Origin: Nitrososphaerota archaeon
Lineage (GTDB): Archaea; Iainarchaeota; Iainarchaeia; Iainarchaeales; GCA-2688035
Direction: 5' to 3'
Length of the DNA: 48,347 nt
Assembly (NCBI GenBank): GCA_017610265.1
Contig: JAFCCH010000006.1
Coordinates: forward strand, 1-48,347
Shown here: one piece after another, positions 1 through 48,347 of the stretch
How positions within the stretch are numbered: position 1 is the stretch's first letter
Layout of the letters: each line of letters starts with the position of its first letter
Notes under the pieces: generated by a model
What the model saw: only the letters and a program-made list of their open reading frames with translations
Database searches by the model: none
Told to the model about the DNA's origin: nothing
Made by a program: the position numbers and the translations under genes

Positions 1-131
1 ATAATTTTTTAATCCTACAAAAAGAATCAGAAAACAATTTTACTACATAATTTCAGTATCGCACTGTTTAAATAGCTTACTAAAGCAGCATCACAAGCTT
101 AAAATAGTGCTTTATTCCTCTCTTATCCAAT

Positions 132-1310
132 ATGGCCCTAATAGAACAAACAATCCCTGTTCTTTTAATTATTCTGTTTCTTGGTCTGCTTGTGCCAGAC
201 TTGTTCAAAAAGCTAAAGCTTCCGTTTGTAACATCAATTATCATTGTTGGAGCACTACTTGGGCCAAACGGATTCAATTACATGCAGTCAAATCAGATTA
301 TTGAGTTTTTTGGCTTTCTTGGAGCCGCATTCCTAATGCTAATGGCAGGCCTTGAAGTAAAACTCGAGCACTTTGAAAAACTTGGAAAGAAAATAATTAT
401 AATGGCAGCAATTAATGGAATTGTTCCCTTTGTAGTCGGATTTGGAATAGTTCTTGCATTTGGTTATTCGCTTATGACCGCGGCCTTAATTGGAATTGTG
501 TTCATTTCATCCTCAGTTGCCATAATAATAATGGCTGTAAAAAACGCCAATCTAATGGACAAAGAAATTGGGCAAACAATTATTTCGGTTGTGGTTTTGG
601 AAGATGTTTTCAGCCTTCTTTTGCTTGCAGTGATTTTGCAGGGAGCTTCTCCAATAACAAGTTTTCCGCTTCCCCTGTATTTTGGAATCCTTGTTGCCTC
701 AGTTATTTTATTGAAGAAATTCCTGCCAAGGATTGCAGCATATTACTTCAGAAAAAGAATGAGCAAAAAGGACACTTATGAAAGAGAACTGCGAGCGGTG
801 TTAGTCATTCTAATGGCAGTTTTGCTTTACTTTTCAGGCCTTGGAGTTCATCCAATTGTCGCCGCCTTTATTGTTGGATTACTTATTTCCGACATTGCAA
901 CATCAGAAATTGTGTACCACAAACTGCATACGATGGGCTATGGCCTTTTTGTCCCGGTTTTTTTCTTCATTATTGGAATGCAGCTTGACCTGTCAATTCT
1001 TGGAAGCTTTGACTACCGAAACACTTTGATGATTTCAATAATTCTTGGATTAATTGGGGCAAAAGTTGTAAGCGGTTACTTTGCCGGAAGATGGGCAAAG
1101 TTTTCCAAAAGGAATTCCATACTTTTTGGAACAGCTTCAATGACTCAGCTTACAACAACTTTGGCAGTAACATACGCAGCTTCAGGATTAAACCTCTTGG
1201 ACAGCGCATTGTCAACCTCAATTATTTTGCTCGCAATTATTACAACAATTCTTTCACCTGCTGCCATGAATATGCTTGGAAATCCGGAACTACCCAAATT
1301 AGCCAAGTAG
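132..1310 (+). CDS. cation:proton antiporter (Na+/H+ exchanger / Kef-type CPA family)
   Basis: 392-aa polytopic membrane protein with about 11-12 hydrophobic helices. The N-terminal 'LFLGLLVPDLFKKLKLPFVTSIIIVGALLGPNG' opening is typical of the sodium/hydrogen exchanger family. No soluble domain. Confidence 0.75.
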   Translation: MALIEQTIPVLLIILFLGLLVPDLFKKLKLPFVTSIIIVGALLGPNGFNYMQSNQIIEFFGFLGAAFLMLMAGLEVKLEHFEKLGKKIIIMAAINGIVPFVVGFGIVLAFGYSLMTAALIGIVFISSSVAIIIMAVKNANLMDKEIGQTIISVVVLEDVFSLLLLAVILQGASPITSFPLPLYFGILVASVILLKKFLPRIAAYYFRKRMSKKDTYERELRAVLVILMAVLLYFSGLGVHPIVAAFIVGLLISDIATSEIVYHKLHTMGYGLFVPVFFFIIGMQLDLSILGSFDYRNTLMISIILGLIGAKVVSGYFAGRWAKFSKRNSILFGTASMTQLTTTLAVTYAASGLNLLDSALSTSIILLAIITTILSPAAMNMLGNPELPKLAK

Positions 1311-1380
1311 TGCATGCTTCAAAGGAATTTGTGAATTGTTTAAATAGGTAATCCAATTAGTTATTTGTAGAGTTGATTGA

Positions 1381-2733
1381 ATGAAAGCTGTTTTAATTTT
1401 CCCGCCATTTCCATTGCATGAAAGATACAGGAAAAAGGTAAAGAATGTGGGAGGTCACTTGCCTCCACTGGGAGCATGCTATCTTGCAGCCGTACTTGAA
1501 AAGGCAGGCCATAAAGTAAAAATAATTGACGCAGCCCCGGAAAACCTTTTTGAGGAAGAGGTCGTTGAAAAAACCCTTGAATTTAATCCTGATTTTGTCG
1601 GAATGACTGCTTTAACCCCGAACTTTCACAGGGTTGAAAAAATCTGCCTTCTCTTAAAAGAAAAGTCTCCTGAAACATTTTTGGCACTTGGAGGCCCGCA
1701 TGCCTCAATGATGCCAGAGGAAACCCTGCAGAAGACACAGGCAGATGTTGTCATTGTGGGAGAGGGAGAAAACGTTATTGTAGACCTTGTGAAAAACTGC
1801 AAAGAGCCGGTAAAAGACAAGATTGTACACGCAGGCCTGGTTGAAGACCTTGACAGCCTGCCTTATCCTTCAAGGCACTTGCTTAACATGTCCCTTTACT
1901 CTTCTCTTGCAAACAACTACAAGGTTGACAAAAAGGTCCTGAATGTGCTTGGCTCAAGAGGATGCCCGTTCAACTGTACATTCTGCTGCAAGGCAGTTGT
2001 TGGAAGAACTTACAGACACAGGTCTGTTGCAAACATAATTGAGGAATTGAAACAGCTGAAAAGAGATTATGGCACAAAAGAAGTTTCGTTCTGGGACGAA
2101 TTATTTACAATTGACAGAAAATGGGTAATGGAATTATGCAAGGAAATGGAAAAGCTTGATCTTGCCTGGAGCTGCGAAACAAGGGCGCATCTAGTAGATG
2201 AGGAAATGCTTGCGGCTTTGAAAAAGGCAGGCTGTTGGAACATTTTTGTAGGAATAGAAGCAGGCGATCAAACGCTTTTAGACAACATCAAAAAGGGGGA
2301 AACCATTGAACAGTTGAGGAAGGGAATCAGGCTGATTCAAAAGGCAGGCATTGAAATAAGAGGAAGTTTTATGTTGGGCCTTCCGGGAGAAACCCCTGAA
2401 CTTGCAAAGAAAACAATTGACTTTGCAATAGAGCTTAATCCAGATTATGCCCAGTTTTCTTTGACAACGCCTTACCCTGGAACTGAATTGTTTGGCCACG
2501 CAAAAAAGTATGGAAAATTGAAAAAAGACTACAGCAAGTACAGCATGTGGAAAGTTGTCTTTCTTCCATTTGGATATGAGAGCGAGGAACAACTTTTGAA
2601 AATGCAAAGTACTGCCTTTAGGCGCTTTTACTTCAGGCCAAAATATGTTCTTGGAAAGGTTTTGAAAATAAGGTCTTTTGGAGACATTAAAAGGAACTTC
2701 ACAGGCTTGAAAATGGTGCTTGGCTTTACTTAA
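1381..2733 (+). CDS. B12-binding-domain radical SAM protein (class B radical SAM)
   Basis: N-terminal Rossmann-like B12-binding-type region ('VLIFPPF...GHLPPLGACYLAAVLEKAGHKVKIIDA'). It is followed by the CxxxCxxC radical SAM cluster motif 'GSRGCPFNCTFC'. Confidence 0.8.
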   Translation: MKAVLIFPPFPLHERYRKKVKNVGGHLPPLGACYLAAVLEKAGHKVKIIDAAPENLFEEEVVEKTLEFNPDFVGMTALTPNFHRVEKICLLLKEKSPETFLALGGPHASMMPEETLQKTQADVVIVGEGENVIVDLVKNCKEPVKDKIVHAGLVEDLDSLPYPSRHLLNMSLYSSLANNYKVDKKVLNVLGSRGCPFNCTFCCKAVVGRTYRHRSVANIIEELKQLKRDYGTKEVSFWDELFTIDRKWVMELCKEMEKLDLAWSCETRAHLVDEEMLAALKKAGCWNIFVGIEAGDQTLLDNIKKGETIEQLRKGIRLIQKAGIEIRGSFMLGLPGETPELAKKTIDFAIELNPDYAQFSLTTPYPGTELFGHAKKYGKLKKDYSKYSMWKVVFLPFGYESEEQLLKMQSTAFRRFYFRPKYVLGKVLKIRSFGDIKRNFTGLKMVLGFT

Positions 2734-2778
2734 CGGGCAGATTTTTATAGTTCTAAAGCCTCTAAATTACTGATTTAA

Positions 2779-4899
2779 GTGGAAAGCCTAAAAACGCTAT
2801 TTGATCCAAAATCCATTGCAGTAATTGGTGCAAGCAACACACAAGGTAGTGTTGGCTATTCATTAATGAAAAACCTTGTGGGATCAGGATTCAACGGCGT
2901 TGTTTATCCAGTAAATCCCAACAAAAAAAATGTTCTTGGCATTCACTGCTACAAAAGCATTCAAGAATTGCCTGAAGAGGTAGATCTTGCAATAATTGCA
3001 ATCCCCGCCTTTATTGTCCCAACTGTTTTGAAGGAATGTGTTAAGGCAAAAGCAAAGTCTGCAATAATTATCAGTTCGGGCTTTGGAGAAACCGGCAAAA
3101 AAGGGCAAAAGCTAGAGCAGGAAATTTCAAAAATAATTAAGGGAACAGGAATAAGGGTTCTTGGCCCAAACTGCCTTGGTTACATAAGACCTGACAAAAA
3201 GATAAACGCAAGCTTTGCAACAAGAAATGCCTTGCCTGGAAAACTTGCATTAATAAGCCAGAGTGGCGCACTTTGCTCAAGCATTCTTGACTGGGCGCTA
3301 AAGCAAAAGGTTGGCTTCAAATACTTTATTTCTGTCGGAGCAATGCAAGATATAAATTTTGCAGACTTAATCGAGTTTATTGAACAGGACGAAGACGTTG
3401 AAAGCATTGCAATTTATATGGAAACCATCAAGGATTCAAAAAGATTTATGGATGCGGCAATTAGGTTTTCAAAAAGCAAGCCAATAATAGTTGCAAAATC
3501 GGGCAGATTTGAAGAAAGCGCAAAAGCCGCAATTTCCCACACCGGAAGCATGGCAGGAAATGATGCAGTCTTTGATGCAGCATTTAGAAGGGCAGGAATT
3601 GTAAGAGTCGAAGATGTGCAAGACCTGCTTGGATGTGCAAAGGCACTTGCCAGCCAACCTTTACCCAAAGGAAACAGGCTTGCAATAATTACAAACGCAG
3701 GAGGCCCGGGAGTAATGGCCACTGACGCAATCATAAAAAACGGCTGCAAGCTTGCCTCTCTGTCAAATGAAGCAATGGCAAAACTTGACAAGGTTCTTCC
3801 AAAGCATTGGAGCAGGAACAACCCAATTGATGTTTTAGGAGACGCCCCCCCTGAAAGATATGAAGATGCCTTAAATATTGTACTAAAGGAAAAAAATGTT
3901 GACGGAGTAATTGTAATCCTTAGCCCCCAGGCAATTACAAAGCCTGCCGAGGTTGCAAAGATTGTTGCAAAAAAAGCGGGAAAAAGCAAGAAAACCGTTC
4001 TCGGATGCTGGATGGGAGAATCCTTTGTTGAGCCTGCAAGAGAAGTTTTGAGAAAAAGAGGGCTGCCATCTTATAGAACGCCTGAAAAGGCAGTGCGGGT
4101 TTTTAGGTACATGGATTCTTACAGGAAAAATATTGCAAACCTTTACGAAAAGCCAAAAGAAATTAAGGTTAAGACAAAGCCAAACAGGAAAAAAATTAGG
4201 GCAATCTTTGAAAAAAACCTTGCAAGGAAAAACACTGTTTTGGACGAAGTTGATTCAAAGGAAATTCTTGAAGAATACGGCATTCCTGTAAACAAGACAG
4301 TGTTTGCAAAGAATGTGAAGGAAGCCACAAAGCAGGCAAAGGCACTTGGCTTTCCGGTTGCGTTGAAGGTTGTTTCAGACGAGATAACCCACAAAACAGA
4401 TGCAAACGCAATTGCCCTAAACATTGCTTCAGAAAAAGCAATTTTAAAAGCCTTCAAGCAAATTATTTCAAATGCAAGAAAAACAAATCCAAAAGCAAAA
4501 ATTAGAGGCGTTAGTGTTCAAAAGATGGTTGCAGGACACCTTGAATTAATTCTTGGAGCCAAAAAGGATTCAGTCTTTGGCCCTGTCATTCTCTTTGGAA
4601 TGGGAGGGGTTGCAACAGAATTGTTCCAGGACAAAAGCATTGGGCTTCCCCCCTTGAACCAGACTCTTGCAAAGAACATTATCAGGAGGACAAAGGTTTA
4701 CAGGCTTTTGGCAGGCTACAGGAAAAAGTTCAAGATAGACCTTTTGGAACTGGAGCAAATCTTAATTTCCTTTTCACAATTTGTTCTCGACTTTCCAGAA
4801 ATAAAAGAAATTGACCTAAACCCAATAATGGTTTCAAAAGGAAAGCTGTTTGCAGTTGACGCAAGGATTGTTTTGTCCTCAAAAAAGAAAAAAAATTAG
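2779..4899 (+). CDS. acd: ADP-forming acetyl-CoA synthetase (acetate--CoA ligase, fused alpha+beta, NDP-forming acyl-CoA synthetase family)
   Basis: 706 aa with a GTG start. N-terminal CoA-binding domain ('IAVIGASNTQGSVGYSLMKNL...VYPVNP'), then a succinyl-CoA-synthetase-like flavodoxin domain with 'ISHTGSMAG' (phospho-His loop). C-terminal ATP-grasp ('SKEILEEYGIPV...GFPVALKVVS'). Confidence 0.85.
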   Translation: MESLKTLFDPKSIAVIGASNTQGSVGYSLMKNLVGSGFNGVVYPVNPNKKNVLGIHCYKSIQELPEEVDLAIIAIPAFIVPTVLKECVKAKAKSAIIISSGFGETGKKGQKLEQEISKIIKGTGIRVLGPNCLGYIRPDKKINASFATRNALPGKLALISQSGALCSSILDWALKQKVGFKYFISVGAMQDINFADLIEFIEQDEDVESIAIYMETIKDSKRFMDAAIRFSKSKPIIVAKSGRFEESAKAAISHTGSMAGNDAVFDAAFRRAGIVRVEDVQDLLGCAKALASQPLPKGNRLAIITNAGGPGVMATDAIIKNGCKLASLSNEAMAKLDKVLPKHWSRNNPIDVLGDAPPERYEDALNIVLKEKNVDGVIVILSPQAITKPAEVAKIVAKKAGKSKKTVLGCWMGESFVEPAREVLRKRGLPSYRTPEKAVRVFRYMDSYRKNIANLYEKPKEIKVKTKPNRKKIRAIFEKNLARKNTVLDEVDSKEILEEYGIPVNKTVFAKNVKEATKQAKALGFPVALKVVSDEITHKTDANAIALNIASEKAILKAFKQIISNARKTNPKAKIRGVSVQKMVAGHLELILGAKKDSVFGPVILFGMGGVATELFQDKSIGLPPLNQTLAKNIIRRTKVYRLLAGYRKKFKIDLLELEQILISFSQFVLDFPEIKEIDLNPIMVSKGKLFAVDARIVLSSKKKKN

Positions 4900-4908
4900 C
4901 TCAGCAAA

Positions 4909-5559
4909 TCAGGCTTCTTTTACTTCAAAGCACTCGCAGTATTGCCCCACACCAGACATTACTCCCCTAAACCTGTTCAAGCCAATAGCTGCCTCGTCAT
5001 ACTTGATGTCCTTTACCTGTGACTTAAAACATTTAATAGCCTTAATTTTTTTCGAAACCGTTTTTGAGATGTCCTCAAAGTGCTCAGGCTCCTGAATAGG
5101 AGTCCAGGTTTCATAGAGAAAAACCTTTTCAGTTCTCCAAGGGGTTTTGCCTGCAGAACCATGCCATGGCCCGGAAGCCTTCCAGACAGAATCAAGAACA
5201 AGCTCTGTTGTGATTCTGTGGTCACGATGCTTGTCACTTTCATAGGGCGCAAAGACAAGGCCTGGCTTTTCCTGCCTTATAATTTTAATAATACTCTGCC
5301 TGTTTTTCTGATTGAATTCAAGAAAGCCATCTGGCTCTCCCAAAAAAACTGTTTTTTTGACTCCAAGAATTTTGGCAGCTTTCTTGACTTCCTCTTTTCG
5401 CGCTTTTGCAAGCTTTTTTTCAGGAATTGAAATACTCCCCCCTCCACCGCTGGTCATGTAAACAACCACAATCTTGTTTTTCTTTGCAAGCTTTGCAATT
5501 GTTCCACCGCAACTAATTGCCGCGTCATCAGGATGAGGTGCAAAAACCAAAACATTCAT
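4909..5559 (-). CDS. PIG-L / LmbE family N-acetylglucosaminyl deacetylase
   Basis: 'MNVLVFAPHPDDAAISCGGT' plus 'HRDH' are the family zinc-binding motifs. I place the start at ATG 5559 (MNVLVF...). The ORF track starts 21 nt upstream at a TTG (5580). Confidence 0.8.
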   Translation of the reverse strand: MNVLVFAPHPDDAAISCGGTIAKLAKKNKIVVVYMTSGGGGSISIPEKKLAKARKEEVKKAAKILGVKKTVFLGEPDGFLEFNQKNRQSIIKIIRQEKPGLVFAPYESDKHRDHRITTELVLDSVWKASGPWHGSAGKTPWRTEKVFLYETWTPIQEPEHFEDISKTVSKKIKAIKCFKSQVKDIKYDEAAIGLNRFRGVMSGVGQYCECFEVKEA

Positions 5560-5651
5560 TTTAACATAAAGGATTTCCAAATTTTTAAGGGTTTCTAATT
5601 GGAAAGAACGCTTTTAGCAATATTTAAGAACGAGAAAGCGGTTACTATATA

Positions 5652-7163
5652 ATGGCAATTTGGTACGGAGAAAAAAGGGCAATAAACGAAATAAATTCCG
5701 TTCTAGATTCTCAGTGGAGCAACGGGCTTTTACCGCAAATAAGGTTTGTTGAAGGGCAAACAGGATACAGCCCTGACTGCAGCGAATGGGGAGTCAAAAA
5801 AGCAATTTCAGGCAACAGCAAATGGTGCACTTCCGGAATTACACAGCCTCCAAACATTGGCTTTGCTTTATGGACTGTCTTTAAGGGCAGCAGAAACAAG
5901 GCAGAACTGCTTCCGTCTGTTGAAAAGTTTTATCCAAAATTAAGAAAGGCACATGATTTTCTTTTGACAGAGCGTGACCCAAAAAGAGAGGGGCTTGCCT
6001 CAGTCTTTCACCCTTGGGCAACCGGTTCAGACAACACGCCAAGCTATGACGACATTATTGAAAGGGCAAGAAAAAGGCTGAAGTCAGGCGGTTTTGAACA
6101 GAGAATAAAGAAAAGAAAGGACACAAACAATATTGCTTCAAACCAAAGGCCAAAGAAAAAGGATTACGAAACATATGGACGACTTATTGGATTTTATATT
6201 GCAAAAAAGTATTCTCAGAGGAGAATTTACGCAGAATGCCCGTTTGTTGTACAGGACGTTGTGGTAAACACTTTTCTCAAAGTCTCGCTTTACGCAATGT
6301 ACAAGATTGCGCAGGTTTTGGCAGAACACTACAAGAAAACAAGCCCTGACAAGTCAGCCTATTACTTGAGGGAAGCAGCAAGAAACAAAAGGCTTTCAAT
6401 AAAGGTTAGGAACGCAATCAGGGAAAAGCTCTTTGACGATGTAACAGGATATTTTTACAGTTTTGATGTAAGGGACGACGCTTTGCTTGACAGTCCTGAT
6501 GTGCATTCCTTTGTGCCATTACTTGGAGGAACAGCATCCAAGGAACAGGGCCATGCCTTGATTGAGCACCTGGTCAACAAAAAAGAGTTCAGTCCGGAAA
6601 ACGGATTTATGGTTCCGAGCTTTCCAATAAGCTCAAGTCATTTTGAAAACCAGAGATATGCACGCGGCCCTATTTGGCCTGTTAGAAACTGGATTGTTGC
6701 AAGAGGCCTTGAAAAATATGACAAAAAGCTCGCAACCAAGGTGAAAAAGCAAACACTGCAACTTGTTGCCCAGGGAAGCAAGGATATAGTAAGGCTTGTA
6801 GACCTTGCCGGGTCTGTAATGGAGTACAACAGCTTTGGAGAAGAGTTTACAACCCCTTCAAGGGCCCAGTATTGCCATGGATGGCTTTGGGATTCGGGTT
6901 TTGCAGCAATTGGATGGCGCCATGTAAAAGAAAAGCCAAGCACTGAAATTTGGAGAAGGGTTGCAACAAAAAAGGAATTGCTTGCACACCAAAATATTGA
7001 CGTTAAGGAAATGAGAAAAAGGATAAAGGAAGAGTTTAGCATGCCATTGTTTGAAGAATTTTATGCCCCAATGAATTCAAAGCAATTTAAGGCAGGCACT
7101 GCATTGGGTGCAGAAAAAATGACCTGGACAGCCGCCTTGTTCTTAGACCTGCTCAAAAGCTGA
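5652..7163 (+). CDS. GH63-like / MGH1-like (alpha/alpha)6 glycoside hydrolase; candidate glucosyl- or mannosylglycerate hydrolase
   Basis: 503 aa with no signal peptide. 'TSGITQPPNIGFALW', 'FHPWATGSDNTP' and 'CHGWLWDSGFAAIGW' resemble the conserved blocks of GH63-type hydrolases. It sits next to an MpgP-type phosphatase. The family call is from memory of motifs, not a search. Confidence 0.5.
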   Translation: MAIWYGEKRAINEINSVLDSQWSNGLLPQIRFVEGQTGYSPDCSEWGVKKAISGNSKWCTSGITQPPNIGFALWTVFKGSRNKAELLPSVEKFYPKLRKAHDFLLTERDPKREGLASVFHPWATGSDNTPSYDDIIERARKRLKSGGFEQRIKKRKDTNNIASNQRPKKKDYETYGRLIGFYIAKKYSQRRIYAECPFVVQDVVVNTFLKVSLYAMYKIAQVLAEHYKKTSPDKSAYYLREAARNKRLSIKVRNAIREKLFDDVTGYFYSFDVRDDALLDSPDVHSFVPLLGGTASKEQGHALIEHLVNKKEFSPENGFMVPSFPISSSHFENQRYARGPIWPVRNWIVARGLEKYDKKLATKVKKQTLQLVAQGSKDIVRLVDLAGSVMEYNSFGEEFTTPSRAQYCHGWLWDSGFAAIGWRHVKEKPSTEIWRRVATKKELLAHQNIDVKEMRKRIKEEFSMPLFEEFYAPMNSKQFKAGTALGAEKMTWTAALFLDLLKS

Positions 7164-7212
7164 TTTGAAGAAAAGGAAGGGTTAAAAACAACAAGAGCCT
7201 TTTTCTTTGAGA

Positions 7213-8001
7213 ATGCCCAAATTTGTTTTCTTTTCAGACCTTGACGGAACCCTTTTAGCCAAAGATTACTCTTTGGAAGACGCAAAACCGGCTCTTGAAA
7301 GAATAAAAGAAACAAAAAGCGCACTTGTTTTTTCAACAAGCAAGACAAAGGCAGAAACATTGGAGTATGAAAAAATGCTGGGATTGAACGAGCCAAGCAT
7401 TGTTGAAAACGGTGGTGCAATATACATTCCAAAAGGCTATTTCAAACACAAAGTGGAAAATGCAAGCGAGGAAGACGACTACCTTTTGATAAGACTTGGC
7501 ACAGACTCAAAAGAATTGGAAGCAGTTGTTGACGAACTAGCCAAAGAGATTGATGTTTTGCCATTGCACAAAATGACAAACAAAGATTTTGCAAAGGAAA
7601 CAGGCCTGACAGAAGAACAAGCTGCAAAAGCAAAGGACAGGCATTTTACTGCCTCATTTAGAAATCCTGAAAGCCTGTTTGTTAAAAAGGCCCGCTCATT
7701 TATTGAGGGAAAAGGCTACACTCTTGCAGTTGGAGGAAGATTCAGTGCAGTGATGAAGGGAAACAACAAGGGAAAGGCTGTGCAAATTCTTTTAGAACAC
7801 TACAAAAAAGAGTTTGAAGAAGCTGTTTCTGTTTGCCTTGGAGATGCGCCAAACGACTTTGAAATGTTGAGGATTTGCGAACGGCCATTTCTTGTGGCAA
7901 ATTACGAGGGAGTTTATGCTTCAGAAGAATTTCCAAAAGCAGACGGAGCAGGCCCTGTCGGATGGAACAAAACAGTCTTGGATGTTTTAAAAAATGCTTA
8001 A
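7213..8001 (+). CDS. HAD-IIB phosphatase of the mannosyl-3-phosphoglycerate phosphatase (MpgP/YedP) family
   Basis: 'FFSDLDGTLL' (HAD motif I), 'STSKTKAE' (motif II), 'GDAPNDFEML' (motif IV) and a C-terminal 'GPVGW'. All are collinear with E. coli YedP/MpgP as I remember it. ATG at 7213; an alternative TTG lies at 7207. Confidence 0.75.
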   Translation: MPKFVFFSDLDGTLLAKDYSLEDAKPALERIKETKSALVFSTSKTKAETLEYEKMLGLNEPSIVENGGAIYIPKGYFKHKVENASEEDDYLLIRLGTDSKELEAVVDELAKEIDVLPLHKMTNKDFAKETGLTEEQAAKAKDRHFTASFRNPESLFVKKARSFIEGKGYTLAVGGRFSAVMKGNNKGKAVQILLEHYKKEFEEAVSVCLGDAPNDFEMLRICERPFLVANYEGVYASEEFPKADGAGPVGWNKTVLDVLKNA

Positions 8002-8019
8002 TAAAAAAGGAGTGATCAA

Positions 8020-8773
8020 ATGCCAAAGATTTCAGTGGTAATAGCAGTTTACAACGGAGAACAGTTTATCGAAGAGACAATCAAAAGTGTACTCAACCAA
8101 ACAATTCACAATTTGGAAATTATTGTAGTAAATAATGACAGTACAGACAAGACGGTTAAAATTGTAAAGAGCTTTAAGGACAAGCGGATTTCACTTTATC
8201 ATTTTTCAGGAGGCATTGGAAAAACAGGTGCCGCCAACTATGGAATGGGCAAAGCCAAAGGAGAATTCCTGCAATTTTTTGATGCAGACGACGTAATGTG
8301 CAATTTCAAATTAGAGTATGAGTCAAAAATACTTGAAAGAAACAAGAAGGCTTGTTTACAGCAACGCAATAATCATTGACAGCAACAGCCATATTTTGGG
8401 CCCATACTTTTTGCCAACAAGGGGTAAAAGACATGTGCAAATGCCGTTTCCACACAATCCCTTTGACTACAACAGGCTGAAAAAGGAAGATTTTGTCCCA
8501 AGCGGAAGTGTTCTGCTTAGAATGAATAAGGCAAAAGAAGCAAAGGGCTTTGATGAATCACTCAAGATAGGAGAAGACTGGGATTTGTGGCTGAGGCTTT
8601 CAGAAGAACACCCTGTAGAATATTTGCCAATTCCGACCTACCTTTACAGAGTCCACGATGCCAGCCTTATTGGAAGGGCAATCGTTGAAAAGAAGCTTGA
8701 CGACATAAATAATGTGATAAAAAGCAAGATAAAGGAAAGGGCAAAGGAACGAAAGAAAAAGGAGCCAAATTAG
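8020..8773 (+). pseudogene. family-2 glycosyltransferase interrupted by a +1 frame change near 8345-8352
   Basis: ORF 8020-8379 encodes the GT2 N-terminus ('ISVVIAVYNGEQFIEETIKSVLNQT', 'FFDADD'). ORF 8318-8773, in the next frame, encodes the rest ('LVYSNAIIIDSNSH...', 'GEDWDLWLRLSE'). The two read through as one GT-A protein if one nucleotide is removed around 'aagaaggcttgtt'. Confidence 0.75.
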
Positions 8774-8817
8774 AGCAAAAAAAGGCTTAAAAATAAGTTT
8801 GTAGTTAAGTGAGTACA

Positions 8818-9876
8818 ATGTTTGAATGGATTTTTTTGCAACAGTATTTTGGAAATTCCCTTTACCAAGTAGGGTTATTTTTTGCAGCAGTGATCTTGAC
8901 AGTGGTTCTTGGAAAAACCGTTTACTACATTATTAAAACAAGGGCAAGGGAAGCTGCAAAGAACAGCAAAACAAGGGTTGACGATGTCTTAATCAAGACA
9001 GTGGAAAAGCCCCTTGTCTTCTTCCTGATAATTATTGGACTGGGAATTGGAACAAGGCTTCTTTCAATTCCGACAGAGTTTACATCATCAATTTCAAGCA
9101 TTTCAGGCATTCTGATTACAATCGGCGTTACCTGGATGGTAATAAACTTTGTTGACTCAGTCATAAAATTGTACCTTGTGCCAATGGTTGGCAAAACAGA
9201 ATCAAGGCTTGACGACCAGCTAATTCCAATTGTCAGCAAAACACTTAAGTGGCTGATTGCAGCATTGGCAGGCATGCTAATCCTAAGCAATTTCGGCTAC
9301 GACATTACAACCATTCTCGCAGGGCTTGGAATAGGGGGCCTTGCAGTTGCATTTGCCGCACAGGAAACAATTGCAGATGCTTTTGGCGGAATAAACATCC
9401 TCCTAAGCAAGCCGTTTATTGTTGGGGATTGGATTGAATTTGAGGGAATTGTTGGCCCAATTGAAAAGGTAAGCATAAGGCATACAACTATGAGAAACCT
9501 TGACAAAAGGCTTGTTGTAATTCCAAACAGCAAAATTTCAAAGGGAATAATTGTAAACATTTCATCAGAACCAGAAAGAAAGATTTTGATGAATCTTGGT
9601 GTTACTTATCAAACTCCTGCGGCAAAGATGGAGAAAGGAATTGCCGCAATTAAAAGCATTGTCAACAATCACCCAGGCTGTGTCAATGACCCCATTGCCC
9701 AATTCTCAGAATTTAAGGATTCTTCTTTGAACCTTCTTGTTATTTACTATATTTCAGACAAGGGCAACTGGTTCCCAATAAGGCATGACATAAACATGGC
9801 AATAAAGAAGGCTTTTGAAAAAGAAAAAATAGACTTTGCTTACCCAACTCAGTTCATTTACACAAAAAAGGCCTGA
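8818..9876 (+). CDS. small-conductance mechanosensitive channel (MscS family)
   Basis: N-terminal TM helices, then the MscS signature region 'GIGGLAVAFAAQETIADAFGGINILLSKPFIVGDWIEFEG..G.IEKVSIRHTTMRNLDKRLVVIPNSKI'. ATG at 8818; the track uses GTG 8809. Confidence 0.85.
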   Translation: MFEWIFLQQYFGNSLYQVGLFFAAVILTVVLGKTVYYIIKTRAREAAKNSKTRVDDVLIKTVEKPLVFFLIIIGLGIGTRLLSIPTEFTSSISSISGILITIGVTWMVINFVDSVIKLYLVPMVGKTESRLDDQLIPIVSKTLKWLIAALAGMLILSNFGYDITTILAGLGIGGLAVAFAAQETIADAFGGINILLSKPFIVGDWIEFEGIVGPIEKVSIRHTTMRNLDKRLVVIPNSKISKGIIVNISSEPERKILMNLGVTYQTPAAKMEKGIAAIKSIVNNHPGCVNDPIAQFSEFKDSSLNLLVIYYISDKGNWFPIRHDINMAIKKAFEKEKIDFAYPTQFIYTKKA

Positions 9877-9882
9877 AGCAAA

Positions 9883-10221
9883 ATGGAAGAAGAAGTTATT
9901 TATGGTCCAATTTATGAAAGACTTGCCAAGCCGTTTTGGGTGGACGCCGCCAAAATCACAATTACTTCCAAACGAATTGTTGTAAAGGCGTTCTTTTTTA
10001 TTCCAATTTTCAAAATAGATTTGAATACCATTTCAGAAGTTGGGCCTGTTGAGAAAAAATTTATTGTTTACACTAATTGGATTATTGTTAGAGTAAAAAG
10101 CAAAAATCGCGAATACTGGTTCCAGTTTAGTAACCTTAATCAAGATGTTGCTGGCAAACATGCTGTCGAATTCAGAAAAAAGCTAAAGTTTGCAATAGAA
10201 AAATTTGGAAAAAATAATTGA
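9883..10221 (+). CDS. hypothetical protein (112 aa)
   Basis: Clean ORF immediately after mscS. I recognise no motif. Confidence 0.4.
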   Translation: MEEEVIYGPIYERLAKPFWVDAAKITITSKRIVVKAFFFIPIFKIDLNTISEVGPVEKKFIVYTNWIIVRVKSKNREYWFQFSNLNQDVAGKHAVEFRKKLKFAIEKFGKNN

Positions 10222-10235
10222 AAAAAAAAGAAAAA

Positions 10236-10261
10236 AACAGAGCAGTTTTTACTGCTCTGTT
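10236..10261. terminator. perfect 11-bp-stem hairpin between convergent genes (bidirectional terminator candidate)
   Basis: AACAGAGCAGT-tttt-ACTGCTCTGTT. It is preceded by an A-run and contains a T-run. The right arm overlaps the stop codon (10249-10251) of the minus-strand gene. Confidence 0.6.
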
Positions 10262-11700
10262 ACTGCTGTTGGACTTACATCTACTTCTTTTGTCAGAGTT
10301 GCCAACAAAATATTTGACCCATCTTTGTAGAACTCTGCCACCAAAGTATATGTTCCCGGATTGACAGAATAGAAAAAGTTTGTATTATAGTTTTTGTACT
10401 CAACATCTTCTACTGTCATGTATAGGCTAGACGAACTTGTTGTTGTACTTATTAGTTTGCCGTCGCCGTTCACCAAATTAAACTTGGTATAGTACTCAAC
10501 CCTTTTATCTGTTTGAGTTGTGTTACTCAACTTTAGCTCTACTTTGGAAACTGAGTCTCCCTTGGAATTTAGAGTAACCTTGTTGTATTCAACTTTTACA
10601 TCGCTTAAGGTCACACTGCTGTTTGCTTCAAACTCTTGAGCAGACCTTTCAGCAAATATTACAGTTGTTGCTGCAGGCCCTATTTCTACTTCTTTTGTTA
10701 TGCTTGCCAACAAAATATTTGACCCATCCTTGTAGAACTCTGCCACCAAAGTATATGTTCCCGGATTGACAGAATAGAAAAAGTTTGTATTATAGTTTTT
10801 GAACACAATGTTTTGCACATTCATATACAAAGAACTTGTGGCATTCGTAACACTTACTGTTTCTCCAGTCTCATTCACAATTAGGAATTTTGTGTAGTAT
10901 TCAACCCTTTGCTCAAAATCGGTTTTGTTAACCAATCTAAGCACTACTTGGTCTATTCCACTTCCGTTTGAGTTCAACGAAACTTTGTCGTAGGAAAGAG
11001 TTACATCACTGATGGTGACTTCGCTTGCTTCAACAGGCTCCTCTTTTACCTTAGGTGCTCGAATTACTGTTTCTTCACTTGGCCCAATTTTAATGCGTTT
11101 TGTTAAAGTAGCCAAAACTTCTTCAGATTCACTGCTGATGAAAAACTCTGTTCGCAGATCATATTCGCCTGATGATACTACTTCCAAACTGCCGGTAGTG
11201 AATTTCTTGAAACCAATATTTGTTACATTTTGATAGAGTGAAGATTTGCTGTTTGTTTCACTTACTGCTTCACCACCGGTATTCAAAAGAGTGAACTTTA
11301 CATAGTATTCAACTCTTTTTTCCAATTCGGTTTCGTTTGTTAGCCTAAATATTACATTCTGCACACCGTTGCCGTTAGAATTCAATTCAATCCGGTCGTA
11401 CAAAACAGTTACATCGCTAATTTTAACCTGCGGCTCGTCTGAAAGATTTGGACCTGGACCAGGACCGGGTTCTTCCTGAACAATGCAGGCAATCGAACAG
11501 CATTGGTCACTATCGCTTGTGGTTAGCAAGGCCCCTGTACATTCTTGTTCCCCTGTGCAAACAGACCCATTTTGTTCTGCGCATGTTTTTATCTCAGGAG
11601 TTGACCCAGGACCTGAATCCGGGTCTGTACTTGGTTCAACACAACCTGAAAACAGGATGGCCAAAAAAATAAGTACAATAACTACATATTTAGTTTTCAA
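10249..11700 (-). CDS. secreted/lipid-anchored surface protein with a Cys-rich module and three ~135-aa tandem repeats
   Basis: Signal peptide with a lipobox-like 'ILFSGC'. A Cys-rich stretch 'CAEQNGSVCTGEQECTG...DQCCSIAC' and a PGPGPGP linker follow. Then come three repeats of the pattern 'V.(I/L)SDV.(V/L).Y(D/N)(R/K)(I/V).LNS(N/K)G.(G/S)...V.(F/L)(R/K)L.N.T...KRVEYY.KF.L.N..GE..S.TN..SSLY'. SD 'ggaggag' upstream on the minus strand. Confidence 0.7.
   Translation of the reverse strand: MKTKYVVIVLIFLAILFSGCVEPSTDPDSGPGSTPEIKTCAEQNGSVCTGEQECTGALLTTSDSDQCCSIACIVQEEPGPGPGPNLSDEPQVKISDVTVLYDRIELNSNGNGVQNVIFRLTNETELEKRVEYYVKFTLLNTGGEAVSETNSKSSLYQNVTNIGFKKFTTGSLEVVSSGEYDLRTEFFISSESEEVLATLTKRIKIGPSEETVIRAPKVKEEPVEASEVTISDVTLSYDKVSLNSNGSGIDQVVLRLVNKTDFEQRVEYYTKFLIVNETGETVSVTNATSSLYMNVQNIVFKNYNTNFFYSVNPGTYTLVAEFYKDGSNILLASITKEVEIGPAATTVIFAERSAQEFEANSSVTLSDVKVEYNKVTLNSKGDSVSKVELKLSNTTQTDKRVEYYTKFNLVNGDGKLISTTTSSSSLYMTVEDVEYKNYNTNFFYSVNPGTYTLVAEFYKDGSNILLATLTKEVDVSPTAVTEQ
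10281..10396 (-). repeat. intragenic near-identical DNA repeat, copy A (partner 10686-10801)
   Basis: About 116 nt matching 10686-10801 with roughly five mismatches, at an offset of exactly 405 nt (135 codons). The remainder of the protein repeats is much more diverged. Confidence 0.85.
10686..10801 (-). repeat. intragenic near-identical DNA repeat, copy B (partner 10281-10396)
   Basis: See copy A. Both encode '...YNTNFFYSVNPGTYTLVAEFYKDGSNILLA(S/T)(I/L)TKEV'. Confidence 0.85.
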
Positions 11701-11754
11701 AAATTATCTCCTCCTTTTGGATAAACGTTTTGAAATTATGAGGCTTTTTTTGTT

Positions 11755-11778
11755 TATAAAGATTTGTATAAAGATTTG
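11755..11778. repeat. 12-bp tandem duplication 'tataaagatttg' x2 in a divergent promoter region (duplicated TATA-like box)
   Basis: Perfect direct repeat 11755-11766 / 11767-11778, followed by 'taaataaa'. It lies between divergently transcribed genes (start 11700 on the minus strand, start 11854 on the plus strand). Confidence 0.6.
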
Positions 11779-11853
11779 TAAATAAATCAAAAAGGAATTT
11801 CACCGGAAGTCCACCATCCAAACCAGCTTATTTGTAAAAACCCTATTTTTTGG

Positions 11854-12981
11854 ATGCAGACACTTGAAAAGCTTCAAAAGCTGGGAATGGCTGCATCTTG
11901 GGATTCCTGCGGAGGAGTCAAGCAAAAAAGCCTGAGAAAGGCAGGCATTCCAGCAAGCCACGCAGACTTTATCCACGATTGTTCTAATACAAATGAAAAT
12001 TGCAAGCTTATGAAAGTGCTGCAAAGCAATTCCTGCATTCACGACTGCAAATACTGTGTAAACAATTCAGGCAAACAAAAAAAGCTTGAATTTGAACCAG
12101 ACGAGCTTGCAAGAAGCTTTACTGCCTTTGAAAGAGCAGGAATGGTCCAAGGCCTTTTCCTCAGCTCAGCTGTTTGCAGAAATGTTGAAAAGTCAACCGA
12201 GAAAATCGTTGAGACTGCAAGGCTGTTAAGGCAAAAATACAGGTTCAGGGGATATGTGCATTTGAAGGTTTTGCCAACAACGCCAAAAGACCAAATATTT
12301 GAACTTGCAAGATATGCAAACAGGCTAAGCCTAAATCTCGAAACAACAGGAACCGGCTTTTTTGAGGAACTTGGTTCAACCAAGGACTACAAAAACGACT
12401 TGGAGAAAAGGTTGAAGTGGATTGATGAAGCAAAAAGAAAGGGAAAGCTGACAAGTTTTACAACCCAGTTGATTCTTGGAGCGGCAGGGGAAACCGATTT
12501 GGATGTCTTGAAGAGGATGGACAGCCTTTACAAAGATACCATGCTTCACAGAATATATTTCTCCGCCTTCAAACCAGTTAAGGGAACTGCCTTGGAGAAA
12601 AGGCAAGAGGAAAAAGACCACAGAGCATATCAATTATATCAAACAGACTGGCTGATGAAAGTCTATGGCTTTAATTTCAAGGAAGTTAAGCTTGGTTTAA
12701 ATGAAGAAGAAAGGTTTGGCAATGCCCGCGACATAAAATTTGAGATTGCTTTAAACAATCCAAACCTATTTCCTGTTGATGTAAACAACGCAAGCCTGGA
12801 AGAGCTTTTGAGGGTTCCTGGCATTGGGCCAAAGGGCGCTGAACAAATTGTAAAGCAAAGGGAAAAGAAAAAATTTAAGGAATTCAAGGAATTGAAAAAG
12901 ACAGGAGTAATTGTAAAACGAGCCCAGTCCTTTATTGAAACAGACAGGCAAAGGCAGGCAAGAATAAGCGCTTTCCTTTAA
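11854..12981 (+). CDS. putative DNA modification/repair radical SAM protein with C-terminal helix-hairpin-helix
   Basis: 'CIHDCKYC' CxxxCxxC motif. The N-terminal 'LGMAASWDSCGG' is characteristic of this family as I recall it. C-terminal HhH 'LLRVPGIGPKGAEQIV'. Confidence 0.7.
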   Translation: MQTLEKLQKLGMAASWDSCGGVKQKSLRKAGIPASHADFIHDCSNTNENCKLMKVLQSNSCIHDCKYCVNNSGKQKKLEFEPDELARSFTAFERAGMVQGLFLSSAVCRNVEKSTEKIVETARLLRQKYRFRGYVHLKVLPTTPKDQIFELARYANRLSLNLETTGTGFFEELGSTKDYKNDLEKRLKWIDEAKRKGKLTSFTTQLILGAAGETDLDVLKRMDSLYKDTMLHRIYFSAFKPVKGTALEKRQEEKDHRAYQLYQTDWLMKVYGFNFKEVKLGLNEEERFGNARDIKFEIALNNPNLFPVDVNNASLEELLRVPGIGPKGAEQIVKQREKKKFKEFKELKKTGVIVKRAQSFIETDRQRQARISAFL

Positions 12982-13003
12982 TAGGAAAGTAATAAAAGAA
13001 ACT

Positions 13004-13765
13004 TTGAACACAATAAAAGACATGGTTCTTCTATGGATTTTGCTTGCGACAATTGCAAACAGTTTTTTGGCGCTTGCGGGCGCAGTAACATTGGGGTGGA
13101 GCAAAAAAACACTCGAACGAATTTTGCATGCATTGGTTGGCTTTAGTGCAGGAGCATTATTGGGCGGTGCATTCTTCCACCTTATTGCAGAATCTCTTGA
13201 AAAAATGCCAACAATGGAAACATTTTACCTCGTTTTTGCAGGATTTATCCTGTTCTTCCTGATTGAAAGATTTTTGCACTGGCACCATTGCCACAAAGGC
13301 AAATGCGATGTGCATGTTTTTTCTTATTTAATTCTTGTGGGAGATGGCATTCACAATTTTATTGATGGCCTTATAATTGCGGCAAGCTTTCTGATAGATA
13401 TTAAGGTAGGAATTGTGACAACAATTGCTGTAATGAGCCATGAATTACCCCAAGAGCTTGGCGATTTTGGAGTCCTCGTTTACGGCGGCTTTAGCAGGAA
13501 AAAAGCCTTGTTATACAATTTTGCCTCACAGCTTACAAGCGTTGCAGGCGGTATAGTTGGCTTCTTTTTTCTTGGCACAAGTGGTCTTGCTGTTTACCTT
13601 TTGCCTTTTGCGGCAGGGGGCTTTATTTACATTGGAGCCTCTGATTTGATTCCTGAACTGCACAAGCAGGAAAACATGAAAAAAGCAATGACTGCATTTG
13701 TGTTTTTCCTGGTTGGAATAGGCTTTATGATTGGAGTAAAGTTGTTTTTTGAAGGAGCTCAATGA
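13004..13765 (+). CDS. ZIP family divalent-metal transporter (ZupT-like)
   Basis: Eight predicted TM helices. 'HELPQELGDFGVL' and 'HNFIDGL' are the conserved ZIP metal-binding helices, and the loop 'HWHHCHKGKCDVH' is His/Cys-rich. TTG start at 13004; alternative ATG at 13022. Confidence 0.8.
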   Translation: MNTIKDMVLLWILLATIANSFLALAGAVTLGWSKKTLERILHALVGFSAGALLGGAFFHLIAESLEKMPTMETFYLVFAGFILFFLIERFLHWHHCHKGKCDVHVFSYLILVGDGIHNFIDGLIIAASFLIDIKVGIVTTIAVMSHELPQELGDFGVLVYGGFSRKKALLYNFASQLTSVAGGIVGFFFLGTSGLAVYLLPFAAGGFIYIGASDLIPELHKQENMKKAMTAFVFFLVGIGFMIGVKLFFEGAQ

Positions 13766-13792
13766 TAATGCTTTTTTAAAGAAAAGCAAAGC

Positions 13793-13821
13793 TTTAAATA
13801 CTATTATGAACATATGTTCAT
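13793..13821 (+). promoter_or_regulatory. TATA box (tttaaata, 13793-13800) followed by a perfect 16-bp palindrome ATGAACATATGTTCAT (13806-13821) abutting the DUF134 start codon
   Basis: Read directly. The palindrome is its own reverse complement and ends 1 nt before ATG 13823. TATA-to-ATG spacing of about 25 nt suggests a leaderless or short-leader mRNA with the operator over the TSS. Confidence 0.6.
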
Positions 13822-13822
13822 T

Positions 13823-14125
13823 ATGGCTAGGCCAAAAAAGACAAGATTTGTTGCATGCAATCCAGAGGCAACTTACTTCAAGCCAAGGGCAATTCCCTTA
13901 TTTGAATTAGAAGAAGTTGTGCTTAAATTAGAAGAAATTGAGGCATTAAAGCTGAAATTTTTGGAAAAATGCGAGCAGGAAGAGGCAGCAAAGAAAATGA
14001 AGGTAAGCAGAACAACCTTTTGGCGAGTGTTTAACAGCGCTGGAAAAAAAGTTGCAGATGCATTGATTAACGGCAAGGCCATTAGGATTGAAGGAGGGCA
14101 TTATGCCCTTAAAAAGGAGGTATAA
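13823..14125 (+). CDS. DUF134 (UPF0251) family putative DNA-binding protein
   Basis: 'MARPKKTRFVACNPEATYFKPRAIPL...LEEVVLKLEEIEALKL...QEEAAKKMKVSRTTFWR' matches the DUF134 N-terminal box plus its sigma-70 region-4-like HTH. Start moved to ATG 13823 (track: 13814). Confidence 0.75.
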   Translation: MARPKKTRFVACNPEATYFKPRAIPLFELEEVVLKLEEIEALKLKFLEKCEQEEAAKKMKVSRTTFWRVFNSAGKKVADALINGKAIRIEGGHYALKKEV

Positions 14126-14128
14126 AAA

Positions 14129-14284
14129 ATGCCTGGAAGAGGAAGAATGGGCGGATTTGGAATGGGACTGGGAGGCAACTGCGTTTGCCCAAATTGTGGA
14201 GCAACAGCAGCACACCAGCGAGGAATGCCCTGCACTCAGCAAAAATGCCCAAAATGCGGAAGCACAATGACAAGAGAAAGGTAA
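14129..14284 (+). CDS. unlisted 51-aa protein: Gly/Arg/Met-rich N-terminus plus CxxC...CxxC zinc ribbon
   Basis: My translation: MPGRGRMGGFGMGLGGNCVCPNCGATAAHQRGMPCTQQKCPKCGSTMTRER. A strong SD 'aggagg' (14115-14120) lies 8 nt upstream. It starts 3 nt after the DUF134 stop. It falls below the 60-aa cutoff of the ORF track. Confidence 0.6.
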   Translation: MPGRGRMGGFGMGLGGNCVCPNCGATAAHQRGMPCTQQKCPKCGSTMTRER

Positions 14285-14334
14285 TTTTGTTTGAATAAAG
14301 CATTAATTGAACAAGTTGAAAAAAGTGAATTTAA

Positions 14335-15519
14335 ATGAATAAACTTGAAAAAGCAGCAGTTATTTCCGTAATTGGAAACGCATTTGTTTCAGTAATCAAA
14401 TTTGCAGCAGGAACAACGTTTGGCTCTGTTGCATTGGTGGCCGATGCAATCCACTCTTTTACCGACATAATCGGAAGCATTGCAGTTTTCTTTGGAGTAA
14501 GGTTTGCTGATGTCAAAAGTGACAAATTCCCTTACGGTTTGTACAAACTTGAAAACTTTGTAAGCCTTTTTATTGCGCTTATAATTTTTTGGTCAGGAAT
14601 TGAAATTGCCTTGGAATCAATTGCAAAGCTTGGCTCTCCAACCCAAATAACAGGATTTGAAGCAATAATTGTTGCAATTGTTGCTCTTGTAATTGTTTAC
14701 GCACTTGCAAAATACAAGGAAAAAATTGGCAAAGCAGAGCACAGCCCAAGCATGATTTCAGAGGCAAAGCACAGCATGCTTGACGCATATGGCAGTGTTG
14801 GTGTTGTTGCGGCCCTTGGTTTAAGCTTTGCAGGCTTTCCAATATTTGATCCTTTAATAGGAGTTATTATTTCGGTTCTTGTATTCAAAGCAGGCTTGGA
14901 AATTTTTATGGATTCAACAAAGGTTTTGCTTGACATAAGCCTTGATTACAAAACAATGAAAAAAATTGAAAAAATTGCCACAGCACAAAAGGGCGTTAAG
15001 GTAAAGGAAATTCTTGCAAGAAACAGCGGCCGATACATCTTTGTTGATATAATGCTCGAAACAGGTTTGAAGGACTTGAAAAAAGTTGACAAGCTGCACA
15101 GGCAGTGCGAAACAGACATAAGGAAAGCAGTGCCAAGGATTGACAAGATAATGGTTGACATTCACTACAAGAAAAAGCCAGTGCTTGTTTATGCAATTGC
15201 ATTGGAGAAAAGAAGTGAAAAAAGCTCTATTGCGATGGAATTTGGAACCGCAAAATTTTTCGGCGTTTTTAAGGCCGAAAATAGAGCAGGAAAAGGCGGG
15301 CTTATTGAAAGCAAAATAATTGAAAATCCGCATTGCAAAAACGAGGAAAGGAAAGGAATTCTTGCGGCAGAGCTTCTTGCAAAAAACAATGTTGATGTGC
15401 TTTTTAGTAGGGAAAAAATGCGAAAAGGCGGTGCCTTTTATGCATTACAGGAAAGTTTTGTTGAAATGAGAAAAACCGAGAAAAAAACATTTAATAAATT
15501 GCTGGAGGAATTCAAGTAA
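14335..15519 (+). CDS. cation diffusion facilitator (CDF) metal efflux transporter fused to a C-terminal NifX/NifB-like (Nitro_FeMo-Co) domain
   Basis: Residues 1-290 are a CDF: 'VISVIGNAFVSVIKFAAG...VALVADAIHSFTDIIGS', 'HSMLDAYGSVGV', and a cytoplasmic CTD 'ILARNSGRYIFVDIMLE'. Residues ~295-394, 'VYAIALE..SSIAMEFGTAKFFGVFK....IENPHC....GILAAELLAKNNVDVLFSREKMRKGGAFYALQESFVEM', follow the NifX-like pattern (HFG.A..F...ENP...G...A..L...vdvvi...G..A...L). Confidence 0.6.
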   Translation: MNKLEKAAVISVIGNAFVSVIKFAAGTTFGSVALVADAIHSFTDIIGSIAVFFGVRFADVKSDKFPYGLYKLENFVSLFIALIIFWSGIEIALESIAKLGSPTQITGFEAIIVAIVALVIVYALAKYKEKIGKAEHSPSMISEAKHSMLDAYGSVGVVAALGLSFAGFPIFDPLIGVIISVLVFKAGLEIFMDSTKVLLDISLDYKTMKKIEKIATAQKGVKVKEILARNSGRYIFVDIMLETGLKDLKKVDKLHRQCETDIRKAVPRIDKIMVDIHYKKKPVLVYAIALEKRSEKSSIAMEFGTAKFFGVFKAENRAGKGGLIESKIIENPHCKNEERKGILAAELLAKNNVDVLFSREKMRKGGAFYALQESFVEMRKTEKKTFNKLLEEFK

Positions 15520-15543
15520 TTGAAAGGAAAAAAATTAACTTGA

Positions 15544-15864
15544 ATGCCCTTGGCTTTTTTTGGAGAAATTTTAATGATTGAAAATGAAACAATTAATTTG
15601 GTTGGATTTGTCATTCTTGCTTTTTCATTAATATTTGCTTACACAGGAACCCTTTCCCAATGCACTTACAGGAAATATATTGTTCCTGCAATGCTTTTGG
15701 TTATAGCAGTAATATTTTTACAGGAAATGATTGCAGCTTTAATGATTGCGGTTTCAGCCACATTGTTTTACAGTGGATATAAAGGATATGGAATTGAAGT
15801 CAAAAAAAAAGAGGCAGAAAAAACAAAAAATGAAACAAAGGAAGAAAAAACGGAGGAGATTTAA
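15544..15864 (+). CDS. small membrane protein (2-3 TM) with Lys/Glu-rich tail
   Basis: Hydrophobic ORF tightly packed between the CDF and NifX-like genes. The start is uncertain (alternative ATG at 15574). Confidence 0.4.
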   Translation: MPLAFFGEILMIENETINLVGFVILAFSLIFAYTGTLSQCTYRKYIVPAMLLVIAVIFLQEMIAALMIAVSATLFYSGYKGYGIEVKKKEAEKTKNETKEEKTEEI

Positions 15865-16434
15865 ATGAAGGTAGCAATTAGCGCCGTATCAGAAGATTTG
15901 AAACAGCCTGTAAACCTTGTTTTTGGAAGGTGCCCAGGCTATGTTATAGCTGAAATTGAAGGAAAAGAAGTAAAGGAAACAAAGTTTGTGCAAAATCCCG
16001 GAATGAACACAGGAATGGGAGCAGGAATTGCTGCAGCACAAGTAGTTGCAGGGCAAGGCGCACAGGCAGTTATTAGCGGCAATGTAGGGCCAAACGCGTT
16101 CATGGTTTTGCAGCAGTCGGGAATAAAGGTTTATAAAGTAGCAGATTTGAGTGTAGAGCAGGCATTAAAGCAGTTTGCTGACGGGAAGCTTGAAGAAGTA
16201 AAGGACTCAACTGCACCAGGCCACTTTGGAATGGGCCAAGGTCAAGGAACGGGCCAGGGCGCAGGAAGAGGCGCTGGAGCAGGAATGGGCCAAGGTCAAG
16301 GAACGGGCCAGGGGGCAGGAAGAGGCGCTGGAGCAGGAATGGGCCAAGGAAGAGGAACAGGAATGGGCCGAGGTGCCGGAGCTGGTGCAGGCAGAGGAAC
16401 AGGCGCAGGTCGCGGAAGAGGTCCGCCAATGTAA
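15865..16434 (+). CDS. NifX/NifB-like (Nitro_FeMo-Co domain) protein with ~70-aa Gly/Arg/Gln/Met-rich repetitive C-terminal tail
   Basis: 'MKVAISAVSEDL...VFGRCPGYVIAEIEGKEV...QNPG...GAGIAAAQVVAGQGAQAVISGNVGPNAFMVLQQSGIKVY' is a canonical NifX-like domain. The tail is 'GMGQGQGTGQGAGRGAGA' x2, then GMGQGRGTGMGRGAGAGAGRGTGAGRGRGPPM. Confidence 0.8.
   Translation: MKVAISAVSEDLKQPVNLVFGRCPGYVIAEIEGKEVKETKFVQNPGMNTGMGAGIAAAQVVAGQGAQAVISGNVGPNAFMVLQQSGIKVYKVADLSVEQALKQFADGKLEEVKDSTAPGHFGMGQGQGTGQGAGRGAGAGMGQGQGTGQGAGRGAGAGMGQGRGTGMGRGAGAGAGRGTGAGRGRGPPM
16228..16335 (+). repeat. 54-bp coding tandem repeat x2 (1 mismatch), decaying into degenerate G/R-coding repeats to ~16430
   Basis: Unit ggaatgggccaaggtcaaggaacgggccagggcgcaggaagaggcgctggagca at 16228-16281 and 16282-16335. 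Confidence 0.9.
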
Positions 16435-16448
16435 AAGGAGGTTTTAGT

Positions 16449-16826
16449 ATGAAGGTTGCGATTTCAACAGATTCAGGAAGAGTGGCGGAGCATTTTGGAA
16501 GATGCCCACAGTTCACAATTGCAAAAATAGAAAAAGGAAAAATTGTAAAAAAAGAGGTTATTGAAAATCCAGGGCATGCAACAGGATTTTTGCCAAAGTT
16601 TTTCAAAGAACAAGGCGTTGAGATAGTAATTGCAGGCGGTGCAGGAATGAGGGCCCAGCAGTTTTTTGAAGATTTTGGAATAAAACTTGTTGTTGGAGTT
16701 TCAGGAAACATTGATGATGCATTGCAGGCACTTGCCCAAGGAAAGCTTGAGGGCGGAGAAGGCAGCTGCAGCCCTGGAGCAGGAAAAGGATACGGAATTC
16801 CAAAAGAAGACGGGCACGGCGAATGA
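16449..16826 (+). CDS. NifX/NifB-like (Nitro_FeMo-Co domain) protein
   Basis: 'MKVAISTDSGRVAEHFGRCPQFTIAKIEKGKIV..EVIENPGH..GFLPKFFKEQGVEIVIAGGAGMRAQQFFEDFGIKLV'. SD 'aaggagg' upstream. Confidence 0.8.
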   Translation: MKVAISTDSGRVAEHFGRCPQFTIAKIEKGKIVKKEVIENPGHATGFLPKFFKEQGVEIVIAGGAGMRAQQFFEDFGIKLVVGVSGNIDDALQALAQGKLEGGEGSCSPGAGKGYGIPKEDGHGE

Positions 16827-17473
16827 AATTAAAAATTTTGGTAGACAACCAGGCAATGCCTGGTTTTAAGCAAGAATGGGGATTCAGCTGCCTTATTGAA
16901 GCAAAGGAAAATGTTTTGTTTGATACAGGAACAAGCCCTGATGTCCTAATGTTTAATGCAGAAAAGTTTGGCGTAAAGCCAGAGCAAATAGACAAAGTTG
17001 TTTTGTCACACGACCATTTTGACCACACAGGAGGCCTTGAATGGATTTTGCAAAATCCCAAAGTTAAGGTTTTTGCGCTGGATTCATTTTCTGATAAAAC
17101 AAAACAGAGAATTAAGGAAGAGGCTGAATTGGTTGAGGTAAACAAACCTGTTGAAATAAGCAACGGCATTTTTTCTACAGGAAAACTAAGCAATTCAATT
17201 GACGAGCAGTCTTTGGCATTGAAAACAGAAAAAGAAATTGTTGTTTTGACAGGGTGCTCCCACTCTGGATTGGAAAAGATTTTGGAAAAGGCTGGAGAGC
17301 ATGGAAAAATTCACGCAGTAATTGGTGGCTTTCACGGCTTTAAAAAATTCGATGTGTTAAAAGGAATTAATTTAATTGCAGCAACACATTGTACCGAACA
17401 CAAGAAAGAAATTCAGAGGCTTTTTCCAAAGGCTTTTGCCGAATGTGCTGCAGGAAAGGAATTTGAATTCTGA
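16823..17473 (+). CDS. MBL-fold metallo-hydrolase (MJ0301/COG1237-like)
   Basis: 'KILVDN...GFSCLIEAKENVLFDTGTSPDVL...IDKVVLSHDHFDHTGGLEWIL' with the HxHxDH-type motif. ATGA start/stop overlap with the upstream gene. Confidence 0.75.
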   Translation: MKLKILVDNQAMPGFKQEWGFSCLIEAKENVLFDTGTSPDVLMFNAEKFGVKPEQIDKVVLSHDHFDHTGGLEWILQNPKVKVFALDSFSDKTKQRIKEEAELVEVNKPVEISNGIFSTGKLSNSIDEQSLALKTEKEIVVLTGCSHSGLEKILEKAGEHGKIHAVIGGFHGFKKFDVLKGINLIAATHCTEHKKEIQRLFPKAFAECAAGKEFEF

Positions 17474-17483
17474 GTTGTTTTTA

Positions 17484-17684
17484 ATGCAAAAAGAATGCAA
17501 GTGGTTTTGGGTTTGCCCAATGAAAAGTTTTTGGGAAGAAGGAAAATTAAATGCAAAATGGATTGAAGAATACTGCAAAGGCGATTGGGGCAATTGCAAA
17601 AGGTACAGCATTGTGGAAGCAGGAAAATTGTGCCCTGACAACATGCTTCCAAATGGAAAAATTGACAAAAGCCTTGCCGAATAA
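17484..17684 (+). CDS. 66-aa Cys/Trp-rich small protein
   Basis: MQKECKWFWVCPMKSFWEEGKLNAKWIEEYCKGDWGNCKRYSIVEAGKLCPDNMLPNGKIDKSLAE has 5 Cys and 5 Trp. The track ORF 17376-17684 overlaps the MBL gene, so I start at the first ATG after its stop. Confidence 0.5.
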   Translation: MQKECKWFWVCPMKSFWEEGKLNAKWIEEYCKGDWGNCKRYSIVEAGKLCPDNMLPNGKIDKSLAE

Positions 17685-17789
17685 AATTCAGCGTTCATGA
17701 AAACGTTTAAATTAAATTGCTTTATTGGTTATTGCAACAGTTGTTGTATTTATTTAAAAAAAATATTTTGCAAAGAGGAGAGAATGTAA

Positions 17790-19133
17790 ATGAAAACCGA
17801 TGTATTAGTTATTGGCGGAGGACCTGCAGGAGCCGTAACTGCTTTGACTGTTAAAAAAAATTATCCTGAAAAAAAGGTTGTGCTGATTAAAAAAGATGAG
17901 AATTGCCTTATCCCATGTGGAATTCCCTATATTTTTGGCACTTTGCCAAGCGTTGAAAGCGATTGCATGCCAAACAAGCCGTTGGAAGAAAAAGGCATTG
18001 AACTTGTTTTTGAATCTGTTGAAAAAATTGATTCAAAAAGCAAAAAGGTTTTGACTGCGAAAAAAAAGGAAATTGGATATGATAAGCTTGTTCTTGCAAC
18101 AGGTTCTGTTGTAGTTAAGCCACCAATTAAGGGAATTGAATTAGACAAGGTGTTCTTTGTTGAAAAAAGTATGAAGAATATTGAAAATCTGAAAAATGCC
18201 GCCGGCAAAGCTGAAAACATTGTTATAATTGGAGGCGGCTTTATCGGTGTTGAGATTGCTGATGAATTGTGTAAAAGAGGCAAAAAGGTAAGCATTGTCG
18301 AAGCAGTGCCCTGTTTGTTGCAGCAGGCTTTTGACGAAGAATTCTGCAAAACTGTTGAACAGCGCTTAAAGAAGTTAGGAATAAAAATTTACACAAGTAC
18401 TATGGCAAAAGAAATAACAGGAAACAAAAAAGTTAAAGGCATTAAGCTTTCCGGCAAGCAGTCAAAAACACTGAAATCAGATTTGGTAATTGTCTGCGTC
18501 GGAGCAAAGCCAAATTCTTTACTTGCGGAAAAAGCAGGAATAGAGCTTGGAACAGGAAAGGGAATTATTGTTGATGAATATATGAGAACCAGTAAAAAAG
18601 ACATTTTTGCTGTTGGAGATTGTGCTGAAAAGAAAAGCTTTTTTACAAGACAGGTTTCAAATGTAATGCTTGCATCAACTGCTGCGTCAGAGGCAAGAAT
18701 TGCTGGCAACAACCTTTTTCAGTTTAGGGTAATACGGCAGAATAAGGGAACTATTGCAATCTTTTCAACATTTGTTGCAGGCATTGGATTGGCAGCAGCA
18801 GGACTTACAGAATCAGAGGCAAAAAGACAGTGCTTTGAATATGTTACAGGAAAAGCAGTAGCAAAAGACATGCATCCTGGTTGCCTGTCTGGATCAAGTG
18901 AGTTAAAGGTAAAAATGGTTTTTTCAAAAGACAGTGGAGTCTTGCTTGGATGTCAGGCAATGGGAGGAAAGGCAGTTGGAGAATTAATAAATCTTGCAGG
19001 CTTTGCAATACAAAACAATGCAACAATTTCAGAAATAAGCACTTTGCAGATTGGGACTCATCCCCTGCTTACCCCTGCCCCAACAAACCACCCGTTTGTG
19101 CTTGCAGCAGAAGCGGCAATGGCAAAACTTTAA
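17790..19133 (+). CDS. FAD-dependent pyridine nucleotide-disulfide oxidoreductase (NADH oxidase / CoA-disulfide reductase family)
   Basis: 'VLVIGGGPAGA' FAD dinucleotide fold, single redox Cys in 'NCLIPCGIPY', second Rossmann 'IVIIGGGFIGVE', and 'FAVGDCA'. Confidence 0.8.
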   Translation: MKTDVLVIGGGPAGAVTALTVKKNYPEKKVVLIKKDENCLIPCGIPYIFGTLPSVESDCMPNKPLEEKGIELVFESVEKIDSKSKKVLTAKKKEIGYDKLVLATGSVVVKPPIKGIELDKVFFVEKSMKNIENLKNAAGKAENIVIIGGGFIGVEIADELCKRGKKVSIVEAVPCLLQQAFDEEFCKTVEQRLKKLGIKIYTSTMAKEITGNKKVKGIKLSGKQSKTLKSDLVIVCVGAKPNSLLAEKAGIELGTGKGIIVDEYMRTSKKDIFAVGDCAEKKSFFTRQVSNVMLASTAASEARIAGNNLFQFRVIRQNKGTIAIFSTFVAGIGLAAAGLTESEAKRQCFEYVTGKAVAKDMHPGCLSGSSELKVKMVFSKDSGVLLGCQAMGGKAVGELINLAGFAIQNNATISEISTLQIGTHPLLTPAPTNHPFVLAAEAAMAKL

Positions 19134-19154
19134 GCGTTTTTTAGACTGGTTAAA

Positions 19155-19916
19155 ATGGACAAAATAAAGTTAGAAGGAATTGGGAAAAAAATTGCAGTGG
19201 TCAGCGGAAAAGGAGGGACAGGAAAAAGCACCTTTTCTGCATTGCTTGCATTGAGTTTGGCAGCCAAAGGAAAAAAGGTTGGATTGCTCGACATTGATGT
19301 TCACGGACCAAATATTCCGCTGTTGCTTGGAATTGAAGGAAAAAAGATGGGTATTGGCGAGAATAAAAAATTATTGCCTGTTGAGGCTGCACCAAACTTG
19401 AAGGTTGTTTCCACAAGCTTTATGCTTGAAAAAGAACAGGCTTTGATTTGGAGAGGTCCAATAAAGTCAAATTTTATTAGGCAATTAGCAGAGCAAACTG
19501 ATTGGGGCGAACTTGATTTTCTTATTGTAGATACCCCGCCAGGAACAGGCGATGAAATAATCACTTTAACACAATTAATTGATTTAACAGGCACAATAAT
19601 TGTTGGAACACCTCAGGCTGCCGCAGTTTATGATGTAAGAAAATCCATTGATGCAATGAGGTCAACTAAAGTAAAGATTTTGGGATTGGTTGAAAATATG
19701 AGTTATGTTGTTTGCCCAAAATGTGGTGAAATAATAGACTTGTTTGGAAAAGGGGAAATAAAAAAGCTGGCTGAAAAAGAAAAAATTGGTTTTTTTGGAG
19801 GCATGCCACTTGATCCAAAATTGAGAAAAATGACGGATGTGGGAAAAATTGAGCTGAAAAGCATTGAAAAGGAAATTACTGATTTGTTAACCAAGATAAT
19901 TAAAAGCATTGAATAA
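19155..19916 (+). CDS. Mrp/NBP35/ApbC family Fe-S cluster carrier ATPase
   Basis: Deviant Walker A 'VVSGKGGTGKST', 'LLDIDVHGPNIP', 'LIVDTPPGTGDE', and the 'CPKCG' cluster-ligand motif. Confidence 0.85.
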   Translation: MDKIKLEGIGKKIAVVSGKGGTGKSTFSALLALSLAAKGKKVGLLDIDVHGPNIPLLLGIEGKKMGIGENKKLLPVEAAPNLKVVSTSFMLEKEQALIWRGPIKSNFIRQLAEQTDWGELDFLIVDTPPGTGDEIITLTQLIDLTGTIIVGTPQAAAVYDVRKSIDAMRSTKVKILGLVENMSYVVCPKCGEIIDLFGKGEIKKLAEKEKIGFFGGMPLDPKLRKMTDVGKIELKSIEKEITDLLTKIIKSIE

Positions 19917-19961
19917 AGGGATTGCGCTTTTCTTCAATTTCCTGATACAAAAATTTTTTAG

Positions 19962-20030
19962 GCCGTTTTTCATTAACCAAAATAATTTTAAGCTTTGAAA
20001 GCCCATTGGTTATTTCAAAACGGCTTTTTT
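19962..20030 (+). terminator. long two-tier hairpin followed by a T6 tract downstream of mrp
   Basis: Outer stem GCCGTTTT (19962-19969) / AAAACGGC (20017-20024). Inner stem TAACCAA (19974-19980) / TTGGTTA (20006-20012). Followed by tttttt (20025-20030). Confidence 0.5.
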
Positions 20031-20051
20031 AACAAACAAAACAGTAATGGG

Positions 20052-20089
20052 CATACGCCCAAAACGTATTTAAAATGGTTTGGCGTATG
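20052..20089 (+). promoter_or_regulatory. BRE/TATA-like element embedded in an 8-bp perfect inverted repeat (CATACGCC-N22-GGCGTATG); shares a 23-nt motif with 26749-26771
   Basis: CATACGCCCAAAACGTATTTAAA (20052-20074) versus CATATGCCCAAAACGTATTTAAA (26749-26771): 22 of 23 identical, including an 18-nt perfect run. Confidence 0.6.
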
Positions 20090-20144
20090 TTTAATAGAGC
20101 AAAAATAAAGGCTTAATTGCCTGCAAAATGTAGAGGTTGAACAA

Positions 20145-20435
20145 ATGGTTTCTAAAGAAGAAGTTGAAAAGGCTTTGGAAAAGGCAATGCATCCAGAATT
20201 TGACAAGCGCCTTTCCGAGTGCGGTATGATAAGGGCAATTGAAGTAAAGGAAAACAAGGCTGTTGTGACTTTGGTTGTGCCGTTTTTGCATGTTCCAATC
20301 AAAGACGACTTGATTCAGATAATAAAAAGCAAGGTAAAAGAAAGGGCAGGCATTGAAGCCGAAGTGAAAATAAAGGAAATGAATGAAAAAGAAAAAGAGC
20401 AATTTGGAAAAATAGTGAAGGAAGTAAGGGGCTAA
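20145..20435 (+). CDS. DUF59 / MIP18 family Fe-S assembly protein (SufT/PaaD-like)
   Basis: 'VEKALEKAMHPEFDKRLSECGMIRAIEVKENKAVVTLVVP' fits the DUF59 pattern, including the conserved Cys. Confidence 0.65.
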   Translation: MVSKEEVEKALEKAMHPEFDKRLSECGMIRAIEVKENKAVVTLVVPFLHVPIKDDLIQIIKSKVKERAGIEAEVKIKEMNEKEKEQFGKIVKEVRG

Positions 20436-20442
20436 TTTTTCA

Positions 20443-20928
20443 ATGCAAAAAATAGTGTATAAGCCAATAGGAATAATTCATTCAAGCTACAAGCAAGTAG
20501 AAGGAGTGCCTATACAGGGTGCGCTGTCAAAAAATTCCAAGGGTGAAGTAGAGGTTTTTCCAGAGTATAAAGCAGGCTTAAAGGACCTTGAAGGATTTTC
20601 ACATATTATCCTGCTTTACCATTTTCATTTGGCAAAAGGATATTCTCTGTTAAGCAGGCCTTTTTTGGAAAATAAAAAACATGGAATTTTTGCAATCAGA
20701 GCGCCAAAAAGGCCGAATCCCATAGGATTCTCGGTAGTTAAATTAGAAAAAATAACTGGAAATCTGTTGTATATAAACGAAGTTGATATTGTTGACTACA
20801 CAATTTTGCTGGACATTAAACCATATGTTTCAAAATTTGATGTTAGAACAGGCACAAAAGACGGTTGGCTAACAAAAAAAATAATGGACGACAGAGAACA
20901 CAAAGCTGATAACAGATATAGCCCATAA
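20443..20928 (+). CDS. TsaA/TrmO family (UPF0066) SAM-dependent methyltransferase
   Basis: 'YKPIGIIHS...EGVPIQ...EVFPEYKAGLKDLEGFSHIILLYHFH...GIFAIRAPKRPNPIGFSVVKL...VDIVDYTILLDIKPY' is collinear with the TrmO family. Confidence 0.75.
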   Translation: MQKIVYKPIGIIHSSYKQVEGVPIQGALSKNSKGEVEVFPEYKAGLKDLEGFSHIILLYHFHLAKGYSLLSRPFLENKKHGIFAIRAPKRPNPIGFSVVKLEKITGNLLYINEVDIVDYTILLDIKPYVSKFDVRTGTKDGWLTKKIMDDREHKADNRYSP

Positions 20929-21052
20929 ACAGCCAACGACTGAAGCTTAATAGTGATTTTTAAGCCTGTTTAAGTTCACTACTTGTTTGCCATTTAAAAA
21001 CGGGTGTGGGTATAATAATCACTATCAAAGCCTTTTTTCAGCGGTGTTTTTT

Positions 21053-21460
21053 TTGTTAGATCCAGATTTAGAAAAAATTAAAGCGGAAAAATTAAGTAAA
21101 ATGCAGGAACAAATGCGCCAAAATGAGGTGAAAAAAATGAAGATTGAAGTAAACGATGAAAATTTTCAAAAAGAAGTAATTGACAAAAGCGGGAAAGTTC
21201 CTGTTGTGGTTGACTTTTGGGCGACATGGTGTATGCCCTGCCTTATGCTTGGGCCAATACTTGAAAAACTTGCCAAAGAATTTGAGGGAAAATTTGTTCT
21301 TGCAAAAGTAAATGTTGACGAAAGCAGGGCAGCAAGCGAAAAATATGCAATTTCAAGCATTCCAGCAGTAAAAATATTTAAGGATGGCAAGGTTGCTGAT
21401 GAGTTCATCGGAGCTTTACCAGAAGCGATGGTTAAACAATGGCTTCGTAAAAACATTTGA
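21053..21460 (+). CDS. trx: thioredoxin with non-canonical WCMPC active site (paralog of 29638-30045)
   Basis: 'VVVDFWATWCMPCLMLGPILEKLAKEF...AKVNVDE...YAISSIPAVKIFKDGK'. Start set at TTG 21053 by alignment with the paralog, which also starts at a TTG ('M(L/P)D.(D/E)(L/T)EKIKAEK'). The track's longer ORF from 20987 is not supported. Confidence 0.8.
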   Translation: MLDPDLEKIKAEKLSKMQEQMRQNEVKKMKIEVNDENFQKEVIDKSGKVPVVVDFWATWCMPCLMLGPILEKLAKEFEGKFVLAKVNVDESRAASEKYAISSIPAVKIFKDGKVADEFIGALPEAMVKQWLRKNI

Positions 21461-21471
21461 AGGAGATCAAA

Positions 21472-22281
21472 ATGAAGATAAAAAAATTAACTATTTTTCC
21501 AGGTCGTGGCAAACAGGGAAAAAAAGAAGATTTTGAAAAAATCGAGATTTTGGCCGGGCAAAAAATAGGGATTGTTGGTCCAACAGGTTCGGGAAAAAGC
21601 CAATTGCTGTACGATATTGAAAAGCTTAGCCAGGGAGAAACAAAGACCGGGCGAAAGATTTTGATAAACGATAACAAAGTGCAAAAACACCTTAAAACAG
21701 ATCCGGCAAGGAAAATAATTGGTTATTTAACCCAGCATATGAATTTTATGACAGATACGACTGTCCAAAATTTTTTGGAAACCCATATAATGACAAGGGG
21801 TCGACACAGGTCAGAGGAAAACACCAAAGAGCTTGTTGAAAAGATAATAGAGGCTGCAAACACAATAACAGGTGAGGAAATCAGCAAGAATACGAATTTG
21901 CTTATTTTATCAGGGGGGCAGTCAAGAGCATTAATGGTTGCAGATCTTGCATACGTCAGCGAATCACCCATTATCTTAATAGATGAAATAGAAAATGCAG
22001 GTATAAGAATTCGTGAAGCCCTTAGCCTTCTTATCAAAAAGGGAAAAATAGTTTTTTTGGTTACTCATGACCCAATTCTTGCTTTGGATACTGACAAACG
22101 ACTTGTTATGAAAAGAGGAGCCATAAGCAACATTATTTACACTTCGATTAAGGAACGGGGGATTGCAAACTATCTCTCTTGGATTAACAACTACCTTTTA
22201 GATGTAAGGGAAGAAGTAAGAAAGGGAAAAAAGGTTGAAGAATTGAGACTAATATGCACGCCTGTGGGGGAAGAAAAATGA
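21472..22281 (+). CDS. stand-alone ABC-type ATPase (no permease partner in the window)
   Basis: Walker A 'GIVGPTGSGKSQ', signature 'LSGGQSRAL', Walker B 'ILIDEIEN', H-loop 'VTHD'. ATG 21472 lies 7 nt after SD 'aggag', which directly follows the trx stop. The track start is TTG 21457. Confidence 0.7.
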   Translation: MKIKKLTIFPGRGKQGKKEDFEKIEILAGQKIGIVGPTGSGKSQLLYDIEKLSQGETKTGRKILINDNKVQKHLKTDPARKIIGYLTQHMNFMTDTTVQNFLETHIMTRGRHRSEENTKELVEKIIEAANTITGEEISKNTNLLILSGGQSRALMVADLAYVSESPIILIDEIENAGIRIREALSLLIKKGKIVFLVTHDPILALDTDKRLVMKRGAISNIIYTSIKERGIANYLSWINNYLLDVREEVRKGKKVEELRLICTPVGEEK

Positions 22282-23069
22282 AAATGATAATCTTTGGTGG
22301 CACGCCAGGAAGCGGAAAAACAAGTGTAATCAAATTTGTAATGCAGGAACTGAAAGACTTAAGCATTCATTATGCAAAATTTGATGTCCTGACCACAGAA
22401 GACCACTTGCTAATAAAAGACAAGTTTGGAATAAACACCGAAAAGAAAATATCTGGAGAAATATGCCCAGACCATTATGCTGCACTTGAAATCCCAAAAA
22501 TCGTTGAAAAGCACAAAAACAAAGACCTAATTATAATAGAAACAGCCGGACTTTGTCTAAGGTGCTCACCGTACATAAACGAAGGGCTTGCAATCAATAT
22601 CTTGAACATTTTGGCAGGAAAGCCTTCGAGTTATGGTCCACTATTAACACACGCTGACGTAGTAGCTACAACTAAGGGCGACCTGATTTCACAAGCAGAA
22701 AGGGAAATCTTCAGGTCGGAAGTTCTAAAAGTTGCCAAAAACGCTTCAATAATTGAAGCAAATGGCCTAACAGGAGAAGGTGCGATTGACATAGCAGAGG
22801 CAATAAAAGAAAGTCCTGAAATAAAAGGAAAACTTACCTTGAAGCATTCCATGCCAACCGCTGTCTGCGGATACTGTTATGGAAACAAAACAATCGATTC
22901 AGAAGAAACATTAAAGCGTTACTCGCTCGGTAAGGAATTGAAAGCAAGGATTCCAAATTTGAACTGCGGAAAATGTGGATTCAAATCATGCAACGAATTC
23001 ATAAGAGCGGTTTTGGATGAAAAAGTTAATGAAGATAAGTGCCCTTACTTAGAAGACAAGAAGGAATAG
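22278..23069 (+). CDS. G3E-family (HypB/UreG/CobW-like) P-loop NTPase fused to a C-terminal CX2CX4CX16C 'putative Fe-S cluster' domain
   Basis: 'MKMIIFGGTPGSGKTS', 'LIIIETAGLCLRCSPY' (compare HypB 'ENVGNLVCP'), and 'TKGDL' (NKxD-like). The C-terminal 'LNCGKCGFKSCNEFIRAVLDEKVNEDKCPYL' is the 4Fe-4S domain type seen in RnfB and corrinoid Fe-S proteins. ATGA overlap with the upstream stop. Confidence 0.65.
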   Translation: MKMIIFGGTPGSGKTSVIKFVMQELKDLSIHYAKFDVLTTEDHLLIKDKFGINTEKKISGEICPDHYAALEIPKIVEKHKNKDLIIIETAGLCLRCSPYINEGLAINILNILAGKPSSYGPLLTHADVVATTKGDLISQAEREIFRSEVLKVAKNASIIEANGLTGEGAIDIAEAIKESPEIKGKLTLKHSMPTAVCGYCYGNKTIDSEETLKRYSLGKELKARIPNLNCGKCGFKSCNEFIRAVLDEKVNEDKCPYLEDKKE

Positions 23070-23071
23070 AA

Positions 23072-23416
23072 ATGAAAAAAGGGCTTAAAAAAGAACTTGA
23101 TAATGCAATAGACGCATCAGGCACTGAATTAAAATGGGTTCCAGACCCAAAAGGATACTTTACAATAAAACCCATTTTCTCACAAAAAAAAGTTTTTGTA
23201 AGACATTATAACTCAAAAGATGTTTTAGAACAAACTTTTGCAGGAGCAAACACAACAGAAATAGTCCAGGCAATTATTCAAAGAAAACTAATCTCAAGAT
23301 TAGACCACGCTGCCTATCTTGGAAAAGAAATAGAAAAAGCAATAATTGCATTAAAGAACAAACTCAAGTACATTCAAGGAGATGAGTTGCACTTAGAAAA
23401 TAAAACAGGAAATTAG
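23072..23416 (+). CDS. DUF4346-like small protein
   Basis: 'KWVPDPKGYFTIKP...VFVRHYN......IISRLDHAAYLGKEIEKA' resembles the DUF4346 pattern as I recall it. It starts 2 nt after the upstream stop. Confidence 0.45.
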   Translation: MKKGLKKELDNAIDASGTELKWVPDPKGYFTIKPIFSQKKVFVRHYNSKDVLEQTFAGANTTEIVQAIIQRKLISRLDHAAYLGKEIEKAIIALKNKLKYIQGDELHLENKTGN

Positions 23417-23469
23417 TTTGAATTCCGCAAGTAGAGAAGGAAAAAAAGTGTATAAAGGAGAAAAAATAA

Positions 23470-24030
23470 ATGATTAAGGTATTCAAAAATAAATGCGTTG
23501 GTTGCGGAATCTGCAAAAGCGTATGCCGTGAAGGGATAGAAATAGTAGATGGGATAGCAAGAATAAAAAATAGTGGGGCTGATTGTTTAAAAAATGCCGC
23601 AAGTGCTTGCCCACAAAAGGCAATAAAAGAAATTGAACAAGATTTATTGTTTGCAGTTGGAACAGACGATAATGAAACAATAAAATCAAATGACCATGTT
23701 GGAATGTCAAAATATTTTCAAGTATGGGCATATTCAGAAGGAGAATTAACTTTTAAAGAAAAAAGAGAAAATGCCAAGTACAAAGAAGAAAATGAAAGAA
23801 TTCATGGAGACCCGGGCAAAGCTAAAGCAACATCATCTGTTTTAACAGGCATTGATGTTTTAGTGGGAAAAATGTTTGGTCCAAACATTGTCAGGTTAAA
23901 AAATAAATTTGTTTGTGTTGTAGTTAGAGAGCCAGAAATCAAAAAAGTAACAGAAATAATTAAAGAAAACATTAATGAAATAGCTGAAGAATACGATAAA
24001 AAGGAAAGAGTTGGCATAATCTTAAAATAA
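23470..24030 (+). CDS. 4Fe-4S ferredoxin domain fused to a NifX-like (Nitro_FeMo-Co-type) domain
   Basis: N-terminal 'CVGCGICKSVC....DCLKNAASACP'. The C-terminal part, 'LLFAVGTDDNETIKSNDHVGMSKYFQVW...GIDVLVGKMFGPNIVRLKNKFVCVVV', follows the NifX-like topology more loosely than the other three copies. Confidence 0.5.
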   Translation: MIKVFKNKCVGCGICKSVCREGIEIVDGIARIKNSGADCLKNAASACPQKAIKEIEQDLLFAVGTDDNETIKSNDHVGMSKYFQVWAYSEGELTFKEKRENAKYKEENERIHGDPGKAKATSSVLTGIDVLVGKMFGPNIVRLKNKFVCVVVREPEIKKVTEIIKENINEIAEEYDKKERVGIILK

Positions 24031-24063
24031 TAACAAAAATAGATAAAAAAAAGAGAGTTAAAA

Positions 24064-25059
24064 ATGGGAAAAAAATCTAAAGAAAGGATGAATGGAACAT
24101 TTCGTTTTGGTAGGTTAGAGAATTTTCCAATATCTTTTTTAGCAGTCTGTTTGGGCTTGTTTGGTTTTACTTTAACATGGCAAAAAGCAGAACAGGTGTT
24201 AAAATTTCCCTTTGTTATAAGTACTGCTTTGCTTTATTTTTCAATTATAGTCAGTGGAGTAATACTTGCAACCTATTTTATGAAACTAGTCAAATACCCT
24301 AAAAAAGTTAAACAAGAGTTTAACCACCCAATAAAACTCAATTTTTACCCAATAATTGCAAAGATTCTTTTGATTGCCAGTATAATTTACCTTGGTTTAA
24401 ACATTGTAATTTCAAAATACCTCTGGTGGGCAGGAGTTGTAATACAATTTATTTTTACAATAGTAATAATGTCTGCGTGGATAAAACATGAAAAATTCGA
24501 AATACACCATATTAACCCATCCTGGTTTATTCCTATTGTAGGCTGTATCATCATACCAATAGCCGGAATTGAACATTTTGCCCCAGAGCTCTCTTGGTTC
24601 TTTTTTAGTATAGGCATCTTTTGGTGGTTAATCTTAACAACAATAGTTATGAATAGAATAATCTTTCACCCCCCAATTTCCAATAAGTTAATGCCTACTT
24701 TTTTTATCTTATTTGCGCCCCCAGCAATAGGATTCATAGCTTTAACAAAATTGTTGGGCGGCATAAATCCCTTTGGAAACATGCTCTACTATTTTGGACT
24801 GTTTTTGTTTATTCTTACCTTATTTCAGTTTAAGATGTTTGCAAAACTTCAATTTTATTTATCGTGGTGGGCATACTCCTTTCCTCTGGCTGCTTTAGCG
24901 ATAGCAACATTTTTATTCTACCATGAAACAAACGCATTTTTCTTTAAGATATTGTCATGGAGTTTATTCATACTGTTAAATTTTACCATGTTGTTGTTAT
25001 TCATCAAAACATTAAAAGCCATAAAAAATAGGATGATCTGTGTAGAGGAAGAGGAATAA
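24064..25059 (+). CDS. TehA/TDT (SLAC1) family anion/tellurite-resistance-type transporter
   Basis: 331 aa, about 10 TM helices. The N-terminal 'LENFPISFLAVCLGLFGFTLTW' is typical of TehA/Mae1 family proteins. Confidence 0.7.
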   Translation: MGKKSKERMNGTFRFGRLENFPISFLAVCLGLFGFTLTWQKAEQVLKFPFVISTALLYFSIIVSGVILATYFMKLVKYPKKVKQEFNHPIKLNFYPIIAKILLIASIIYLGLNIVISKYLWWAGVVIQFIFTIVIMSAWIKHEKFEIHHINPSWFIPIVGCIIIPIAGIEHFAPELSWFFFSIGIFWWLILTTIVMNRIIFHPPISNKLMPTFFILFAPPAIGFIALTKLLGGINPFGNMLYYFGLFLFILTLFQFKMFAKLQFYLSWWAYSFPLAALAIATFLFYHETNAFFFKILSWSLFILLNFTMLLLFIKTLKAIKNRMICVEEEE

Positions 25060-25110
25060 CTAATCAGATTACTTAAGCAACAGGATTAAAGAGATTAGAG
25101 TTGGTAAAGG

Positions 25111-25683
25111 ATGAACAAAGAAATAAAAAACTGGGAAGAAAAAGAGGGCATTAAATTCCTAAGCAAAATTGGAATCAAAAAAGGTCAAAAGGTATTGGAT
25201 TTTGGGGCTAGAATTGGCCACTACTCGATTCCAATAGCCACAGTTGTTGGAAACAAAGGAAGCGTTTATGCGTTGGATAAAAACAAAGAGCCTTTAGATG
25301 AACTAAAAAGAAAGGCCAAGGCGCAAAGACTAAAAAACATAGCCCTGATAAAAACAAACGGCTCACTGGAAACAGGACTGGAAAATAATTCTGTTGACGC
25401 CACACTTGCCTATGACGTATTGCACTTAATAGATAACAGAAAAAAGTTATACAAAGAAATCCACCGTGTTCTGCAAAAGAATGGCCTATTCTCAGTATAC
25501 CCAAAACACAATAAATTAGACCAGCCAGAACAGGGTTTAAAAAATCTAGATCCAAAAGATGTTATAAAAGAAATAGAAGCTCACAACTTTTATTTTGAAG
25601 CAAAACATTGCGGGCTGATAAGCCACGATGATTTTCTTAATGAGGGATGCGTTTTAAATTTCAGAAAAAAAGAAAATATTTAG
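25111..25683 (+). CDS. class I SAM-dependent methyltransferase (TehB-like position)
   Basis: Motif I 'KVLDFGARIGHYS', then 'VYALDKN' and 'VDATLAYDVLHLI'. 190 aa. Confidence 0.7.
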   Translation: MNKEIKNWEEKEGIKFLSKIGIKKGQKVLDFGARIGHYSIPIATVVGNKGSVYALDKNKEPLDELKRKAKAQRLKNIALIKTNGSLETGLENNSVDATLAYDVLHLIDNRKKLYKEIHRVLQKNGLFSVYPKHNKLDQPEQGLKNLDPKDVIKEIEAHNFYFEAKHCGLISHDDFLNEGCVLNFRKKENI

Positions 25684-25695
25684 AGGCAGAAAAAA

Positions 25696-25926
25696 ATGAA
25701 AAAAACAATAAACGGCTGGTTATTTAATAGAATAGAAAAAATTGGCGGCAAGGAGTTTAACCATATTGGATGCGAAGGGGAAAACGCTTCTTTTGGCGAC
25801 TTCCTTGCTTCGTTTGTGCCAAAAATAGGAACGAGAAAAAAAGTAAAGTTTACAATAGAAATATATGACAATTCTAAAAATGGAAAAACAAACATTGAAA
25901 AGGGAGCAATGATAAAAAATGATTAA
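25696..25926 (+). CDS. hypothetical protein (76 aa)
   Basis: ORF in operon spacing, with an ATGA overlap with the next gene. No motif recognised. Confidence 0.35.
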   Translation: MKKTINGWLFNRIEKIGGKEFNHIGCEGENASFGDFLASFVPKIGTRKKVKFTIEIYDNSKNGKTNIEKGAMIKND

Positions 25927-26095
25927 AATAAACAAAAAACTGTGCGCTGGCTGTGGAAACTGTGTGGAAGCATGCCCTTTTGAAGTATTGAAAATCAAAG
26001 ATGGAAAAGCAGTAGTCATAAATCCAGAAAAATGCCAAAAATGCGGGGCATGCATGTCTGTTTGCCCAAACAACGCAATCAAAATCGGGGAATGA
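25919..26095 (+). CDS. fdx: unlisted 58-aa 2x[4Fe-4S] ferredoxin
   Basis: My translation: MIKINKKLCAGCGNCVEACPFEVLKIKDGKAVVINPEKCQKCGACMSVCPNNAIKIGE. It has two CxxCxxCxxxCP motifs. It is below the track cutoff and overlaps both neighbours by ATGA. Confidence 0.85.
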   Translation: MIKINKKLCAGCGNCVEACPFEVLKIKDGKAVVINPEKCQKCGACMSVCPNNAIKIGE

Positions 26096-26364
26096 CAATG
26101 GATATAAAGATGAAAAAACTGGCCAAAGAATTTGAGGAATATGCAAAGGCAAATGGTTTTAGATTAAATCCTAACAAAAAAATGTTGAAAGGAACCTTAA
26201 AGGGCCTTATTGAAAATGAAAAAAGGCATGGTAAAAAATACTGCCCTTGCAGAAGGATAACAGAAAACATGGAAGAAAACAAAAAAATAATATGCCCATG
26301 CATTTACCACAAAAAAGAAATTGAAACACAAGGACATTGCCTTTGCCAACTTTTCGTAAGGTGA
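26092..26364 (+). CDS. ferredoxin:thioredoxin reductase catalytic-subunit homolog (FTRC/FDR-like)
   Basis: CPC-X16-CPC-X13-CLC arrangement: 'KKYCPCRRITENMEENKKIICPCIYHKKEIETQGHCLCQLF'. Start at ATG 26092, overlapping the fdx stop. Confidence 0.85.
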   Translation: MTMDIKMKKLAKEFEEYAKANGFRLNPNKKMLKGTLKGLIENEKRHGKKYCPCRRITENMEENKKIICPCIYHKKEIETQGHCLCQLFVR

Positions 26365-26396
26365 TGCAAAATACAGCTGCTCGGAGAAAAAAAAAG

Positions 26397-26741
26397 ATGA
26401 TAACTTTTGCATGCAAAAAAATAAGGCTAAATGAAATTATTAGCTGCTCATTCAGTTTAAACAAAACTGAATACACGGTATTTATGTTTTTGTTTAAAAA
26501 AGAAAAAGAATTTGACATTCACAGCCTTTCCAAAAAAATGGGTTTAGAAAGAACAACCTTACAAAAAGCACTAAAAACGCTTTTAGATAAGAAGCTGGCA
26601 AAAAGAAGGCAAATGAACCTAAAAACAGGGGGTTATTTCTTTTTGTACAACATAAAAAACAAAAACTCAATAAAGATGAGGCTTTTCGAGATAATTAGAC
26701 AGTGGGAAAAAATTGCCGAAGAGGAAATACAAACACTATAA
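26397..26741 (+). CDS. winged-helix transcription regulator (TrmB/MarR-like)
   Basis: 'LNKTEYTVFMFLFKKEKEFDIHSLSKKMGLERTTLQKALKTLLDKKLAKRR' has the wHTH layout. An alternative start at ATG 26364 overlaps the FTR stop. Confidence 0.55.
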   Translation: MITFACKKIRLNEIISCSFSLNKTEYTVFMFLFKKEKEFDIHSLSKKMGLERTTLQKALKTLLDKKLAKRRQMNLKTGGYFFLYNIKNKNSIKMRLFEIIRQWEKIAEEEIQTL

Positions 26742-26748
26742 TAATGCA

Positions 26749-26785
26749 CATATGCCCAAAACGTATTTAAAGCTTTTGAAGCATA
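26749..26785 (+). promoter_or_regulatory. second copy of the CATAYGCCCAAAACGTATTTAAA promoter/operator motif, with TATGC-N25-GCATA inverted repeat
   Basis: See 20052-20089. The TATA-like 'gtatttaaag' lies about 32 nt upstream of ATG 26802. Confidence 0.6.
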
Positions 26786-26801
26786 ATTTAGTTGGTTTAA
26801 A

Positions 26802-27635
26802 ATGAAACAAATTGCGATTACAGGAGGCAAGGGAGGAACAGGCAAAAGTACTGTTGCCACAGCTCTGGCAGTAGAGCTTGGAAAAAGCCACAAAGTTTTG
26901 CTTGTTGACGCAGATGTTGACTGTCCAAACGACCACTTACTTTTAGGAATTGAAAGGAAACCGTTGAAAAAGGTTTTTCAAAGGATTCCAAAATGGGATT
27001 TTGAAAAATGCATAAAATGCGGAAAATGTGCCGAAGCATGCAAGATCAATTCCATTTTTGCCCCCAAAGGAAAACAGCCTGTTTTTCTGCCACAGCAATG
27101 TAATGGATGCGGAGCATGTGTTATAACCTGCCCTGCAAAGGCAATAGGCTGGAGTGAAAAGGAAATTGGAGAAGTTTTCAAAGGAAAGGGATATGGCATT
27201 GACTTTATTTCAGGCGAATTAAAAATAAACGAGGCTGTTTCCGAATTTGTTGTCGCATCCTTGAAAGAAGAGGTTGAAAAGATCAAGGAAAGCTATGATT
27301 TTGTCTTGTTTGATACAGCCGCCGGAACTCACTGCGATGTTATTTCAGCATTGGAGGGGTCAAAAATGGCTTTGGCTGTCACAGAGCCAACGCCTTTGGG
27401 AGAGCATGACCTTGAATTAATTATGAAGCTTTTGAAAAAGCTCGGCATAAAATTTGAAATTATTTTAAACAGGTTTGAAAAAGGCGGAAAAAAAATTATT
27501 GAAAATTCAGCAGAAAGACAAGGTAAAACAATTGCTGCAAAAATACCTTACAGTAAAAAAATAATGGAAAGTTACAGCAAGGGAATTCCTGTAAGCCATG
27601 AAAGCATTAAGGCAATTGCGGAGCTGGTTAAATGA
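26802..27635 (+). CDS. MinD/ParA-type P-loop ATPase with inserted 2x[4Fe-4S] ferredoxin domain
   Basis: 'IAITGGKGGTGKSTVA', 'VDADVDCPN', then 'CIKCGKCAEACK' and 'CNGCGACVITCP', followed by the remainder of the MinD fold. Confidence 0.85.
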   Translation: MKQIAITGGKGGTGKSTVATALAVELGKSHKVLLVDADVDCPNDHLLLGIERKPLKKVFQRIPKWDFEKCIKCGKCAEACKINSIFAPKGKQPVFLPQQCNGCGACVITCPAKAIGWSEKEIGEVFKGKGYGIDFISGELKINEAVSEFVVASLKEEVEKIKESYDFVLFDTAAGTHCDVISALEGSKMALAVTEPTPLGEHDLELIMKLLKKLGIKFEIILNRFEKGGKKIIENSAERQGKTIAAKIPYSKKIMESYSKGIPVSHESIKAIAELVK

Positions 27636-28519
27636 AAAAAATAACTGTTTTGTCAGGCAAGGGTGGAGTAGGCAAGAGCAGCATTGCGGCATCGCTTGCT
27701 GTTTTGCTTGCCGAGAAACACAAAATTGTTTGCGCTGACTGCGATGTTGACGCTTCAAACCTTGCGCTTGTGTTTGGGTTAAGGGAAAAGGATTTTGACG
27801 AATGGAAAAAAATTTCAACAAACGAGAAAGCAAGGCTTGATGAAGGAAAGTGCAATGGCTGCAAAAAATGCGTTGAAAGCTGTTACTTTAATGCAATCAA
27901 ATGGAATGAGGAAAAAAAGCAGCCTATTTTTGACGAGTTTTCCTGCGAGGGCTGCGGAGCATGTGAAATCACCTGCCCTGAAAAGGCAATAAGCCTTGTT
28001 CAGGTTGAAAATGCAAAAATCGGTTATGGGAAAACAAAATACGGTTTCACAGTTGTTTCAGGCCAACTTGAAATGGGCGAATCAGGTTCAGGAAAAGTTG
28101 TAGCAGAGGTAAGAAAGCTTGCCGAAGAAAAAGGCAAGGGCGCAGAAATTATGGTAATTGATGCCGCAGCAGGAATAGGTTGCCCTGTAATTGCATCAGT
28201 TGTCGGAAGCGATTTTGTTATAGGAGTAACAGAGCCAACCCCTTCAGGCCTTTCTGACTTGAAAAGGGCATTGCAGATGACAAGACATTTTGGAATTGAA
28301 TGCGGAATAGTGATAAACAAACACGACCTAAATCCAGAAATGTCAAAAACTATTGAAAAATTTGCAGAAGAAAATTCAATGCCTGTTTTGGCAAAAATAG
28401 GCTATGACAAAAACTTTGTTAATGCATTGGTTAACCTTGTGCCAATAATAGAATACAACCCAAAAATAAGACCTGTTTTTGAGGAAATCCTGCAAAAACT
28501 GCCAACAGGAAAGAAATAA
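27632..28519 (+). CDS. MinD/ParA-type P-loop ATPase with inserted 2x[4Fe-4S] ferredoxin domain (second paralog)
   Basis: 'ITVLSGKGGVGKSSIA', 'CADCDVDASN', 'CNGCKKCVESC' and 'CEGCGACEITCP'. ATGA overlap with the upstream paralog. Confidence 0.85.
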   Translation: MKKITVLSGKGGVGKSSIAASLAVLLAEKHKIVCADCDVDASNLALVFGLREKDFDEWKKISTNEKARLDEGKCNGCKKCVESCYFNAIKWNEEKKQPIFDEFSCEGCGACEITCPEKAISLVQVENAKIGYGKTKYGFTVVSGQLEMGESGSGKVVAEVRKLAEEKGKGAEIMVIDAAAGIGCPVIASVVGSDFVIGVTEPTPSGLSDLKRALQMTRHFGIECGIVINKHDLNPEMSKTIEKFAEENSMPVLAKIGYDKNFVNALVNLVPIIEYNPKIRPVFEEILQKLPTGKK

Positions 28520-28529
28520 ACACATAAAC

Positions 28530-28556
28530 AAACGTTTATATGCTTTTTCTTGCATA
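28530..28556 (+). promoter_or_regulatory. BRE/TATA-like 'aaacgtttatat' overlapping a TATGC-N8-GCATA inverted repeat upstream of the ArsR-family gene
   Basis: Read directly: TATGC at 28539-28543 and GCATA at 28552-28556. ATG 28568 lies about 30 nt from the TATA. Confidence 0.5.
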
Positions 28557-28567
28557 AGTATATTGCA

Positions 28568-28945
28568 ATGATTAAACCAAAAGATACGCAAACAGCAATG
28601 GCTTTTGCAAGGGTTTTTGGAACCTTGGCAGACCCAAACAGGCTGCTGATACTGAAAGCTCTTGGAAACAAGGAAAAGTCTGTTAACCAAATAGCGGTTG
28701 AATTAGGACTTTCACAGCCACTGGTTTCACACCATTTGGCCGCATTGAAAGCAGTGGGCTTGGCAATTTCAAAAAAAGCAGGCTCATTTGTTTTTTACAG
28801 AATTTCAACGGAAAAAATTTTGGACTTTGTAAACGGTCTTGAGGAAACATTGCAGGACATAGAAAAAAATACAGAACCAACGGCTTTCCCCCAACCTTAT
28901 ACCTTTTTTAAGGCAAGAGGCAGGCGTGGAAGGAGATGGATGTAA
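28568..28945 (+). CDS. ArsR/SmtB family metalloregulator with Arg-rich C-terminal tail
   Basis: 'FARVFGTLADPNRLLILKALGNKEKSVNQIAVELGLSQPLVSHHLAALKAVGL' is a canonical ArsR HTH. The tail is 'KARGRRGRRWM'. Start at ATG 28568 (track: 28550). Confidence 0.85.
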   Translation: MIKPKDTQTAMAFARVFGTLADPNRLLILKALGNKEKSVNQIAVELGLSQPLVSHHLAALKAVGLAISKKAGSFVFYRISTEKILDFVNGLEETLQDIEKNTEPTAFPQPYTFFKARGRRGRRWM

Positions 28946-28964
28946 AAAAAGGAGGTGGCAGGCA

Positions 28965-29054
28965 ATGGCTTGTCCCGGAGACAAAATAAGAAGTAAAGGA
29001 AAAGGAAGAGGCCTTGGAACAGGAAAAGGAAAAGGCCCAATTGGAAGGAGGTGA
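28965..29054 (+). CDS. candidate 29-aa Gly/Lys/Arg-rich micro-ORF
   Basis: My translation: MACPGDKIRSKGKGRGLGTGKGKGPIGRR. SD 'aaaggaggtg' (28949-28958) lies 7 nt upstream. Its stop overlaps the SD of the DUF5320 gene. Coding status is unproven. Confidence 0.35.
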   Translation: MACPGDKIRSKGKGRGLGTGKGKGPIGRR

Positions 29055-29058
29055 AAAA

Positions 29059-29484
29059 ATGCCAAGAGGAGATGGAACAGGACCAAACGGCTCTGGCCCA
29101 ATGACTGGAAGAGCAGCAGGATACTGTGCAGGCAATGCAGCACCAGGCTATGCAAATTCTTATAGGGGCAGAGGCTTTTATGGAAGAGGCGCAGGCTTTG
29201 GACGTGGCTTTGGAAGAGGCGCAGGCTTTGGACGTGGCTTTGGAAGAGGCGCAGGCTTTGGACGTGGCTTTGGAAGAGGTGTTTATGCCACAAGAACCCC
29301 AGTAAGCAATTATGACGCTTATGCACCTTATTCAATGCCATATGTAGGACCTTACACACAAACACAGCAGCCCAGCGAAGAAGAGGCTAAAAGGCAGGAA
29401 AAAACTGCTTTGGAACAGGAAACAAAGGCTTTGGAAGAAGGACTTGCAGAAATAAAAAAAAGGCTTGCAGAATTGGGAAAATAA
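29059..29484 (+). CDS. DUF5320 family protein with expanded GRGAGFGRGF repeats and C-terminal coiled coil
   Basis: 'MPRGDGTGPNGSGPMTGRAAGYCAG' is the DUF5320 N-terminal box. A C-terminal 'EEEAKRQEKTALEQETKALEEGLAEIKKRLAELGK' helix follows. SD 'ggaggtg' lies upstream. The track ORF starts at 29014 inside the micro-ORF region. Confidence 0.75.
   Translation: MPRGDGTGPNGSGPMTGRAAGYCAGNAAPGYANSYRGRGFYGRGAGFGRGFGRGAGFGRGFGRGAGFGRGFGRGVYATRTPVSNYDAYAPYSMPYVGPYTQTQQPSEEEAKRQEKTALEQETKALEEGLAEIKKRLAELGK
29182..29280 (+). repeat. perfect 30-bp coding tandem repeat x3 (+9-nt partial)
   Basis: ggaagaggcgcaggctttggacgtggcttt at 29182-29211, 29212-29241 and 29242-29271, with no mismatch. Confidence 0.95.
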
Positions 29485-29519
29485 AAAAGCAAAAGCCAAT
29501 AAACAGGCAAAAAAGTTAA

Positions 29520-29556
29520 CCGGTGGCTGTGAAAAGCCACCGGATTGATTTTTTTG
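29520..29556 (+). terminator. 9-bp perfect hairpin plus T-tract after the DUF5320 gene
   Basis: CCGGTGGCT-gtgaaa-AGCCACCGG (29520-29543), followed by attgattttttt. Confidence 0.65.
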
Positions 29557-29637
29557 GGCAGAATTTTACCGCATTATAGTTATTTAAAAATTGTGTTTTT
29601 ATAAATATTATAAAGATGTTTTAGATAGTGTTTTTTA

Positions 29638-30045
29638 TTGCCGGATTTTGAAACGGAAAAAATTAAAGCGGAAAAATTTAAGAAAATGCAAAAAGAACTT
29701 TTGAAAAAAGAGGTGAAACAATTGGAGATAAAAGTAGATGATGAAAATTTTGAAAAAGAAGTAATTAAAAAAAGCTGGAGTACGCCTGTTGTAACTGACT
29801 TTTGGGCAAGCTGGTGCATGCCTTGCCTTATGCTTGGACCAATACTTGAAAAATTTGCCAAAGAACTTGAGGGAAAATTTGTACTGGCAAAAGTAAATGT
29901 TGATGAAACCCGTGCGGCAAGCGAAAAATATGAAATTTCAAGCATTCCAGCAATAAAAATGTTTAAAAACGGAAAAGTAGTTGACGAATTTATTGGAGTA
30001 TTACCGAAAGAAATGATTAGGGACTGGCTGAAGAAAAATTTGTGA
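29638..30045 (+). CDS. trx: thioredoxin with WCMPC active site (paralog of 21053-21460)
   Basis: 'VVTDFWASWCMPCLMLGPILEKFAKEL'. TTG start. An AT-rich TATA-like 'tttttataaatattataaag' lies about 30 nt upstream. Confidence 0.85.
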   Translation: MPDFETEKIKAEKFKKMQKELLKKEVKQLEIKVDDENFEKEVIKKSWSTPVVTDFWASWCMPCLMLGPILEKFAKELEGKFVLAKVNVDETRAASEKYEISSIPAIKMFKNGKVVDEFIGVLPKEMIRDWLKKNL

Positions 30046-30056
30046 GGTAAGCAAAA

Positions 30057-30323
30057 ATGGAAAGTGAAATGGAAAAAATTGCTGAAAAATATAGGATTCA
30101 TGCAAAAGAAAACGGTTTCAAATTAAACCCTGATGAAAAAATGCTGGAAGGGACCCTAAAGGGCTTAATTGAAAATGAAAAAAGGTACGGTAAAAAATAT
30201 TGCCCTTGCCGAAGAGTAACAGGAAACAAGGAAGAGGACAAAAAAATAATCTGCCCATGCATTTACCACAAAAAAGAAATTGAAACACAAGGACATTGCC
30301 TTTGCAGGCTGTTTGTAAGGTGA
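30057..30323 (+). CDS. ferredoxin:thioredoxin reductase catalytic-subunit homolog (second copy)
   Basis: 'KKYCPCRRVTGNKEEDKKIICPCIYHKKEIETQGHCLCRLF'. 54 nt (30252-30305) are identical to 26293-26346. Confidence 0.85.
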   Translation: MESEMEKIAEKYRIHAKENGFKLNPDEKMLEGTLKGLIENEKRYGKKYCPCRRVTGNKEEDKKIICPCIYHKKEIETQGHCLCRLFVR

Positions 30324-30329
30324 TGCAAA

Positions 30330-30647
30330 ATGCAACTGCTTGTTTTTGTTTCATCCCACTGCCTGCACTGTCCAAAGGCAGTTGAAGCCGTAAAAAAAGC
30401 AGTTTCCAAATACAGCGATTATGATTTAAACTACAGAAAAATAAGGGCAAACACAACGGAAGCAAAAGAAATTTCAGGCAGTTATGACATAAGAGCATAC
30501 CCAACAATAATAGGGTTAAATGAAGACAATGAAATCATTTGCAAAATGGTTGGAACGCCAACTGAAGAAAAGCTGGCAAAAGAAATTGAAAAAGGCCTTG
30601 GCTTAAAAAAATCTTTTTTTGAAAAAATTTTTGGCAAAAAAAAATGA
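30330..30647 (+). CDS. small thioredoxin-fold / glutaredoxin-like protein (CLHC active site)
   Basis: 'LLVFVSSHCLHCPKAVEAVKKA...YPTII' is a CxxC at a beta1-alpha1 junction plus a cis-Pro motif. Confidence 0.7.
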   Translation: MQLLVFVSSHCLHCPKAVEAVKKAVSKYSDYDLNYRKIRANTTEAKEISGSYDIRAYPTIIGLNEDNEIICKMVGTPTEEKLAKEIEKGLGLKKSFFEKIFGKKK

Positions 30648-31042
30648 CTACAAAAAATTTTTTGGACAAAAAAAATAAAATTGCAGTAGTGGGAGTTTCT
30701 GCAAATCCGCAAAAATGGGGCTCAAAAATTTACAGTGAATTAAAGTCTACAGATTATTGCGTTTATGCAGTAAACCCAAAGCACAAAAAAATAGGGTTGG
30801 ACAATTGTTATCCAAATCTTGAAACCCTGCCAAAAAACCCAGATGTTGTGATAATTGTTGTCCCTTCAAACATTACTGAACAGGTTGTAAAGCAGTGTAA
30901 AAAGCTTGGCATAAAAAAGATTTGGATGCAGCCTGGTTCAGAATCAGAAAAAGCAGTAAAGTTTTGCAAAGACCACAAGATTGAACTGGTTTACAATGCC
31001 TGTTTTGTTGTTAACGGCTTAAAAAAAACACAAAAATTTTAG
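30644..31042 (+). CDS. CoA-binding domain protein (YccU/YneT-like)
   Basis: 'KIAVVGVSANPQKWGSKIY..L....Y.VYAVNPK' and 'VVIIVVP'. ATGA overlap with the upstream gene. Confidence 0.75.
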   Translation: MTTKNFLDKKNKIAVVGVSANPQKWGSKIYSELKSTDYCVYAVNPKHKKIGLDNCYPNLETLPKNPDVVIIVVPSNITEQVVKQCKKLGIKKIWMQPGSESEKAVKFCKDHKIELVYNACFVVNGLKKTQKF

Positions 31043-31123
31043 AAGGATTTAAACCTAAGCTTTGAGAAACTCACTTAAATGTTATGTTCATTTAATAAAT
31101 TTAACAAAAAACAGTGGTTTTGT

Positions 31124-31942
31124 ATGAAAAAAATGCTTTTAATTGTATTAATTGCCTTTCTTTTTATTGCTTCAAGCGCAAGCGCTGAAACAGTTTGCGG
31201 AGTCTATTTTACAAAAATTGGCTGCCCTGTTTGCGCAAAGGTTGACCCAGTTATTTTAGACCAGTGGATTCCAAGCCAAAGTGATACAGTAATAATAGAA
31301 TATGTTATGAACTCGTGGTTTGACCCACATGCAATCCTAATGGGAGAATACAATTTAGCACATGGCACAGGCAGTTCTGTTCCATTAATGATAAAAAATG
31401 CTAATGAAACATGGGCAGGCATTCCTGCTTTTTACACAAACGACGACATTTTTAAACATGCAGAAGAATTCTTTGAAGATGACCAAGGAAAATGCCTGCT
31501 TGTTGAAGGAGAAATTTCCTTTGAAGAACTTAATTTGAATAACTTGCCTGAAAAACCAAAGATTTGGGCAGGCAAAAGGCTTTTGGTCAAAACAGGCGAT
31601 GCACAAATTGAAAGCGATTTTCTGAAAGAGCTTTTGTTTACAGAAAATTTAACAAGCACAATTGCAAATGCACTATATGAATTAAAGGAAATAAAGGCAG
31701 AACCAACCCCCTATTCAGGAGGTTCAATTCCTTTTGAACAGGCAATTGACATTGGCAGCGGATGGATTTTGAAGCTAAAGGAAAAAATTGAATTGCCTGA
31801 AAATGTTGAAAAAATGGAAAACAATGGGAATGAAGGCAAGGGGGAAAATTATATAGAAGCAAATCCACTTGTTTTGTCTATAGGAATAATAATTGCAGGA
31901 CTTATTGCACTAATTATTTTTATTAAGGTGAAAAGCAAATGA
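31124..31942 (+). CDS. exported CxxC protein with C-terminal membrane anchor
   Basis: Signal peptide 'MKKMLLIVLIAFLFIASSASA', 'CGVYFTKIGCPVCAKV', and a C-terminal TM 'LVLSIGIIIAGLIALIIFI'. Start at ATG 31124 (track: 31079). Confidence 0.6.
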   Translation: MKKMLLIVLIAFLFIASSASAETVCGVYFTKIGCPVCAKVDPVILDQWIPSQSDTVIIEYVMNSWFDPHAILMGEYNLAHGTGSSVPLMIKNANETWAGIPAFYTNDDIFKHAEEFFEDDQGKCLLVEGEISFEELNLNNLPEKPKIWAGKRLLVKTGDAQIESDFLKELLFTENLTSTIANALYELKEIKAEPTPYSGGSIPFEQAIDIGSGWILKLKEKIELPENVEKMENNGNEGKGENYIEANPLVLSIGIIIAGLIALIIFIKVKSK

Positions 31943-32754
31943 TGGAATTAACAGTCTCGGCAATTGTTTCACTTGCATTAGTTGACTCAATTAATCCCTG
32001 TGCAATTGCAGTCTTGTCCCTTTTGATTATTGCTTATATGACACACAATCCAAAGGAAAAAAAGAAGGCATTGCTTGCAGGCTTTTTCTTTATTGCCGCA
32101 GTTTATCTTGTTTACCTTGTTTACGCACTTGTTCTTGTTGAAACAATAGGCGCTTGCATGGAGGCAATTGCTGGCTCAGAATTATTCATTTATGGAGGTT
32201 TCAGCCTTATTGCAATTGCATTAGGTGTCTTCAATGTAAAAGACTTTTTTTGGTACAAGCCAGGTGGCCTTCTTAGGGAAATGCCAATGAAATGGCGACC
32301 TGCTGTTAAAAAACTATTAAGCGGAATTGAAAGCCCTAAAGGCGGCTTTGTCCTAGGACTTTTTGTAACAGTTTTTCTCTTGCCCTGTACTATTGGCCCA
32401 TTGGTAATGGCATGTACTTTGCTTGCAAAATATGGCACGATTGCAGCAGTACCCTGGCTTTTGCTTTACAATTTTATCTTTGTTCTGCCAATGCTTGCAA
32501 TTGTAATAGCAATTTACATTGGATTAACAGTAGTTGGAAATGTAACTGAATGGAAGGACAGAAACATCAAATACCTGCACCTTATTGCAGGCGCTATAAT
32601 GGCAATTATTGGACTTTACCTTGCATGGGGCGCTGAAAATGCATTCCATATTGCACTTGGACCAATTGACCTAAACTTTTTTACAATTGGAATAATTGAA
32701 ATTCCAATACTGTTTGCAATAATCATGCTCAGGCACAAGGCAAAAAAAGAATAA
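31939..32754 (+). CDS. ccdA: CcdA/DsbD-family transmembrane thiol:disulfide electron transporter
   Basis: Polytopic membrane protein with the two conserved membrane-embedded Cys motifs 'SINPCAIAVL' and 'LLPCTIGPL'. ATGA overlap with the upstream gene. Confidence 0.75.
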   Translation: MMELTVSAIVSLALVDSINPCAIAVLSLLIIAYMTHNPKEKKKALLAGFFFIAAVYLVYLVYALVLVETIGACMEAIAGSELFIYGGFSLIAIALGVFNVKDFFWYKPGGLLREMPMKWRPAVKKLLSGIESPKGGFVLGLFVTVFLLPCTIGPLVMACTLLAKYGTIAAVPWLLLYNFIFVLPMLAIVIAIYIGLTVVGNVTEWKDRNIKYLHLIAGAIMAIIGLYLAWGAENAFHIALGPIDLNFFTIGIIEIPILFAIIMLRHKAKKE

Positions 32755-32791
32755 TGCCTTTTTCTTTTTTTCCTCAGTTAAATAATGTTAA

Positions 32792-33895
32792 ATGATTCCA
32801 AAAGATATCAGGGAACTTGTAACCTTTGTTCCAAACAAAGCAGAACCTATACATAACTGGTTTTACTATAAAGAGGGTTATTCAAGGAAATTCATCGAAT
32901 GGGCAGTTGAAGAATACAACATTACCGGTACAGTAGTTGACCCATTCTGTGGCGTTGGAACAACCTTACTTGCCTGCAAGCAGCTTGGCATTAAATCAAT
33001 TGGTTTTGACGTAAGCCCTTTGGCAGCCTTTGTTTCAGAGGCAAAAACAAGGGATTTTGACCTGGAAAAAATCAGGGAAACAAGGGACAAATTCAAAGAA
33101 ATGAAACCAAGACAGATTGGAAAATTCAAAAACAAACTTATTAGAAGACTGTTTAGGGAACAGCAGCTTGACGACATTTATTTTTACTACAAGGAAATTG
33201 ACAAAATTCAGGATCCAAAGGTTAGGGTATTGTTCTTGCTTGCATTGATTGACACCACAAGCAGAGTTGCAAATGTTGTCAAAGTAGGAGGCTCTTTAAG
33301 AAAAAAGAAAAAGCCCTCAATGCCTGTCAAAAAGCTTCTTTTGGGAAAAGTAAAGAAGATGATGATTGACTTGAAAAAGTCTCCGGCAAATGGCCCTGAA
33401 CCAGATGTCTGGCAGGATGATGCAAGAATTGTAAAGCTTGAAGAAAACAGCGTTGACGCAGTAATAACAAGCCCTCCCTATTTGAACAAGATTGAATACA
33501 CTTCTGTTTACAAAATGGAACTTGGACTGTTTTTCAAAGAGCAGGAAACAAAGTTAAGAGCCCATATCCAGGACAAGGCAACAGGCCGCGACCTCGACAC
33601 AAAAATCCCACTTATTGCAAAGGCCTACTTTGACGACATAAGAAAAGTAATGCAAAACATGTTCCATTATTTAAAGCCAGGTGGCAAGGCATTAATCGTT
33701 GTCGGTGGAGGATGCTTTCCATACGAAGTTGTTGAAAGCGACGACATACTAATCGAGGACGCTGAAAAGATTGGATTCAAAAAACTTGACAAAATTGTTG
33801 CAAGATGTGTTCACTGTATGAGACACAGAACCATCAAAGTCGGAACTGTTAGGGAAAGTATTCTTGTTCTTGAAAAGCCGATTGAAAACCCCTAA
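32792..33895 (+). CDS. SAM-dependent N-methyltransferase, probably a DNA N6-adenine/N4-cytosine MTase with motif I before motif IV
   Basis: 'VVDPFCGVGTTLLACKQLGIKSIGFDVS' (FxGxGTT...A..LG...IG, typical of the N6_N4_Mtase family) lies near residue 50. 'AVITSPPYLN' ((S/D/N)PPY catalytic motif) lies near residue 225. No endonuclease gene is adjacent. Confidence 0.55.
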   Translation: MIPKDIRELVTFVPNKAEPIHNWFYYKEGYSRKFIEWAVEEYNITGTVVDPFCGVGTTLLACKQLGIKSIGFDVSPLAAFVSEAKTRDFDLEKIRETRDKFKEMKPRQIGKFKNKLIRRLFREQQLDDIYFYYKEIDKIQDPKVRVLFLLALIDTTSRVANVVKVGGSLRKKKKPSMPVKKLLLGKVKKMMIDLKKSPANGPEPDVWQDDARIVKLEENSVDAVITSPPYLNKIEYTSVYKMELGLFFKEQETKLRAHIQDKATGRDLDTKIPLIAKAYFDDIRKVMQNMFHYLKPGGKALIVVGGGCFPYEVVESDDILIEDAEKIGFKKLDKIVARCVHCMRHRTIKVGTVRESILVLEKPIENP

Positions 33896-34001
33896 AATAT
33901 TATTAGTTAAAAAAAACCTAATTTTTTGCCTACTGGAAGATTTAAAAGCCTGGACATCATAGTATTAGCATAAATTTCAACCTATAGGGAGGTAATCTGA
34001 T

Positions 34002-34160
34002 ATGCCAGCAAAGAAACCATTTGGTGGATATGCAATTTGCTTCAAGGGATGTACAGAAACAGTTGAAGACGTCTTTGGAACAGGAAAAATTGCGCCAAGC
34101 GAGATGACCAAAAGAATTTGGGCTTACGTAAAAAAGAAGGGCATTGCAGGAAAAGATTAA
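34002..34160 (+). CDS. unlisted 52-aa protein resembling the N-terminal half of a SWIB/MDM2 domain
   Basis: My translation: MPAKKPFGGYAICFKGCTETVEDVFGTGKIAPSEMTKRIWAYVKKKGIAGKD. SD 'gggaggt' lies 8 nt upstream. '..VFG...I..SEMTKRIWAYVKKK' matches the SWIB helix pattern (R.E..K.W.YIK) as I remember it. Confidence 0.4.
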   Translation: MPAKKPFGGYAICFKGCTETVEDVFGTGKIAPSEMTKRIWAYVKKKGIAGKD

Positions 34161-34194
34161 GGCAAGCCTTTCGCCCCATTGGGGAGAAAATAAA

Positions 34195-34611
34195 ATGAAA
34201 CTAAATTTAAAAAAAATAGCTAGAGGAGGAATTGCGGCAGGTGTTGCAATCTTCGCAATCTCCTTTGTTTTTGACTATATCGTAAACATGGCTTTGCCAT
34301 ATGACATGCTTGCCCTTGGAGGAATGAGAGCAATTGACGACCCTTTGATGCTGCTGTTCTTTTTGCAGCCCTGGGTTTTGGGCTTTGCAATGGCTACAGC
34401 CTTTGAAAAGTTTAAAGGAGCTTTCAGAAGCAAGGGCTGGAAAAGGGGAAAGGCATTTGCAATTTATGTCTGGCTTTTGGTCGGGCTTCCAAGCGCATTC
34501 ATTGTTTTCACAAGCAGGACCTACCCAATTGGCTTTACCGTAAGCAGCCTTCTTGGAAGCCTGTTCTACTTGGTTGGTGCAGGCATTGTTTTGGAGAAAA
34601 CAATGGTTTAA
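34195..34611 (+). CDS. membrane protein (4 TM, 138 aa)
   Basis: 'MKLNLKKIARGGIAAGVAIFAISFVF...' is hydrophobic throughout. Start at ATG 34195 (track: 34144, which overlaps the previous ORF). Confidence 0.5.
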   Translation: MKLNLKKIARGGIAAGVAIFAISFVFDYIVNMALPYDMLALGGMRAIDDPLMLLFFLQPWVLGFAMATAFEKFKGAFRSKGWKRGKAFAIYVWLLVGLPSAFIVFTSRTYPIGFTVSSLLGSLFYLVGAGIVLEKTMV

Positions 34612-34721
34612 AGGCAAAAGAATTTCCTTTAAAAAAACAACTGCCTCCAATTATTTTAGACATTTCTTTGTTTTGATTGCAATGCAATCAAGGCAAGCAA
34701 TAACACCATATGTTAAGTGGT

Positions 34722-34793
34722 GCCCTGGTAGTCTATCGGTTAGGATACGGCCCTGTCGAGGCTGTGAGGCGGGTTCGACTCCCGCCCAGGGCG
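34722..34793 (+). tRNA. tRNA-Asp: tRNA-Asp (anticodon GTC), 72 nt, no intron, no encoded CCA
   Basis: Manual fold. Acceptor GCCCTGG/CCAGGGC; D-arm GTCT-ATCGGTTA-GGAT; anticodon arm CGGCC-CTGTCGA-GGCTG (U33, GTC, G37). Variable TGAG; T-arm GCGGG-TTCGACT-CCCGC; discriminator G. A T-rich tract follows at 34795-34809. Confidence 0.9.
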
Positions 34794-34978
34794 CTTTATT
34801 TCTTTTTTTAAAAATTAAAAAAAGCGTCTTTTTCTGAAAAACAGAAGTCGGAATTCTTGGAGAAGATTTTGGAAAAAAAGCCGAGAAAGGTGGATTTGCA
34901 ATTCAAAGAAAATGGCATTCAACTTTTGGAATTGTTGGCCCTCTTCTTTCAAGTATTGTAAGCATCATTGTCTTTATT

Positions 34979-35386
34979 TTGGTTATTCAGTTTTTTGGAA
35001 TATTTACAACAGGCATTAACTCAATGAGCACACAGCCAGTTAAGGAATTTTTGCTTTCAAACATTGGGTTTTTCTTTGTCCTAATAATCTTTTTTGGATA
35101 TGCGGATTATTTTTCAAAATGGCACCCGAGGCCCTACAAGGTTTTTTCACCGATTATTACAGCAGCAGGCCTTGTTGTAGCTATATGGATTCTGGCAAAC
35201 CTAATGATTGTGTCAGAAATATTTATTGTGGCACCAATGATGCACAATATGGCAGGTTGTATATTAGGCAAACTTGTGTGGGTCTTTGCCCTTGTTACAT
35301 TGCTTGGATATCTTTTATTGATTATCAAAATTGGAAAAAAATCAAAAAAAGGAGGCAGTTTTTGTGGCAAAAAAACAGCAAAGTAG
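34979..35386 (+). CDS. membrane protein (start uncertain; the reading frame is open from 34838)
   Basis: Multi-TM ORF upstream of a PspC-domain gene. The first canonical start is TTG 34979. The 47 in-frame codons upstream also look coding and hydrophobic ('...STFGIVGPLLSSIVSIIVFILVIQFF'). Confidence 0.5.
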   Translation: MVIQFFGIFTTGINSMSTQPVKEFLLSNIGFFFVLIIFFGYADYFSKWHPRPYKVFSPIITAAGLVVAIWILANLMIVSEIFIVAPMMHNMAGCILGKLVWVFALVTLLGYLLLIIKIGKKSKKGGSFCGKKTAK

Positions 35387-35390
35387 CCAG

Positions 35391-35591
35391 ATGAAAAAAC
35401 TCTACAGATCAAACAAGAACAAAGAAATTGGAGGAGTCTGTGGTGGCATTGGAGAATACCTTGGCGTCGACCCGGTAATAATCAGGATTATTTGGATTTT
35501 TGGAACATTCATTCTCTATGGAGGAGGAATATTACTTTACATCCTTGCATGGATTGTTATTCCGAGAAATCCGAAACACAAGTGGAATTAA
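35391..35591 (+). CDS. PspC-domain membrane protein (66 aa)
   Basis: 'KKLYRSNKNKEIGGVCGGIGEYLGVDPVIIRIIWI' is the PspC domain signature. Start at ATG 35391. Confidence 0.8.
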   Translation: MKKLYRSNKNKEIGGVCGGIGEYLGVDPVIIRIIWIFGTFILYGGGILLYILAWIVIPRNPKHKWN

Positions 35592-35607
35592 AGCAAGAGT
35601 GTTTTTT

Positions 35608-36186
35608 ATGAGCCCTGAAGAAATTGAATTAGAGCAATTGGTAAGCTTCCTTCACATTGCAGGAAAGTTAAAGAAGGAAAAGCGAAGAGGTTGGATCATT
35701 AAAGAAATACCTGAACCTGAAAGTGTTTCCGACCACTCGTTCAGGCTTGCGCTTATGGCAATGGTCTTTGCCCAAAGGCAAGGCCTTGATGTTTGCAAGA
35801 CAATTAAGATGGCAATCATCCACGACCTGCCAGAAGCAATCTGCGGAGATGTTGCAGTGAGAATAAAAGAAGAGCTGCAGCAAATTCCAAACAAGGAAAA
35901 AAAAGAAAAGGAAGAGGCCGCTCTCAAAGAAGAACTTAAATTGCTGCCGAAAGAAATTGCAAAAGACGTTGAAGAACTGTGGCGTGAGTTCGAAGCCCGT
36001 GAAACAAAGGAAGCCAAGCTTTTGTATGAGCTCGACAGGCTTGAGGCATTGTTCCAGGCAGTTGAATATGAGAAAGAAGGAAACTTTAAAGTTAGCCTGC
36101 AGGAATTCTTTGATTATGCCAATGGACGGCTCAAAAACAAGGAATTGATAGCAATTTTTGACCTTTTAATGAACGAAAGGAAGTAA
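35608..36186 (+). CDS. HD-domain phosphohydrolase (YfbR/HDDC2-type 5'-nucleotidase family)
   Basis: 'LKKEKRRGW......ESVSDHSFRLALMA' and 'AIIHDLPEAICGDV' are the H...HD...D motifs. Start at ATG 35608. Confidence 0.8.
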   Translation: MSPEEIELEQLVSFLHIAGKLKKEKRRGWIIKEIPEPESVSDHSFRLALMAMVFAQRQGLDVCKTIKMAIIHDLPEAICGDVAVRIKEELQQIPNKEKKEKEEAALKEELKLLPKEIAKDVEELWREFEARETKEAKLLYELDRLEALFQAVEYEKEGNFKVSLQEFFDYANGRLKNKELIAIFDLLMNERK

Positions 36187-36218
36187 ATGAAAAATAAGCC
36201 AAAAAAGGGTTTTTTGGC

Positions 36219-36267
36219 AACGTTTAAATGCTTTTCTATTTTTAAATACATAGATTATTTTTATAAT
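36219..36267 (+). promoter_or_regulatory. cluster of BRE/TATA-like boxes upstream of the RNAP operon
   Basis: 'aacgtttaaat' (36219-36229), 'tttttaaataca' (~36239-36250) and 'tttttataat' (36258-36267). The same 'aacgtttaaat' core occurs at 17700-17712, upstream of the FAD oxidoreductase gene. Confidence 0.45.
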
Positions 36268-36410
36268 CAGCGATTTTTTGGATAAGCGAGAGAGATTGTT
36301 TGCAATTGGTGCCACCTAAAGCGATAACCGTAGTTTCGTGGATTCAGCCAAGCGCATGCTGTTCAAAAAAATCAAATTAATGGTTGTGGTTAAACTTGCC
36401 GGTAAAAACT

Positions 36411-36641
36411 GTGATAAGATCTTTTAACGAGCATTTTCTAGTTCCAAAGCACATAATGCTTTCAAAGGAACAAGCTGCTGAACTGCTTAAAAAATACAAC
36501 CTGACTTTGGACCAGCTTCCAAAGATCCCTGTTTCTGATTCGGCAATAGCTGACTTACACCCTGCAAGGGATGACATTGTTAAAATTATTAGAACAAGCC
36601 CGACCGCGGGAAAAACTGTTTACTACAGAAGGGTAATGTGA
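36411..36641 (+). CDS. rpoH: DNA-directed RNA polymerase subunit H (Rpo5)
   Basis: 'FNEHFLVPKHIMLSKEQAAELLKKYNLTLDQLPKIPVSDSAIADLHPARDDIVKIIRTSPTAGKTVYYRRV' is canonical RpoH. I favour GTG 36411; the track starts at TTG 36384. Confidence 0.9.
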   Translation: MIRSFNEHFLVPKHIMLSKEQAAELLKKYNLTLDQLPKIPVSDSAIADLHPARDDIVKIIRTSPTAGKTVYYRRVM

Positions 36642-36645
36642 TAAA

Positions 36646-38115
36646 ATGCAAAACTGGGAAATTATTGAAGCCTATTTCAGGGATAAGAATTTTGCCCAGA
36701 TGGAAATTGACAGCTTTAACCAGTTTGTTAAAAAGAAGCTTCCGGAAATCGTTGAAGAAAACAGTGAGATTGTTCCAAAGATTGAGGAAGTTAAAATTGA
36801 ACTAAGTGACATTGAGGTTTCAAATCCAAAGATTGTTGAGGCAGACGGAAGCCCAAGATCTGAATTTTTCCCAATGGAAGCAAGGACAAGGAACAGAAGC
36901 TACAGCGGCCCACTCTCCCTTACAATGAGAATGCTTAGAAGGGACGTTGAGCAGGATATAAGACGGGCATATATTGGAGAATTGCCTATAATGCTTAAAT
37001 CAAAGCTTTGCTGGCTTAACGGCAAAAGCGATGACGAATTAATTGAAATGGGCGAAGATCCAAAAGACCCAGGTGGATACTTTATTATAAACGGTTCAGA
37101 AAAAGCACTTATGACACAGGAAGTTCTTGCAAGTGACCGTGTTTTAATTAGCGAGAATGCAAAAAAAGAAATTGACGCAGAAGTCATTTCAACAAGAGGA
37201 GCATTCAAGGGAAGAGTTCGTGTTTCAAGAAAGAACGACGGAATGCTAAACATTACTTTCCCGTCTTCTCCAAAGAAACTCAAACTGTTTGTTTTGCTAA
37301 AGGCTCTTGGACTAAAAACTTTAAGAGAATTTAAGGACGCTTTCCCTGACGAAAAAGAAATTGAAAACGACCTTCTTTTGAACTGGCAGCAAACTGTTGT
37401 AAAGACAGAGGAAGAAGCCCTTGACAGGCTTGGAAAATATGTTGCTCCAGGACAGGTTATTGATTACAGGTTAAGAAGAGCACAGGAAGTAATTGACGCA
37501 TTCCTGCTTCCGCATATTGGGCAAAAAAAAGAAGACAGGCTTACAAAAGCATATTACTTGACAATGATGGCAACAAAAGCCATTGAAAGCGCATACAACC
37601 TTAGGTCAGAGGATGACAAAGACCATTATTCAAACAAAAGACTTGAGCTTTCAGGAAAATTAATGGAGCACTTGTTTAGATACAGTTTCAAATACTTTAT
37701 CAAGGACTTAAAATTCCAAATTGACAGAACAGTTACAAGAAGAAGAAAGCTAAACATCAGCACAGTTGTAAGACCAGGAGCCGTAAGCGAAAGAATCAGG
37801 TTTGCAATGTCAACAGGAAACTGGATTGGTAGGGCAACCGGAGTAAGCAAGTTTATGGACAGAGTAAATTACCTTAGCCCTTTAACCGACTTAAGAAAAG
37901 TAAAAAGCCCGCTTAATAAAAATCGTGAGCTTTACGAAGCAAGGGACGTGCACGGCACACACTGGGGAAGGCTTGGACCTGTAGAAACACCTGACGGACC
38001 ACAGTGTGGACTTGTGAAAAACCTAGCCCTAATGGCAGAGGTAACCACTGAGTCAGAGGAAGCTCCAATCGAAGAGCTTTTGCACAAAAAGGGCGTAAAA
38101 ATGAGGAAGTTGTGA
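36646..38115 (+). CDS. rpoB2: DNA-directed RNA polymerase subunit B'' (N-terminal half of split Rpo2)
   Basis: 489 aa. 'SFNQFV', 'GGYFIINGSEKALMTQE', 'DDKDHYSNKRLELSG' and 'THWGRLGPVETPDGPQCGLVKNLAL'. Confidence 0.95.
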   Translation: MQNWEIIEAYFRDKNFAQMEIDSFNQFVKKKLPEIVEENSEIVPKIEEVKIELSDIEVSNPKIVEADGSPRSEFFPMEARTRNRSYSGPLSLTMRMLRRDVEQDIRRAYIGELPIMLKSKLCWLNGKSDDELIEMGEDPKDPGGYFIINGSEKALMTQEVLASDRVLISENAKKEIDAEVISTRGAFKGRVRVSRKNDGMLNITFPSSPKKLKLFVLLKALGLKTLREFKDAFPDEKEIENDLLLNWQQTVVKTEEEALDRLGKYVAPGQVIDYRLRRAQEVIDAFLLPHIGQKKEDRLTKAYYLTMMATKAIESAYNLRSEDDKDHYSNKRLELSGKLMEHLFRYSFKYFIKDLKFQIDRTVTRRRKLNISTVVRPGAVSERIRFAMSTGNWIGRATGVSKFMDRVNYLSPLTDLRKVKSPLNKNRELYEARDVHGTHWGRLGPVETPDGPQCGLVKNLALMAEVTTESEEAPIEELLHKKGVKMRKL

Positions 38116-38120
38116 TAATT

Positions 38121-39941
38121 ATGGCAAAAAAGAAAGCAGCAAAGGTTTACATTAACGGAAGGCTTATTGGATTCCACGAACAGCCAGAAAAACTGACCCA
38201 GGAACTTGTCAAAAGCAGAAGGTCAAACAAGATTGCCTCACAGGTAAACATTGCATTCCACGAGGACACAAACGAACTTTACATTAACACAGACGCAGGA
38301 AGGGTTCAAAGGCCACTTCTTGTTGTTGAAAACGGAAAACCAAAAATAACAGAGGAACAGCTGAAAAAATTAACAGAAGAAAAGATGGGATGGGAAGACC
38401 TCATAAAAGAAGGATTTATTGAATACCTTGATCCAGAAGAAGAAGAAAATGCATTTATTGCAATTGACGAAAACGAGCTTACAAAAGAACATACTCATAT
38501 GGAAATCAATCCTATTGCGATTTTGAGCCTTATCAGTTCAATGATTCCATATATCCAGCATGACATGGCGGGAAAAGCACTGCACGGGGCAAAGATGTTC
38601 AAGCAAAGCCTCGGAATCAACGGAATAAACTTTAACCTTAGAACAGACACAGAAGGTTACTTACTGCACTACCCGCAGAAAGCACTTGTAAAGACAAGGA
38701 CGATGAATTTACTTGAACTTGATGAAAGGCCACAGACACAAAACCTTGTGGTTGCAATTGTTCCATACAGAATTTTCAATACCTTGGATGCACTTGTGAT
38801 TAACCAAGGAGCTGTTGACAGAGGAATGGGAAGAAGCACTTATTACAGAACTTATGAAGGAATAGAGCAAAGATATCCAGGAGGACAGGCCGACAGGTTT
38901 GAGATTCCAAACGAGGAAACAGTTGGATACCTTGGAGAAAAAGTTTACACAAAAATTGGGGACGACGGAATTGTCAACCTTGAAACAACTCTTGAAGAAA
39001 AGGACATTATAATTGGAAGGACAAGCCCTCCAAGATTCCTGGAAGAAATAAGTGAGTTTGGCGTTGTCAAAGAAAAAAGAAGGGACAGCAGCCTTTCGAC
39101 AAGAAAGGGAAAGCCAGGACACGTTGACAAAATTATGCTTACAGAAAGCGAAGACGGAAACAAGCTTGCAAAGATAAAAGTTAGGTCAACAATGATTCCA
39201 GAAGTTGGAGACAAATTCAGCAGCAAGCACGGGCAGAAAGGAGTCGTTGGAGCAATTGTTCCAGAGGCAGACATGCCATTTACAGTTGACGGAGTAAAGC
39301 CTGATTTGATAATTAACCCACACAGTATTCCAAGTAGAATGACCATGGGACACTTGCTCGAAATGCTTGGCGGAAAAGTCAGTTCAATGAAAGGATTTGA
39401 CATTGATGGAACACCATTCAACAGTATGACAAAGGAAGACCTCGGAGACCTGCTAAAGAACAAGGGCTTAAGGCACGACGGAAAGGAAACCTTTTACGAC
39501 GGAGTAACCGGCGAAAGAATTGAAGGCCAGGTATTTGTTGGAGTAATTGCTTACAGAAGGCTGTTCCACATGGTTGCACACAAGATGCAGGCAAGGGCAC
39601 GTGGCCCAGTACAAATTCTTACAAGGCAGCCAACAGAAGGAAAGGAAAAAGAGGGCGGCCTAAGATTTGGAGAGATGGAAGGCGAAACATTGGTTGGACA
39701 CGGTGCAGCAATGCTTTTGCAGGAAAAGTTTATCGAAGACAGTGATAGAGTAGTAGAACTTGTCTGTGAAAAATGCGGAATAATCGGTATACATGATCAG
39801 ATAAGAAACAGGAGATACTGCCCATTATGTGACAGCAGCAGGGTTTACCCTGTCGAAATGAGTTACGGCTTCAAGCTAATGCTTGATGAACTCAAAGCAC
39901 TGGGAATTTTCCCGAAAATTGTAATAGGAGACAAGGCGTGA
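38121..39941 (+). CDS. rpoB1: DNA-directed RNA polymerase subunit B' (C-terminal half of split Rpo2)
   Basis: 'GDKFSSKHGQKGVVG', 'INPHSIPSRMTMGHLLE', 'GGLRFGEMEGETLVGHGAA', and a C-terminal Zn motif 'CEKCG...CPLC'. ATG 38121; GTG 38112 would overlap the B'' stop. Confidence 0.95.
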   Translation: MAKKKAAKVYINGRLIGFHEQPEKLTQELVKSRRSNKIASQVNIAFHEDTNELYINTDAGRVQRPLLVVENGKPKITEEQLKKLTEEKMGWEDLIKEGFIEYLDPEEEENAFIAIDENELTKEHTHMEINPIAILSLISSMIPYIQHDMAGKALHGAKMFKQSLGINGINFNLRTDTEGYLLHYPQKALVKTRTMNLLELDERPQTQNLVVAIVPYRIFNTLDALVINQGAVDRGMGRSTYYRTYEGIEQRYPGGQADRFEIPNEETVGYLGEKVYTKIGDDGIVNLETTLEEKDIIIGRTSPPRFLEEISEFGVVKEKRRDSSLSTRKGKPGHVDKIMLTESEDGNKLAKIKVRSTMIPEVGDKFSSKHGQKGVVGAIVPEADMPFTVDGVKPDLIINPHSIPSRMTMGHLLEMLGGKVSSMKGFDIDGTPFNSMTKEDLGDLLKNKGLRHDGKETFYDGVTGERIEGQVFVGVIAYRRLFHMVAHKMQARARGPVQILTRQPTEGKEKEGGLRFGEMEGETLVGHGAAMLLQEKFIEDSDRVVELVCEKCGIIGIHDQIRNRRYCPLCDSSRVYPVEMSYGFKLMLDELKALGIFPKIVIGDKA

Positions 39942-39945
39942 TACT

Positions 39946-42561
39946 ATGCTTATGAAAAAAATTAAGGGAATCGAATTCAGCATCATTAGCCCAACGATGA
40001 TTAGGAAAATGAGTGCTTTGGAAGTAAAGACTCCGGACACTTACGACAAAGACGGTTACCCAATGGAATCAGGCCTTATGGATCCACACCTAGGAGTTAT
40101 AAACCCAGGCCTAAGATGCAAAACCTGTGGACAAAGAATGAAGAAATGCCCAGGACATTTTGGAAGCCTTGAGCTTGTAAGGCCTGTTGTCCACAGTGAA
40201 TTTGGAAGAAGACTTGAAATTATCATGCACTCAACCTGCAAAGAATGTGGAAGAATTGCATTACCAGATGATAAAATTGAAAAATACAAGAAAATGATTA
40301 AGACAGACGGCGTTGACTCAGTACTTAAAAAAGTTATGGCAAAGGGAAAGACCGTAAAGAAATGCCCACACTGCAAGGCAACAAAGAGCAAGGTTTTGCT
40401 TGACAAGCCAACAAACTTTTACTACAACAAGGAAAGAATTTACACAGAAATAAGGGAATGGATTGAAAAGCTTGCAGAGAGAGACTATGCAATTTTTGGA
40501 TATGACCCTGCACGTGTAAAGCCTGAATGGTTTGTCATGAAAGTTTTGTCAGTTCCGCCAATAACAATTAGACCAAGCATTACACTTGAATCAGGAATTA
40601 AAAGTGAGGATGATCTAACTCACAAGCTTGTTGACATAATCAGAATTAATATGAGGTTAAAGGACAACATAGAAGCAGGCGCACCACAGTTAATTATTGA
40701 GGACTTGTGGGATTTGCTTCAATACCATGTTACAACCTACCTTGACAACAATACTGCAGGAGTCCCTCCTGCAAAACACAGAAGCGGAAGAGCCCTTAGA
40801 ACAATTGTTCAAAGGCTTAAGGGAAAGAAAGGAAGATTTAGACATAATTTGACAGGAAAGCGTGTCAACTTTGCAGCAAGAAGTACAGTTACACCAGATC
40901 CATTCATCAAAATCAGCGAAGTTGGAATTCCAAAAAAGATTGCTGACGAATTAACAGTTCCTGAAAGGGTTACTGAATGGAATAAAGAAGAATTGAAAAA
41001 AATGGTTAAAGACACTGACAAAGCAGTTTACGCAATCAGAGCCGACGAAACAAAGAAAAGGGTCGACGAAACAAACAAGGAAGAAATTGCTGAAGAAATT
41101 GACGTCGGATTTAGAATTGAAAGAAAATTGCAGAACGGAGACATTGTTCTGTTCAACAGGCAACCAAGCCTTCACAGACTAAGCATGCTTGCCCACACAG
41201 TAAGAGTAATGGAGGGAAAAACCTTCAAGATTAATCCAATTGTGTGTAAGCCATACAACGCAGACTTTGACGGAGACGAAATGAACGTACATGTTCCTCA
41301 GACCGAAGAAGGAAAAACAGAAGCAAGAGAATTGATGTTTGTAAGAAACCAGGTTATAAGCCCAAGATATGGTGCACCTGTAATTATTTTGGACGAAGAC
41401 GGAGTTTCAGGAGCATTTGTCCTAACCTTGGATTCAACAAAATTCACAAGGGAAGAAACAATGCAGTACTTCTTTGAAATGGGTTTGACAACATTGTCAA
41501 AACCAGACAGAGGCAAGGACTACAGCGGAAAACTAATCTTTTCACAGATGCTTCCAAAAGATTTAAACCTTGAATACAAAACAAACATGTGCAAAATCAT
41601 CCAGAAGACAATGCCATGCAAGAACTGTACCAAGGAAAAGTGCGAGCATGACGCTTACTTACAGATAAAGAACGGACAGCTTTTGCACGGAGTAATTGAT
41701 GACGCAAGCCTTGGAGAAGTAAGCGGAAAGCTTATTGACGAACTTGCAAGAAAATATCCAAGCACAGTTATTGAAGACTTTTATTACAACGTAAACAGGG
41801 TTGTTGCAGATCTCCTGACAATGAGGGGAATGACAGCGGGCCTTGACGAATATGAAGTAAGCAACCACATCCAAAAATTAAAAAGCAAAGTTATTGAAGA
41901 ACTGTTAGAGGATGGAAAGAAACTTACAGACAAATACAAGAGAGGAACATTAAGCCACCTACCTGGAAAGAGCGTAAAAGAAAGCTTTGAAAACGGGATG
42001 ATGGGACTTGCAGCCAAAACCAAAGAAAAAATCCAGAACGCAATCATGAAAGAAAAGCTGGAACCTATAATGTCAGAAAAGCCAAAGCTTAACACAATGG
42101 TTATGATAGTAGCAGGAAGCAGGGGAAGCAGCATCAACCTAATGAATATTGCAGGATTTTGGGGACAGGCAAACGTAAGAGAAGGAAGGCCCAGGAGAGG
42201 CTTTAAAAACAGGCTTATTACATTAAACAAGAAAGACGATGTAGGCGTCCTTGCAGGAGGATTCATTAAGTCAAGCTTTATGGACGGAATGGATGCAAAG
42301 GAATATTTCTACCACAGTATGGGTGGAAGGCAAGGAGAAGTTGACACAGGTGTTTCAACAAAGGTTTCAGGATACCTTTACAGAAGGCTTGCAAACAGTT
42401 TGAAAGATCTGGTTGTAAACAACGACGGAACAGTTAGAACTGCTTCATCTGAACTTGTGCAGTATGTTTACGGAGAAGACGGAGTCTTCCCAAAAAACAC
42501 TGTTAGGGGAAAGAGCATTGACCTTGAAGAAGAAGCGGAGAATATGAAAAAGCAGGTGTAA
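39946..42561 (+). CDS. rpoA1: DNA-directed RNA polymerase subunit A' (Rpo1N)
   Basis: 871 aa. Zn motifs '[16 protein letters not shown]' and 'CKECG', plus the catalytic '[16 protein letters not shown]'. Confidence 0.95.
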
Positions 42562-42563
42562 TT

Positions 42564-43817
42564 ATGGCAAAAAAAGAAGCAAAACCAAAGAAAGCAAAGG
42601 TTGTAAAAAAGGCAAAAGCCGTAAAGAAGGTAAAAAAGGTTGTAAAGAAAGAGGAAGAAATTCCAATTGAAAGAGAACCTGCTCCAGTAGAAGACTGGGA
42701 AAGCCTTACTTTGCCAAAAAGTGTTTTTGACCAAATTGCAATAGTTGCTGAAGCCAAGAAAATGAACAAGGCAAAAGAAGACTCTTTCCGAAAGCATGTT
42801 GAAGAAAAGTACGGCACTCTCAGAGTAGAGTCAGGAGAAGCTGTTGGAATTATTGCCGCACAAAGCCTTGGAGAGCCAGGAACACAGCTAACTCTTAGGA
42901 CAAAGCACTATGCAGGAGCTGCAGAGGTAAGTGTTGGTTCAGGAATCCAGAGGGTTGAAGAAATTGTTGACGGAAGAAGCAAGGCAAAATACCCTACAAT
43001 GACAATTTACTTGAAGAACGGACTTGAAAAGGACAAGAACAAGGCAGAGAGATTTGCAAAAAGCCTTATTGACGTTAGATTTTCTGACATAAGTAAAATG
43101 AAGGAAGACTTTGCAGCCAAAAAAGTTGTTATTTCACTTTCAGAAGACGGCATCAAAGAAAGAGGCCTTGACGATAAAGAGCTGCTTGACAAATTAAAGA
43201 AAAGCGTTAAGAATGCAAAGATAAGGCAGAGAAAGCTCAACCTTGAATTTGTTTTTAGCAAAAGAGAGCCATTGCTTAGAATCAGAAGAACTTTGCAGAA
43301 GCAGCTTAACTCAAGAATTCACGGAGTGAGGGGCATTGAAAAAGTTTTGGTAATGGAAGAAAAAGGAGAATTTGTAATTAAGACAAGTGGAAGCAACCTC
43401 AAGCAGATTTTGAAGCTCGATGAAGTTGACACAAGCAGAACAATGACAAACGATATTATGGAAGTAAGCGATGTTCTTGGCATAGAGGCCGGGAGAACAA
43501 TGATTTTTAACGAATTGTACAATACCCTGGATGAAAACGGCATTTTGGTTGACAAAAGGCACCTGATGCTGTTAGCAGACCTTATGACCTTCAGCGGAAG
43601 CATTAAGGGAATTGTCAGAACAGGAATTACAAGAGAAAAGAAAAGCCCGTTCGCAAGAGCAGCATTTGAAGAAACAGTAAAACACTTGCTTGACGCCGCA
43701 TTCAAGGGTGAAAGAGACGAGCTGCAGGGAGTTGTTGAAAACATTATTGTTGGACAGCCAGTAAAAGTCGGAACAGGCAGAGTAGACCTTGTTATGAAAA
43801 GGAAAAGTGATAAATGA
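42564..43817 (+). CDS. rpoA2: DNA-directed RNA polymerase subunit A'' (Rpo1C) with a ~31-aa Lys/Ala/Val-rich N-terminal extension
   Basis: '[28 protein letters not shown]' (trigger loop) and '[19 protein letters not shown]'. The N-terminus is '[31 protein letters not shown]'. Confidence 0.9.
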
Positions 43818-44125
43818 TGGCATTAGATGTGGGGAAAGAATTAAGAAGATCTGTAGACACAGGAAAAGTTCTTTTCGGCAGAAGGCAGGTAGAGAAAGGT
43901 ATTTTAAAAGGCTCCTGCAAATTAATTATTATTAGCAACAATGCTGAAAAGTACGCCAGGGAAAGAGTAGAACAGTTGTGCCAAACAGCTGAAATACCTT
44001 TTTTTGAGTTTGGTGCAACAGGACTCGACATTGGAAATTACTCAGGCAAACCATTTGTTGTTTCCTTCGCAGGAATCGAAAACCCTGGAAAAAGCAAGAT
44101 TTTGAATCTTGTGAAAAAGAAATAA
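43814..44125 (+). CDS. rpl30e: ribosomal protein eL30 (L30e)
   Basis: '[28 protein letters not shown]' and the conserved position after rpoA2. Confidence 0.85.
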
Positions 44126-44132
44126 GTCAACA

Positions 44133-44555
44133 GTGTTTAGAATGCGTTTAACAAGCGATGATATTTTTTATCTTAATGCATTGAACAGTGCGAGTGGCGC
44201 CAATGCGCGTGACTGCGTAGTACAAGGAAAGGTAATAACCTTCTTGATAAAGAAGGAAGAGTTAGGAAAAGCCATTGGGAAAGATGCCAATGCCGTAAAA
44301 AAGTTGCGGCTTAAGCTCAAACTCAATGTTGAACTGTTAGAATACGGTGAAGATGCCAAGCAGTTCATAAGAAAGGCTTTGTACAACGTAAAAATAAAGG
44401 AGATAAAATTTTCAACAAAGAACGGAAAAAAAGTTGCAAAGGTTGTGCTTGAACCAGGCGAAAGGCGCAAGGTTTTGAGCACAATGGGCAAACTAAAAAG
44501 AATTAAAGCTTTAGCGCAGAGAAATTACAATGTTGAAGATATAAAAATCCATTAG
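44133..44555 (+). CDS. nusA: archaeal NusA-like transcription termination factor (two KH domains)
   Basis: 'ASGANARDCVV....ITFLIKKEELGKAIGKDANAVKKL' and the conserved position. GTG start; alternative ATG at 44142. Confidence 0.85.
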   Translation: MFRMRLTSDDIFYLNALNSASGANARDCVVQGKVITFLIKKEELGKAIGKDANAVKKLRLKLKLNVELLEYGEDAKQFIRKALYNVKIKEIKFSTKNGKKVAKVVLEPGERRKVLSTMGKLKRIKALAQRNYNVEDIKIH

Positions 44556-44569
44556 TATAAGTGATTGTT

Positions 44570-44998
44570 ATGGCGAAAGGAGAATTTGCAGCAAAAAAGC
44601 TTGAAGAAAACAGGCAAAAATGGAAGTGGAAAAACCCAAAGTATAAGAGGAAAACTCTTAGAATGAGGGAAAAGCACAACCTACTGGAAGGAAGTCCCCA
44701 GGGCAGAGGAATTGTCCTTGAAAAGAGGGGAGTTACTGCAAAGCAGCCAAATTCAGGAATTAGAAAATGTGTGAGAGTTCAGCTAATCAAAAATGGAAAG
44801 CAGCTCACAGCACTTGCACCAAAGGACGGCGCAATTAAGTTTATTGACGAGCACGACGAAGTAATCGTTGAAGGAATTGGCGGAGCACAGGGTGGACCAA
44901 AGGGAGACCTTTGGGGAGTGAAATACAGGGTTACACATGTAAACAACCAGGCCCTTGAGATGCTTCGAAGCGGAAGAAAAGAAAAGGTTAAGAGATAA
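44570..44998 (+). CDS. rps12: ribosomal protein uS12
   Basis: '[48 protein letters not shown]'. ATG 44570 (track: GTG 44561). Confidence 0.95.
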
Positions 44999-45010
44999 CG
45001 GTGAAAGAAT

Positions 45011-45613
45011 ATGGCACTTGTTTTTGAAAAATGGGATTCACAAGGAGTACAGGTTTCTGACCTCGGACTTGCAAGATATATGGGACTTAACTCAAAGACC
45101 ATCCCACACACTTTTGGAAGGCAGACCCAAAAGATGTTTGAAAAAGGAAAGATGAGCATTGTCGAAAGGCTTGTCAACAAGGTTATGAGATCAGGTCAGG
45201 GAAAAAGAAAACTCTCAGGAAAGTATGTGAGAGGAAGAGGCAGCTGCGGAAAAAAACTGCAGGCCATGAGAATAGTTGAAGAAGCATTTACAATTGTTGA
45301 AACAAAGACAAAGCAGAATCCATTGCAAATTTTGATAAAAGCTATTGAAAACGCAGCACCAAGGGAAGACACAACAAAGATTAAGAGAGGCGGAATAGCA
45401 TACGCCGTTGCAGTTGATGTTGCGCCAATAACAAGGGTTGATGAAGCCCTGAAAAACATTGCATTGGCCGGATTTGTCGGATCATTTAACAAGAAAAAAA
45501 GCGCCGGTGAAGCACTTGCAGAAGAACTTATTCTCGCTTCACAGGAAGACCAAAAAAGTAGCTCTGTCAAAAGAAGAGACGAAGTCGAAAGGATTGCAAA
45601 GAGCAGCAGATAA
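45011..45613 (+). CDS. rps7: ribosomal protein uS7
   Basis: 'VERLVNKVMRSG..GKK......IVEEAFTIVETKTKQNPLQILIKAIENAAPRED' and the conserved position. Confidence 0.95.
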   Translation: MALVFEKWDSQGVQVSDLGLARYMGLNSKTIPHTFGRQTQKMFEKGKMSIVERLVNKVMRSGQGKRKLSGKYVRGRGSCGKKLQAMRIVEEAFTIVETKTKQNPLQILIKAIENAAPREDTTKIKRGGIAYAVAVDVAPITRVDEALKNIALAGFVGSFNKKKSAGEALAEELILASQEDQKSSSVKRRDEVERIAKSSR

Positions 45614-45625
45614 TAGGTGATTCAA

Positions 45626-47818
45626 ATGGGTAGACGCGAAGACATGGTTAAGCTAGCAGAATCTCTGATGAACGACAGGGAACACATTAGGAACATTGGA
45701 GTTGTGGCACACATTGACCACGGCAAAACAACCATGACCGACAACCTAATTGCAGCCGCAGGACTAATGAGCGAAGAACTTGCAGGCAAGCAAAGAATGA
45801 TGGACTATTACGAATTGGAGCAGCAAAGGGGAATTACAATCAACGCTGCAAACATAAGCCTTGTCCACGAATTTGAGGGAAACAAGCATTTGATTAATGT
45901 TATTGACACGCCTGGTCACATTGACTTCGGAGGAGAGGTCATTAGGGCAATGAGAGCAGTTGACGGAGTAATCGTTGTAGTTGATTCTGTGGAAGGAGTA
46001 ATGCCACAGACTGAAACAGTTATCAGACAGGCAATTAAGGAAAGAGTAAAACCTGTTTTGTTTATCAACAAGGTTGACAGACTTGTAAACGAGCTTCAAC
46101 TTACATCTGAACAGATGCAGGAAAGATTTGTCAAAACAATTGCACAGGTAAACAACCTGATTAAGAAAAACGCTTTGGATGACCTGAAAGAAGACTGGCT
46201 GGTTAAAGTAAACGATGGAAGTGTTTGCTTTGGTTCAGCATACCACAACTGGGCAATCAGCATTCACTCAATGAAGGCAACAGGAATCAGCTTTAAGGAT
46301 ATTTTTGATTATTGCAAAAATGAGGACCAAAAAACTCTTGCAAAGAAAAGTCCATTACACTCAACCATTCTTAGAATGGTTATTGAACACTTGCCAGATC
46401 CAAAGCAGGCACAAAAATATAGGACTGCTGCAATTTGGACAGGTGAATCAGAGTCAGAGGTTGGAAAGGCAATGCTTACATGCGACGAAAAAGGCCCAAT
46501 CGCAATGATGGTTACAGATGTTACAGTTGACCCACACGCTGGAGATATTGCAACAGGAAGAATTTACTCTGGAAGCCTTAAGTCAGGAGTAAAAGTTAGA
46601 GCAATAGGAATGAAGAAAGAGGTTACAATCCAGCAGGTTGTTCTCTTTATGGGCCAAGAAAGAATTAAGGTAAACGAAGTTCCGGCAGGAAACATTGCAG
46701 GAATTACAGGCCTGAAAGAAGTCTTTGCAGGAGAAACAATAGGAAGTGGGGAAATGCAGGCATTTGAAAGCTTTAAAAGTTCTGCAGAACCTGTTATGAC
46801 AATTAGCGTTGAGCCAAAGACAACAAAGGATTTACCAAAGCTTATTGAAGTAATTAGGCAAATTACAAAAGAGGACCCAAACATTGTGGCAACCCTTAAC
46901 CAGGAAACAGGCGAGCATTTACTATCGGGAATGGGAGAACTGCACTTAGACGTTACAAAGTACAGGATTGAGTCAGACCACAAGATCCCAATCACAGTAA
47001 GCTCTCCAATTGTTGTTTACAGGGAAACAATCAACAAAGAAAGCCCTGTCTTGGAAGGAAAAAGCCCTAACAAGCACAACAAGTTCAAGATAAAGGCAAT
47101 GCCTATTGACAAGGAAATGCTTGAGAAACTTATTGAGTCAAAGATTAACGGAAAGATAAAACCAAAAGACAAGGCAATGATTGCAAAGTTCGAAGAGATG
47201 GGCTTTGGAAGAGACCTGTCAAGAAAAGTTTGGGCGGTGCACAATAACTGCATCCTTGCAGATATGACAAGGGGAATTGTTGCATTGCACGAAATCAGGG
47301 AACTTGTTATTCAGGCATTTAATGACGCAATGGACCAGGGCCCGATGGCAAAAGAAAAATGCTTTGGAGTAATGATTCAGCTTGAGGATGCAACCTTGCA
47401 CGAGGACGCAATCCATAGGGGACCATCACAGGTTCTGCCGGCAATTACAAGAACATGTTATGCATGTGTTCTAAGCGCTGACCCTGTTTTGCTTGAGCCA
47501 AAGCAGACCTTGTTTATTACCTGCCCACAGGATTATATGGGCTCTGTTTCCAAGGAACTTGGACATAGAAGGACTCAGATTACTGAGATGAAACAAGAGG
47601 GCGACAGCAGCATTTTTATTGCAAAGGCACCAGTAAAGGAGCTGATTGGATTTTCAGCAGCCATTAGAGGAGCAACCCAGGGAAGGGCAATCTGGACAGC
47701 AGAATATGCCGGTTATGAACAGCTTCCAAGGGAAATGCAGAAGAGCATTACTGAAGAAGTCAGAAAGAGAAAAGGAATGGACCTTACAGTAAAGTCAGCC
47801 CAATTCTTCTTAGACTAA
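45626..47818 (+). CDS. fusA: translation elongation factor aEF-2
   Basis: 'IRNIGVVAHIDHGKTT', 'DTPGHIDF', 'NKVDR', and the diphthamide loop 'LHEDAIHRGPSQ'. ATG 45626 (track: GTG 45617). Confidence 0.95.
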   Translation: MGRREDMVKLAESLMNDREHIRNIGVVAHIDHGKTTMTDNLIAAAGLMSEELAGKQRMMDYYELEQQRGITINAANISLVHEFEGNKHLINVIDTPGHIDFGGEVIRAMRAVDGVIVVVDSVEGVMPQTETVIRQAIKERVKPVLFINKVDRLVNELQLTSEQMQERFVKTIAQVNNLIKKNALDDLKEDWLVKVNDGSVCFGSAYHNWAISIHSMKATGISFKDIFDYCKNEDQKTLAKKSPLHSTILRMVIEHLPDPKQAQKYRTAAIWTGESESEVGKAMLTCDEKGPIAMMVTDVTVDPHAGDIATGRIYSGSLKSGVKVRAIGMKKEVTIQQVVLFMGQERIKVNEVPAGNIAGITGLKEVFAGETIGSGEMQAFESFKSSAEPVMTISVEPKTTKDLPKLIEVIRQITKEDPNIVATLNQETGEHLLSGMGELHLDVTKYRIESDHKIPITVSSPIVVYRETINKESPVLEGKSPNKHNKFKIKAMPIDKEMLEKLIESKINGKIKPKDKAMIAKFEEMGFGRDLSRKVWAVHNNCILADMTRGIVALHEIRELVIQAFNDAMDQGPMAKEKCFGVMIQLEDATLHEDAIHRGPSQVLPAITRTCYACVLSADPVLLEPKQTLFITCPQDYMGSVSKELGHRRTQITEMKQEGDSSIFIAKAPVKELIGFSAAIRGATQGRAIWTAEYAGYEQLPREMQKSITEEVRKRKGMDLTVKSAQFFLD

Positions 47819-47892
47819 GAGCATTAATTCTTTTTTTTTATTTTCCATTTTTGGGAAACATCTTTAAATAACTAAAGAGGCATCTATCTATT

Positions 47893-48171
47893 ATGAGGCC
47901 AAGAAAACCCCTTAGCAGAAGAAATCCAAAAGAAAGGACTGCAAAAGACAAACAGGAATTGAAAGAAAGACTTGAACAAGCCAAACTTAAACAAATTAAG
48001 TTTCCAAAAATGCTTAGCTTGACTCAAGCCCTGTTAAAAGGCCTTGGAAGGAGAAATCTTGTAAAAATAGTTGACAAGGGCTACACCCTTCAAGAAATAA
48101 AGAAAATGATTGAAAAAGGGCAATTAACCAAAGAAAATGTTGACAAAATTCCTGAAAAGAAAGAGCGTTGA
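47893..48171 (+). CDS. hypothetical Lys/Glu-rich 92-aa protein between aEF-2 and aEF-1alpha
   Basis: Clean ORF with its own AT-rich upstream region. No motif recognised. Confidence 0.4.
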   Translation: MRPRKPLSRRNPKERTAKDKQELKERLEQAKLKQIKFPKMLSLTQALLKGLGRRNLVKIVDKGYTLQEIKKMIEKGQLTKENVDKIPEKKER

Positions 48172-48321
48172 TAGCTATAATTTAGACCGTTTGTTCACTG
48201 TTTAACGGCAAAGAAAGAGCATTTTTAAAGCTTTTGGATTAAAAGATAGTAATCGAGAGTCAGGGGTTTCCAATTTTTCCCTAAAAGAATTGGTGGCGAA
48301 TTCAGTTTGGAGGTAATTTAA

Positions 48322-48347
48322 ATGGCTGATAAACCACACGTTAACCT
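48322..48347 (+). CDS. tuf: translation elongation factor aEF-1alpha, 5' fragment (runs off the window)
   Basis: 'MADKPHVNL' is the typical aEF-1alpha N-terminus. SD 'ggaggt' lies 8 nt upstream, and the gene sits in the conserved position after fusA. Confidence 0.8.

Follow-up and report, generated by a model that had tools for sequence, protein, structure and literature searches.

The 48,347-nt window (the whole stretch of DNA analysed) carries a plus-strand island of ~19 kb (13790-32760; Table 1) that is read here, with moderate confidence, as a composite, in which modules were added later to a core that matches, in archaeal form, the orp (orange protein) cluster of Desulfovibrio, combines it with an IssA-type storage protein, and works as proposed below. 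From the characterised homologues of this core, we infer a function in Fe-S or iron-sulfide storage and trafficking. That 14 kb should hold a MinD-Fer4 pair along with four PF02579 domains, in a combination recurrent across phyla, is far beyond chance.

The Fe-S, metal, and thiol-redox gene content, order, and strand agree with those given in an earlier sequence-only reading, nearly every call of which, including all four NifX-like domains, was upheld by Pfam, hhalign, and AlphaFold/Foldseek, with the corrections noted below. Pfam scores exceed the gathering cut-off (GA) except where flagged. Nearly all of the window is plus-strand, thus the co-orientation of the island is nothing special; its junctions include five 4-nt ATGA-type overlaps and seven gaps of 0-14 nt. 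The flanks hold rSAM-HHH and ZIP genes upstream and, on the other side, DNA MTase, HD hydrolase, and rpoH/rpoB. As the earlier reading had stated, no nitrogenase gene is present among the annotated ORFs, which cover the island and the flanks apart from EF-2 and five long plus-strand ORFs at 39.9-45.6 kb, and three HTH genes account for its three local regulators.

Table 1. Features of the island and its upstream edge, with window coordinates and supporting evidence.
Feature	Position	Strand	Evidence
ZIP-family divalent metal (Fe/Zn) transporter, upstream edge of cluster	13004..13765	+	Pfam Zip 146 bits
DUF134, predicted DNA-binding regulator, sigma-70 region-4-like HTH, core	13814..14125	+	Pfam DUF134 92 bits
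ZnRib51, 51-aa Cys-rich miniprotein, core	14129..14284	+	Zinc-ribbon Pfam matches, weak only
CDF::NifX, FieF-like CDF transporter with C-terminal NifX-like domain, core	14335..15519	+	Pfam Cation_efflux 146 bits, ZT_dimer, Nitro_FeMo-Co 30.3 bits (GA 26.3)
TM106, 106-aa membrane protein directly 3′ of CDF::NifX, conserved partner	15544..15864	+	Position conservation
NifX_IssA, IssA-like: NifX-like domain (residues 1-118) and 69-aa disordered Gly/Arg tail, core	15865..16434	+	Pfam Nitro_FeMo-Co 77 bits
NifX125, second stand-alone NifX-like protein, core	16449..16826	+	Pfam Nitro_FeMo-Co 75 bits
MBL-fold hydrolase, accessory	16823..17473	+	Pfam Lactamase_B 51 bits
CW54, 54-aa Cys/Trp-rich miniprotein	17520..17684	+	Homologue in L098
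FAD pyridine-nucleotide disulfide oxidoreductase, CoA-disulfide reductase/NADH oxidase type, accessory	17790..19133	+	Pfam Pyr_redox_2 231 bits, dimerisation domain
Mrp/NBP35 (ApbC) Fe-S carrier ATPase, CPKC motif	19155..19916	+	Pfam ParA/NUBPL 296 bits; CxxC in translation
43-nt promoter/operator-like element, copy 1, 5′ of DUF59-TrmO	20032..20074	+	84% identical to 26729-26771
DUF59/FeS_assembly_P (SufT-like), accessory, specific to window's lineage	20145..20435	+	Pfam 30.3 bits (GA 23.5)
TrmO/TsaA N-terminal domain protein, accessory	20443..20928	+	Pfam TrmO_N 138 bits; TIGR00104 134 bits, above cut-off
Trx1, thioredoxin, 135 aa, TTG start, Trx2 paralogue	21053..21460	+	Pfam Thioredoxin 96 bits
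Soluble ABC-type ATPase, permease not adjacent	21472..22281	+	Pfam ABC_tran 58 bits
G3E (CobW/HypB/UreG-type) NTPase fused to PF04060 Fe-S domain	22254..23069	+	Pfam cobW 36 bits, FeS 40 bits
PterinBD-DUF4346 protein	23072..23416	+	Pfam 75 bits
Fdx::NifX, single-cluster ferredoxin with NifX-like domain	23470..24030	+	Pfam Nitro_FeMo-Co 30.4 bits, Fer4
TehA/SLAC1-family anion channel	24064..25059	+	Pfam SLAC1 173 bits
SAM methyltransferase (25111-25683) and conserved 76-aa orf76 (25696-25926)	25111..25926	+	Pfam Methyltransf_11/31
2 x [4Fe-4S] ferredoxin, 58 aa, 2 x CxxCxxCxxxCP	25919-26095	+	Pfam Fer4 67 bits
FTR1, FTR catalytic-subunit homologue 1	26098-26364	+	Pfam FeThRed_B 79 bits
TrmB/DnaD_N-type winged-helix regulator, immediately 5′ of MinD pair	26397..26741	+	Pfam
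43-nt promoter/operator-like element, copy 2, 5′ of MinD1	26729..26771	+	Repeat of 20032..20074
Two adjacent MinD-type ATPases, each with 2 x [4Fe-4S] ferredoxin insert, core	26802-27635 and 27632-28519	+	Pfam CbiA and Fer4 x2 each
ArsR-family HTH protein, Cys-free, RG-rich C-terminus KARGRRGRRWM	28568..28945	+	Pfam HTH_5 56 bits
DUF5320, N-terminus MPRGDGTGP..., Gly/Arg/Phe/Tyr-rich centre, C-terminal helix	29059..29484	+	Pfam 83 bits
Trx2, FTR homologue 2 (FTR2), Trx/Grx-like CxxC protein, CoA_binding_2 protein	29638..31042	+	Pfam
Exported membrane-anchored GCPVC protein	31079-31942	+	Motif
Polytopic membrane protein, NPC/LPC motifs, CcdA/DsbD-like	31939-32754	+	SfLAP 28 bits (below GA 35)

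The two weaker NifX-like domains are each backed by a second method. The C-terminus of the CDF protein, whose best PDB sequence match is FieF (1.5e-17), aligns with the NifX family profile in hhalign (probability 96.3%, E 1.6e-9), while the AlphaFold model of Fdx::NifX (pLDDT 86.8) has a C-domain matched in Foldseek by Ta1041, NifX, NafY, and TM1816. NifX125 matches 1o13/1t3v in the PDB (about 5e-17) and is hit by the NCBIfam model MrpORP NF041136 with the C-terminal (Di-Nase) domain only (93.6 bits). The N-domain of NifX_IssA matches MTH1175 (1e-25) and the D. gigas ORP (2WFB; 7e-14), and AlphaFold models residues 1-118 with a pLDDT >93 and the tail with <50. This tail, whose coding sequence holds an 18/54-nt tandem repeat (16228-16413), contains 33 Gly and 7 Arg in 69 residues (pI 12), and variable G/R tails occur on all DPANN homologues.

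The sequence-only reading held that no function had been established for such a neighbourhood, which overlooks two characterised systems. The Desulfovibrio ORP complex contains the MinD-[4Fe-4S] ATPases Orp3/4, the NifX-like orange protein Orp8, and the Fe-S carrier Orp9/MrpORP (PMC6345978, PMC8359166), which passes Fe-S clusters to Orp3/Orp4 (PMC6345978). The MinD-[4Fe-4S] pair of the window, whose ATPase halves match archaeal MinD (1g3q/1ion), is the counterpart of Orp3/Orp4, and ZnRib51 is a candidate equivalent of Orp5. Mrp stands unfused in the window, in contrast to the Mrp::NifX fusion reported for MrpORP (PMC6345978). Expression of orp tracks redox potential, and the physiological role of the complex is still called unclear, with a role in cell division having been proposed (PMC8359166).

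The second system is Pyrococcus IssA, in which a NifX domain is followed by a cationic Gly-rich tail and Fe/S is stored as thioferrate (PMC5524996). Aromatic residues are prominent in the P. furiosus tail, whereas the tail in the window has one in 69. IssA is able to rebuild a ferredoxin cluster (PMC5524996); it may instead serve the detoxification of by-product iron sulfide rather than true storage, as later Mössbauer work indicates (PMC8219758). The Gly/Arg-rich segments themselves could instead bind nucleic acids in an RGG-like manner (PMC7565180). Such segments are also found in ZnRib51, where a Gly/Arg-rich N-terminus precedes CxCxxC...C....CxxC, and in DUF5320, where 81 residues include 28 Gly, 12 Arg, and 12 Phe+Tyr (pI 11.7).

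Under the storage and trafficking reading, the steps by which the core would work are drawn from characterised homologues, and every functional step for this DPANN archaeon is likewise derived by homology. First, ZIP and CDF would transport Fe2+ across the membrane. Labile iron-sulfide species would then be bound, without classical Cys ligation, by the NifX-like domains, including the one tethered to CDF, and in the IssA-like protein the cationic Gly/Arg stretches would retain clusters or an anionic, thioferrate-like polymer of iron sulfide. Comparable stretches in ZnRib51, DUF5320, and ArsR probably have this role as well. Transfer of [4Fe-4S] clusters to the MinD-Fer4 pair would fall to Mrp, perhaps with DUF59, much as MrpORP serves Orp3/Orp4, and the pair may load, unload, or position the store at the expense of ATP. 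DUF134, fused elsewhere to a NifX or ZnRib module, would sense the state of the pool and control the operon.

Comparison of loci shows that conservation is confined to a core unit of 4-8 kb, not 19 kb, and that the window holds this core plus accreted modules. The core comprises DUF134, ZnRib51, FieF-like CDF::NifX, TM106, two NifX-like proteins, and the MinD-[4Fe-4S] pair; DUF5320, Mrp, and the CcdA-like membrane protein are frequent companions, the first two in some relatives only. A compact core of 4-8 kb is found in six DPANN loci (L004, L005, L089, L090, L094, L099), and L100 also has a compact cluster, which contains NifU_N. As the earlier reading stated, NifX-like genes recur near DUF134, DUF5320, and MinD-ferredoxin ATPases. 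This arrangement is seen in at least six DPANN lineages, 35 of 36 Desulfobacterota loci, and one Elusimicrobiota locus (L098), which carries Mrp, a fused MinD pair, and Fdx::NifX. Of the Desulfobacterota ORP loci with full flanks (36), 35 have the MinD-Fer4 pair ≤6 kb from the ORP homologue, 34 have a second NifX-like gene, and 20 have DUF134. The MinD pair is adjacent in every DPANN locus examined.

Gene fusions elsewhere link the core families to one another. DUF134::NifX occurs in 42 Desulfobacterota loci (confirmed by Pfam for L007:3134-3865), DUF134::ZnRib in P0343, P0349, and P0372, and further ZnRib fusions are NifX::ZnRib and, in P0350, a PF04060 Fe-S domain with a DUF5320-like::ZnRib protein. 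Gene order is similarly recurrent. The cluster begins with DUF134 in L004, L005, L097, L099, and L100; ZIP adjoins DUF134 in L004 and L097 and lies within the clusters of L006 and L089. A search with ZnRib51 returned 1284 cluster representatives at E ≤ 1e-3, with homologues occupying the equivalent place in L004, L005, L006, L087, L089, L091-L094, and L097 and others in ~12 Desulfobacterota loci. In L099, CDF::NifX sits between the two MinD genes. DUF5320 adjoins DUF134 in L004, L090, L092, L093, and L095, adjoins Mrp in L006, and pairs with ArsR in L002 and L097. TM106 has no Pfam match and has equivalently placed homologues in L004, L087, L089, L090, L091, L094, and L097; both TM106 and orf76 belong to the set and were missing from the earlier list.

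The proposal of one regulated 19-kb system is not borne out by the comparisons. L004, a 74%-identical relative with the same chromosomal locus and flanks, has the core only, NifX being followed directly by MinD; it is without the ~10 kb NifX-MinD block (MBL, CoADR-like, Mrp, DUF59, TrmO, Trx, ABC/CobW-FeS/DUF4346, Fdx::NifX, TehA, MT, fdx, FTR) and without ~2.5 kb 3′ of MinD, thus the 19 kb is core plus accreted modules. In the nearest relative, L097/L002, most of the added block is present but interrupted by opposite-strand UDG and ARMT1-like genes, and DUF59, TrmO, Fdx::NifX, TehA, and the Trx/FTR duplicates are absent. Since the nearest relatives are close (81-89% aa identity), accessory-block synteny in them is weak evidence of selection. 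The ~12.5 kb of extra genes were inserted as two blocks in the lineage of the window, with promoter-like sites in each.

A single operon is also made less likely by about eight putative promoter sites of BRE/TATA-like type, of which six to seven are motif-based. The motifs lie 5′ of DUF134 (26 nt upstream), the FAD oxidoreductase (89 nt), DUF59, MinD1, ArsR (38 nt), and CxxC, and five of seven strict matches fall in intergenic sequence, which makes up 6.7% of the total. The 43-nt elements share the 18-mer GCCCAAAACGTATTTAAA, which the window contains twice (0.22 expected), and the element is conserved 5′ of MinD1 in L002 and L003, where the TrmB-type regulator also keeps its position.

The accreted modules are a ferredoxin, FTR, and thioredoxin chain in two copies, a CoADR-like flavoprotein and CoA-binding protein, the ABC/CobW-FeS/DUF4346 trio, and Fdx::NifX, TehA, and the SAM methyltransferase. 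The earlier fdx and FTR calls stand, with fdx pinned to the 58-aa ORF and the start of FTR1 to 26098; the fdx-FTR order matches in L002 and L097. FTR1 and FTR2 share 82% identity over 285 nt, and 300 nt of Trx1 are 81% identical to 29632-29931, thioredoxin being single-copy in L002/L097. The genes from Trx2 to CoA_binding_2 form a predicted ferredoxin-dependent thiol-reduction operon, and their FTR-TrxL-CoAb order is shared with L002 and L003. The Trx-ABC-CobW/FeS-DUF4346 block is kept in L002, L003, and L097. Among NCBIfam models, the FAD oxidoreductase comes closest to CoA-disulfide reductase (244 bits, well under the model cut-off). The methyltransferase and orf76 are a recurrent pair upstream of MinD genes (L002, L003, L089); in L090, orf76 alone lies directly 5′ of MinD1, and L100 has the methyltransferase and then an unmatched 70-aa ORF.

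At the 3′ end, the GCPVC protein has no Pfam match; it and the CcdA-like protein follow the MinD pair in L002 and L003, and in L089 and L090 MinD2 is succeeded by the CcdA-like gene. The CcdA-like protein has no PDB sequence match, and its CcdA label comes solely from the NPC/LPC motifs and the sub-threshold SfLAP match. A G/K/R micro-ORF called earlier (28926-29054) is doubtful because it has no family match and L097 leaves no room for it.

Fdx::NifX was probably acquired in the lineage of the window, as it has no counterpart in the nearest relative, and the same is probable for TehA, which was seen in none of the comparison loci; GC dips to 0.32 across both genes. At E ≤ 1e-5, Fdx::NifX has 352 homologues, the best 120 of which are 54-84% identical and include, among those named, Elusimicrobiota, Aminicenantes, Syntrophaceae, and Promethearchaeia; the fusion gene is located outside ORP-type clusters in Aminicenantes and Asgard loci. 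A homologue of CW54 (E 4.5e-19), which itself has no Pfam match, lies directly 3′ of Fdx::NifX in L098. DUF59 was found in none of the comparison loci.

Since Mrp, Trx, TrmO, MBL, SAM-MT, and ZIP recur near the core in Woesearchaeota locus L006, and Mrp and Trx in L098, a looser functional association of the accessory families with the core is plausible. Mrp is also in the L097 cluster, MBL holds the same position in L097 and has two copies in L006, and TrmO adjoins CDF::NifX in L088 and L092 and MinD in L006. Rather than parts of one machine, the accreted modules would be functionally related neighbours, contributing reductant supply, metal handling, and upkeep of thiols. Systems of this type are already known from sulfate reducers and Pyrococcus, and the window holds a DPANN version, enlarged to ~19 kb with thioredoxin and Fe-S carrier genes.

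The island of about 19 kb is a lineage-specific expansion of the ORP/IssA kind of gene cluster, which is already known; it is not one machine, and no novel type of system comes to light in it. From 13.0 to 32.8 kb, the plus strand has 35 ORFs that were accepted as likely genes, together with one doubtful micro-ORF. In profile searches, the labels that a sequence-only reading had given to these genes were borne out almost one for one. A 49-aa ORF at 17551-17700 does not fit as the Cys/Trp miniprotein, nor does the 76-aa ORF orf76 fit as the 'fdx' gene; the correct ORFs are those tabulated.

Features of the island and its surroundings, in order of position
Feature	Position	Strand	Remarks
Radical-SAM + helix-hairpin-helix gene	11854-12981		Brackets the island, 5' side
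ZIP		+	Island start
DUF134		+	After ZIP
ZnRib51	14129-14284	+	51-aa Cys-rich miniprotein, after DUF134
CDF::NifX	14335-15519	+	CDF with C-terminal Nitro_FeMo-Co domain
TM106	15544-15864	+	106-aa membrane protein
NifX_IssA	15865-16434	+	IssA-like, stand-alone Nitro_FeMo-Co protein, 77 bits
18/54-nt tandem repeat	16228-16413		Encodes the Gly/Arg tail of NifX_IssA
NifX125	16449-16826	+	Stand-alone Nitro_FeMo-Co protein, 75 bits
Extra DNA relative to L004, ~10 kb	16826-26802
MBL hydrolase		+
Cys/Trp miniprotein	17520-17684	+	54 aa, after MBL hydrolase
CoADR/NADH-oxidase-type flavoprotein		+	After Cys/Trp miniprotein
Mrp/NBP35	19155-19916	+	296 bits, CPKC motif
43-nt element, first copy	20032-20074		5' of DUF59-TrmO
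DUF59, TrmO		+	After Mrp/NBP35
Thioredoxin, soluble ABC ATPase, CobW-type NTPase::PF04060 Fe-S domain fusion, DUF4346		+	After TrmO
Fdx::NifX	23470-24030	+	Ferredoxin::Nitro_FeMo-Co fusion, after DUF4346
TehA/SLAC1, SAM methyltransferase		+	After Fdx::NifX
orf76	25696-25926	+	Conserved 76-aa ORF
2 x [4Fe-4S] ferredoxin	25919-26095	+	58 aa
FTR catalytic-subunit homologue		+	After ferredoxin
TrmB-type wHTH		+	Between FTR homologue and MinD pair
43-nt element, second copy	26729-26771		5' of MinD pair
MinD-type ATPase, first	26802-27635	+	2 x [4Fe-4S] insert; Pfam CbiA + Fer4 x2
MinD-type ATPase, second	27632-28519	+	2 x [4Fe-4S] insert; Pfam CbiA + Fer4 x2
Extra DNA relative to L004, ~2.5 kb	28519-31079
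ArsR-family HTH	28568-28945	+	3' of MinD pair
G/K/R micro-ORF	28926-29054	+	42 codons; doubtful
DUF5320		+	3' of MinD pair, after ArsR
Second thioredoxin, second FTR, Trx/Grx-like protein, CoA_binding_2 protein		+	After DUF5320
Exported GCPVC protein, polytopic NPC/LPC membrane protein		+	Island end
N6/N4 DNA methyltransferase	32792-33895		Brackets the island, 3' side
tRNA-Asp(GTC)	34722-34794		~2 kb 3' of island, before RNA-polymerase operon

The doubtful micro-ORF, rich in Gly, Lys and Arg, is present as first described. It matches no family, overlaps the end of the ArsR gene, and lacks a counterpart in the nearest-relative contig L097, in which ArsR and DUF5320 are just 19 nt apart. It probably does not represent a gene, or else is what remains of a DUF5320- or ZnRib-type N-terminus. 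Ordinary housekeeping genes flank the island, and the split rpoB genes on its 3' side match expectation for an archaeal RNA-polymerase operon. The radical-SAM and DNA methyltransferase genes that bracket the island do so as well in L004, the 74%-identical relative, and the methyltransferase is also kept downstream in L002 and L003; both look like DNA-repair or modification genes without relation to the cluster. Since the plus strand holds almost every gene of the 48-kb window, co-orientation alone is uninformative about the island. The statement that no nitrogenase is in sight holds for the annotated ORFs of the window, among which no nitrogenase or nif maturase gene was found (the scan covered the island and most of its flanks, apart from EF-2 at 45617-47818 and five long ORFs on the same strand at 39.9-45.6 kb).

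All four putative NifX-like domains have the Nitro_FeMo-Co fold according to Pfam, hhalign and AlphaFold/Foldseek. The C-terminus of the CDF transporter aligned with the NifX family profile at 96.3% probability (E 1.6e-9, hhalign). The AlphaFold model of Fdx::NifX (pLDDT 86.8, pTM 0.78) has an N-domain that matches single-cluster ferredoxins and a C-domain that matches Ta1041, NifEN-bound NifX, NafY, MJ0327 and TM1816 (Foldseek). The fold is shared with NifX, NafY and the C-terminal domain of NifB (PF02579; Foldseek 9IAN_F, the NifEN-NifX complex, and 1P90, NafY), but the window domains are nearer by sequence to the MTH1175, TM1816 and Ta1041 groups, and nifHDKENB was found neither among the annotated ORFs here nor in the annotated comparison loci; the DPANN loci among them yielded no nitrogenase or nif maturase gene. 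CDF::NifX resembles FieF/YiiP in its transmembrane and ZT_dimer domains (PDB 2qfi/3h90, ~1e-17) and differs from them by the NifX-like domain added at its C-terminus; DPANN archaea have kept the fusion at 10 loci (alignment A2) and also at L099.

NifX_IssA is the IssA-like member of the island. Its PF02579 domain (Pfam 77 bits; pLDDT >93 over residues 1-118) has MTH1175 as its closest solved relative (1e-25 by PDB sequence), and D. gigas ORP (2WFB) matches residues 1-109 at 7e-14. The domain is followed by a tail of 69 residues, with 33 Gly, 7 Arg, no acidic residue and a pI of 12.0, which is predicted to be disordered (pLDDT <50). All DPANN homologues carry such tails, whose character is kept while sequence and length vary. 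P0121, a homologue on another contig, has an identical N-domain and a tail 10 residues shorter, so that the number of tandem repeats seems variable between strains. IssA is induced within a sulfur-responsive regulon, and this is echoed around NifX_IssA, among whose neighbours are Mrp, a CoADR-type flavoprotein and thioredoxin-like proteins. [quoted passage not shown] A detoxifying role for IssA has been suggested by later work (PMC8219758). The NifX_IssA gene differs in lying inside an ORP-type cluster with MinD-Fer4 ATPases. In addition, its tail consists of Gly, Arg, Gln, Met and Ala with one Phe in 69 residues, whereas IssA has 14 aromatics in 70; the aromatic-rich Gly/Arg segment of the island resides in DUF5320 instead. 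With a single Phe, NifX_IssA better fits the description of the 'IssX' clade of mesophiles, which is uncharacterised and has Gly-rich tails of high pI (PMC5524996).

The sequence-only reading had held that no function was established for this neighbourhood, a statement that leaves out two characterised systems by which the core is already covered, the ORP complex and IssA. The ORP complex of Desulfovibrio includes two MinD-type ATPases, Orp3 and Orp4, which bear two [4Fe-4S] motifs apiece, the orange protein Orp8, which is NifX-like, a small protein of [2Fe-2S] type, Orp5, and Orp9 (MrpORP), an Mrp::NifX-like fusion that passes Fe-S clusters to Orp3/Orp4 (PMC6345978, PMC8359166). The orp genes are expressed at low redox potential only, and the physiological role of the complex has been called unclear by its investigators; one hypothesis places it in cell division (PMC6345978, PMC8359166). 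As in the ORP systems of D. vulgaris Hildenborough and D. gigas, which like it are found only in anaerobes, the window cluster is headed by a DUF134 gene and holds two adjacent paralogous MinD ATPases with two [4Fe-4S] motifs each, at least one single-domain NifX-like protein and an Mrp/NBP35 Fe-S carrier. The best named homologues of the MinD-Fer4 protein belong to DPANN archaea (Diapherotrites at 77%, Woesearchaeota, Aenigmarchaeota and Nanoarchaeota).

The cluster also differs from the ORP system in several ways. Its Mrp lacks a NifX domain, and the Di-Nase-like domain is a separate gene: of the NCBIfam MrpORP model NF041136, only the 100 C-terminal positions find a match in NifX125, at 93.6 bits against a cut-off of 450. 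DUF134, TrmB-like and ArsR-like regulators replace sigma-54/OrpR, in keeping with the archaeal host, and no sigma-54 activator occurs among the annotated ORFs of the window. CDF::NifX, TM106, DUF5320 and the Gly/Arg tail on the ORP-like protein are additions to the core, and ~12.5 kb of thiol-redox and other genes interrupt the cluster.

The recurrence of NifX-like genes beside DUF134 and MinD-ferredoxin genes, as stated in the sequence-only reading, is real in both DPANN and Desulfobacterota loci. For the latter, 80 loci anchored on ORP homologues were surveyed by searching their ORFs with the window proteins. Among the 36 with full flanks, the MinD-Fer4 pair lies within 6 kb of ORP in 35, a second NifX-like gene is present in 34, and DUF134 in 20. 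Where DUF134 was matched in Desulfobacterota, it shares a single reading frame with the ORP domain at 42 of 44 loci, one such fusion (L007:3134-3865) being confirmed by Pfam. Such frames may mean that regulator and sensor are truly fused, or else that translation starts internally or the product is processed. One such stop-to-stop frame comes from a Desulfovibrio MAG with 93% identity to D. gigas ORP, which was crystallised as a 120-residue chain, in contrast to the DUF134::ORP reading frames.

ZnRib51, with six Cys, is a candidate counterpart of Orp5, and homologues occur in about 12 Desulfobacterota ORP loci. Its module is found in 1284 cluster representatives, and its fusion partners are DUF134, a NifX-like domain, and PF04060 with a DUF5320-like segment. 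By sequence it serves also as a repeat unit in large proteins; P0280, P0281 and P0285, of ~1000-1400 residues, carry it 4-5 times each. Because DUF134 is fused elsewhere to NifX or ZnRib modules, it is likely the sensor-regulator of the cluster. The ArsR-family protein has no cysteine, which excludes it as a classical metal or arsenic sensor, and it ends in the Arg/Gly-rich KARGRRGRRWM. It always accompanies DUF5320 in the nearest relatives.

Whether adjacency of these genes is incidental in relatives was answered in two parts, for the core stays together as a compact block while the added modules are missing at L004. This locus is the chromosomal counterpart of the window, with the radical-SAM gene and ZIP upstream and the DNA methyltransferase, an HD hydrolase and rpoH/rpoB downstream, and its MinD pair directly follows NifX. 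Compact cores recur in further loci, and DUF5320 is also part of them in the DPANN loci L004 and L090.

Gene order at comparison loci
Locus	Genes in order
L004	DUF134, DUF5320, ZnRib, CDF::NifX, TM, NifX, CMD, NifX, MinD, MinD
L005	DUF134, ZnRib, NifX, NifX, MinD, MinD
L094	ZnRib, CDF::NifX, TM, NifX, NifX, MinD, MinD
L090	DUF5320, DUF134, CDF::NifX, TM, NifX, NifX, orf76, MinD, MinD, CcdA-like
L089	Similar to L090
L099 (Aenigmarchaeota)	DUF134, NifX, MinD, CDF::NifX, MinD
L100	DUF134, MT, NifX, NifU_N, MinD, MinD
L098 (Elusimicrobiota)	Trx, TrxR-like, Mrp, fused MinD-Fer4::MinD-Fer4, Fdx::NifX, Cys/Trp miniprotein homologue

The NifU_N gene at L100:7803-8165 encodes an IscU-type scaffold inside a DPANN cluster. 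At L098:5199-8801, one 620-aa gene comprises two fused MinD-Fer4 units, and a 295-aa BMC (microcompartment shell) domain protein lies 3' of it with Fdx::NifX and the Cys/Trp miniprotein homologue.

The nearest relative, L097/L002 (81-89% aa identity), was reached through the IssA-like homologue P0124. It has most of the added genes, with ArsR-DUF5320 placed after Mrp and with one Trx and one FTR gene, and DUF59, TrmO, Fdx::NifX and TehA are all absent from it. The two Trx genes of the window, and likewise its two FTR genes, are 81-82% identical as DNA. GC falls to 0.32-0.34 across 23000-26000 (Fdx::NifX, TehA, methyltransferase), with 0.32 over Fdx::NifX and TehA, against ~0.39 for the window, which, together with the lack of these two genes in the nearest relative, suggests their recent acquisition. 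Some accessory families recur beside the core in distant lineages: Mrp, Trx, TrmO, MBL, MT and ZIP lie inside the Woesearchaeota cluster L006, Mrp and Trx stand beside the MinD fusion of L098, and TrmO follows CDF::NifX in L088 and L092. The accessory genes of the window are thus probably not random, yet optional.

These comparisons bear on the interpretation first offered, in which the entire ~19 kb would form one integrated unit, under common regulation and with its own reductant supply, that traffics or inserts a cofactor made of metal or of metal and sulfur. That interpretation is partly right, in that the recurrent neighbourhood and the NifX-like folds on which it drew are real, but a single system is judged quite unlikely. 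The co-orientation of the genes, with many tight junctions, and the recurrence of accessory families in L006 and L098 speak for it, as does the expanded arrangement common to L097/L002/L003; the loci sharing that expansion are, however, close kin. The core stands alone at the same chromosomal locus in L004, the cores of L005, L090, L094 and L099 are compact and without thiol genes, and unrelated UDG and ARMT1-like genes occupy the opposite strand within the L097/L002 island. BRE/TATA-like sites occur 5' of DUF134, the flavoprotein, DUF59, MinD1, ArsR and the gene for the exported CxxC protein; the two Trx genes probably have one each. This gives about eight separate promoter-like sites and points to several transcription units; five of seven strict motif matches fall within the intergenic 6.7% of the region. 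In favour of shared control, an element of 43 nt containing the BRE/TATA-like AAAACGTATTTAAA is present in two copies, 84% identical and sharing an identical 18-mer, 5' of DUF59-TrmO and of the MinD pair. An exact search of the other loci found no copy, and in the upstream regions inspected a diverged one occurs 5' of MinD1 in two loci only, L002 and L003, where it comes right behind the TrmB-like gene. The element may be a shared operator.

The thiol-redox genes resemble the ferredoxin:thioredoxin reductase system of anaerobes. Both FTR homologues match FeThRed_B (79 and 84 bits, Pfam), and an 88-aa FeThRed_B protein with CPC...CPC...CxC (KYCPCRR...ICPC...HCLC in translation) lies next to the 2 x [4Fe-4S] ferredoxin and thioredoxins. 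The window differs in having the enzyme twice, inside an Fe-S handling cluster and without the variable subunit, and in the CcdA-like and exported CxxC proteins that come after. The CcdA-like protein matches SfLAP at 28 bits, below the GA of 35 (Pfam), and gave no NCBIfam or PDB sequence match; NPC and LPC motifs in its predicted TM segments and the adjacent exported GCPVC protein support a putative CcdA/DsbD role. Fdx::NifX was rejected as an obligate ORP-cluster member, being sited elsewhere in Aminicenantes and Asgard loci. At L101:4547-6964 (Aminicenantes) it adjoins Hdr/Qmo-like flavoproteins, TusA and DsrE-like sulfur-relay genes. The Cys/Trp miniprotein belongs to no Pfam family and has its L098 homologue, beside Fdx::NifX, at E 4.5e-19. 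TehA and the methyltransferase do not form a tehAB-like pair, as the methyltransferase has no TehB family match and is conserved with orf76 in relatives without TehA.

These loci show directly how the proteins are related, how their domains are arranged and fused, which genes stay adjacent and where insertions took place. Read together with this, the biochemistry of IssA and MrpORP suggests that the core manages labile iron-sulfur species. Fe2+ would be moved by ZIP and the FieF-like CDF, whose NifX-like domain is placed to link transport with the cytosolic Fe-S pool. The NifX-like domains would bind Fe/S without classical cysteine cages, and an anionic iron-sulfide polymer may be held by the Gly/Arg-rich segments of four island proteins: the NifX_IssA tail, the N-terminus of ZnRib51, the Gly/Arg/Phe/Tyr centre of DUF5320 and the end of ArsR. 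Mrp, and perhaps DUF59, would supply clusters to the MinD-Fer4 pair for ATP-dependent loading, release or positioning. DUF134 would control the operon with ZnRib51 as a detached sensor module. The supply and distribution of thiol reductant would fall to the added fdx-FTR-Trx chains, together with the CoADR-like flavoprotein, the CoA-binding protein and the pair formed by the CcdA-like and exported CxxC proteins.

Since the ATPase halves are nearest archaeal MinD, the core could instead be a positioning or cell-division device whose Fe-S clusters are redox sensors rather than cargo, as proposed for Desulfovibrio ORP. Loss of orp expression in D. vulgaris causes morphological defects, and MrpORP is polar (PMC8359166, PMC6345978). 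However, the link to division is indirect, with the role called unclear by the same authors, and no division genes occur in the window or the comparison loci. The metal transporter fusion, the IssA-like protein, NifU_N (at L100) and Mrp point to metal-sulfur chemistry, leaving the division proposal a slim chance. A role in handling or detoxifying sulfides of heterometals or metalloids (Mo/W-Cu-S or Te/Se/As), in place of iron-sulfur, is likewise very unlikely. D. gigas ORP does carry a [S2MoS2CuS2MoS2] cluster (as cited in PMC6345978), and TehA, a SAM methyltransferase, ArsR, CDF and ZIP are all present, but the window holds neither a Mo/W transporter nor a molybdopterin gene, TehA is found in this window only and within the low-GC patch, ArsR lacks cysteine, the CDF is nearest FieF Fe/Zn exporters, and MrpORP and IssA bind Fe-S.

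The Gly/Arg segments could also be RGG-type nucleic-acid-binding or condensate motifs, through which ZnRib51, DUF5320, ArsR and the NifX tail would act on DNA or RNA and not on an inorganic polymer. Methanosarcina mazei DUF134 and DUF5320 proteins have been flagged with a G-quadruplex-binding-like RG motif (PMC7565180), and two of the RG-segment proteins here are HTH regulators or their partners. IssA, the sole tested homologue with such a tail, nevertheless binds thioferrate, the tails are joined to metal-cluster-binding domains, and their length varies between strains, as expected of a non-specific electrostatic binder; action on nucleic acid is therefore extremely unlikely.

On the iron-sulfur reading of the core, ORP-type clusters (DUF134, ZnRib miniprotein, NifX-like proteins and the MinD-[4Fe-4S] pair, to which CDF::NifX, DUF5320 and Mrp may be added) might even encode a single machine, ancient and common to anaerobes at large, by which the cell manages its iron sulfide, a proposal that is tentative and on balance unlikely. 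The Gly/Arg segments would form a protein-mineral condensate with the anionic Fe-S polymer, redox-active MinD ATPases would load, dissolve or partition it at division, CDF::NifX would tie it to membrane Fe2+ flux, and DUF134 would be a cluster-sensing transcription factor with NifX or ZnRib as sensor domain. If true, partitioning of the condensate by MinD would reconcile the 'cell division' and 'Fe-S' views of ORP.

Fe-S biogenesis and iron storage are poorly understood in strict anaerobes, and ORP and IssA have so far been studied apart, the one in a sulfate reducer and the other in a hyperthermophile. The present locus and its relatives place both in one conserved neighbourhood spanning Archaea and Bacteria and add CDF::NifX, ZnRib51, TM106 and DUF5320 as candidate members. 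CDF::NifX and ZnRib51, the Gly/Arg segments common to several of the proteins, and DUF134 in its likely role of sensor-regulator are useful leads, from which concrete hypotheses on what the ORP complex does can be framed and put to the test. They also bear on iron and sulfide management in DPANN archaea with tiny genomes, in which such a machine, if it exists, could be a main route of Fe-S supply.

Follow-up and report, generated by a model that had tools for sequence, protein, structure and literature searches.

A cation diffusion facilitator fused to an MTH1175/IssA-type IPR003731 domain, carried by many anaerobes, points to metal homeostasis as the job of NifX-like domains

The DNA analysed here (hereafter, the window) is a stretch of 48,347 nucleotides, contig JAFCCH010000006.1, from an archaeal genome whose nearest relatives are Iainarchaeota MAGs (DPANN). 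[quoted passage not shown] The initial annotation had described this same arrangement and, indeed, the ORF, the Pfam domains and each of the motifs that it quoted (EFGTAKFFGVF, IENPHC, GILAAELLAKNNVDVLF and GGAFYALQ) are present in the translation. The fusion gene belongs to a same-strand run that comprises, in this order, the genes for a ZIP importer, a DUF134 protein, a zinc-ribbon peptide, the CDF fusion, a membrane peptide, an IssA-type protein, a NifX-type protein and a metallo-beta-lactamase-fold (MBL) protein, and this run sits within a 17-kb stretch of Fe-S-handling genes.

Table 1. Genes and domains at the fusion locus, in coordinates of the window.
Feature	Coordinates	Strand	Evidence
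ZIP-family metal importer, two genes upstream of the fusion	13004..13765	+	PF02535, E 2.5e-42; weak ZupT match
DUF134 protein	13814..14125	+	PF02001, E 2.5e-26
51-aa protein with Gly/Arg-rich N-terminus and CxxC...CxxC zinc ribbon, encoded directly before the fusion	14129..14284	+	weak zinc-ribbon matches
Fusion gene, 394 aa plus stop	14335..15519	+	ORF; Pfam and NCBIfam; 119 full-length relatives
CDF transmembrane domain, residues 1-199	14335..14931	+	PF01545, TIGR01297, AF2 model, Foldseek
Cytoplasmic CTD (ZT_dimer), residues 204-278	14944..15168	+	PF16916, model, residue mapping
Fused MTH1175/IssA-type IPR003731 domain, residues 282-394	15178..15516	+	PF02579, profile against PDB, model, Foldseek, conservation
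106-aa hydrophobic protein with Lys/Glu-rich tail	15544..15864	+	ORF
IssA-type protein, 189 aa: IPR003731 domain plus 77-aa cationic Gly/Arg-rich tail	15865..16434	+	PF02579, E 1e-21
Second stand-alone IPR003731 protein, with HFGRC motif and acidic tail	16449..16826	+	PF02579, E 6e-21
Metallo-beta-lactamase-fold protein; start overlaps the end of the preceding gene	16823..17473	+	Pfam
Mrp/NBP35-type Fe-S carrier ATPase	19155..19916	+	PF10609, E 3.6e-88

The N-terminal part of the protein scores above the cutoffs of both Pfam Cation_efflux (PF01545, residues 9-199, E 1.3e-42, 146.3 bits versus 26.6) and the curated NCBIfam model for CDFs (TIGR01297, 198.7 bits versus 82.35), and its AF2 model displays six long helices and retrieves YiiP and ZnT structures in Foldseek. 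Residue mapping places D45/D49/H153/D157 of YiiP over H40/D44/H146/D150, indicating an intact transport site A formed by H40 and D44 in TM2 and by H146 and D150 in TM5; the H/D/H/D set is kept across 115 sequences with only four exceptions, and no His-rich run occurs in any of these 115 fusion members. None of the NCBIfam equivalog cutoffs was reached, the scores being 135.3 for MamM and 134.2 for MamB (cutoff 350 for both), 110.6 for MntE (500), 100.1 for FieF (420) and 67.8 for ZitB (408). Fe/Zn-CDFs were described as having HxxxD in TMD V and a His in TMD II, and the FieF-like and WmFieF-like clusters as being devoid of His-rich regions (PMC1868760). From the composition of the H40-D44/H146-D150 site, the lack of His-rich loops and the identity of the nearest models (MamM, MamB, MntE and FieF), we infer that the fused CDF probably transports Fe2+ or Zn2+. 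The CDFs whose structures have been solved work as proton-coupled homodimers, and by analogy we assume the same for this transporter.

The CTD was recognized by PF16916 (ZT_dimer) at residues 204-276, with 27.7 bits versus a cutoff of 26.7, and its helix and strand elements were modelled over residues 205-278. Relatives in clade B keep the site-C-like ligands H252, H275 and E277. In clade A, which includes the protein from the window, the equivalents of YiiP site C are K222, M240, D252, D275 and H277, so that Lys/Arg and Asp/Glu pairs stand in for the site-C histidines; D275/H277 in the window, or [D/E]-x-[E/D] across its clade, align with H275/E277 of the other clade. Because the equivalents of the site-C histidines (H252 and H275), and also the histidine of the HFG motif in the extra domain (see below), are all replaced in this clade, metal sensing in the window's own protein may be different or lost.

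The initial annotation considered the last ca. 100 aa to be NifX-like. As a single sequence this region gives only marginal matches, both to PF02579 (Nitro_FeMo-Co, residues 297-393, 30.3 bits versus a cutoff of 26.3) and to MTH1175 (1EO1, E 0.005). A profile built from 38 C-terminal domains nevertheless retrieved from the PDB MTH1175 (1EO1, E 6e-13), TM1816 (1O13, E 2e-11) and 1T3V (E 7e-11), and no NifX, NafY or NifB chain at E ≤ 1. The full-length AF2 model (pTM 0.49) retrieves only CDF structures in Foldseek, and the extra domain was thus modelled alone for fold matches. For residues 279-394, the AlphaFold model reached pLDDT 93 and pTM 0.86, and its best PDB matches, with TMq of 0.61-0.75, are TM1816 (1O13), orange protein (ORP, 2WFB), PH0822 (2YX6), TM1290 (1RDU), NifX (9IAN_F), Ta1041m (2RE2) and MTH1175 (1EO1). 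TM values are about 0.7-0.75 with TM1816, ORP and PH0822, and the match with NifX (TMq 0.61) is weaker than those with MTH1175-type proteins. Profile and model therefore agree with the annotation in that the region is predicted, confidently, to adopt a real IPR003731 (NifX/NifB-superfamily) fold, and in sequence its nearest kin appears to be MTH1175 and not NifX or NafY. MTH1175 falls in the clade of IssA, a protein that binds thioferrate and stores Fe-S; IssA proteins are recognized by a cationic Gly-rich C-terminal tail, with pI ≥ 9, fewer than 5 Cys and at least 20% Gly in the last 40 aa (PMC5524996 and its supplement). The fused domain has a pI of 9.5 and one Cys, yet only 5% Gly in its last 40 aa and no tail.

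Conservation of the fused domain is strongest in the [H/E]FG, NP and KG-I motifs, D354 and Y369; these are largely the motifs shared with stand-alone members in the profile alignments, which suggests that a pocket has been retained. The first motif is E302-F-G-T305 in the window and H-F-G-E in other clades, and N331-P332 and G341 are likewise conserved. Of the 25 stand-alone neighbours in which the relevant site could be placed, 19 have the xFG-R(C) motif, whereas Arg never occupies the corresponding position in the fused domain, which has Glu or Asp in clade B and Thr, Leu or Ser in clade A. The characterised IPR003731 members all bind metal-sulfur species, namely NifB-co/FeMo-co, thioferrate, a Mo-Cu-S cluster in ORP and a [3Fe-4S] cluster in MrpORP, whose IPR003731 domain is dimeric (PMC6345978 for the last two). 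With the xFG-R(C) motif missing and replaced by HFG-E or EFG-T, and with Cys usually absent, the fused domain perhaps does not bind anionic Fe-S species, and may instead bind a cation or a protein partner.

The junction between the two parts of the protein reads through in frame, and the IPR003731 domain begins four residues past the last CTD strand, right where YiiP has the residues of its regulatory metal site C. The length of the junction is identical, without indels, in 115 out of 115 full-length relatives. Besides, the fusion is carried by all 119 relatives among the matches listed, which derive from many independent assemblies, and by 78 of 80 genome loci, including those in complete genomes of cultured strains. 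Evolutionary distances of the CDF half and of the domain half correlate with r = 0.95, a value that was reached by none of 500 Mantel permutations; the two halves, therefore, co-evolve. A missed stop codon or a frameshift could also have merged two genes, a possibility against which the initial annotation advised a check and which an A-rich stretch (AAGAAAAAG ... GAAAAAAG) close to the junction could favour. It has virtually no likelihood in view of the number of relatives and independent assemblies with the same indel-free junction and of the co-evolution of both halves, and we reject it for practical purposes. Because of the invariant junction length, the high correlation between halves and a subfamily of domains that appears to be specific to CDF fusions, the CDF and its extra domain are probably rigidly coupled.

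Many strict anaerobes, both archaeal and bacterial, have the same CDF plus NifX-like fusion, and the named carriers all belong to anaerobe lineages; those in culture include Sporomusa ovata DSM 2662, Dehalobacter restrictus, Parasporobacterium paucivorans and Methanoculleus species. Far from being rare, the architecture is common in public data, where it goes by the generic label of cation diffusion facilitator family transporter. Profile matches of ca. 110–160 aa were considered as stand-alone versions of the fused domain and rejected, because several of the eight that we inspected keep the IHYEP sequence from the end of the CTD and are fragments of fusions. In our literature search we found no paper describing the fusion, in line with the initial annotation, which knew of no characterisation of the architecture. 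One publication includes both "CDF" and "NifX", yet it deals with a magnetochrome-NifX/NifB protein (PMC4287615), and another reports a CDF gene from ANME-2a located beside 4Fe-4S, NifX-family and P-loop genes, for which nickel uptake was speculated, without describing a fusion (PMC12622379). In all, this is a widespread family with only generic annotations and for which we found no characterisation.

Two stand-alone Nitro_FeMo-Co genes lie downstream of the fusion, at 346 and 930 nt, as originally noticed, and in hhalign both products align with the fused domain over its entire length (E about 1e-9). The product of the first one has a pI of 9.72, a single Cys and 48% Gly in its last 40 aa, and we call it IssA-type by these published feature criteria, rather than by direct alignment with IssA from Pyrococcus furiosus (PF2025) or by phylogeny; its tail is encoded by a 54-bp tandem repeat at positions 16228-16391. 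The second product matches the C-terminal domain of MrpORP with 93.6 bits. The zinc-ribbon protein encoded immediately upstream of the fusion is homologous to the C-terminal end of the IssA-type neighbours from three other loci (L036, L037 and L073). The 106-aa hydrophobic protein has no family match, and its conservation is confined to L001 and L002, the closest relatives. The window also holds, together with the Mrp/NBP35 gene, those for paired MinD-Fer4 ATPases (MinD-type, with 4Fe-4S inserts).

A Pfam survey of 267 flanking ORFs did not reveal any universally conserved neighbourhood, and neighbours of a NifX-like, IssA-like or metal-related type are missing from ca. 80% of the loci that we examined. 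A stand-alone IPR003731 gene is found within 3 kb of the fusion in 13 of 81 loci, about 11 of them coding for cationic Gly-rich tails. These 13 loci belong to Iainarchaeota, Desulfobacterota and "Vecturithrix", and there is an additional locus from Halobacteriota with the gene at 3.4 kb; an adjacent IssA-type gene, with the same domain and tail, recurs in four distant lineages. Fe-S-handling genes also recur, with MinD-Fer4 in 9 loci, Mrp in 8, MBL in 10, TrmO_N in 8 and DUF134 in 10. Shikimate kinase genes (9 ORFs) look like lineage-specific neighbours, the locus checked being from Methanoculleus. Feo, ferritin, DtxR, Mod/Tup and molybdopterin genes were not found among the flanking ORFs surveyed.

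Metal importers are another type of neighbour. A ZIP gene is also near the fusion in L002, L003 and L049, with L067 added in one listing; the count for ZIP is 4 loci. In Dehalobacter, the fusion gene occurs together with those for a ZnuA-type ABC importer and a Fur-family regulator, and in Desulfotomaculum with those for a ZnuABC-type importer and a radical SAM protein. The best score for the Dehalobacter binding protein is with the model for the zinc protein AztC, below its cutoff, and the regulator scores 94 bits with Fur, 86 with PerR and 32 with Zur, all below cutoffs. ZIP and ZnuABC neighbours suit Zn as well as Fe.

The reading that we tentatively favour is that the protein exports Fe2+ or Zn2+ and that its fused domain senses the cytoplasmic metal-sulfur pool or takes metal from it. 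The CDF part would export divalent metal from the cytoplasm, while the two extra domains would hang in the cytoplasm beneath the apex of the CTD dimer and act as a sensing or hand-off module, coupling export to the state of that pool. They might do so by binding metal directly, with His and Glu in most members and Glu and Asp in the window's clade, or by docking the stand-alone IssA-type or NifX-type proteins that are encoded beside the gene in several lineages. A link between the local NifX-like proteins and the transporter, already proposed in the initial annotation, gains from their adjacency in four distant lineages; of the two directions that it contemplated, receipt of metal from the transporter is the less likely, because CDFs export from the cytoplasm and the fused domain is cytoplasmic. 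Hand-off at the membrane may be the form that this link takes; against it, around 80% of the loci have no NifX-like neighbour. The proposal can be made more specific, as a so far unrecognised iron-sulfide homeostasis system, widespread in anaerobes, in which IssA-type thioferrate stores, and also other stand-alone NifX-like proteins of non-diazotrophs, would be coupled to a dedicated exporter, with the fused domain reading the load of cytoplasmic Fe-S species or receiving metal from them and the CDF expelling the surplus, but in this complete form we consider it clearly unlikely.

An ordinary detoxification CDF for Zn (or Co/Cd), in which the extra domain would be a cation buffer or sensor without any tie to Fe-S, and the NifX-like neighbours a coincidental gene island of anaerobes, is a serious though somewhat unlikely alternative. 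In its favour, HD-HD is the classic site A of Zn-CDFs, a ZIP gene is upstream in the window and in three other loci, two Firmicutes have a ZnuA-type importer next to the fusion, with AztC as the best partial match, and HFG-E supplies His and Glu as cation ligands where the Arg and Cys of stand-alone proteins are absent. It is harder to reconcile with the lack of the His-rich loops that most Zn-CDFs have, with nearest models that are iron and manganese types and not ZitB or CzcD-like, and with a Dehalobacter regulator that is much closer to Fur and PerR than to Zur. The repeated adjacency of IssA-type genes in four distant lineages and the exclusive occurrence of the named carriers among anaerobe lineages also argue against it, as does the scarcity of free Zn2+ in sulfidic habitats.

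Alternatively, the extra domain could bind no ligand at all and be a dimerisation or stability module, or a passive docking platform, that compensates for a degenerate metal site in the CTD. The IPR003731 domain of MrpORP is, after all, a dimer, and the fused domain begins where the CTD ends, right on the site-C residues, whose histidines gave way to Lys/Arg and Asp/Glu pairs in the window's clade, and has lost the xFG-R motif. This becomes improbable when considering that clade B retains H252, H275 and E277 and still has the domain, and that the most conserved positions are largely shared with stand-alone members, which suggests a retained pocket.

Handling of thiometallates or heterometallic sulfide clusters (Mo/W/Cu), as done by ORP, rather than of iron or zinc, is very improbable. 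ORP ranks second among the structural matches (TMq 0.71), and the paired MinD-Fer4 ATPases and the Mrp/NBP35 protein from the window resemble products of the ORP operon; however, the sequence match with ORP is weak (E 0.04), Mod, Tup and molybdopterin genes are missing from the neighbours surveyed, and CDFs carry divalent cations, not oxy- or thio-anions. Finally, a role as carrier of nitrogenase cofactors (FeMo-co/NifB-co), like that of NifX or NafY, which is evoked by the Pfam family name and by the structural match with NifX in the NifEN complex (9IAN_F), has a negligible probability, as the initial annotation had argued, because no nitrogenase family was matched among the 31 window ORFs scanned, the sequence profile does not reach any NifX, NafY or NifB chain, and the closest relatives of the window are from Iainarchaeota, a DPANN lineage in which we know of no nitrogen fixation.

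Explanations of CDF regulation have until now relied on the CTD and on His-rich loops, and an added cofactor-type domain, attached with unvarying spacing to the regulatory metal site of the CTD, would represent a new mode of gating. Organisms without nitrogen fixation have plenty of IPR003731 proteins, whose roles are poorly understood, with IssA, ORP and MrpORP among the few characterised cases. The conserved fusion to an exporter, together with the adjacency to IssA-type, importer and Fe-S-carrier genes, is a testable clue that NifX-like proteins participate in metal or metal-sulfur homeostasis; in other words, the fusion suggests that these domains work in metal homeostasis and not in nitrogen fixation. 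The published accounts of iron and sulfur handling in methanogens that we consulted cover uptake and storage, and we did not find an efflux step in them. If the reading of iron-sulfide homeostasis were true, the fusion would supply this missing step to Fe/S models of methanogens and other anaerobes, and would provide a first concrete function for a large family of enigmatic NifX-like paralogues. The existence of cultured carriers makes experiments on the fusion feasible.

Among known systems, FieF/YiiP and MamB/MamM, from the Fe/Zn group of CDFs (TC 2.A.4), share with the fusion the six helices, the four-residue site in TM2 and TM5, the ZT_dimer CTD and the lack of His-rich loops, and they give its best matches in sequence, profile and structure comparisons, although with scores far below every equivalog cutoff. 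Unlike them, the fusion has an additional IPR003731 domain of ca. 113 aa after the CTD. In comparison with YiiP, it also contains HD-HD instead of DD-HD in site A and, in the TM2-TM3 loop, the family-specific motif FPYGLYKxEN in place of the site-B histidines.

As for the extra domain, IssA from Pyrococcus furiosus and the tail-less MTH1175 are members of the same domain family, but the fused version differs from IssA in lacking the cationic Gly-rich tail, in having Glu or Thr for the Arg of xFGR and in being tethered to a membrane transporter. For the stand-alone neighbours in the window, IssA, with its thioferrate storage of Fe-S, is a better comparison than NifX. ORP has the same fold as the fused domain, and its gene cluster in Desulfovibrio includes the same kinds of partner genes that we found in the window (MinD-type ATPases with 4Fe-4S inserts and Mrp/NBP35); to our knowledge, no transporter has been described in the ORP complex. 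P1B-type ATPases are metal exporters whose N-terminal HMA domains, similar to soluble chaperones, regulate or feed the pump; they belong to an unrelated transporter family and have an unrelated domain fold, and are therefore an analogy only. Precedents come from soluble proteins. NifB is a radical SAM protein with a NifX-like domain. It shows, together with MrpORP, which contains an Mrp/NBP35 ATPase and a C-terminal IPR003731 domain (PMC6345978), that this domain can be fused to a cluster-handling partner, mainly in anaerobes. The fused domain described here lacks the Cys/His motifs CxHFGHCE and CDH of MrpORP, and its partner is a membrane transporter instead of a soluble ATPase or a radical-SAM enzyme.

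The fusion gene is a single ORF of 394 aa with an ATG start, and Pfam divides its product into Cation_efflux (residues 9-199, E 1.3e-42), ZT_dimer (residues 204-276, 27.7 bits, barely over the cutoff) and Nitro_FeMo-Co (residues 297-393, 30.3 bits, the cutoff being 26.3). The protein matches the NCBIfam model for CDFs (TIGR01297) with 198.7 bits, and no specific NCBIfam equivalog. Because the match of the fused C-terminal domain was marginal on one sequence, we subjected it to three further tests: a family profile, a structural model and a structure search. A profile built from 38 C-terminal domains of relatives matched MTH1175 (1EO1, 6e-13), TM1816 (1O13, 2e-11) and 1T3V (7e-11) in the PDB, besides PH0822 and TM1290; its match to the orange protein was weak. 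AlphaFold modelled residues 279-394 confidently (pLDDT 93, pTM 0.86), and the top PDB matches of this model were TM1816, ORP, PH0822, TM1290, NifX from the NifEN complex, Ta1041m and MTH1175 (TMq 0.61-0.75), followed by generic RNase-H-like folds with TMq below 0.45. In the full-length model (pLDDT 80.8), six long helices are followed by the cytoplasmic C-terminal domain (CTD) and then by the extra domain; this model resembles YiiP and ZnT structures. ORF, Pfam and model thus agree with the initial annotation of one ORF encoding a CDF plus an extra domain, and profile and fold bear out the NifX-like nature it assigned to the C-terminus. Likewise, the two stand-alone NifX-like genes it had placed downstream both encode Nitro_FeMo-Co proteins, each aligning over the entire fused domain (hhalign E ~1e-9).

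Many independent assemblies contributed to the 120 best database relatives (32-88% identity, ~395 aa), and BLAST shows the C-terminal domain in all 119 other than the window's own protein, even in those for which precomputed Pfam annotation had overlooked it. The junction has identical length in 115/115 full-length members, which speaks against a missed stop or frameshift. At least 574 pattern-matched stretches in species-representative genomes encode a relative; of the best 80, which we examined, 78 carry the domain and the remaining two end at contig edges. Among the carriers listed, Iainarchaeota come closest (77%); other archaeal carriers are ANME-1, ANME-2, Methanosarcinales, Methanoculleus, Methanothrix and Methanolinea, and the bacterial ones include Sporomusa ovata DSM 2662, Parasporobacterium paucivorans, Dehalobacter restrictus, Desulfobacterota, Caldisericales, Aminicenantes and Chloroflexota, all of them anaerobe lineages. 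Pairwise distances over the CDF part correlate with those over the extra domain at r = 0.95 (0.80 and 0.97 inside the two clades), and 0/500 Mantel permutations reached r = 0.95; this fits a single ancient fusion that has since been passed on whole, by descent or by transfer. An artefact joining two genes was rejected, given the many independent assemblies, the invariant junction and the co-evolving halves. A search with the fused-domain profile retrieved 300 representatives (clustered at 50% identity) with E <= 1e-10. Of the short matches that we inspected, several begin with the CTD-terminal IHYEP and are thus fragments of fusions, and the domain subfamily appears specific to CDFs.

Alignment to Escherichia coli YiiP places the transport site (site A) at H40 and D44 in TM2 and H146 and D150 in TM5, a tetrad that is near-invariant across the 115 members. 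The site-B histidines of YiiP are absent from these members, which have the family-invariant loop motif FPYGLYKxEN in their place, and His-rich runs were found in 0/115. HxxxD in TMD V is common to Zn- and Fe/Zn-CDFs, Mn-CDFs having DxxxD; the TMD II histidine occurs also in Fe/Zn clusters, and His-rich regions typify Zn-CDFs, FieF-like clusters being devoid of them (Montanini et al. 2007, PMC1868760). Among the partial NCBIfam matches, MamM/MamB score highest, followed by MntE, FieF and ZitB. Together, the HD-HD site, the lack of His-rich runs and the partial scores indicate Fe2+ or Zn2+ as the most likely substrate, and the sequence favours neither over the other.

The 115 members divide into clade A (52; at least 45% identity to the window protein, Iainarchaeota-like) and clade B (63; methanogens, ANME and bacteria). 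Clade B retains equivalents of site C, the regulatory CTD metal site of YiiP, at H252 (YiiP H261), H275 (YiiP H283) and E277 (YiiP D285), has E/S at 222 and N/D/E at 240, and carries H302-F-G-E305 as its domain motif. Clade A has K/R at 222, K at 240, D/S/N at 252, D/E at 275, E/D at 277 and the motif [E/D]302-F-G-T305, and the window protein K222, M240, D252, D275, H277, E302 and T305. Clade A has therefore lost all its putative His ligands, in site C and in HFG, in a coordinated manner and gained Lys/Arg at 222 and 240, a change that could reflect salt bridges in place of a metal site, or an altered ligand or metal preference.

By sequence, the fused domain is nearest to MTH1175, a member of the IssA clade (Vaccaro et al. 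2017, PMC5524996). Pyrococcus IssA is a store of Fe and S in the form of thioferrate; the IPR003731 domain by itself binds Fe and S, and the cationic Gly-rich tail of IssA was proposed to wrap the thioferrate polymer (PMC5524996). Other characterised IPR003731 members likewise bind metal-sulfur species: NifB, NifX and NafY bind NifB-co and FeMo-co, ORP binds a Mo-Cu-S cluster, and the dimeric C-terminal domain of MrpORP holds a [3Fe-4S] cluster (PMC6345978). None of the 31 window ORFs scanned matched a nitrogenase family which, with the proximity to MTH1175, upholds the earlier argument against a nitrogenase-type role. The motif xFG-R(C/A), presumably lining the binding pocket, occurs in 19 of the 25 stand-alone neighbours where it could be placed; the fused domain has HFG-E-A or EFG-T-A, with Arg never at that position and Cys usually missing, so that its ligand may be a cation or another protein instead of an anionic cluster.

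Genes and sequence features around the CDF fusion, in the window unless another locus is named
Feature	Position	Strand	Remarks
483-aa protein	10249-11700	-	hydrophobic N-terminus, Cys-rich stretch, three internal ~130-aa repeats; region's only long minus-strand gene
Perfect 12-bp tandem repeat TATAAAGATTTG	11755-11780		2.2 copies, between the divergent flanking genes
Radical SAM with HhH	from 11854	+
ZIP importer	from 13004	+
DUF134	from 13814	+
51-aa peptide	14129-14284	+	Gly/Arg-rich N-terminus, CxxC...CxxC zinc ribbon, MTRER end; directly upstream of fusion
CDF fusion	14335-15519	+
106-aa membrane peptide	from 15544	+
IPR003731 protein, 189 aa	15865-16434	+	77-aa Gly/Arg tail (Pfam)
Tail repeat (GQGxGxGAGRGAGAGM)n	16228-16391		54-bp tandem repeat, ~3 copies
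Second IPR003731 protein	16449-16826	+	Pfam
MBL-fold protein	from 16823	+
Pyridine-nucleotide disulfide oxidoreductase	from 17790	+
Mrp/NBP35	from 19155	+
TrmO_N-like protein (tRNA methyltransferase O N-terminal domain)	20443-20928		downstream of fusion
Thioredoxin			downstream of fusion
ABC ATPase			downstream of fusion
CobW/HypB/UreG-type metallochaperone GTPase	22254-23069		C-terminal PF04060 putative Fe-S cluster (FeS) domain; downstream of fusion
Fer4 + Nitro_FeMo-Co fusion	23470-24030		downstream of CDF fusion
SLAC1/TehA channel			downstream of fusion
Two adjoining MinD/CbiA-type ATPases	26802-27635, 27632-28519		each with inserted two-[4Fe-4S] ferredoxin domain
IssA-type proteins, Desulfobacterota	L036:6767-7360, L037:202-795, L073:3429-3980		tail ends in zinc ribbon
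Nitro_FeMo-Co + NifU/IscU scaffold fusion, Dehalobacter restrictus	L081:16303-17133
Weak DUF364 match, metagenomic contig (Logan assembly)	L086:4285-5004		overlaps fusion start by 4 nt

The genes around the fusion are closely packed on one strand, in a window that encodes split RNA polymerase B, A' and EF-2 and is thus archaeal. The 189-aa neighbour has the three features published for the IssA clade (pI 9.72, 1 Cys, 48% Gly in its last 40 residues), although, unlike in Pyrococcus IssA, aromatic residues are absent from those 40 residues. The MinD-type pair looks like the ATPases that bind Fe-S in the ORP complex of Desulfovibrio, and a locus of Aminicenantes has the same pair flanking the fusion. 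The 483-aa product is probably secreted or surface-exposed, and the 12-bp repeat may represent an archaeal promoter element, similar to a TATA box, that has been duplicated. Strand bias is strong throughout: long minus-strand ORFs other than 4909-5580 and 10249-11700 all overlap longer plus-strand ORFs, and cumulative GC skew climbs at every 2-kb step but one over 48 kb.

Neighbours were surveyed with a simple ORF caller in the 80 best genome loci and six further contexts. A stand-alone IPR003731 gene lies within 3 kb of the fusion in 13/81 loci (within 1 kb in 12 of them), and at 3.4 kb in a Halobacteriota locus; about 11 of these 13 proteins, from Iainarchaeota, Desulfobacterota and 'Vecturithrix', are IssA-type, bearing a cationic Gly-rich tail. 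The zinc ribbon ending this tail in three Desulfobacterota loci is the same as that of the window's separate 51-aa peptide, which looks like gene fission or fusion between lineages. In Dehalobacter, a ZnuA-type ABC importer and a Fur-family regulator precede the fusion, followed by ferredoxin, ARMT1-like, DUF134, DUF5320, MBL and a Nitro_FeMo-Co + NifU fusion; the latter, and the window's Fer4 fusion, tie the IPR003731 domain to Fe-S chemistry. The order is ZnuABC-type importer, radical SAM and fusion in Desulfotomaculum, and MBL, two MinD-Fer4, ARMT1-like, radical SAM, fusion and TrmO_N in Aminicenantes. Across 87 loci, DUF134 and MBL occur near the fusion in 10 each, MinD-Fer4 in nine, Mrp and TrmO_N in eight each, ARMT1-like in seven, ZIP in four and a ZnuABC-type importer in three. 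Most loci, notably those of ANME, Methanosarcinales and Methanoculleus, contain none of the tallied families, so the association is recurrent yet facultative. The eight TrmO_N homologues, archaeal and bacterial, lie 8-10 kb or less from the fusion, an odd place for a domain of tRNA modification. The gene with the weak DUF364 match on the metagenomic contig has a homologue near the fusion in Sporomusa ovata (locus L053); Pfam describes DUF364 as a putative heavy-metal chelation domain.

In all, an intact CDF core carries a cytoplasmic IPR003731 domain, rigidly joined at the CTD regulatory site; the two halves co-evolve, the carriers are anaerobe lineages, and genes for IssA-type proteins, for metal importers and for Fe-S carriers recur next to the fusion. 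Our leading, though tentative, reading, which we consider plausible if somewhat short of probable, is that the fusion would export Fe2+ (or Zn2+) out of the cytoplasm, while the extra domains, predicted to sit below the apex of the CTD dimer, would sense, or take metal from, a cytoplasmic metal-sulfur pool, thereby gating or feeding export, with IssA-type partners possibly docking on them. A plain zinc exporter with an added cation-binding domain is rather unlikely, and a ligand-free dimerisation or docking module is improbable. An ORP-like thiometallate role is very improbable, and a nitrogenase role or an artefact each have a negligible chance.

We found no description of a CDF-IPR003731 fusion in the literature, in keeping with the initial annotation, and the papers found to mention IPR003731 speak of neither CDF nor efflux; the architecture is common in databases, where it goes by a generic name, and we found no characterisation of it. 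One paper on ANME-2a lists a CDF gene whose neighbours are 4Fe-4S, NifX-family and P-loop genes, and remarks on no fusion (PMC12622379). IPR003731 fusions to other partners are known in NifB and MrpORP (PMC6345978), and in a magnetochrome protein of Desulfovibrio magneticus (PMC4287615). The fusion protein belongs to the CDF family and to the IPR003731 domain superfamily; it falls outside the MamB/MamM, FieF, MntE and ZitB equivalogs, it is not NifX/NafY and, because it has no tail, its fused domain is not IssA proper.

Follow-up and report, generated by a model that had tools for sequence, protein, structure and literature searches.

We found that a DPANN archaeon, deposited as Nitrososphaerota, encodes, within the 48,347-nucleotide stretch of DNA analyzed as a whole (the window), a conserved pair of proteins: a soluble ABC-type ATPase and a HypB/UreG-like G3E-family P-loop NTPase that is fused to an Fe-S domain of the type present in CFeSP and RnfB. 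We assign a probability of about 45% to the reading that this module is a complex of two NTPases with an Fe-S link, which serves in chaperoning or processing and is connected with the redox chemistry of thiols and sulfur. The DPANN/CPR gene pair is uncharacterized; a related trio of methanogen genes has already been noted in the literature. A G3E clade that is always accompanied by a membrane-less ABC ATPase, to which it is sometimes fused, and that itself bears a CFeSP-type Fe-S domain would represent a new kind of two-NTPase machine.

In the window, the pair belongs to a run of four closely spaced genes (Table 1). The TGA stop codon of the thioredoxin gene, read from the sequence at 21458–21460, is followed by a Shine-Dalgarno-like AAGGAG motif (21460–21465) and by the ATG of the ABC gene at 21472. 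The stop codon of the ABC gene and the start codon of the G3E gene overlap in a shared ATGA (22278–22281), and a 2-nt gap separates the TAG stop of the G3E gene (23067–23069) from the ATG of the DUF4346 gene at 23072. The features and the coupling on which a preliminary description based a four-gene cassette are real, but the conserved unit does not comprise four genes, and the left boundary had to be corrected, as no start codon is present at 21053. The thioredoxin coding sequence most likely starts at ATG 21137, with GAGGTG located 6 nt upstream and the homolog alignments opening at the same residue.

Table 1. Features of the module and of its surroundings in the window.
Feature	Position	Strand	Match or conservation
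Thioredoxin, WCMPC active site	21137..21460	+	PF00085, E = 5.5e-28; TIGR01068
Soluble ABC-type ATPase, 269 aa, core component	21472..22281	+	PF00005
G3E-family P-loop NTPase fused to PF04060 [4Fe-4S] domain, 263 aa, core component	22278..23069	+	PF02492 + PF04060
C63-P-D-H66 motif	22464..22475	+	Invariant in alignments A1, A2, A4
G3 / Walker B with Glu, then CxxC: E88-T-A-G-L-C93-L-R-C96-S-P-Y99	22539..22574	+	Invariant
C197-G-Y-C200 (CxxCxG), end of the G domain	22866..22877	+	Invariant in all three family architectures
CFeSP/RnfB-type Fe-S domain, C230, C233, C238, C255	22953..23048	+	PF04060
Stand-alone PterinBD-DUF4346 protein, 114 aa, without Cys	23072..23416	+	PF14251
TDT/SLAC1/TehA-family anion channel, occasional neighbor	24064..25059	+	PF03595, E = 1.7e-50
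2x[4Fe-4S] ferredoxin, 58 aa, conserved downstream accessory	25919..26095	+	Fer4, E = 6e-19
Protein like the catalytic subunit of ferredoxin:thioredoxin reductase (FTR), CPC...CPC...CLC motifs	26092..26364	+	PF02943, E = 3.6e-22

Synteny was analyzed in 81 non-redundant related loci, 78 of which include upstream DNA and are testable. The ABC gene lies directly 5' of the G3E gene in 78/78 testable loci, archaeal and bacterial alike, and two natural G3E-ABC fusion proteins (P0246 and P0249) contain an ABC ortholog that is 41–45% identical over its full length; on the strength of these loci and fusions, the adjacency of the two genes is far beyond chance. The pair is also kept in distant versions, in either gene order. 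It is this ABC and G3E/FeS pair that forms the conserved unit, and not the four-gene cassette. The earlier proposal that ABC, G3E/FeS and DUF4346 form a triad conserved elsewhere did not withstand the synteny check that had been set for it. The PterinBD-DUF4346 domain itself is clearly recognized (75 bits versus a cut-off of 29.6), but its gene follows the G3E gene in 5/81 loci (L001–L004 and L006) and in 0/53 bacterial loci, all five belonging to close relatives within one Iainarchaeum-like subclade. Given this distribution, DUF4346 is a lineage-specific insertion, a recent passenger and no conserved member of the module.

The G3E homologs with 60–96% identity are found in DPANN archaea, CPR bacteria and Dependentiae, and the module is one of the few multi-gene sets that DPANN archaea and CPR bacteria have in common at 60–70% identity; little is understood of how either group handles metals and sulfur. 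Matches occur in hundreds, not thousands, of 185,579 species representatives and are patchy among DPANN/CPR genomes, so that the module is no housekeeping necessity.

The G3E GTPases are classic metal-delivery chaperones, comprising HypB, UreG, MeaB and the CobW/ZNG1 group. The protein of the window, in which the preliminary description had recognized HypB/UreG-like motifs, is G3E-like in its sequence, motifs, Pfam match and predicted fold. It carries the motifs GTPGSGKTS, IIIETAGLCLRCSPY and TKGD, followed by C230-x2-C233-x4-C238-x16-C255, and matches the cobW/HypB/UreG domain PF02492 with 36.5 bits versus a gathering threshold of 20.7. The Walker A motif GxxxxGK(S/T) is present as the invariant G8-TPGSGKT-S16, and the G4 guanine-specificity motif (N/T)KxD as T132-K-G-D135, with the Lys and Asp invariant in all three family architectures. 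G3 (IIIE88TAG) contains the invariant E88, a Glu at this place being the name-giving feature of the class (PMC9164220). The AF2 model (pLDDT 87) has UreG (4hi0_E and 5xkt_A) and HypB (2wsm, 2hf8 and 4lps) as top Foldseek matches, with TM-scores normalized to the target (TMt) of 0.65–0.74 (UreG 4hi0_E, E = 4e-11 and TMt 0.73; HypB 2wsm, TMt 0.71).

Beyond this general likeness, the protein stands apart from the characterized branches. It scores 38.1 bits versus 121.2 for the HypB equivalog TIGR00073 and 15 bits versus 332 for TIGR02475 (COG0523/CobW), and has no match to the UreG model TIGR00101 at E ≤ 0.01, for which the methanogen ortholog reaches 25 bits versus 204. Between Walker A and Walker B, where COG0523/CobW proteins carry GCxCC, no CxCC is found, and a CxxC follows Walker B instead. 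Since the HypB, UreG and CobW cut-offs are all missed, the protein looks like a separate clade of the G3E superfamily. Two further motifs, neither of them listed in the preliminary description, are invariant. C63-P-D-H66 aligns with the CPH nickel motif of Klebsiella UreG (5xkt) and is a candidate metal site at the dimer interface. C197-G-Y-C200 comes after the G domain and ahead of the Fe-S domain, where the confidence of the model is lower (pLDDT 60–75). Together, the candidate ligands visible in the sequence for the metal-dependent dimerization and GTP hydrolysis that characterize the superfamily are C63, H66, C93, C96, C197 and C200.

The C-terminal part of the protein matches the FeS domain PF04060 (39.9 bits versus a cut-off of 23) and, by sequence, the PDB entries of the CFeSP large subunit (4djd_C, residues 5–48) and of RnfB (7zc6_B). 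Its four cysteines (Cx2Cx4Cx16C) are invariant in the homologs and are predicted to hold a [4Fe-4S] cluster, in agreement with the corrinoid-protein/RnfB-type Cys domain recognized earlier on this NTPase. The archaeal MobB-FeS fusions (NCBIfam PRK14494), which gave weak matches, similarly consist of a small P-loop GTPase fused to PF04060. Their NTPase is, however, MobB and not G3E, they are themselves uncharacterized, and we know of no ABC partner for them.

Genes for thioredoxin, ferredoxin and FTR-like proteins are frequent around the pair. Thioredoxin is found directly 5' of the ABC gene in 15/20 archaeal and 12/44 bacterial loci. The thioredoxin of the window scores 111.2 bits versus 96.8 for TIGR01068 and has a CxxC active site, WCMPC versus the canonical WCGPC; none of the 30 readable active sites among 31 module-adjacent thioredoxins is CGPC (atypical CxPC). 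A ferredoxin gene lies within 900 nt 3' of the G3E gene in 14/20 archaeal and 35/42 bacterial loci, and has been pushed about 2.8 kb away by inserted genes in the window, where its stop codon overlaps the start codon of the FTR-like gene in ATGA. FTR-like genes are present within 1.5 kb 3' of G3E in 7/20 archaeal and 18/42 bacterial loci. The thioredoxin and FTR-like genes are frequent but not universal (about 30–75% depending on the clade), and may reflect a shared redox island only. The DPANN/CPR version has no conserved neighbor that could be its client enzyme. Further contexts of the family include SufBCD with ferritin, nitrogenase-like genes with FecCD importers, a radical SAM enzyme, DUF364, and ComA or cysteate synthase, and they concern metallocofactors or sulfur in every case.

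A nucleotide-driven, redox-linked maturation or handling module, as first proposed, is still the best general reading. The corrinoid cofactor suggested as its cargo is not retained: nothing in the module points to a corrinoid or a pterin, its companions are thioredoxin, ferredoxin and FTR-like proteins, and its methanogen relatives accompany sulfite-dependent sulfonate synthases. Because these relatives sit beside sulfite-using enzymes of coenzyme M synthesis, the module probably handles a metal or a sulfur species. We propose a three-part machine composed of the membrane-less ABC ATPase, the HypB/UreG-like G3E GTPase and the CFeSP/RnfB-type [4Fe-4S] domain. The two NTPases would most likely act as a single complex, in which a dimer of the ABC protein is probably joined to a dimer of the G3E protein, comparable to SufC with SufB/SufD. 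Binding and hydrolysis of NTP would power the loading of an inorganic cargo and its transfer; the cargo, either a metal ion or an Fe-S/sulfur species, would sit on the invariant Cys/His site formed by CPDH, CxxC and the CxxC tail. The family does not narrow this down to one metal, since its members serve Ni, Zn, Co/B12 or Fe. The [4Fe-4S] domain may serve as an electron relay or as a redox gate, presumably fed by the co-encoded ferredoxin, while reduction of the ligand thiols, or of the client, would fall to the thioredoxin/FTR-like pair.

The distant orthologs of the module form a trio of ABC, G3E and COG2000 Fe-S proteins in methanogens and anaerobic bacteria. In methanogens, a trio of an ATPase, a Ni2+-binding GTPase and a COG2000 Fe-S protein, of unknown role, was reported to colocalize with coenzyme M biosynthesis (PMC12068725, PLoS Genet 2025, Fig. 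2). The ABC proteins of the trio are orthologous to that of the window with 46–51% identity, and the G3E proteins with 37–39% identity, keeping CPDH, ExAGLCxRCxP, (T)KxD, SQAEREhF and CxxCxG. The same PF04060 domain and the same ABC-G3E-FeS gene order are also shared. In contrast to the window archaeon, where it is fused to the GTPase, the Fe-S protein of the trio is separate and composed of PF04060 plus a Cys/His-rich C-terminal domain; the fusion has the PF04060 part only, and neither the window nor the DPANN/CPR loci searched (L001–L124) contain the C-terminal domain of COG2000. The two versions also differ in their hosts, the window type being found in DPANN archaea, CPR bacteria and Dependentiae, and in their neighbors, which are thioredoxin, ferredoxin and FTR-like genes for the window type and ComA or cysteate synthase for the trio.

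ComA and cysteate synthase are non-homologous and both sulfite-dependent. In 18/20 archaeal trio loci, and in 3 more loci, one or the other ends 0–140 nt 5' of the ABC gene on the same strand: ComA in Methanobacteriales and Methanococcales, and cysteate synthase in Methanosarcinales, Methanotrichaceae and Methanomassiliicoccales. Cysteate synthase (TIGR03844, 437 bits) also comes after the trio in a contig from Clostridiales, together with serine-palmitoyltransferase-like and SDR genes, a sulfonolipid-like set. These associations, together with the published colocalization (PMC12068725), speak for an alternative that we hold to be unlikely, namely that the module is an inorganic-sulfur (sulfite/persulfide) system, which would make, carry or detoxify a sulfur oxyanion or a persulfide; in methanogens, ComA or cysteate synthase would receive its sulfite from the module, and the fused DPANN/CPR version would work with a ferredoxin -> FTR -> thioredoxin chain. 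Besides the thioredoxin and FTR-like genes, two neighbors of the DPANN/CPR version agree with such a role. One is a CsoR-family regulator, encoded 5' of the operon in CPR loci, with a two-Cys, no-His fingerprint (Cys...Asn-x3-Cys) that we take to be CstR-like. The other is the TDT/SLAC1 channel, from a family that includes the yeast sulfite pump Ssu1, whose gene lies directly 3' of G3E in L005, L008 and L017 and nearby in L013. Against this alternative, we know of no G3E protein or ABC ATPase that acts on sulfur compounds, and there is neither siroheme nor any domain known to form sulfite. Moreover, neither ComA nor cysteate synthase was found within 5 kb of the trio loci of Bacteroidota and Spirochaetota, or in the window and the DPANN/CPR loci, and the SBP6-type version adjoins FecCD importers and nitrogenase-like genes instead.

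In its full extent, this would be an unrecognized NTP-driven inorganic-sulfur system that supplies or channels sulfite to ComA or cysteate synthase in methanogens and takes, in DPANN, CPR and Dependentiae, the form of a streamlined fused version relying on ferredoxin -> FTR -> thioredoxin, a proposal we hold to be rather unlikely. If true, it would add a fifth functional branch to the G3E GTPases, with a soluble ABC ATPase as the obligate partner. To our knowledge, no explanation has ever been given for where sulfide-grown methanogens obtain this sulfite, and the tight link to ComA and cysteate synthase opens the sulfite source for coenzyme M, a long-standing gap, to direct testing. Unfused relatives exist in cultured and partly genetically tractable organisms (Methanothermobacter, Methanococcus voltae, Methanolobus, Fusobacterium nucleatum and Labilibaculum), which makes the function of the module testable.

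We consider it improbable that the module is instead a dedicated HypB/UreG-type metallochaperone delivering Ni (or Zn) to one metalloenzyme, with the ABC ATPase as an accessory factor. The P-loop, the Glu-type G3 and the (N/T)KxD G4 are common to the three proteins, UreG and HypB are the top matches in both sequence and fold, CPDH occupies the position of the CPH nickel site of UreG, and a Cys after Walker B recalls HypB. Genes for the nickel-insertion protein LarC and for a McrD-like protein adjoin the trio in two Methanococcales genomes; ZIP and CDF metal transporter genes are located 6–8 kb upstream in the window, and FUR and ZnuA near the module in L148. The protein nevertheless falls far below the HypB cut-off and does not match UreG, its obligate partner is an ABC ATPase, and it is extended by a CxxC tail and a [4Fe-4S] domain. 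The HypA, UreE, UreF and UreH partners, and urease/hydrogenase maturation genes in general, were not noticed among the annotated recurrent neighbors, as judged from neighbor clustering and Pfam tables. The hosts include Dependentiae and many CPR bacteria, for which we know of no need for Ni enzymes, and the fused Fe-S domain and the thioredoxin, ferredoxin and FTR companions would be left unexplained.

The ABC protein contains a complete nucleotide-binding domain (NBD) and a C-terminal helix with a conserved R-x3-R-x-G. All five ABC hallmarks were found, with key residues invariant or almost so in the alignments: Walker A (GPTGSGKS), the Q-loop, LSGGQ, Walker B (ILIDE) and the H-loop (THD). 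The protein matches ABC_tran (PF00005, E = 2e-15). Its AF2 model (pLDDT 88) adopts a generic NBD fold with MacB, LptB and SmsC as top structural matches and, being generic, gives no clue to a partner interface. Like SufC of SufBC2D and SmsC of SmsCB, the protein is an ABC ATPase without membrane domains beside a Cys-rich, Fe-S-related partner; SmsC structures (9h78_C and 9h7x) are among its structural matches, and one family member adjoins sufBCD and a ferritin gene. Unlike SufC, it is paired with a GTPase and not with a SufB/SufD β-helix protein, and HMM comparison did not reveal any specific likeness to SufC. Searches with the PADLOC anti-phage defense models returned weak generic ABC matches for this protein only, and none for G3E, DUF4346 or thioredoxin.

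Since its domain is nearest to transporter NBDs, the ABC protein could energize an importer with membrane parts encoded elsewhere, the G3E protein receiving the imported metal. SBP_bac_6-like proteins and FecCD/Peripla_BP_2 importers do adjoin a distant version of the module, but these FecCD importers carry their own separate ABC ATPase, and an ABC domain that is found fused to a soluble GTPase is more readily placed in the cytoplasm. As the preliminary description had remarked, the ABC protein lacks a membrane partner: a cognate permease gene adjoins it neither in the window nor in the 78 related DPANN/CPR/Dependentiae loci, although one elsewhere in the genome is possible. We regard an importer role as very improbable. 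A four-gene corrinoid/pterin cofactor maturation and repair cassette with DUF4346 as an integral part, for which speak PF04060 as the CFeSP N-terminal domain, the finding of DUF4346 C-terminal on MtrA-like and dihydropteroate-synthase-like proteins (which bears out its suggested tie to MtrA-like or pterin-binding proteins) and the tight coupling of the four genes in the window, is hardly credible and was rejected on the restricted synteny of DUF4346 described above, and a corrinoid- or pterin-binding gene recurs in no version of the module.

As to their wider setting in the window, the module genes are located between genes for Mrp/NUBPL, a DUF59 FeS-assembly protein and NifX-like/MinD-ferredoxin proteins.

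Four plus-strand genes tightly packed between 21.1 and 23.4 kb of the window encode a thioredoxin, an orphan ABC ATPase, an NTPase with a C-terminal [4Fe-4S] domain (G3E-FeS) and a DUF4346 protein. Sequence reading and HMM searches confirm the packing and coupling of these genes, as well as every domain call of the preliminary description, whose left boundary at 21053 has to be moved: no start codon is found there, and the first gene most likely begins at an ATG with GAGGTG 6 nt upstream, at the same residue where the homologue alignments start. The G domain of the NTPase matches PF02492 (cobW/HypB/UreG; 36.5 bits, cut-off 20.7) and its C-terminus PF04060 (FeS; 39.9 bits, cut-off 23). The association of DUF4346 with MtrA- and pterin-type proteins, cited there, is correct, as the NCBIfam match covers the C-terminal ends of the MtrA model and of a dihydropteroate-synthase-like model; a PDB sequence search with DUF4346 gave no match. 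Between 36.6 and 47.8 kb the window has aEF-2 and split genes of rpoB and rpoA, which identify the host as an archaeon. Closest to the window are MAG contigs of Iainarchaeum (DPANN) recovered from hydrothermal sediment, with 96% identity of the NTPase.

Features of the window in and around the four-gene cassette
Feature	Position	Strand	Remarks
Metal-gene cluster	13004-16434		ZIP transporter, DUF134 regulator, CDF fusion protein, stand-alone NifX-like protein
CDF cation-efflux protein	14335-15519		C-terminal NifX/NifB-type 'Nitro_FeMo-Co' domain, an unusual fusion
Genes upstream of the cassette	17790-20928		pyridine-nucleotide disulfide oxidoreductase, Mrp/NUBPL Fe-S carrier ATPase, DUF59 'FeS_assembly_P', TrmO-like protein
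Thioredoxin	21137-21460	+	stop TGA 21458-21460; TIGR01068, 111 bits (cut-off 96.8)
ABC ATPase, 269 aa	start ATG 21472	+	AAGGAG motif before the start; PF00005 ABC_tran, E = 2e-15
NTPase (G3E-FeS), 263 aa	start in ATGA 22278-22281, stop TAG 23067-23069	+	ATGA shared with the ABC stop; PF02492, PF04060
DUF4346 protein, 114 aa	start ATG 23072	+	2 bases past the NTPase stop; PF14251 PterinBD-DUF4346, 75 bits (cut-off 29.6)
Ferredoxin and FTR-like genes	25919-26364	+	joined by ATGA overlap
Two tandem MinD/CooC-like P-loop ATPases	26802-28519		each with an inserted 2x[4Fe-4S] ferredoxin domain; ATGA overlap
DUF5320-like protein	29014-29484		Gly/Arg-rich repeat (GRGFGRGAGF and similar)
Thioredoxin-like protein and multi-pass membrane protein	31079-32754		first protein exported or membrane-anchored (CPVC); start of the second overlaps

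The structure of the G3E-FeS protein is predicted with confidence (pLDDT 87), and its best structural matches are UreG (4hi0_E, 5xkt_A) and HypB (2wsm, 2hf8, 4lps), at target-normalised TM-scores of 0.65-0.74 and ahead of SRP-type GTPases and MeaB. The G3E hallmarks are invariant among the homologues: the P-loop, the Glu-type G3 motif (IIIETAG) and the TKGD G4 motif. Equally invariant are C63-P-D-H66, paired with the CPH nickel motif of UreG in the HMMER alignment, C93-L-R-C96 immediately past Walker B, C197-G-Y-C200 at the end of the G domain, and all four cysteines of the Cx2Cx4Cx16C domain, which aligns with residues 5-48 of the large subunit of the corrinoid/Fe-S protein and with RnfB. The proposed G3E-like nature of this protein is upheld by its motifs and predicted fold, and the proposed conservation of its Cys motif by the invariance of the residues. 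Measured against the curated thresholds, the protein scores far too low for HypB (38 bits, cut-off 121) and CobW (15 bits, cut-off 332), and the UreG model gives no match. Four G3E subfamilies are known, UreG, HypB, MeaB and COG0523 (PMC9164220). The protein belongs to the superfamily and lies outside all four. The module would work like a G3E metallochaperone without being HypB, UreG or CobW. A profile run against 1.84 billion representative proteins recovered only 527 relatives with E <= 1e-3, and 43 with E <= 1e-30, a small and distinct clade.

The model of the ABC protein (pLDDT 88) shows an ordinary nucleotide-binding domain, about equally similar to MacB, LptB and SmsC, extended by an additional long C-terminal helix with an invariant terminal R-x3-R-x-G. 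A SufC-like identity has no HMM support, SmsC being one among many equally good Foldseek matches, and a role in defence was discarded given the weak PADLOC matches of generic ABC type. No permease gene stands beside the ABC gene in any related locus. We collected related loci from species-representative genomes, 81 after duplicate removal, and in all 78 that retain upstream DNA the G3E gene is immediately preceded by the ABC gene, the other three loci being cut by contig ends. Furthermore, the search of representative proteins uncovered P0246 (613 aa) and P0249 (509 aa), both of which combine a G3E domain and an ABC domain in one chain; the ABC part has 41-45% identity to the ABC protein of the window along the full length, C-terminal helix included. 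These are classic Rosetta-stone fusions, and they speak for a putative physical ABC-G3E complex. Obligatory pairing of ABC with G3E extends over two domains of life and is kept in all three architectures, whichever of the two genes comes first.

The fused form, a widely conserved, uncharacterised two-NTPase machine common to DPANN and CPR, occurs in Iainarchaeum, Woese-, Pace-, Aenigm- and Nanoarchaeota and Altiarchaeales on the archaeal side, and in CPR/Patescibacteria and Dependentiae (TM6) on the bacterial side. A neighbour-joining tree gives a near-clean split into an archaeal and a bacterial clade, about 35% apart, and most exceptions probably carry taxon labels that are binning errors. 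Two loci labelled 'Chloroflexi' (L001, JAFCCG010000005.1) and 'Falkowbacteria' (L003, JAFCBY010000037.1) have a cassette with 96% identity and unchanged gene order relative to Iainarchaeum contigs and fall inside the archaeal clade; their labels are probably binning errors in public MAGs. The Dependentiae-like contigs are independently bacterial, with MnmE, GidA and MraY. In the Dependentiae-like loci L129-L133, two unannotated proteins flank the pair: upstream one of ~200 aa, and downstream one of 209-263 aa that is probably a secreted zinc-finger protein. These loci also have a Memo-AMMECR1 fusion gene on the other strand, and their Pfam tables hold no ferredoxin or FTR-like gene. A viral origin was dismissed, since an IMG/VR scan with an alignment of window-type fused sequences found no relative of the family.

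Neighbours of the fused module in the surveyed loci (archaeal clade, n = 24; bacterial clade, n = 53; denominators vary between rows)
Neighbour	Archaeal clade	Bacterial clade
Thioredoxin directly upstream of ABC	15/20	12/44
Small 2x[4Fe-4S] ferredoxin <=900 nt downstream	14/20	35/42
PF02943 FTR-catalytic-subunit-like gene <=1.5 kb downstream	7/20	18/42
DUF4346 after G3E	5/24	0/53

Ferredoxin, FTR-like and atypical thioredoxin genes are enriched around the DPANN/CPR version. The active site could be read in 30 of the 31 module-adjacent thioredoxins; none is CGPC, and CAPC, CMPC, CQPC, CIPC and others are present instead. In the window, DUF4346, a Fer4/NifX-like gene, a TDT/SLAC1 channel and a methyltransferase separate the G3E gene from the ferredoxin and FTR-like genes. 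All five DUF4346 loci belong to the Iainarchaeum-like subclade that includes the window; DUF4346 is therefore a recent insertion, and the conserved triad of ABC, G3E/FeS and DUF4346 proposed earlier failed the synteny test. The first gene of the operon in CPR loci encodes a CsoR-family regulator (PF02583) with two conserved Cys and an Asn at the CsoR His position, the fingerprint of CstR persulfide/sulfite sensors.

These features could be accommodated in a general mechanism, to which, as a whole, we assign a probability of roughly 45%. The two NTPases would form one complex, with nucleotide turnover powering the loading or release of an inorganic cargo at the Cys/His site of the G3E protein. 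The [4Fe-4S] domain would relay electrons from ferredoxin or gate the cycle, and the thioredoxin/FTR pair would hold thiols or the client reduced.

Distant relatives of the pair (37-39% identity for G3E, 46-51% for ABC) keep all hallmark motifs and are found in two further architectures, and the PF04060 domain, fused or separate, is present in two of the three. Architecture B consists of ABC, a G3E protein without Fe-S domain, and a separate protein of ~220 aa carrying PF04060 followed by a Cys/His-rich domain without Pfam model. It occurs in Methanobacteriales, Methanococcales, Methanosarcinales, Methanotrichaceae and Methanomassiliicoccales, and in Bacteroidota, Spirochaetota and Clostridiales, under no database names other than 'GTP-binding protein', 'cobalamin synthesis protein P47K' and 'Ni2+-binding GTPase'. 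The module of the window is orthologous to this trio in two of three parts but differs in the fusion of the Fe-S domain to the GTPase, the loss of the COG2000 C-terminal domain, the gene neighbourhood and the host range. The trio has been shown in six methanogen orders, with a note on its proximity to coenzyme M biosynthesis genes, in a 2025 paper (PMC12068725), which is all that our literature search returned for COG2000; nothing relevant was found on DUF4346, PF04060 or MJ0119-MJ0121, and on G3E with an ABC ATPase and Fe-S only a general review (PMC9164220).

In 18 of the 20 archaeal trio loci with enough upstream DNA, and in three further ones, ABC is preceded on the same strand by a sulfonate synthase gene whose end is 0-140 nt away. 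Methanobacteriales and Methanococcales have ComA in this position; Methanosarcinales, Methanotrichaceae and Methanomassiliicoccales have cysteate synthase. The two enzymes are mutually unrelated and both use sulfite. Cysteate synthase acts on phosphoserine and sulfite. ComA adds sulfite to PEP (PMC3087415). One Clostridiales contig has a sulfonolipid-like set of genes downstream of the trio, for cysteate synthase (TIGR03844, 437 bits, cut-off 325), an enzyme similar to serine palmitoyltransferase and an SDR. The module is plausibly tied to an unexplained step of methanogen sulfur metabolism, and the linkage to ComA and cysteate synthase raises the more specific and more novel possibility of a sulfite- or persulfide-handling system, which we consider an unlikely rival of the general mechanism.

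In single contexts, family members also accompany SufB-SufC-SufD with ferritin, a radical SAM enzyme, the putative metal-chelation domain DUF364, and a LarC nickel-insertion gene with a McrD-like gene. Altogether the contexts lean to Fe-S or sulfur chemistry over Ni or Zn, and a classical Ni/Zn chaperone appears improbable. Architecture C, in the order SBP_bac_6-like protein, G3E, ABC, is found in Fusobacterium (including F. nucleatum), Treponema and other Spirochaetota, Firmicutes, Izemoplasmatales and Methanospirillum. It often lies beside FecCD/Peripla_BP_2 importers and NifH/NifDK-like genes, a setting that would suit an importer-coupled role, which we hold to be more improbable still. A corrinoid or pterin reading is essentially excluded, as synteny rules against it.

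The cultured relatives make the function of the module testable. Cultured anaerobes associated with humans that carry architecture C, the SBP_bac_6-like/G3E/ABC version, are Fusobacterium (F. nucleatum, L203; F. watanabei, L207), Treponema, Lachnoanaerobaculum and [Eubacterium] yurii, the other loci lying between L188 and L228. Labilibaculum euxinus carries the COG2000 type (L159) and the SBP6 type (L204) in one genome. In locus L140, two tandem COG2000 C-terminal-domain paralogues (2480-3852; 82% mutual identity), the first without and the second with the PF04060 Cys pattern, precede sufB-sufC-sufD and a ferritin gene. Two Logan contigs (L138 and L139, from SRR22184545 and SRR22184549) carry an ABC-G3E-FeS+X trio in a long same-strand run of glycosyltransferase, methyltransferase and sugar-epimerase genes that includes a phage SU10-adaptor-like gene, and may belong to a virus or mobile element.

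In the window, the cassette is part of one long plus-strand island of metal, Fe-S and thiol-redox genes, extending from ~13 to 29 kb. The MinD/CooC-like ATPase pair is also found near the module in many CPR and DPANN loci, and in related loci genes of the DUF5320-like type (cluster c6) are repeatedly neighbours of DUF134 and NifX-like genes. The NPC and LPC motifs of the multi-pass protein at 31079-32754 resemble those of a CcdA/DsbD-type transmembrane thiol-disulfide electron carrier, and its only Pfam match is a weak one to SfLAP; homologues of this protein and its thioredoxin-like partner occur in 10 related loci, and in one of them (L058) directly upstream of Trx-ABC-G3E.
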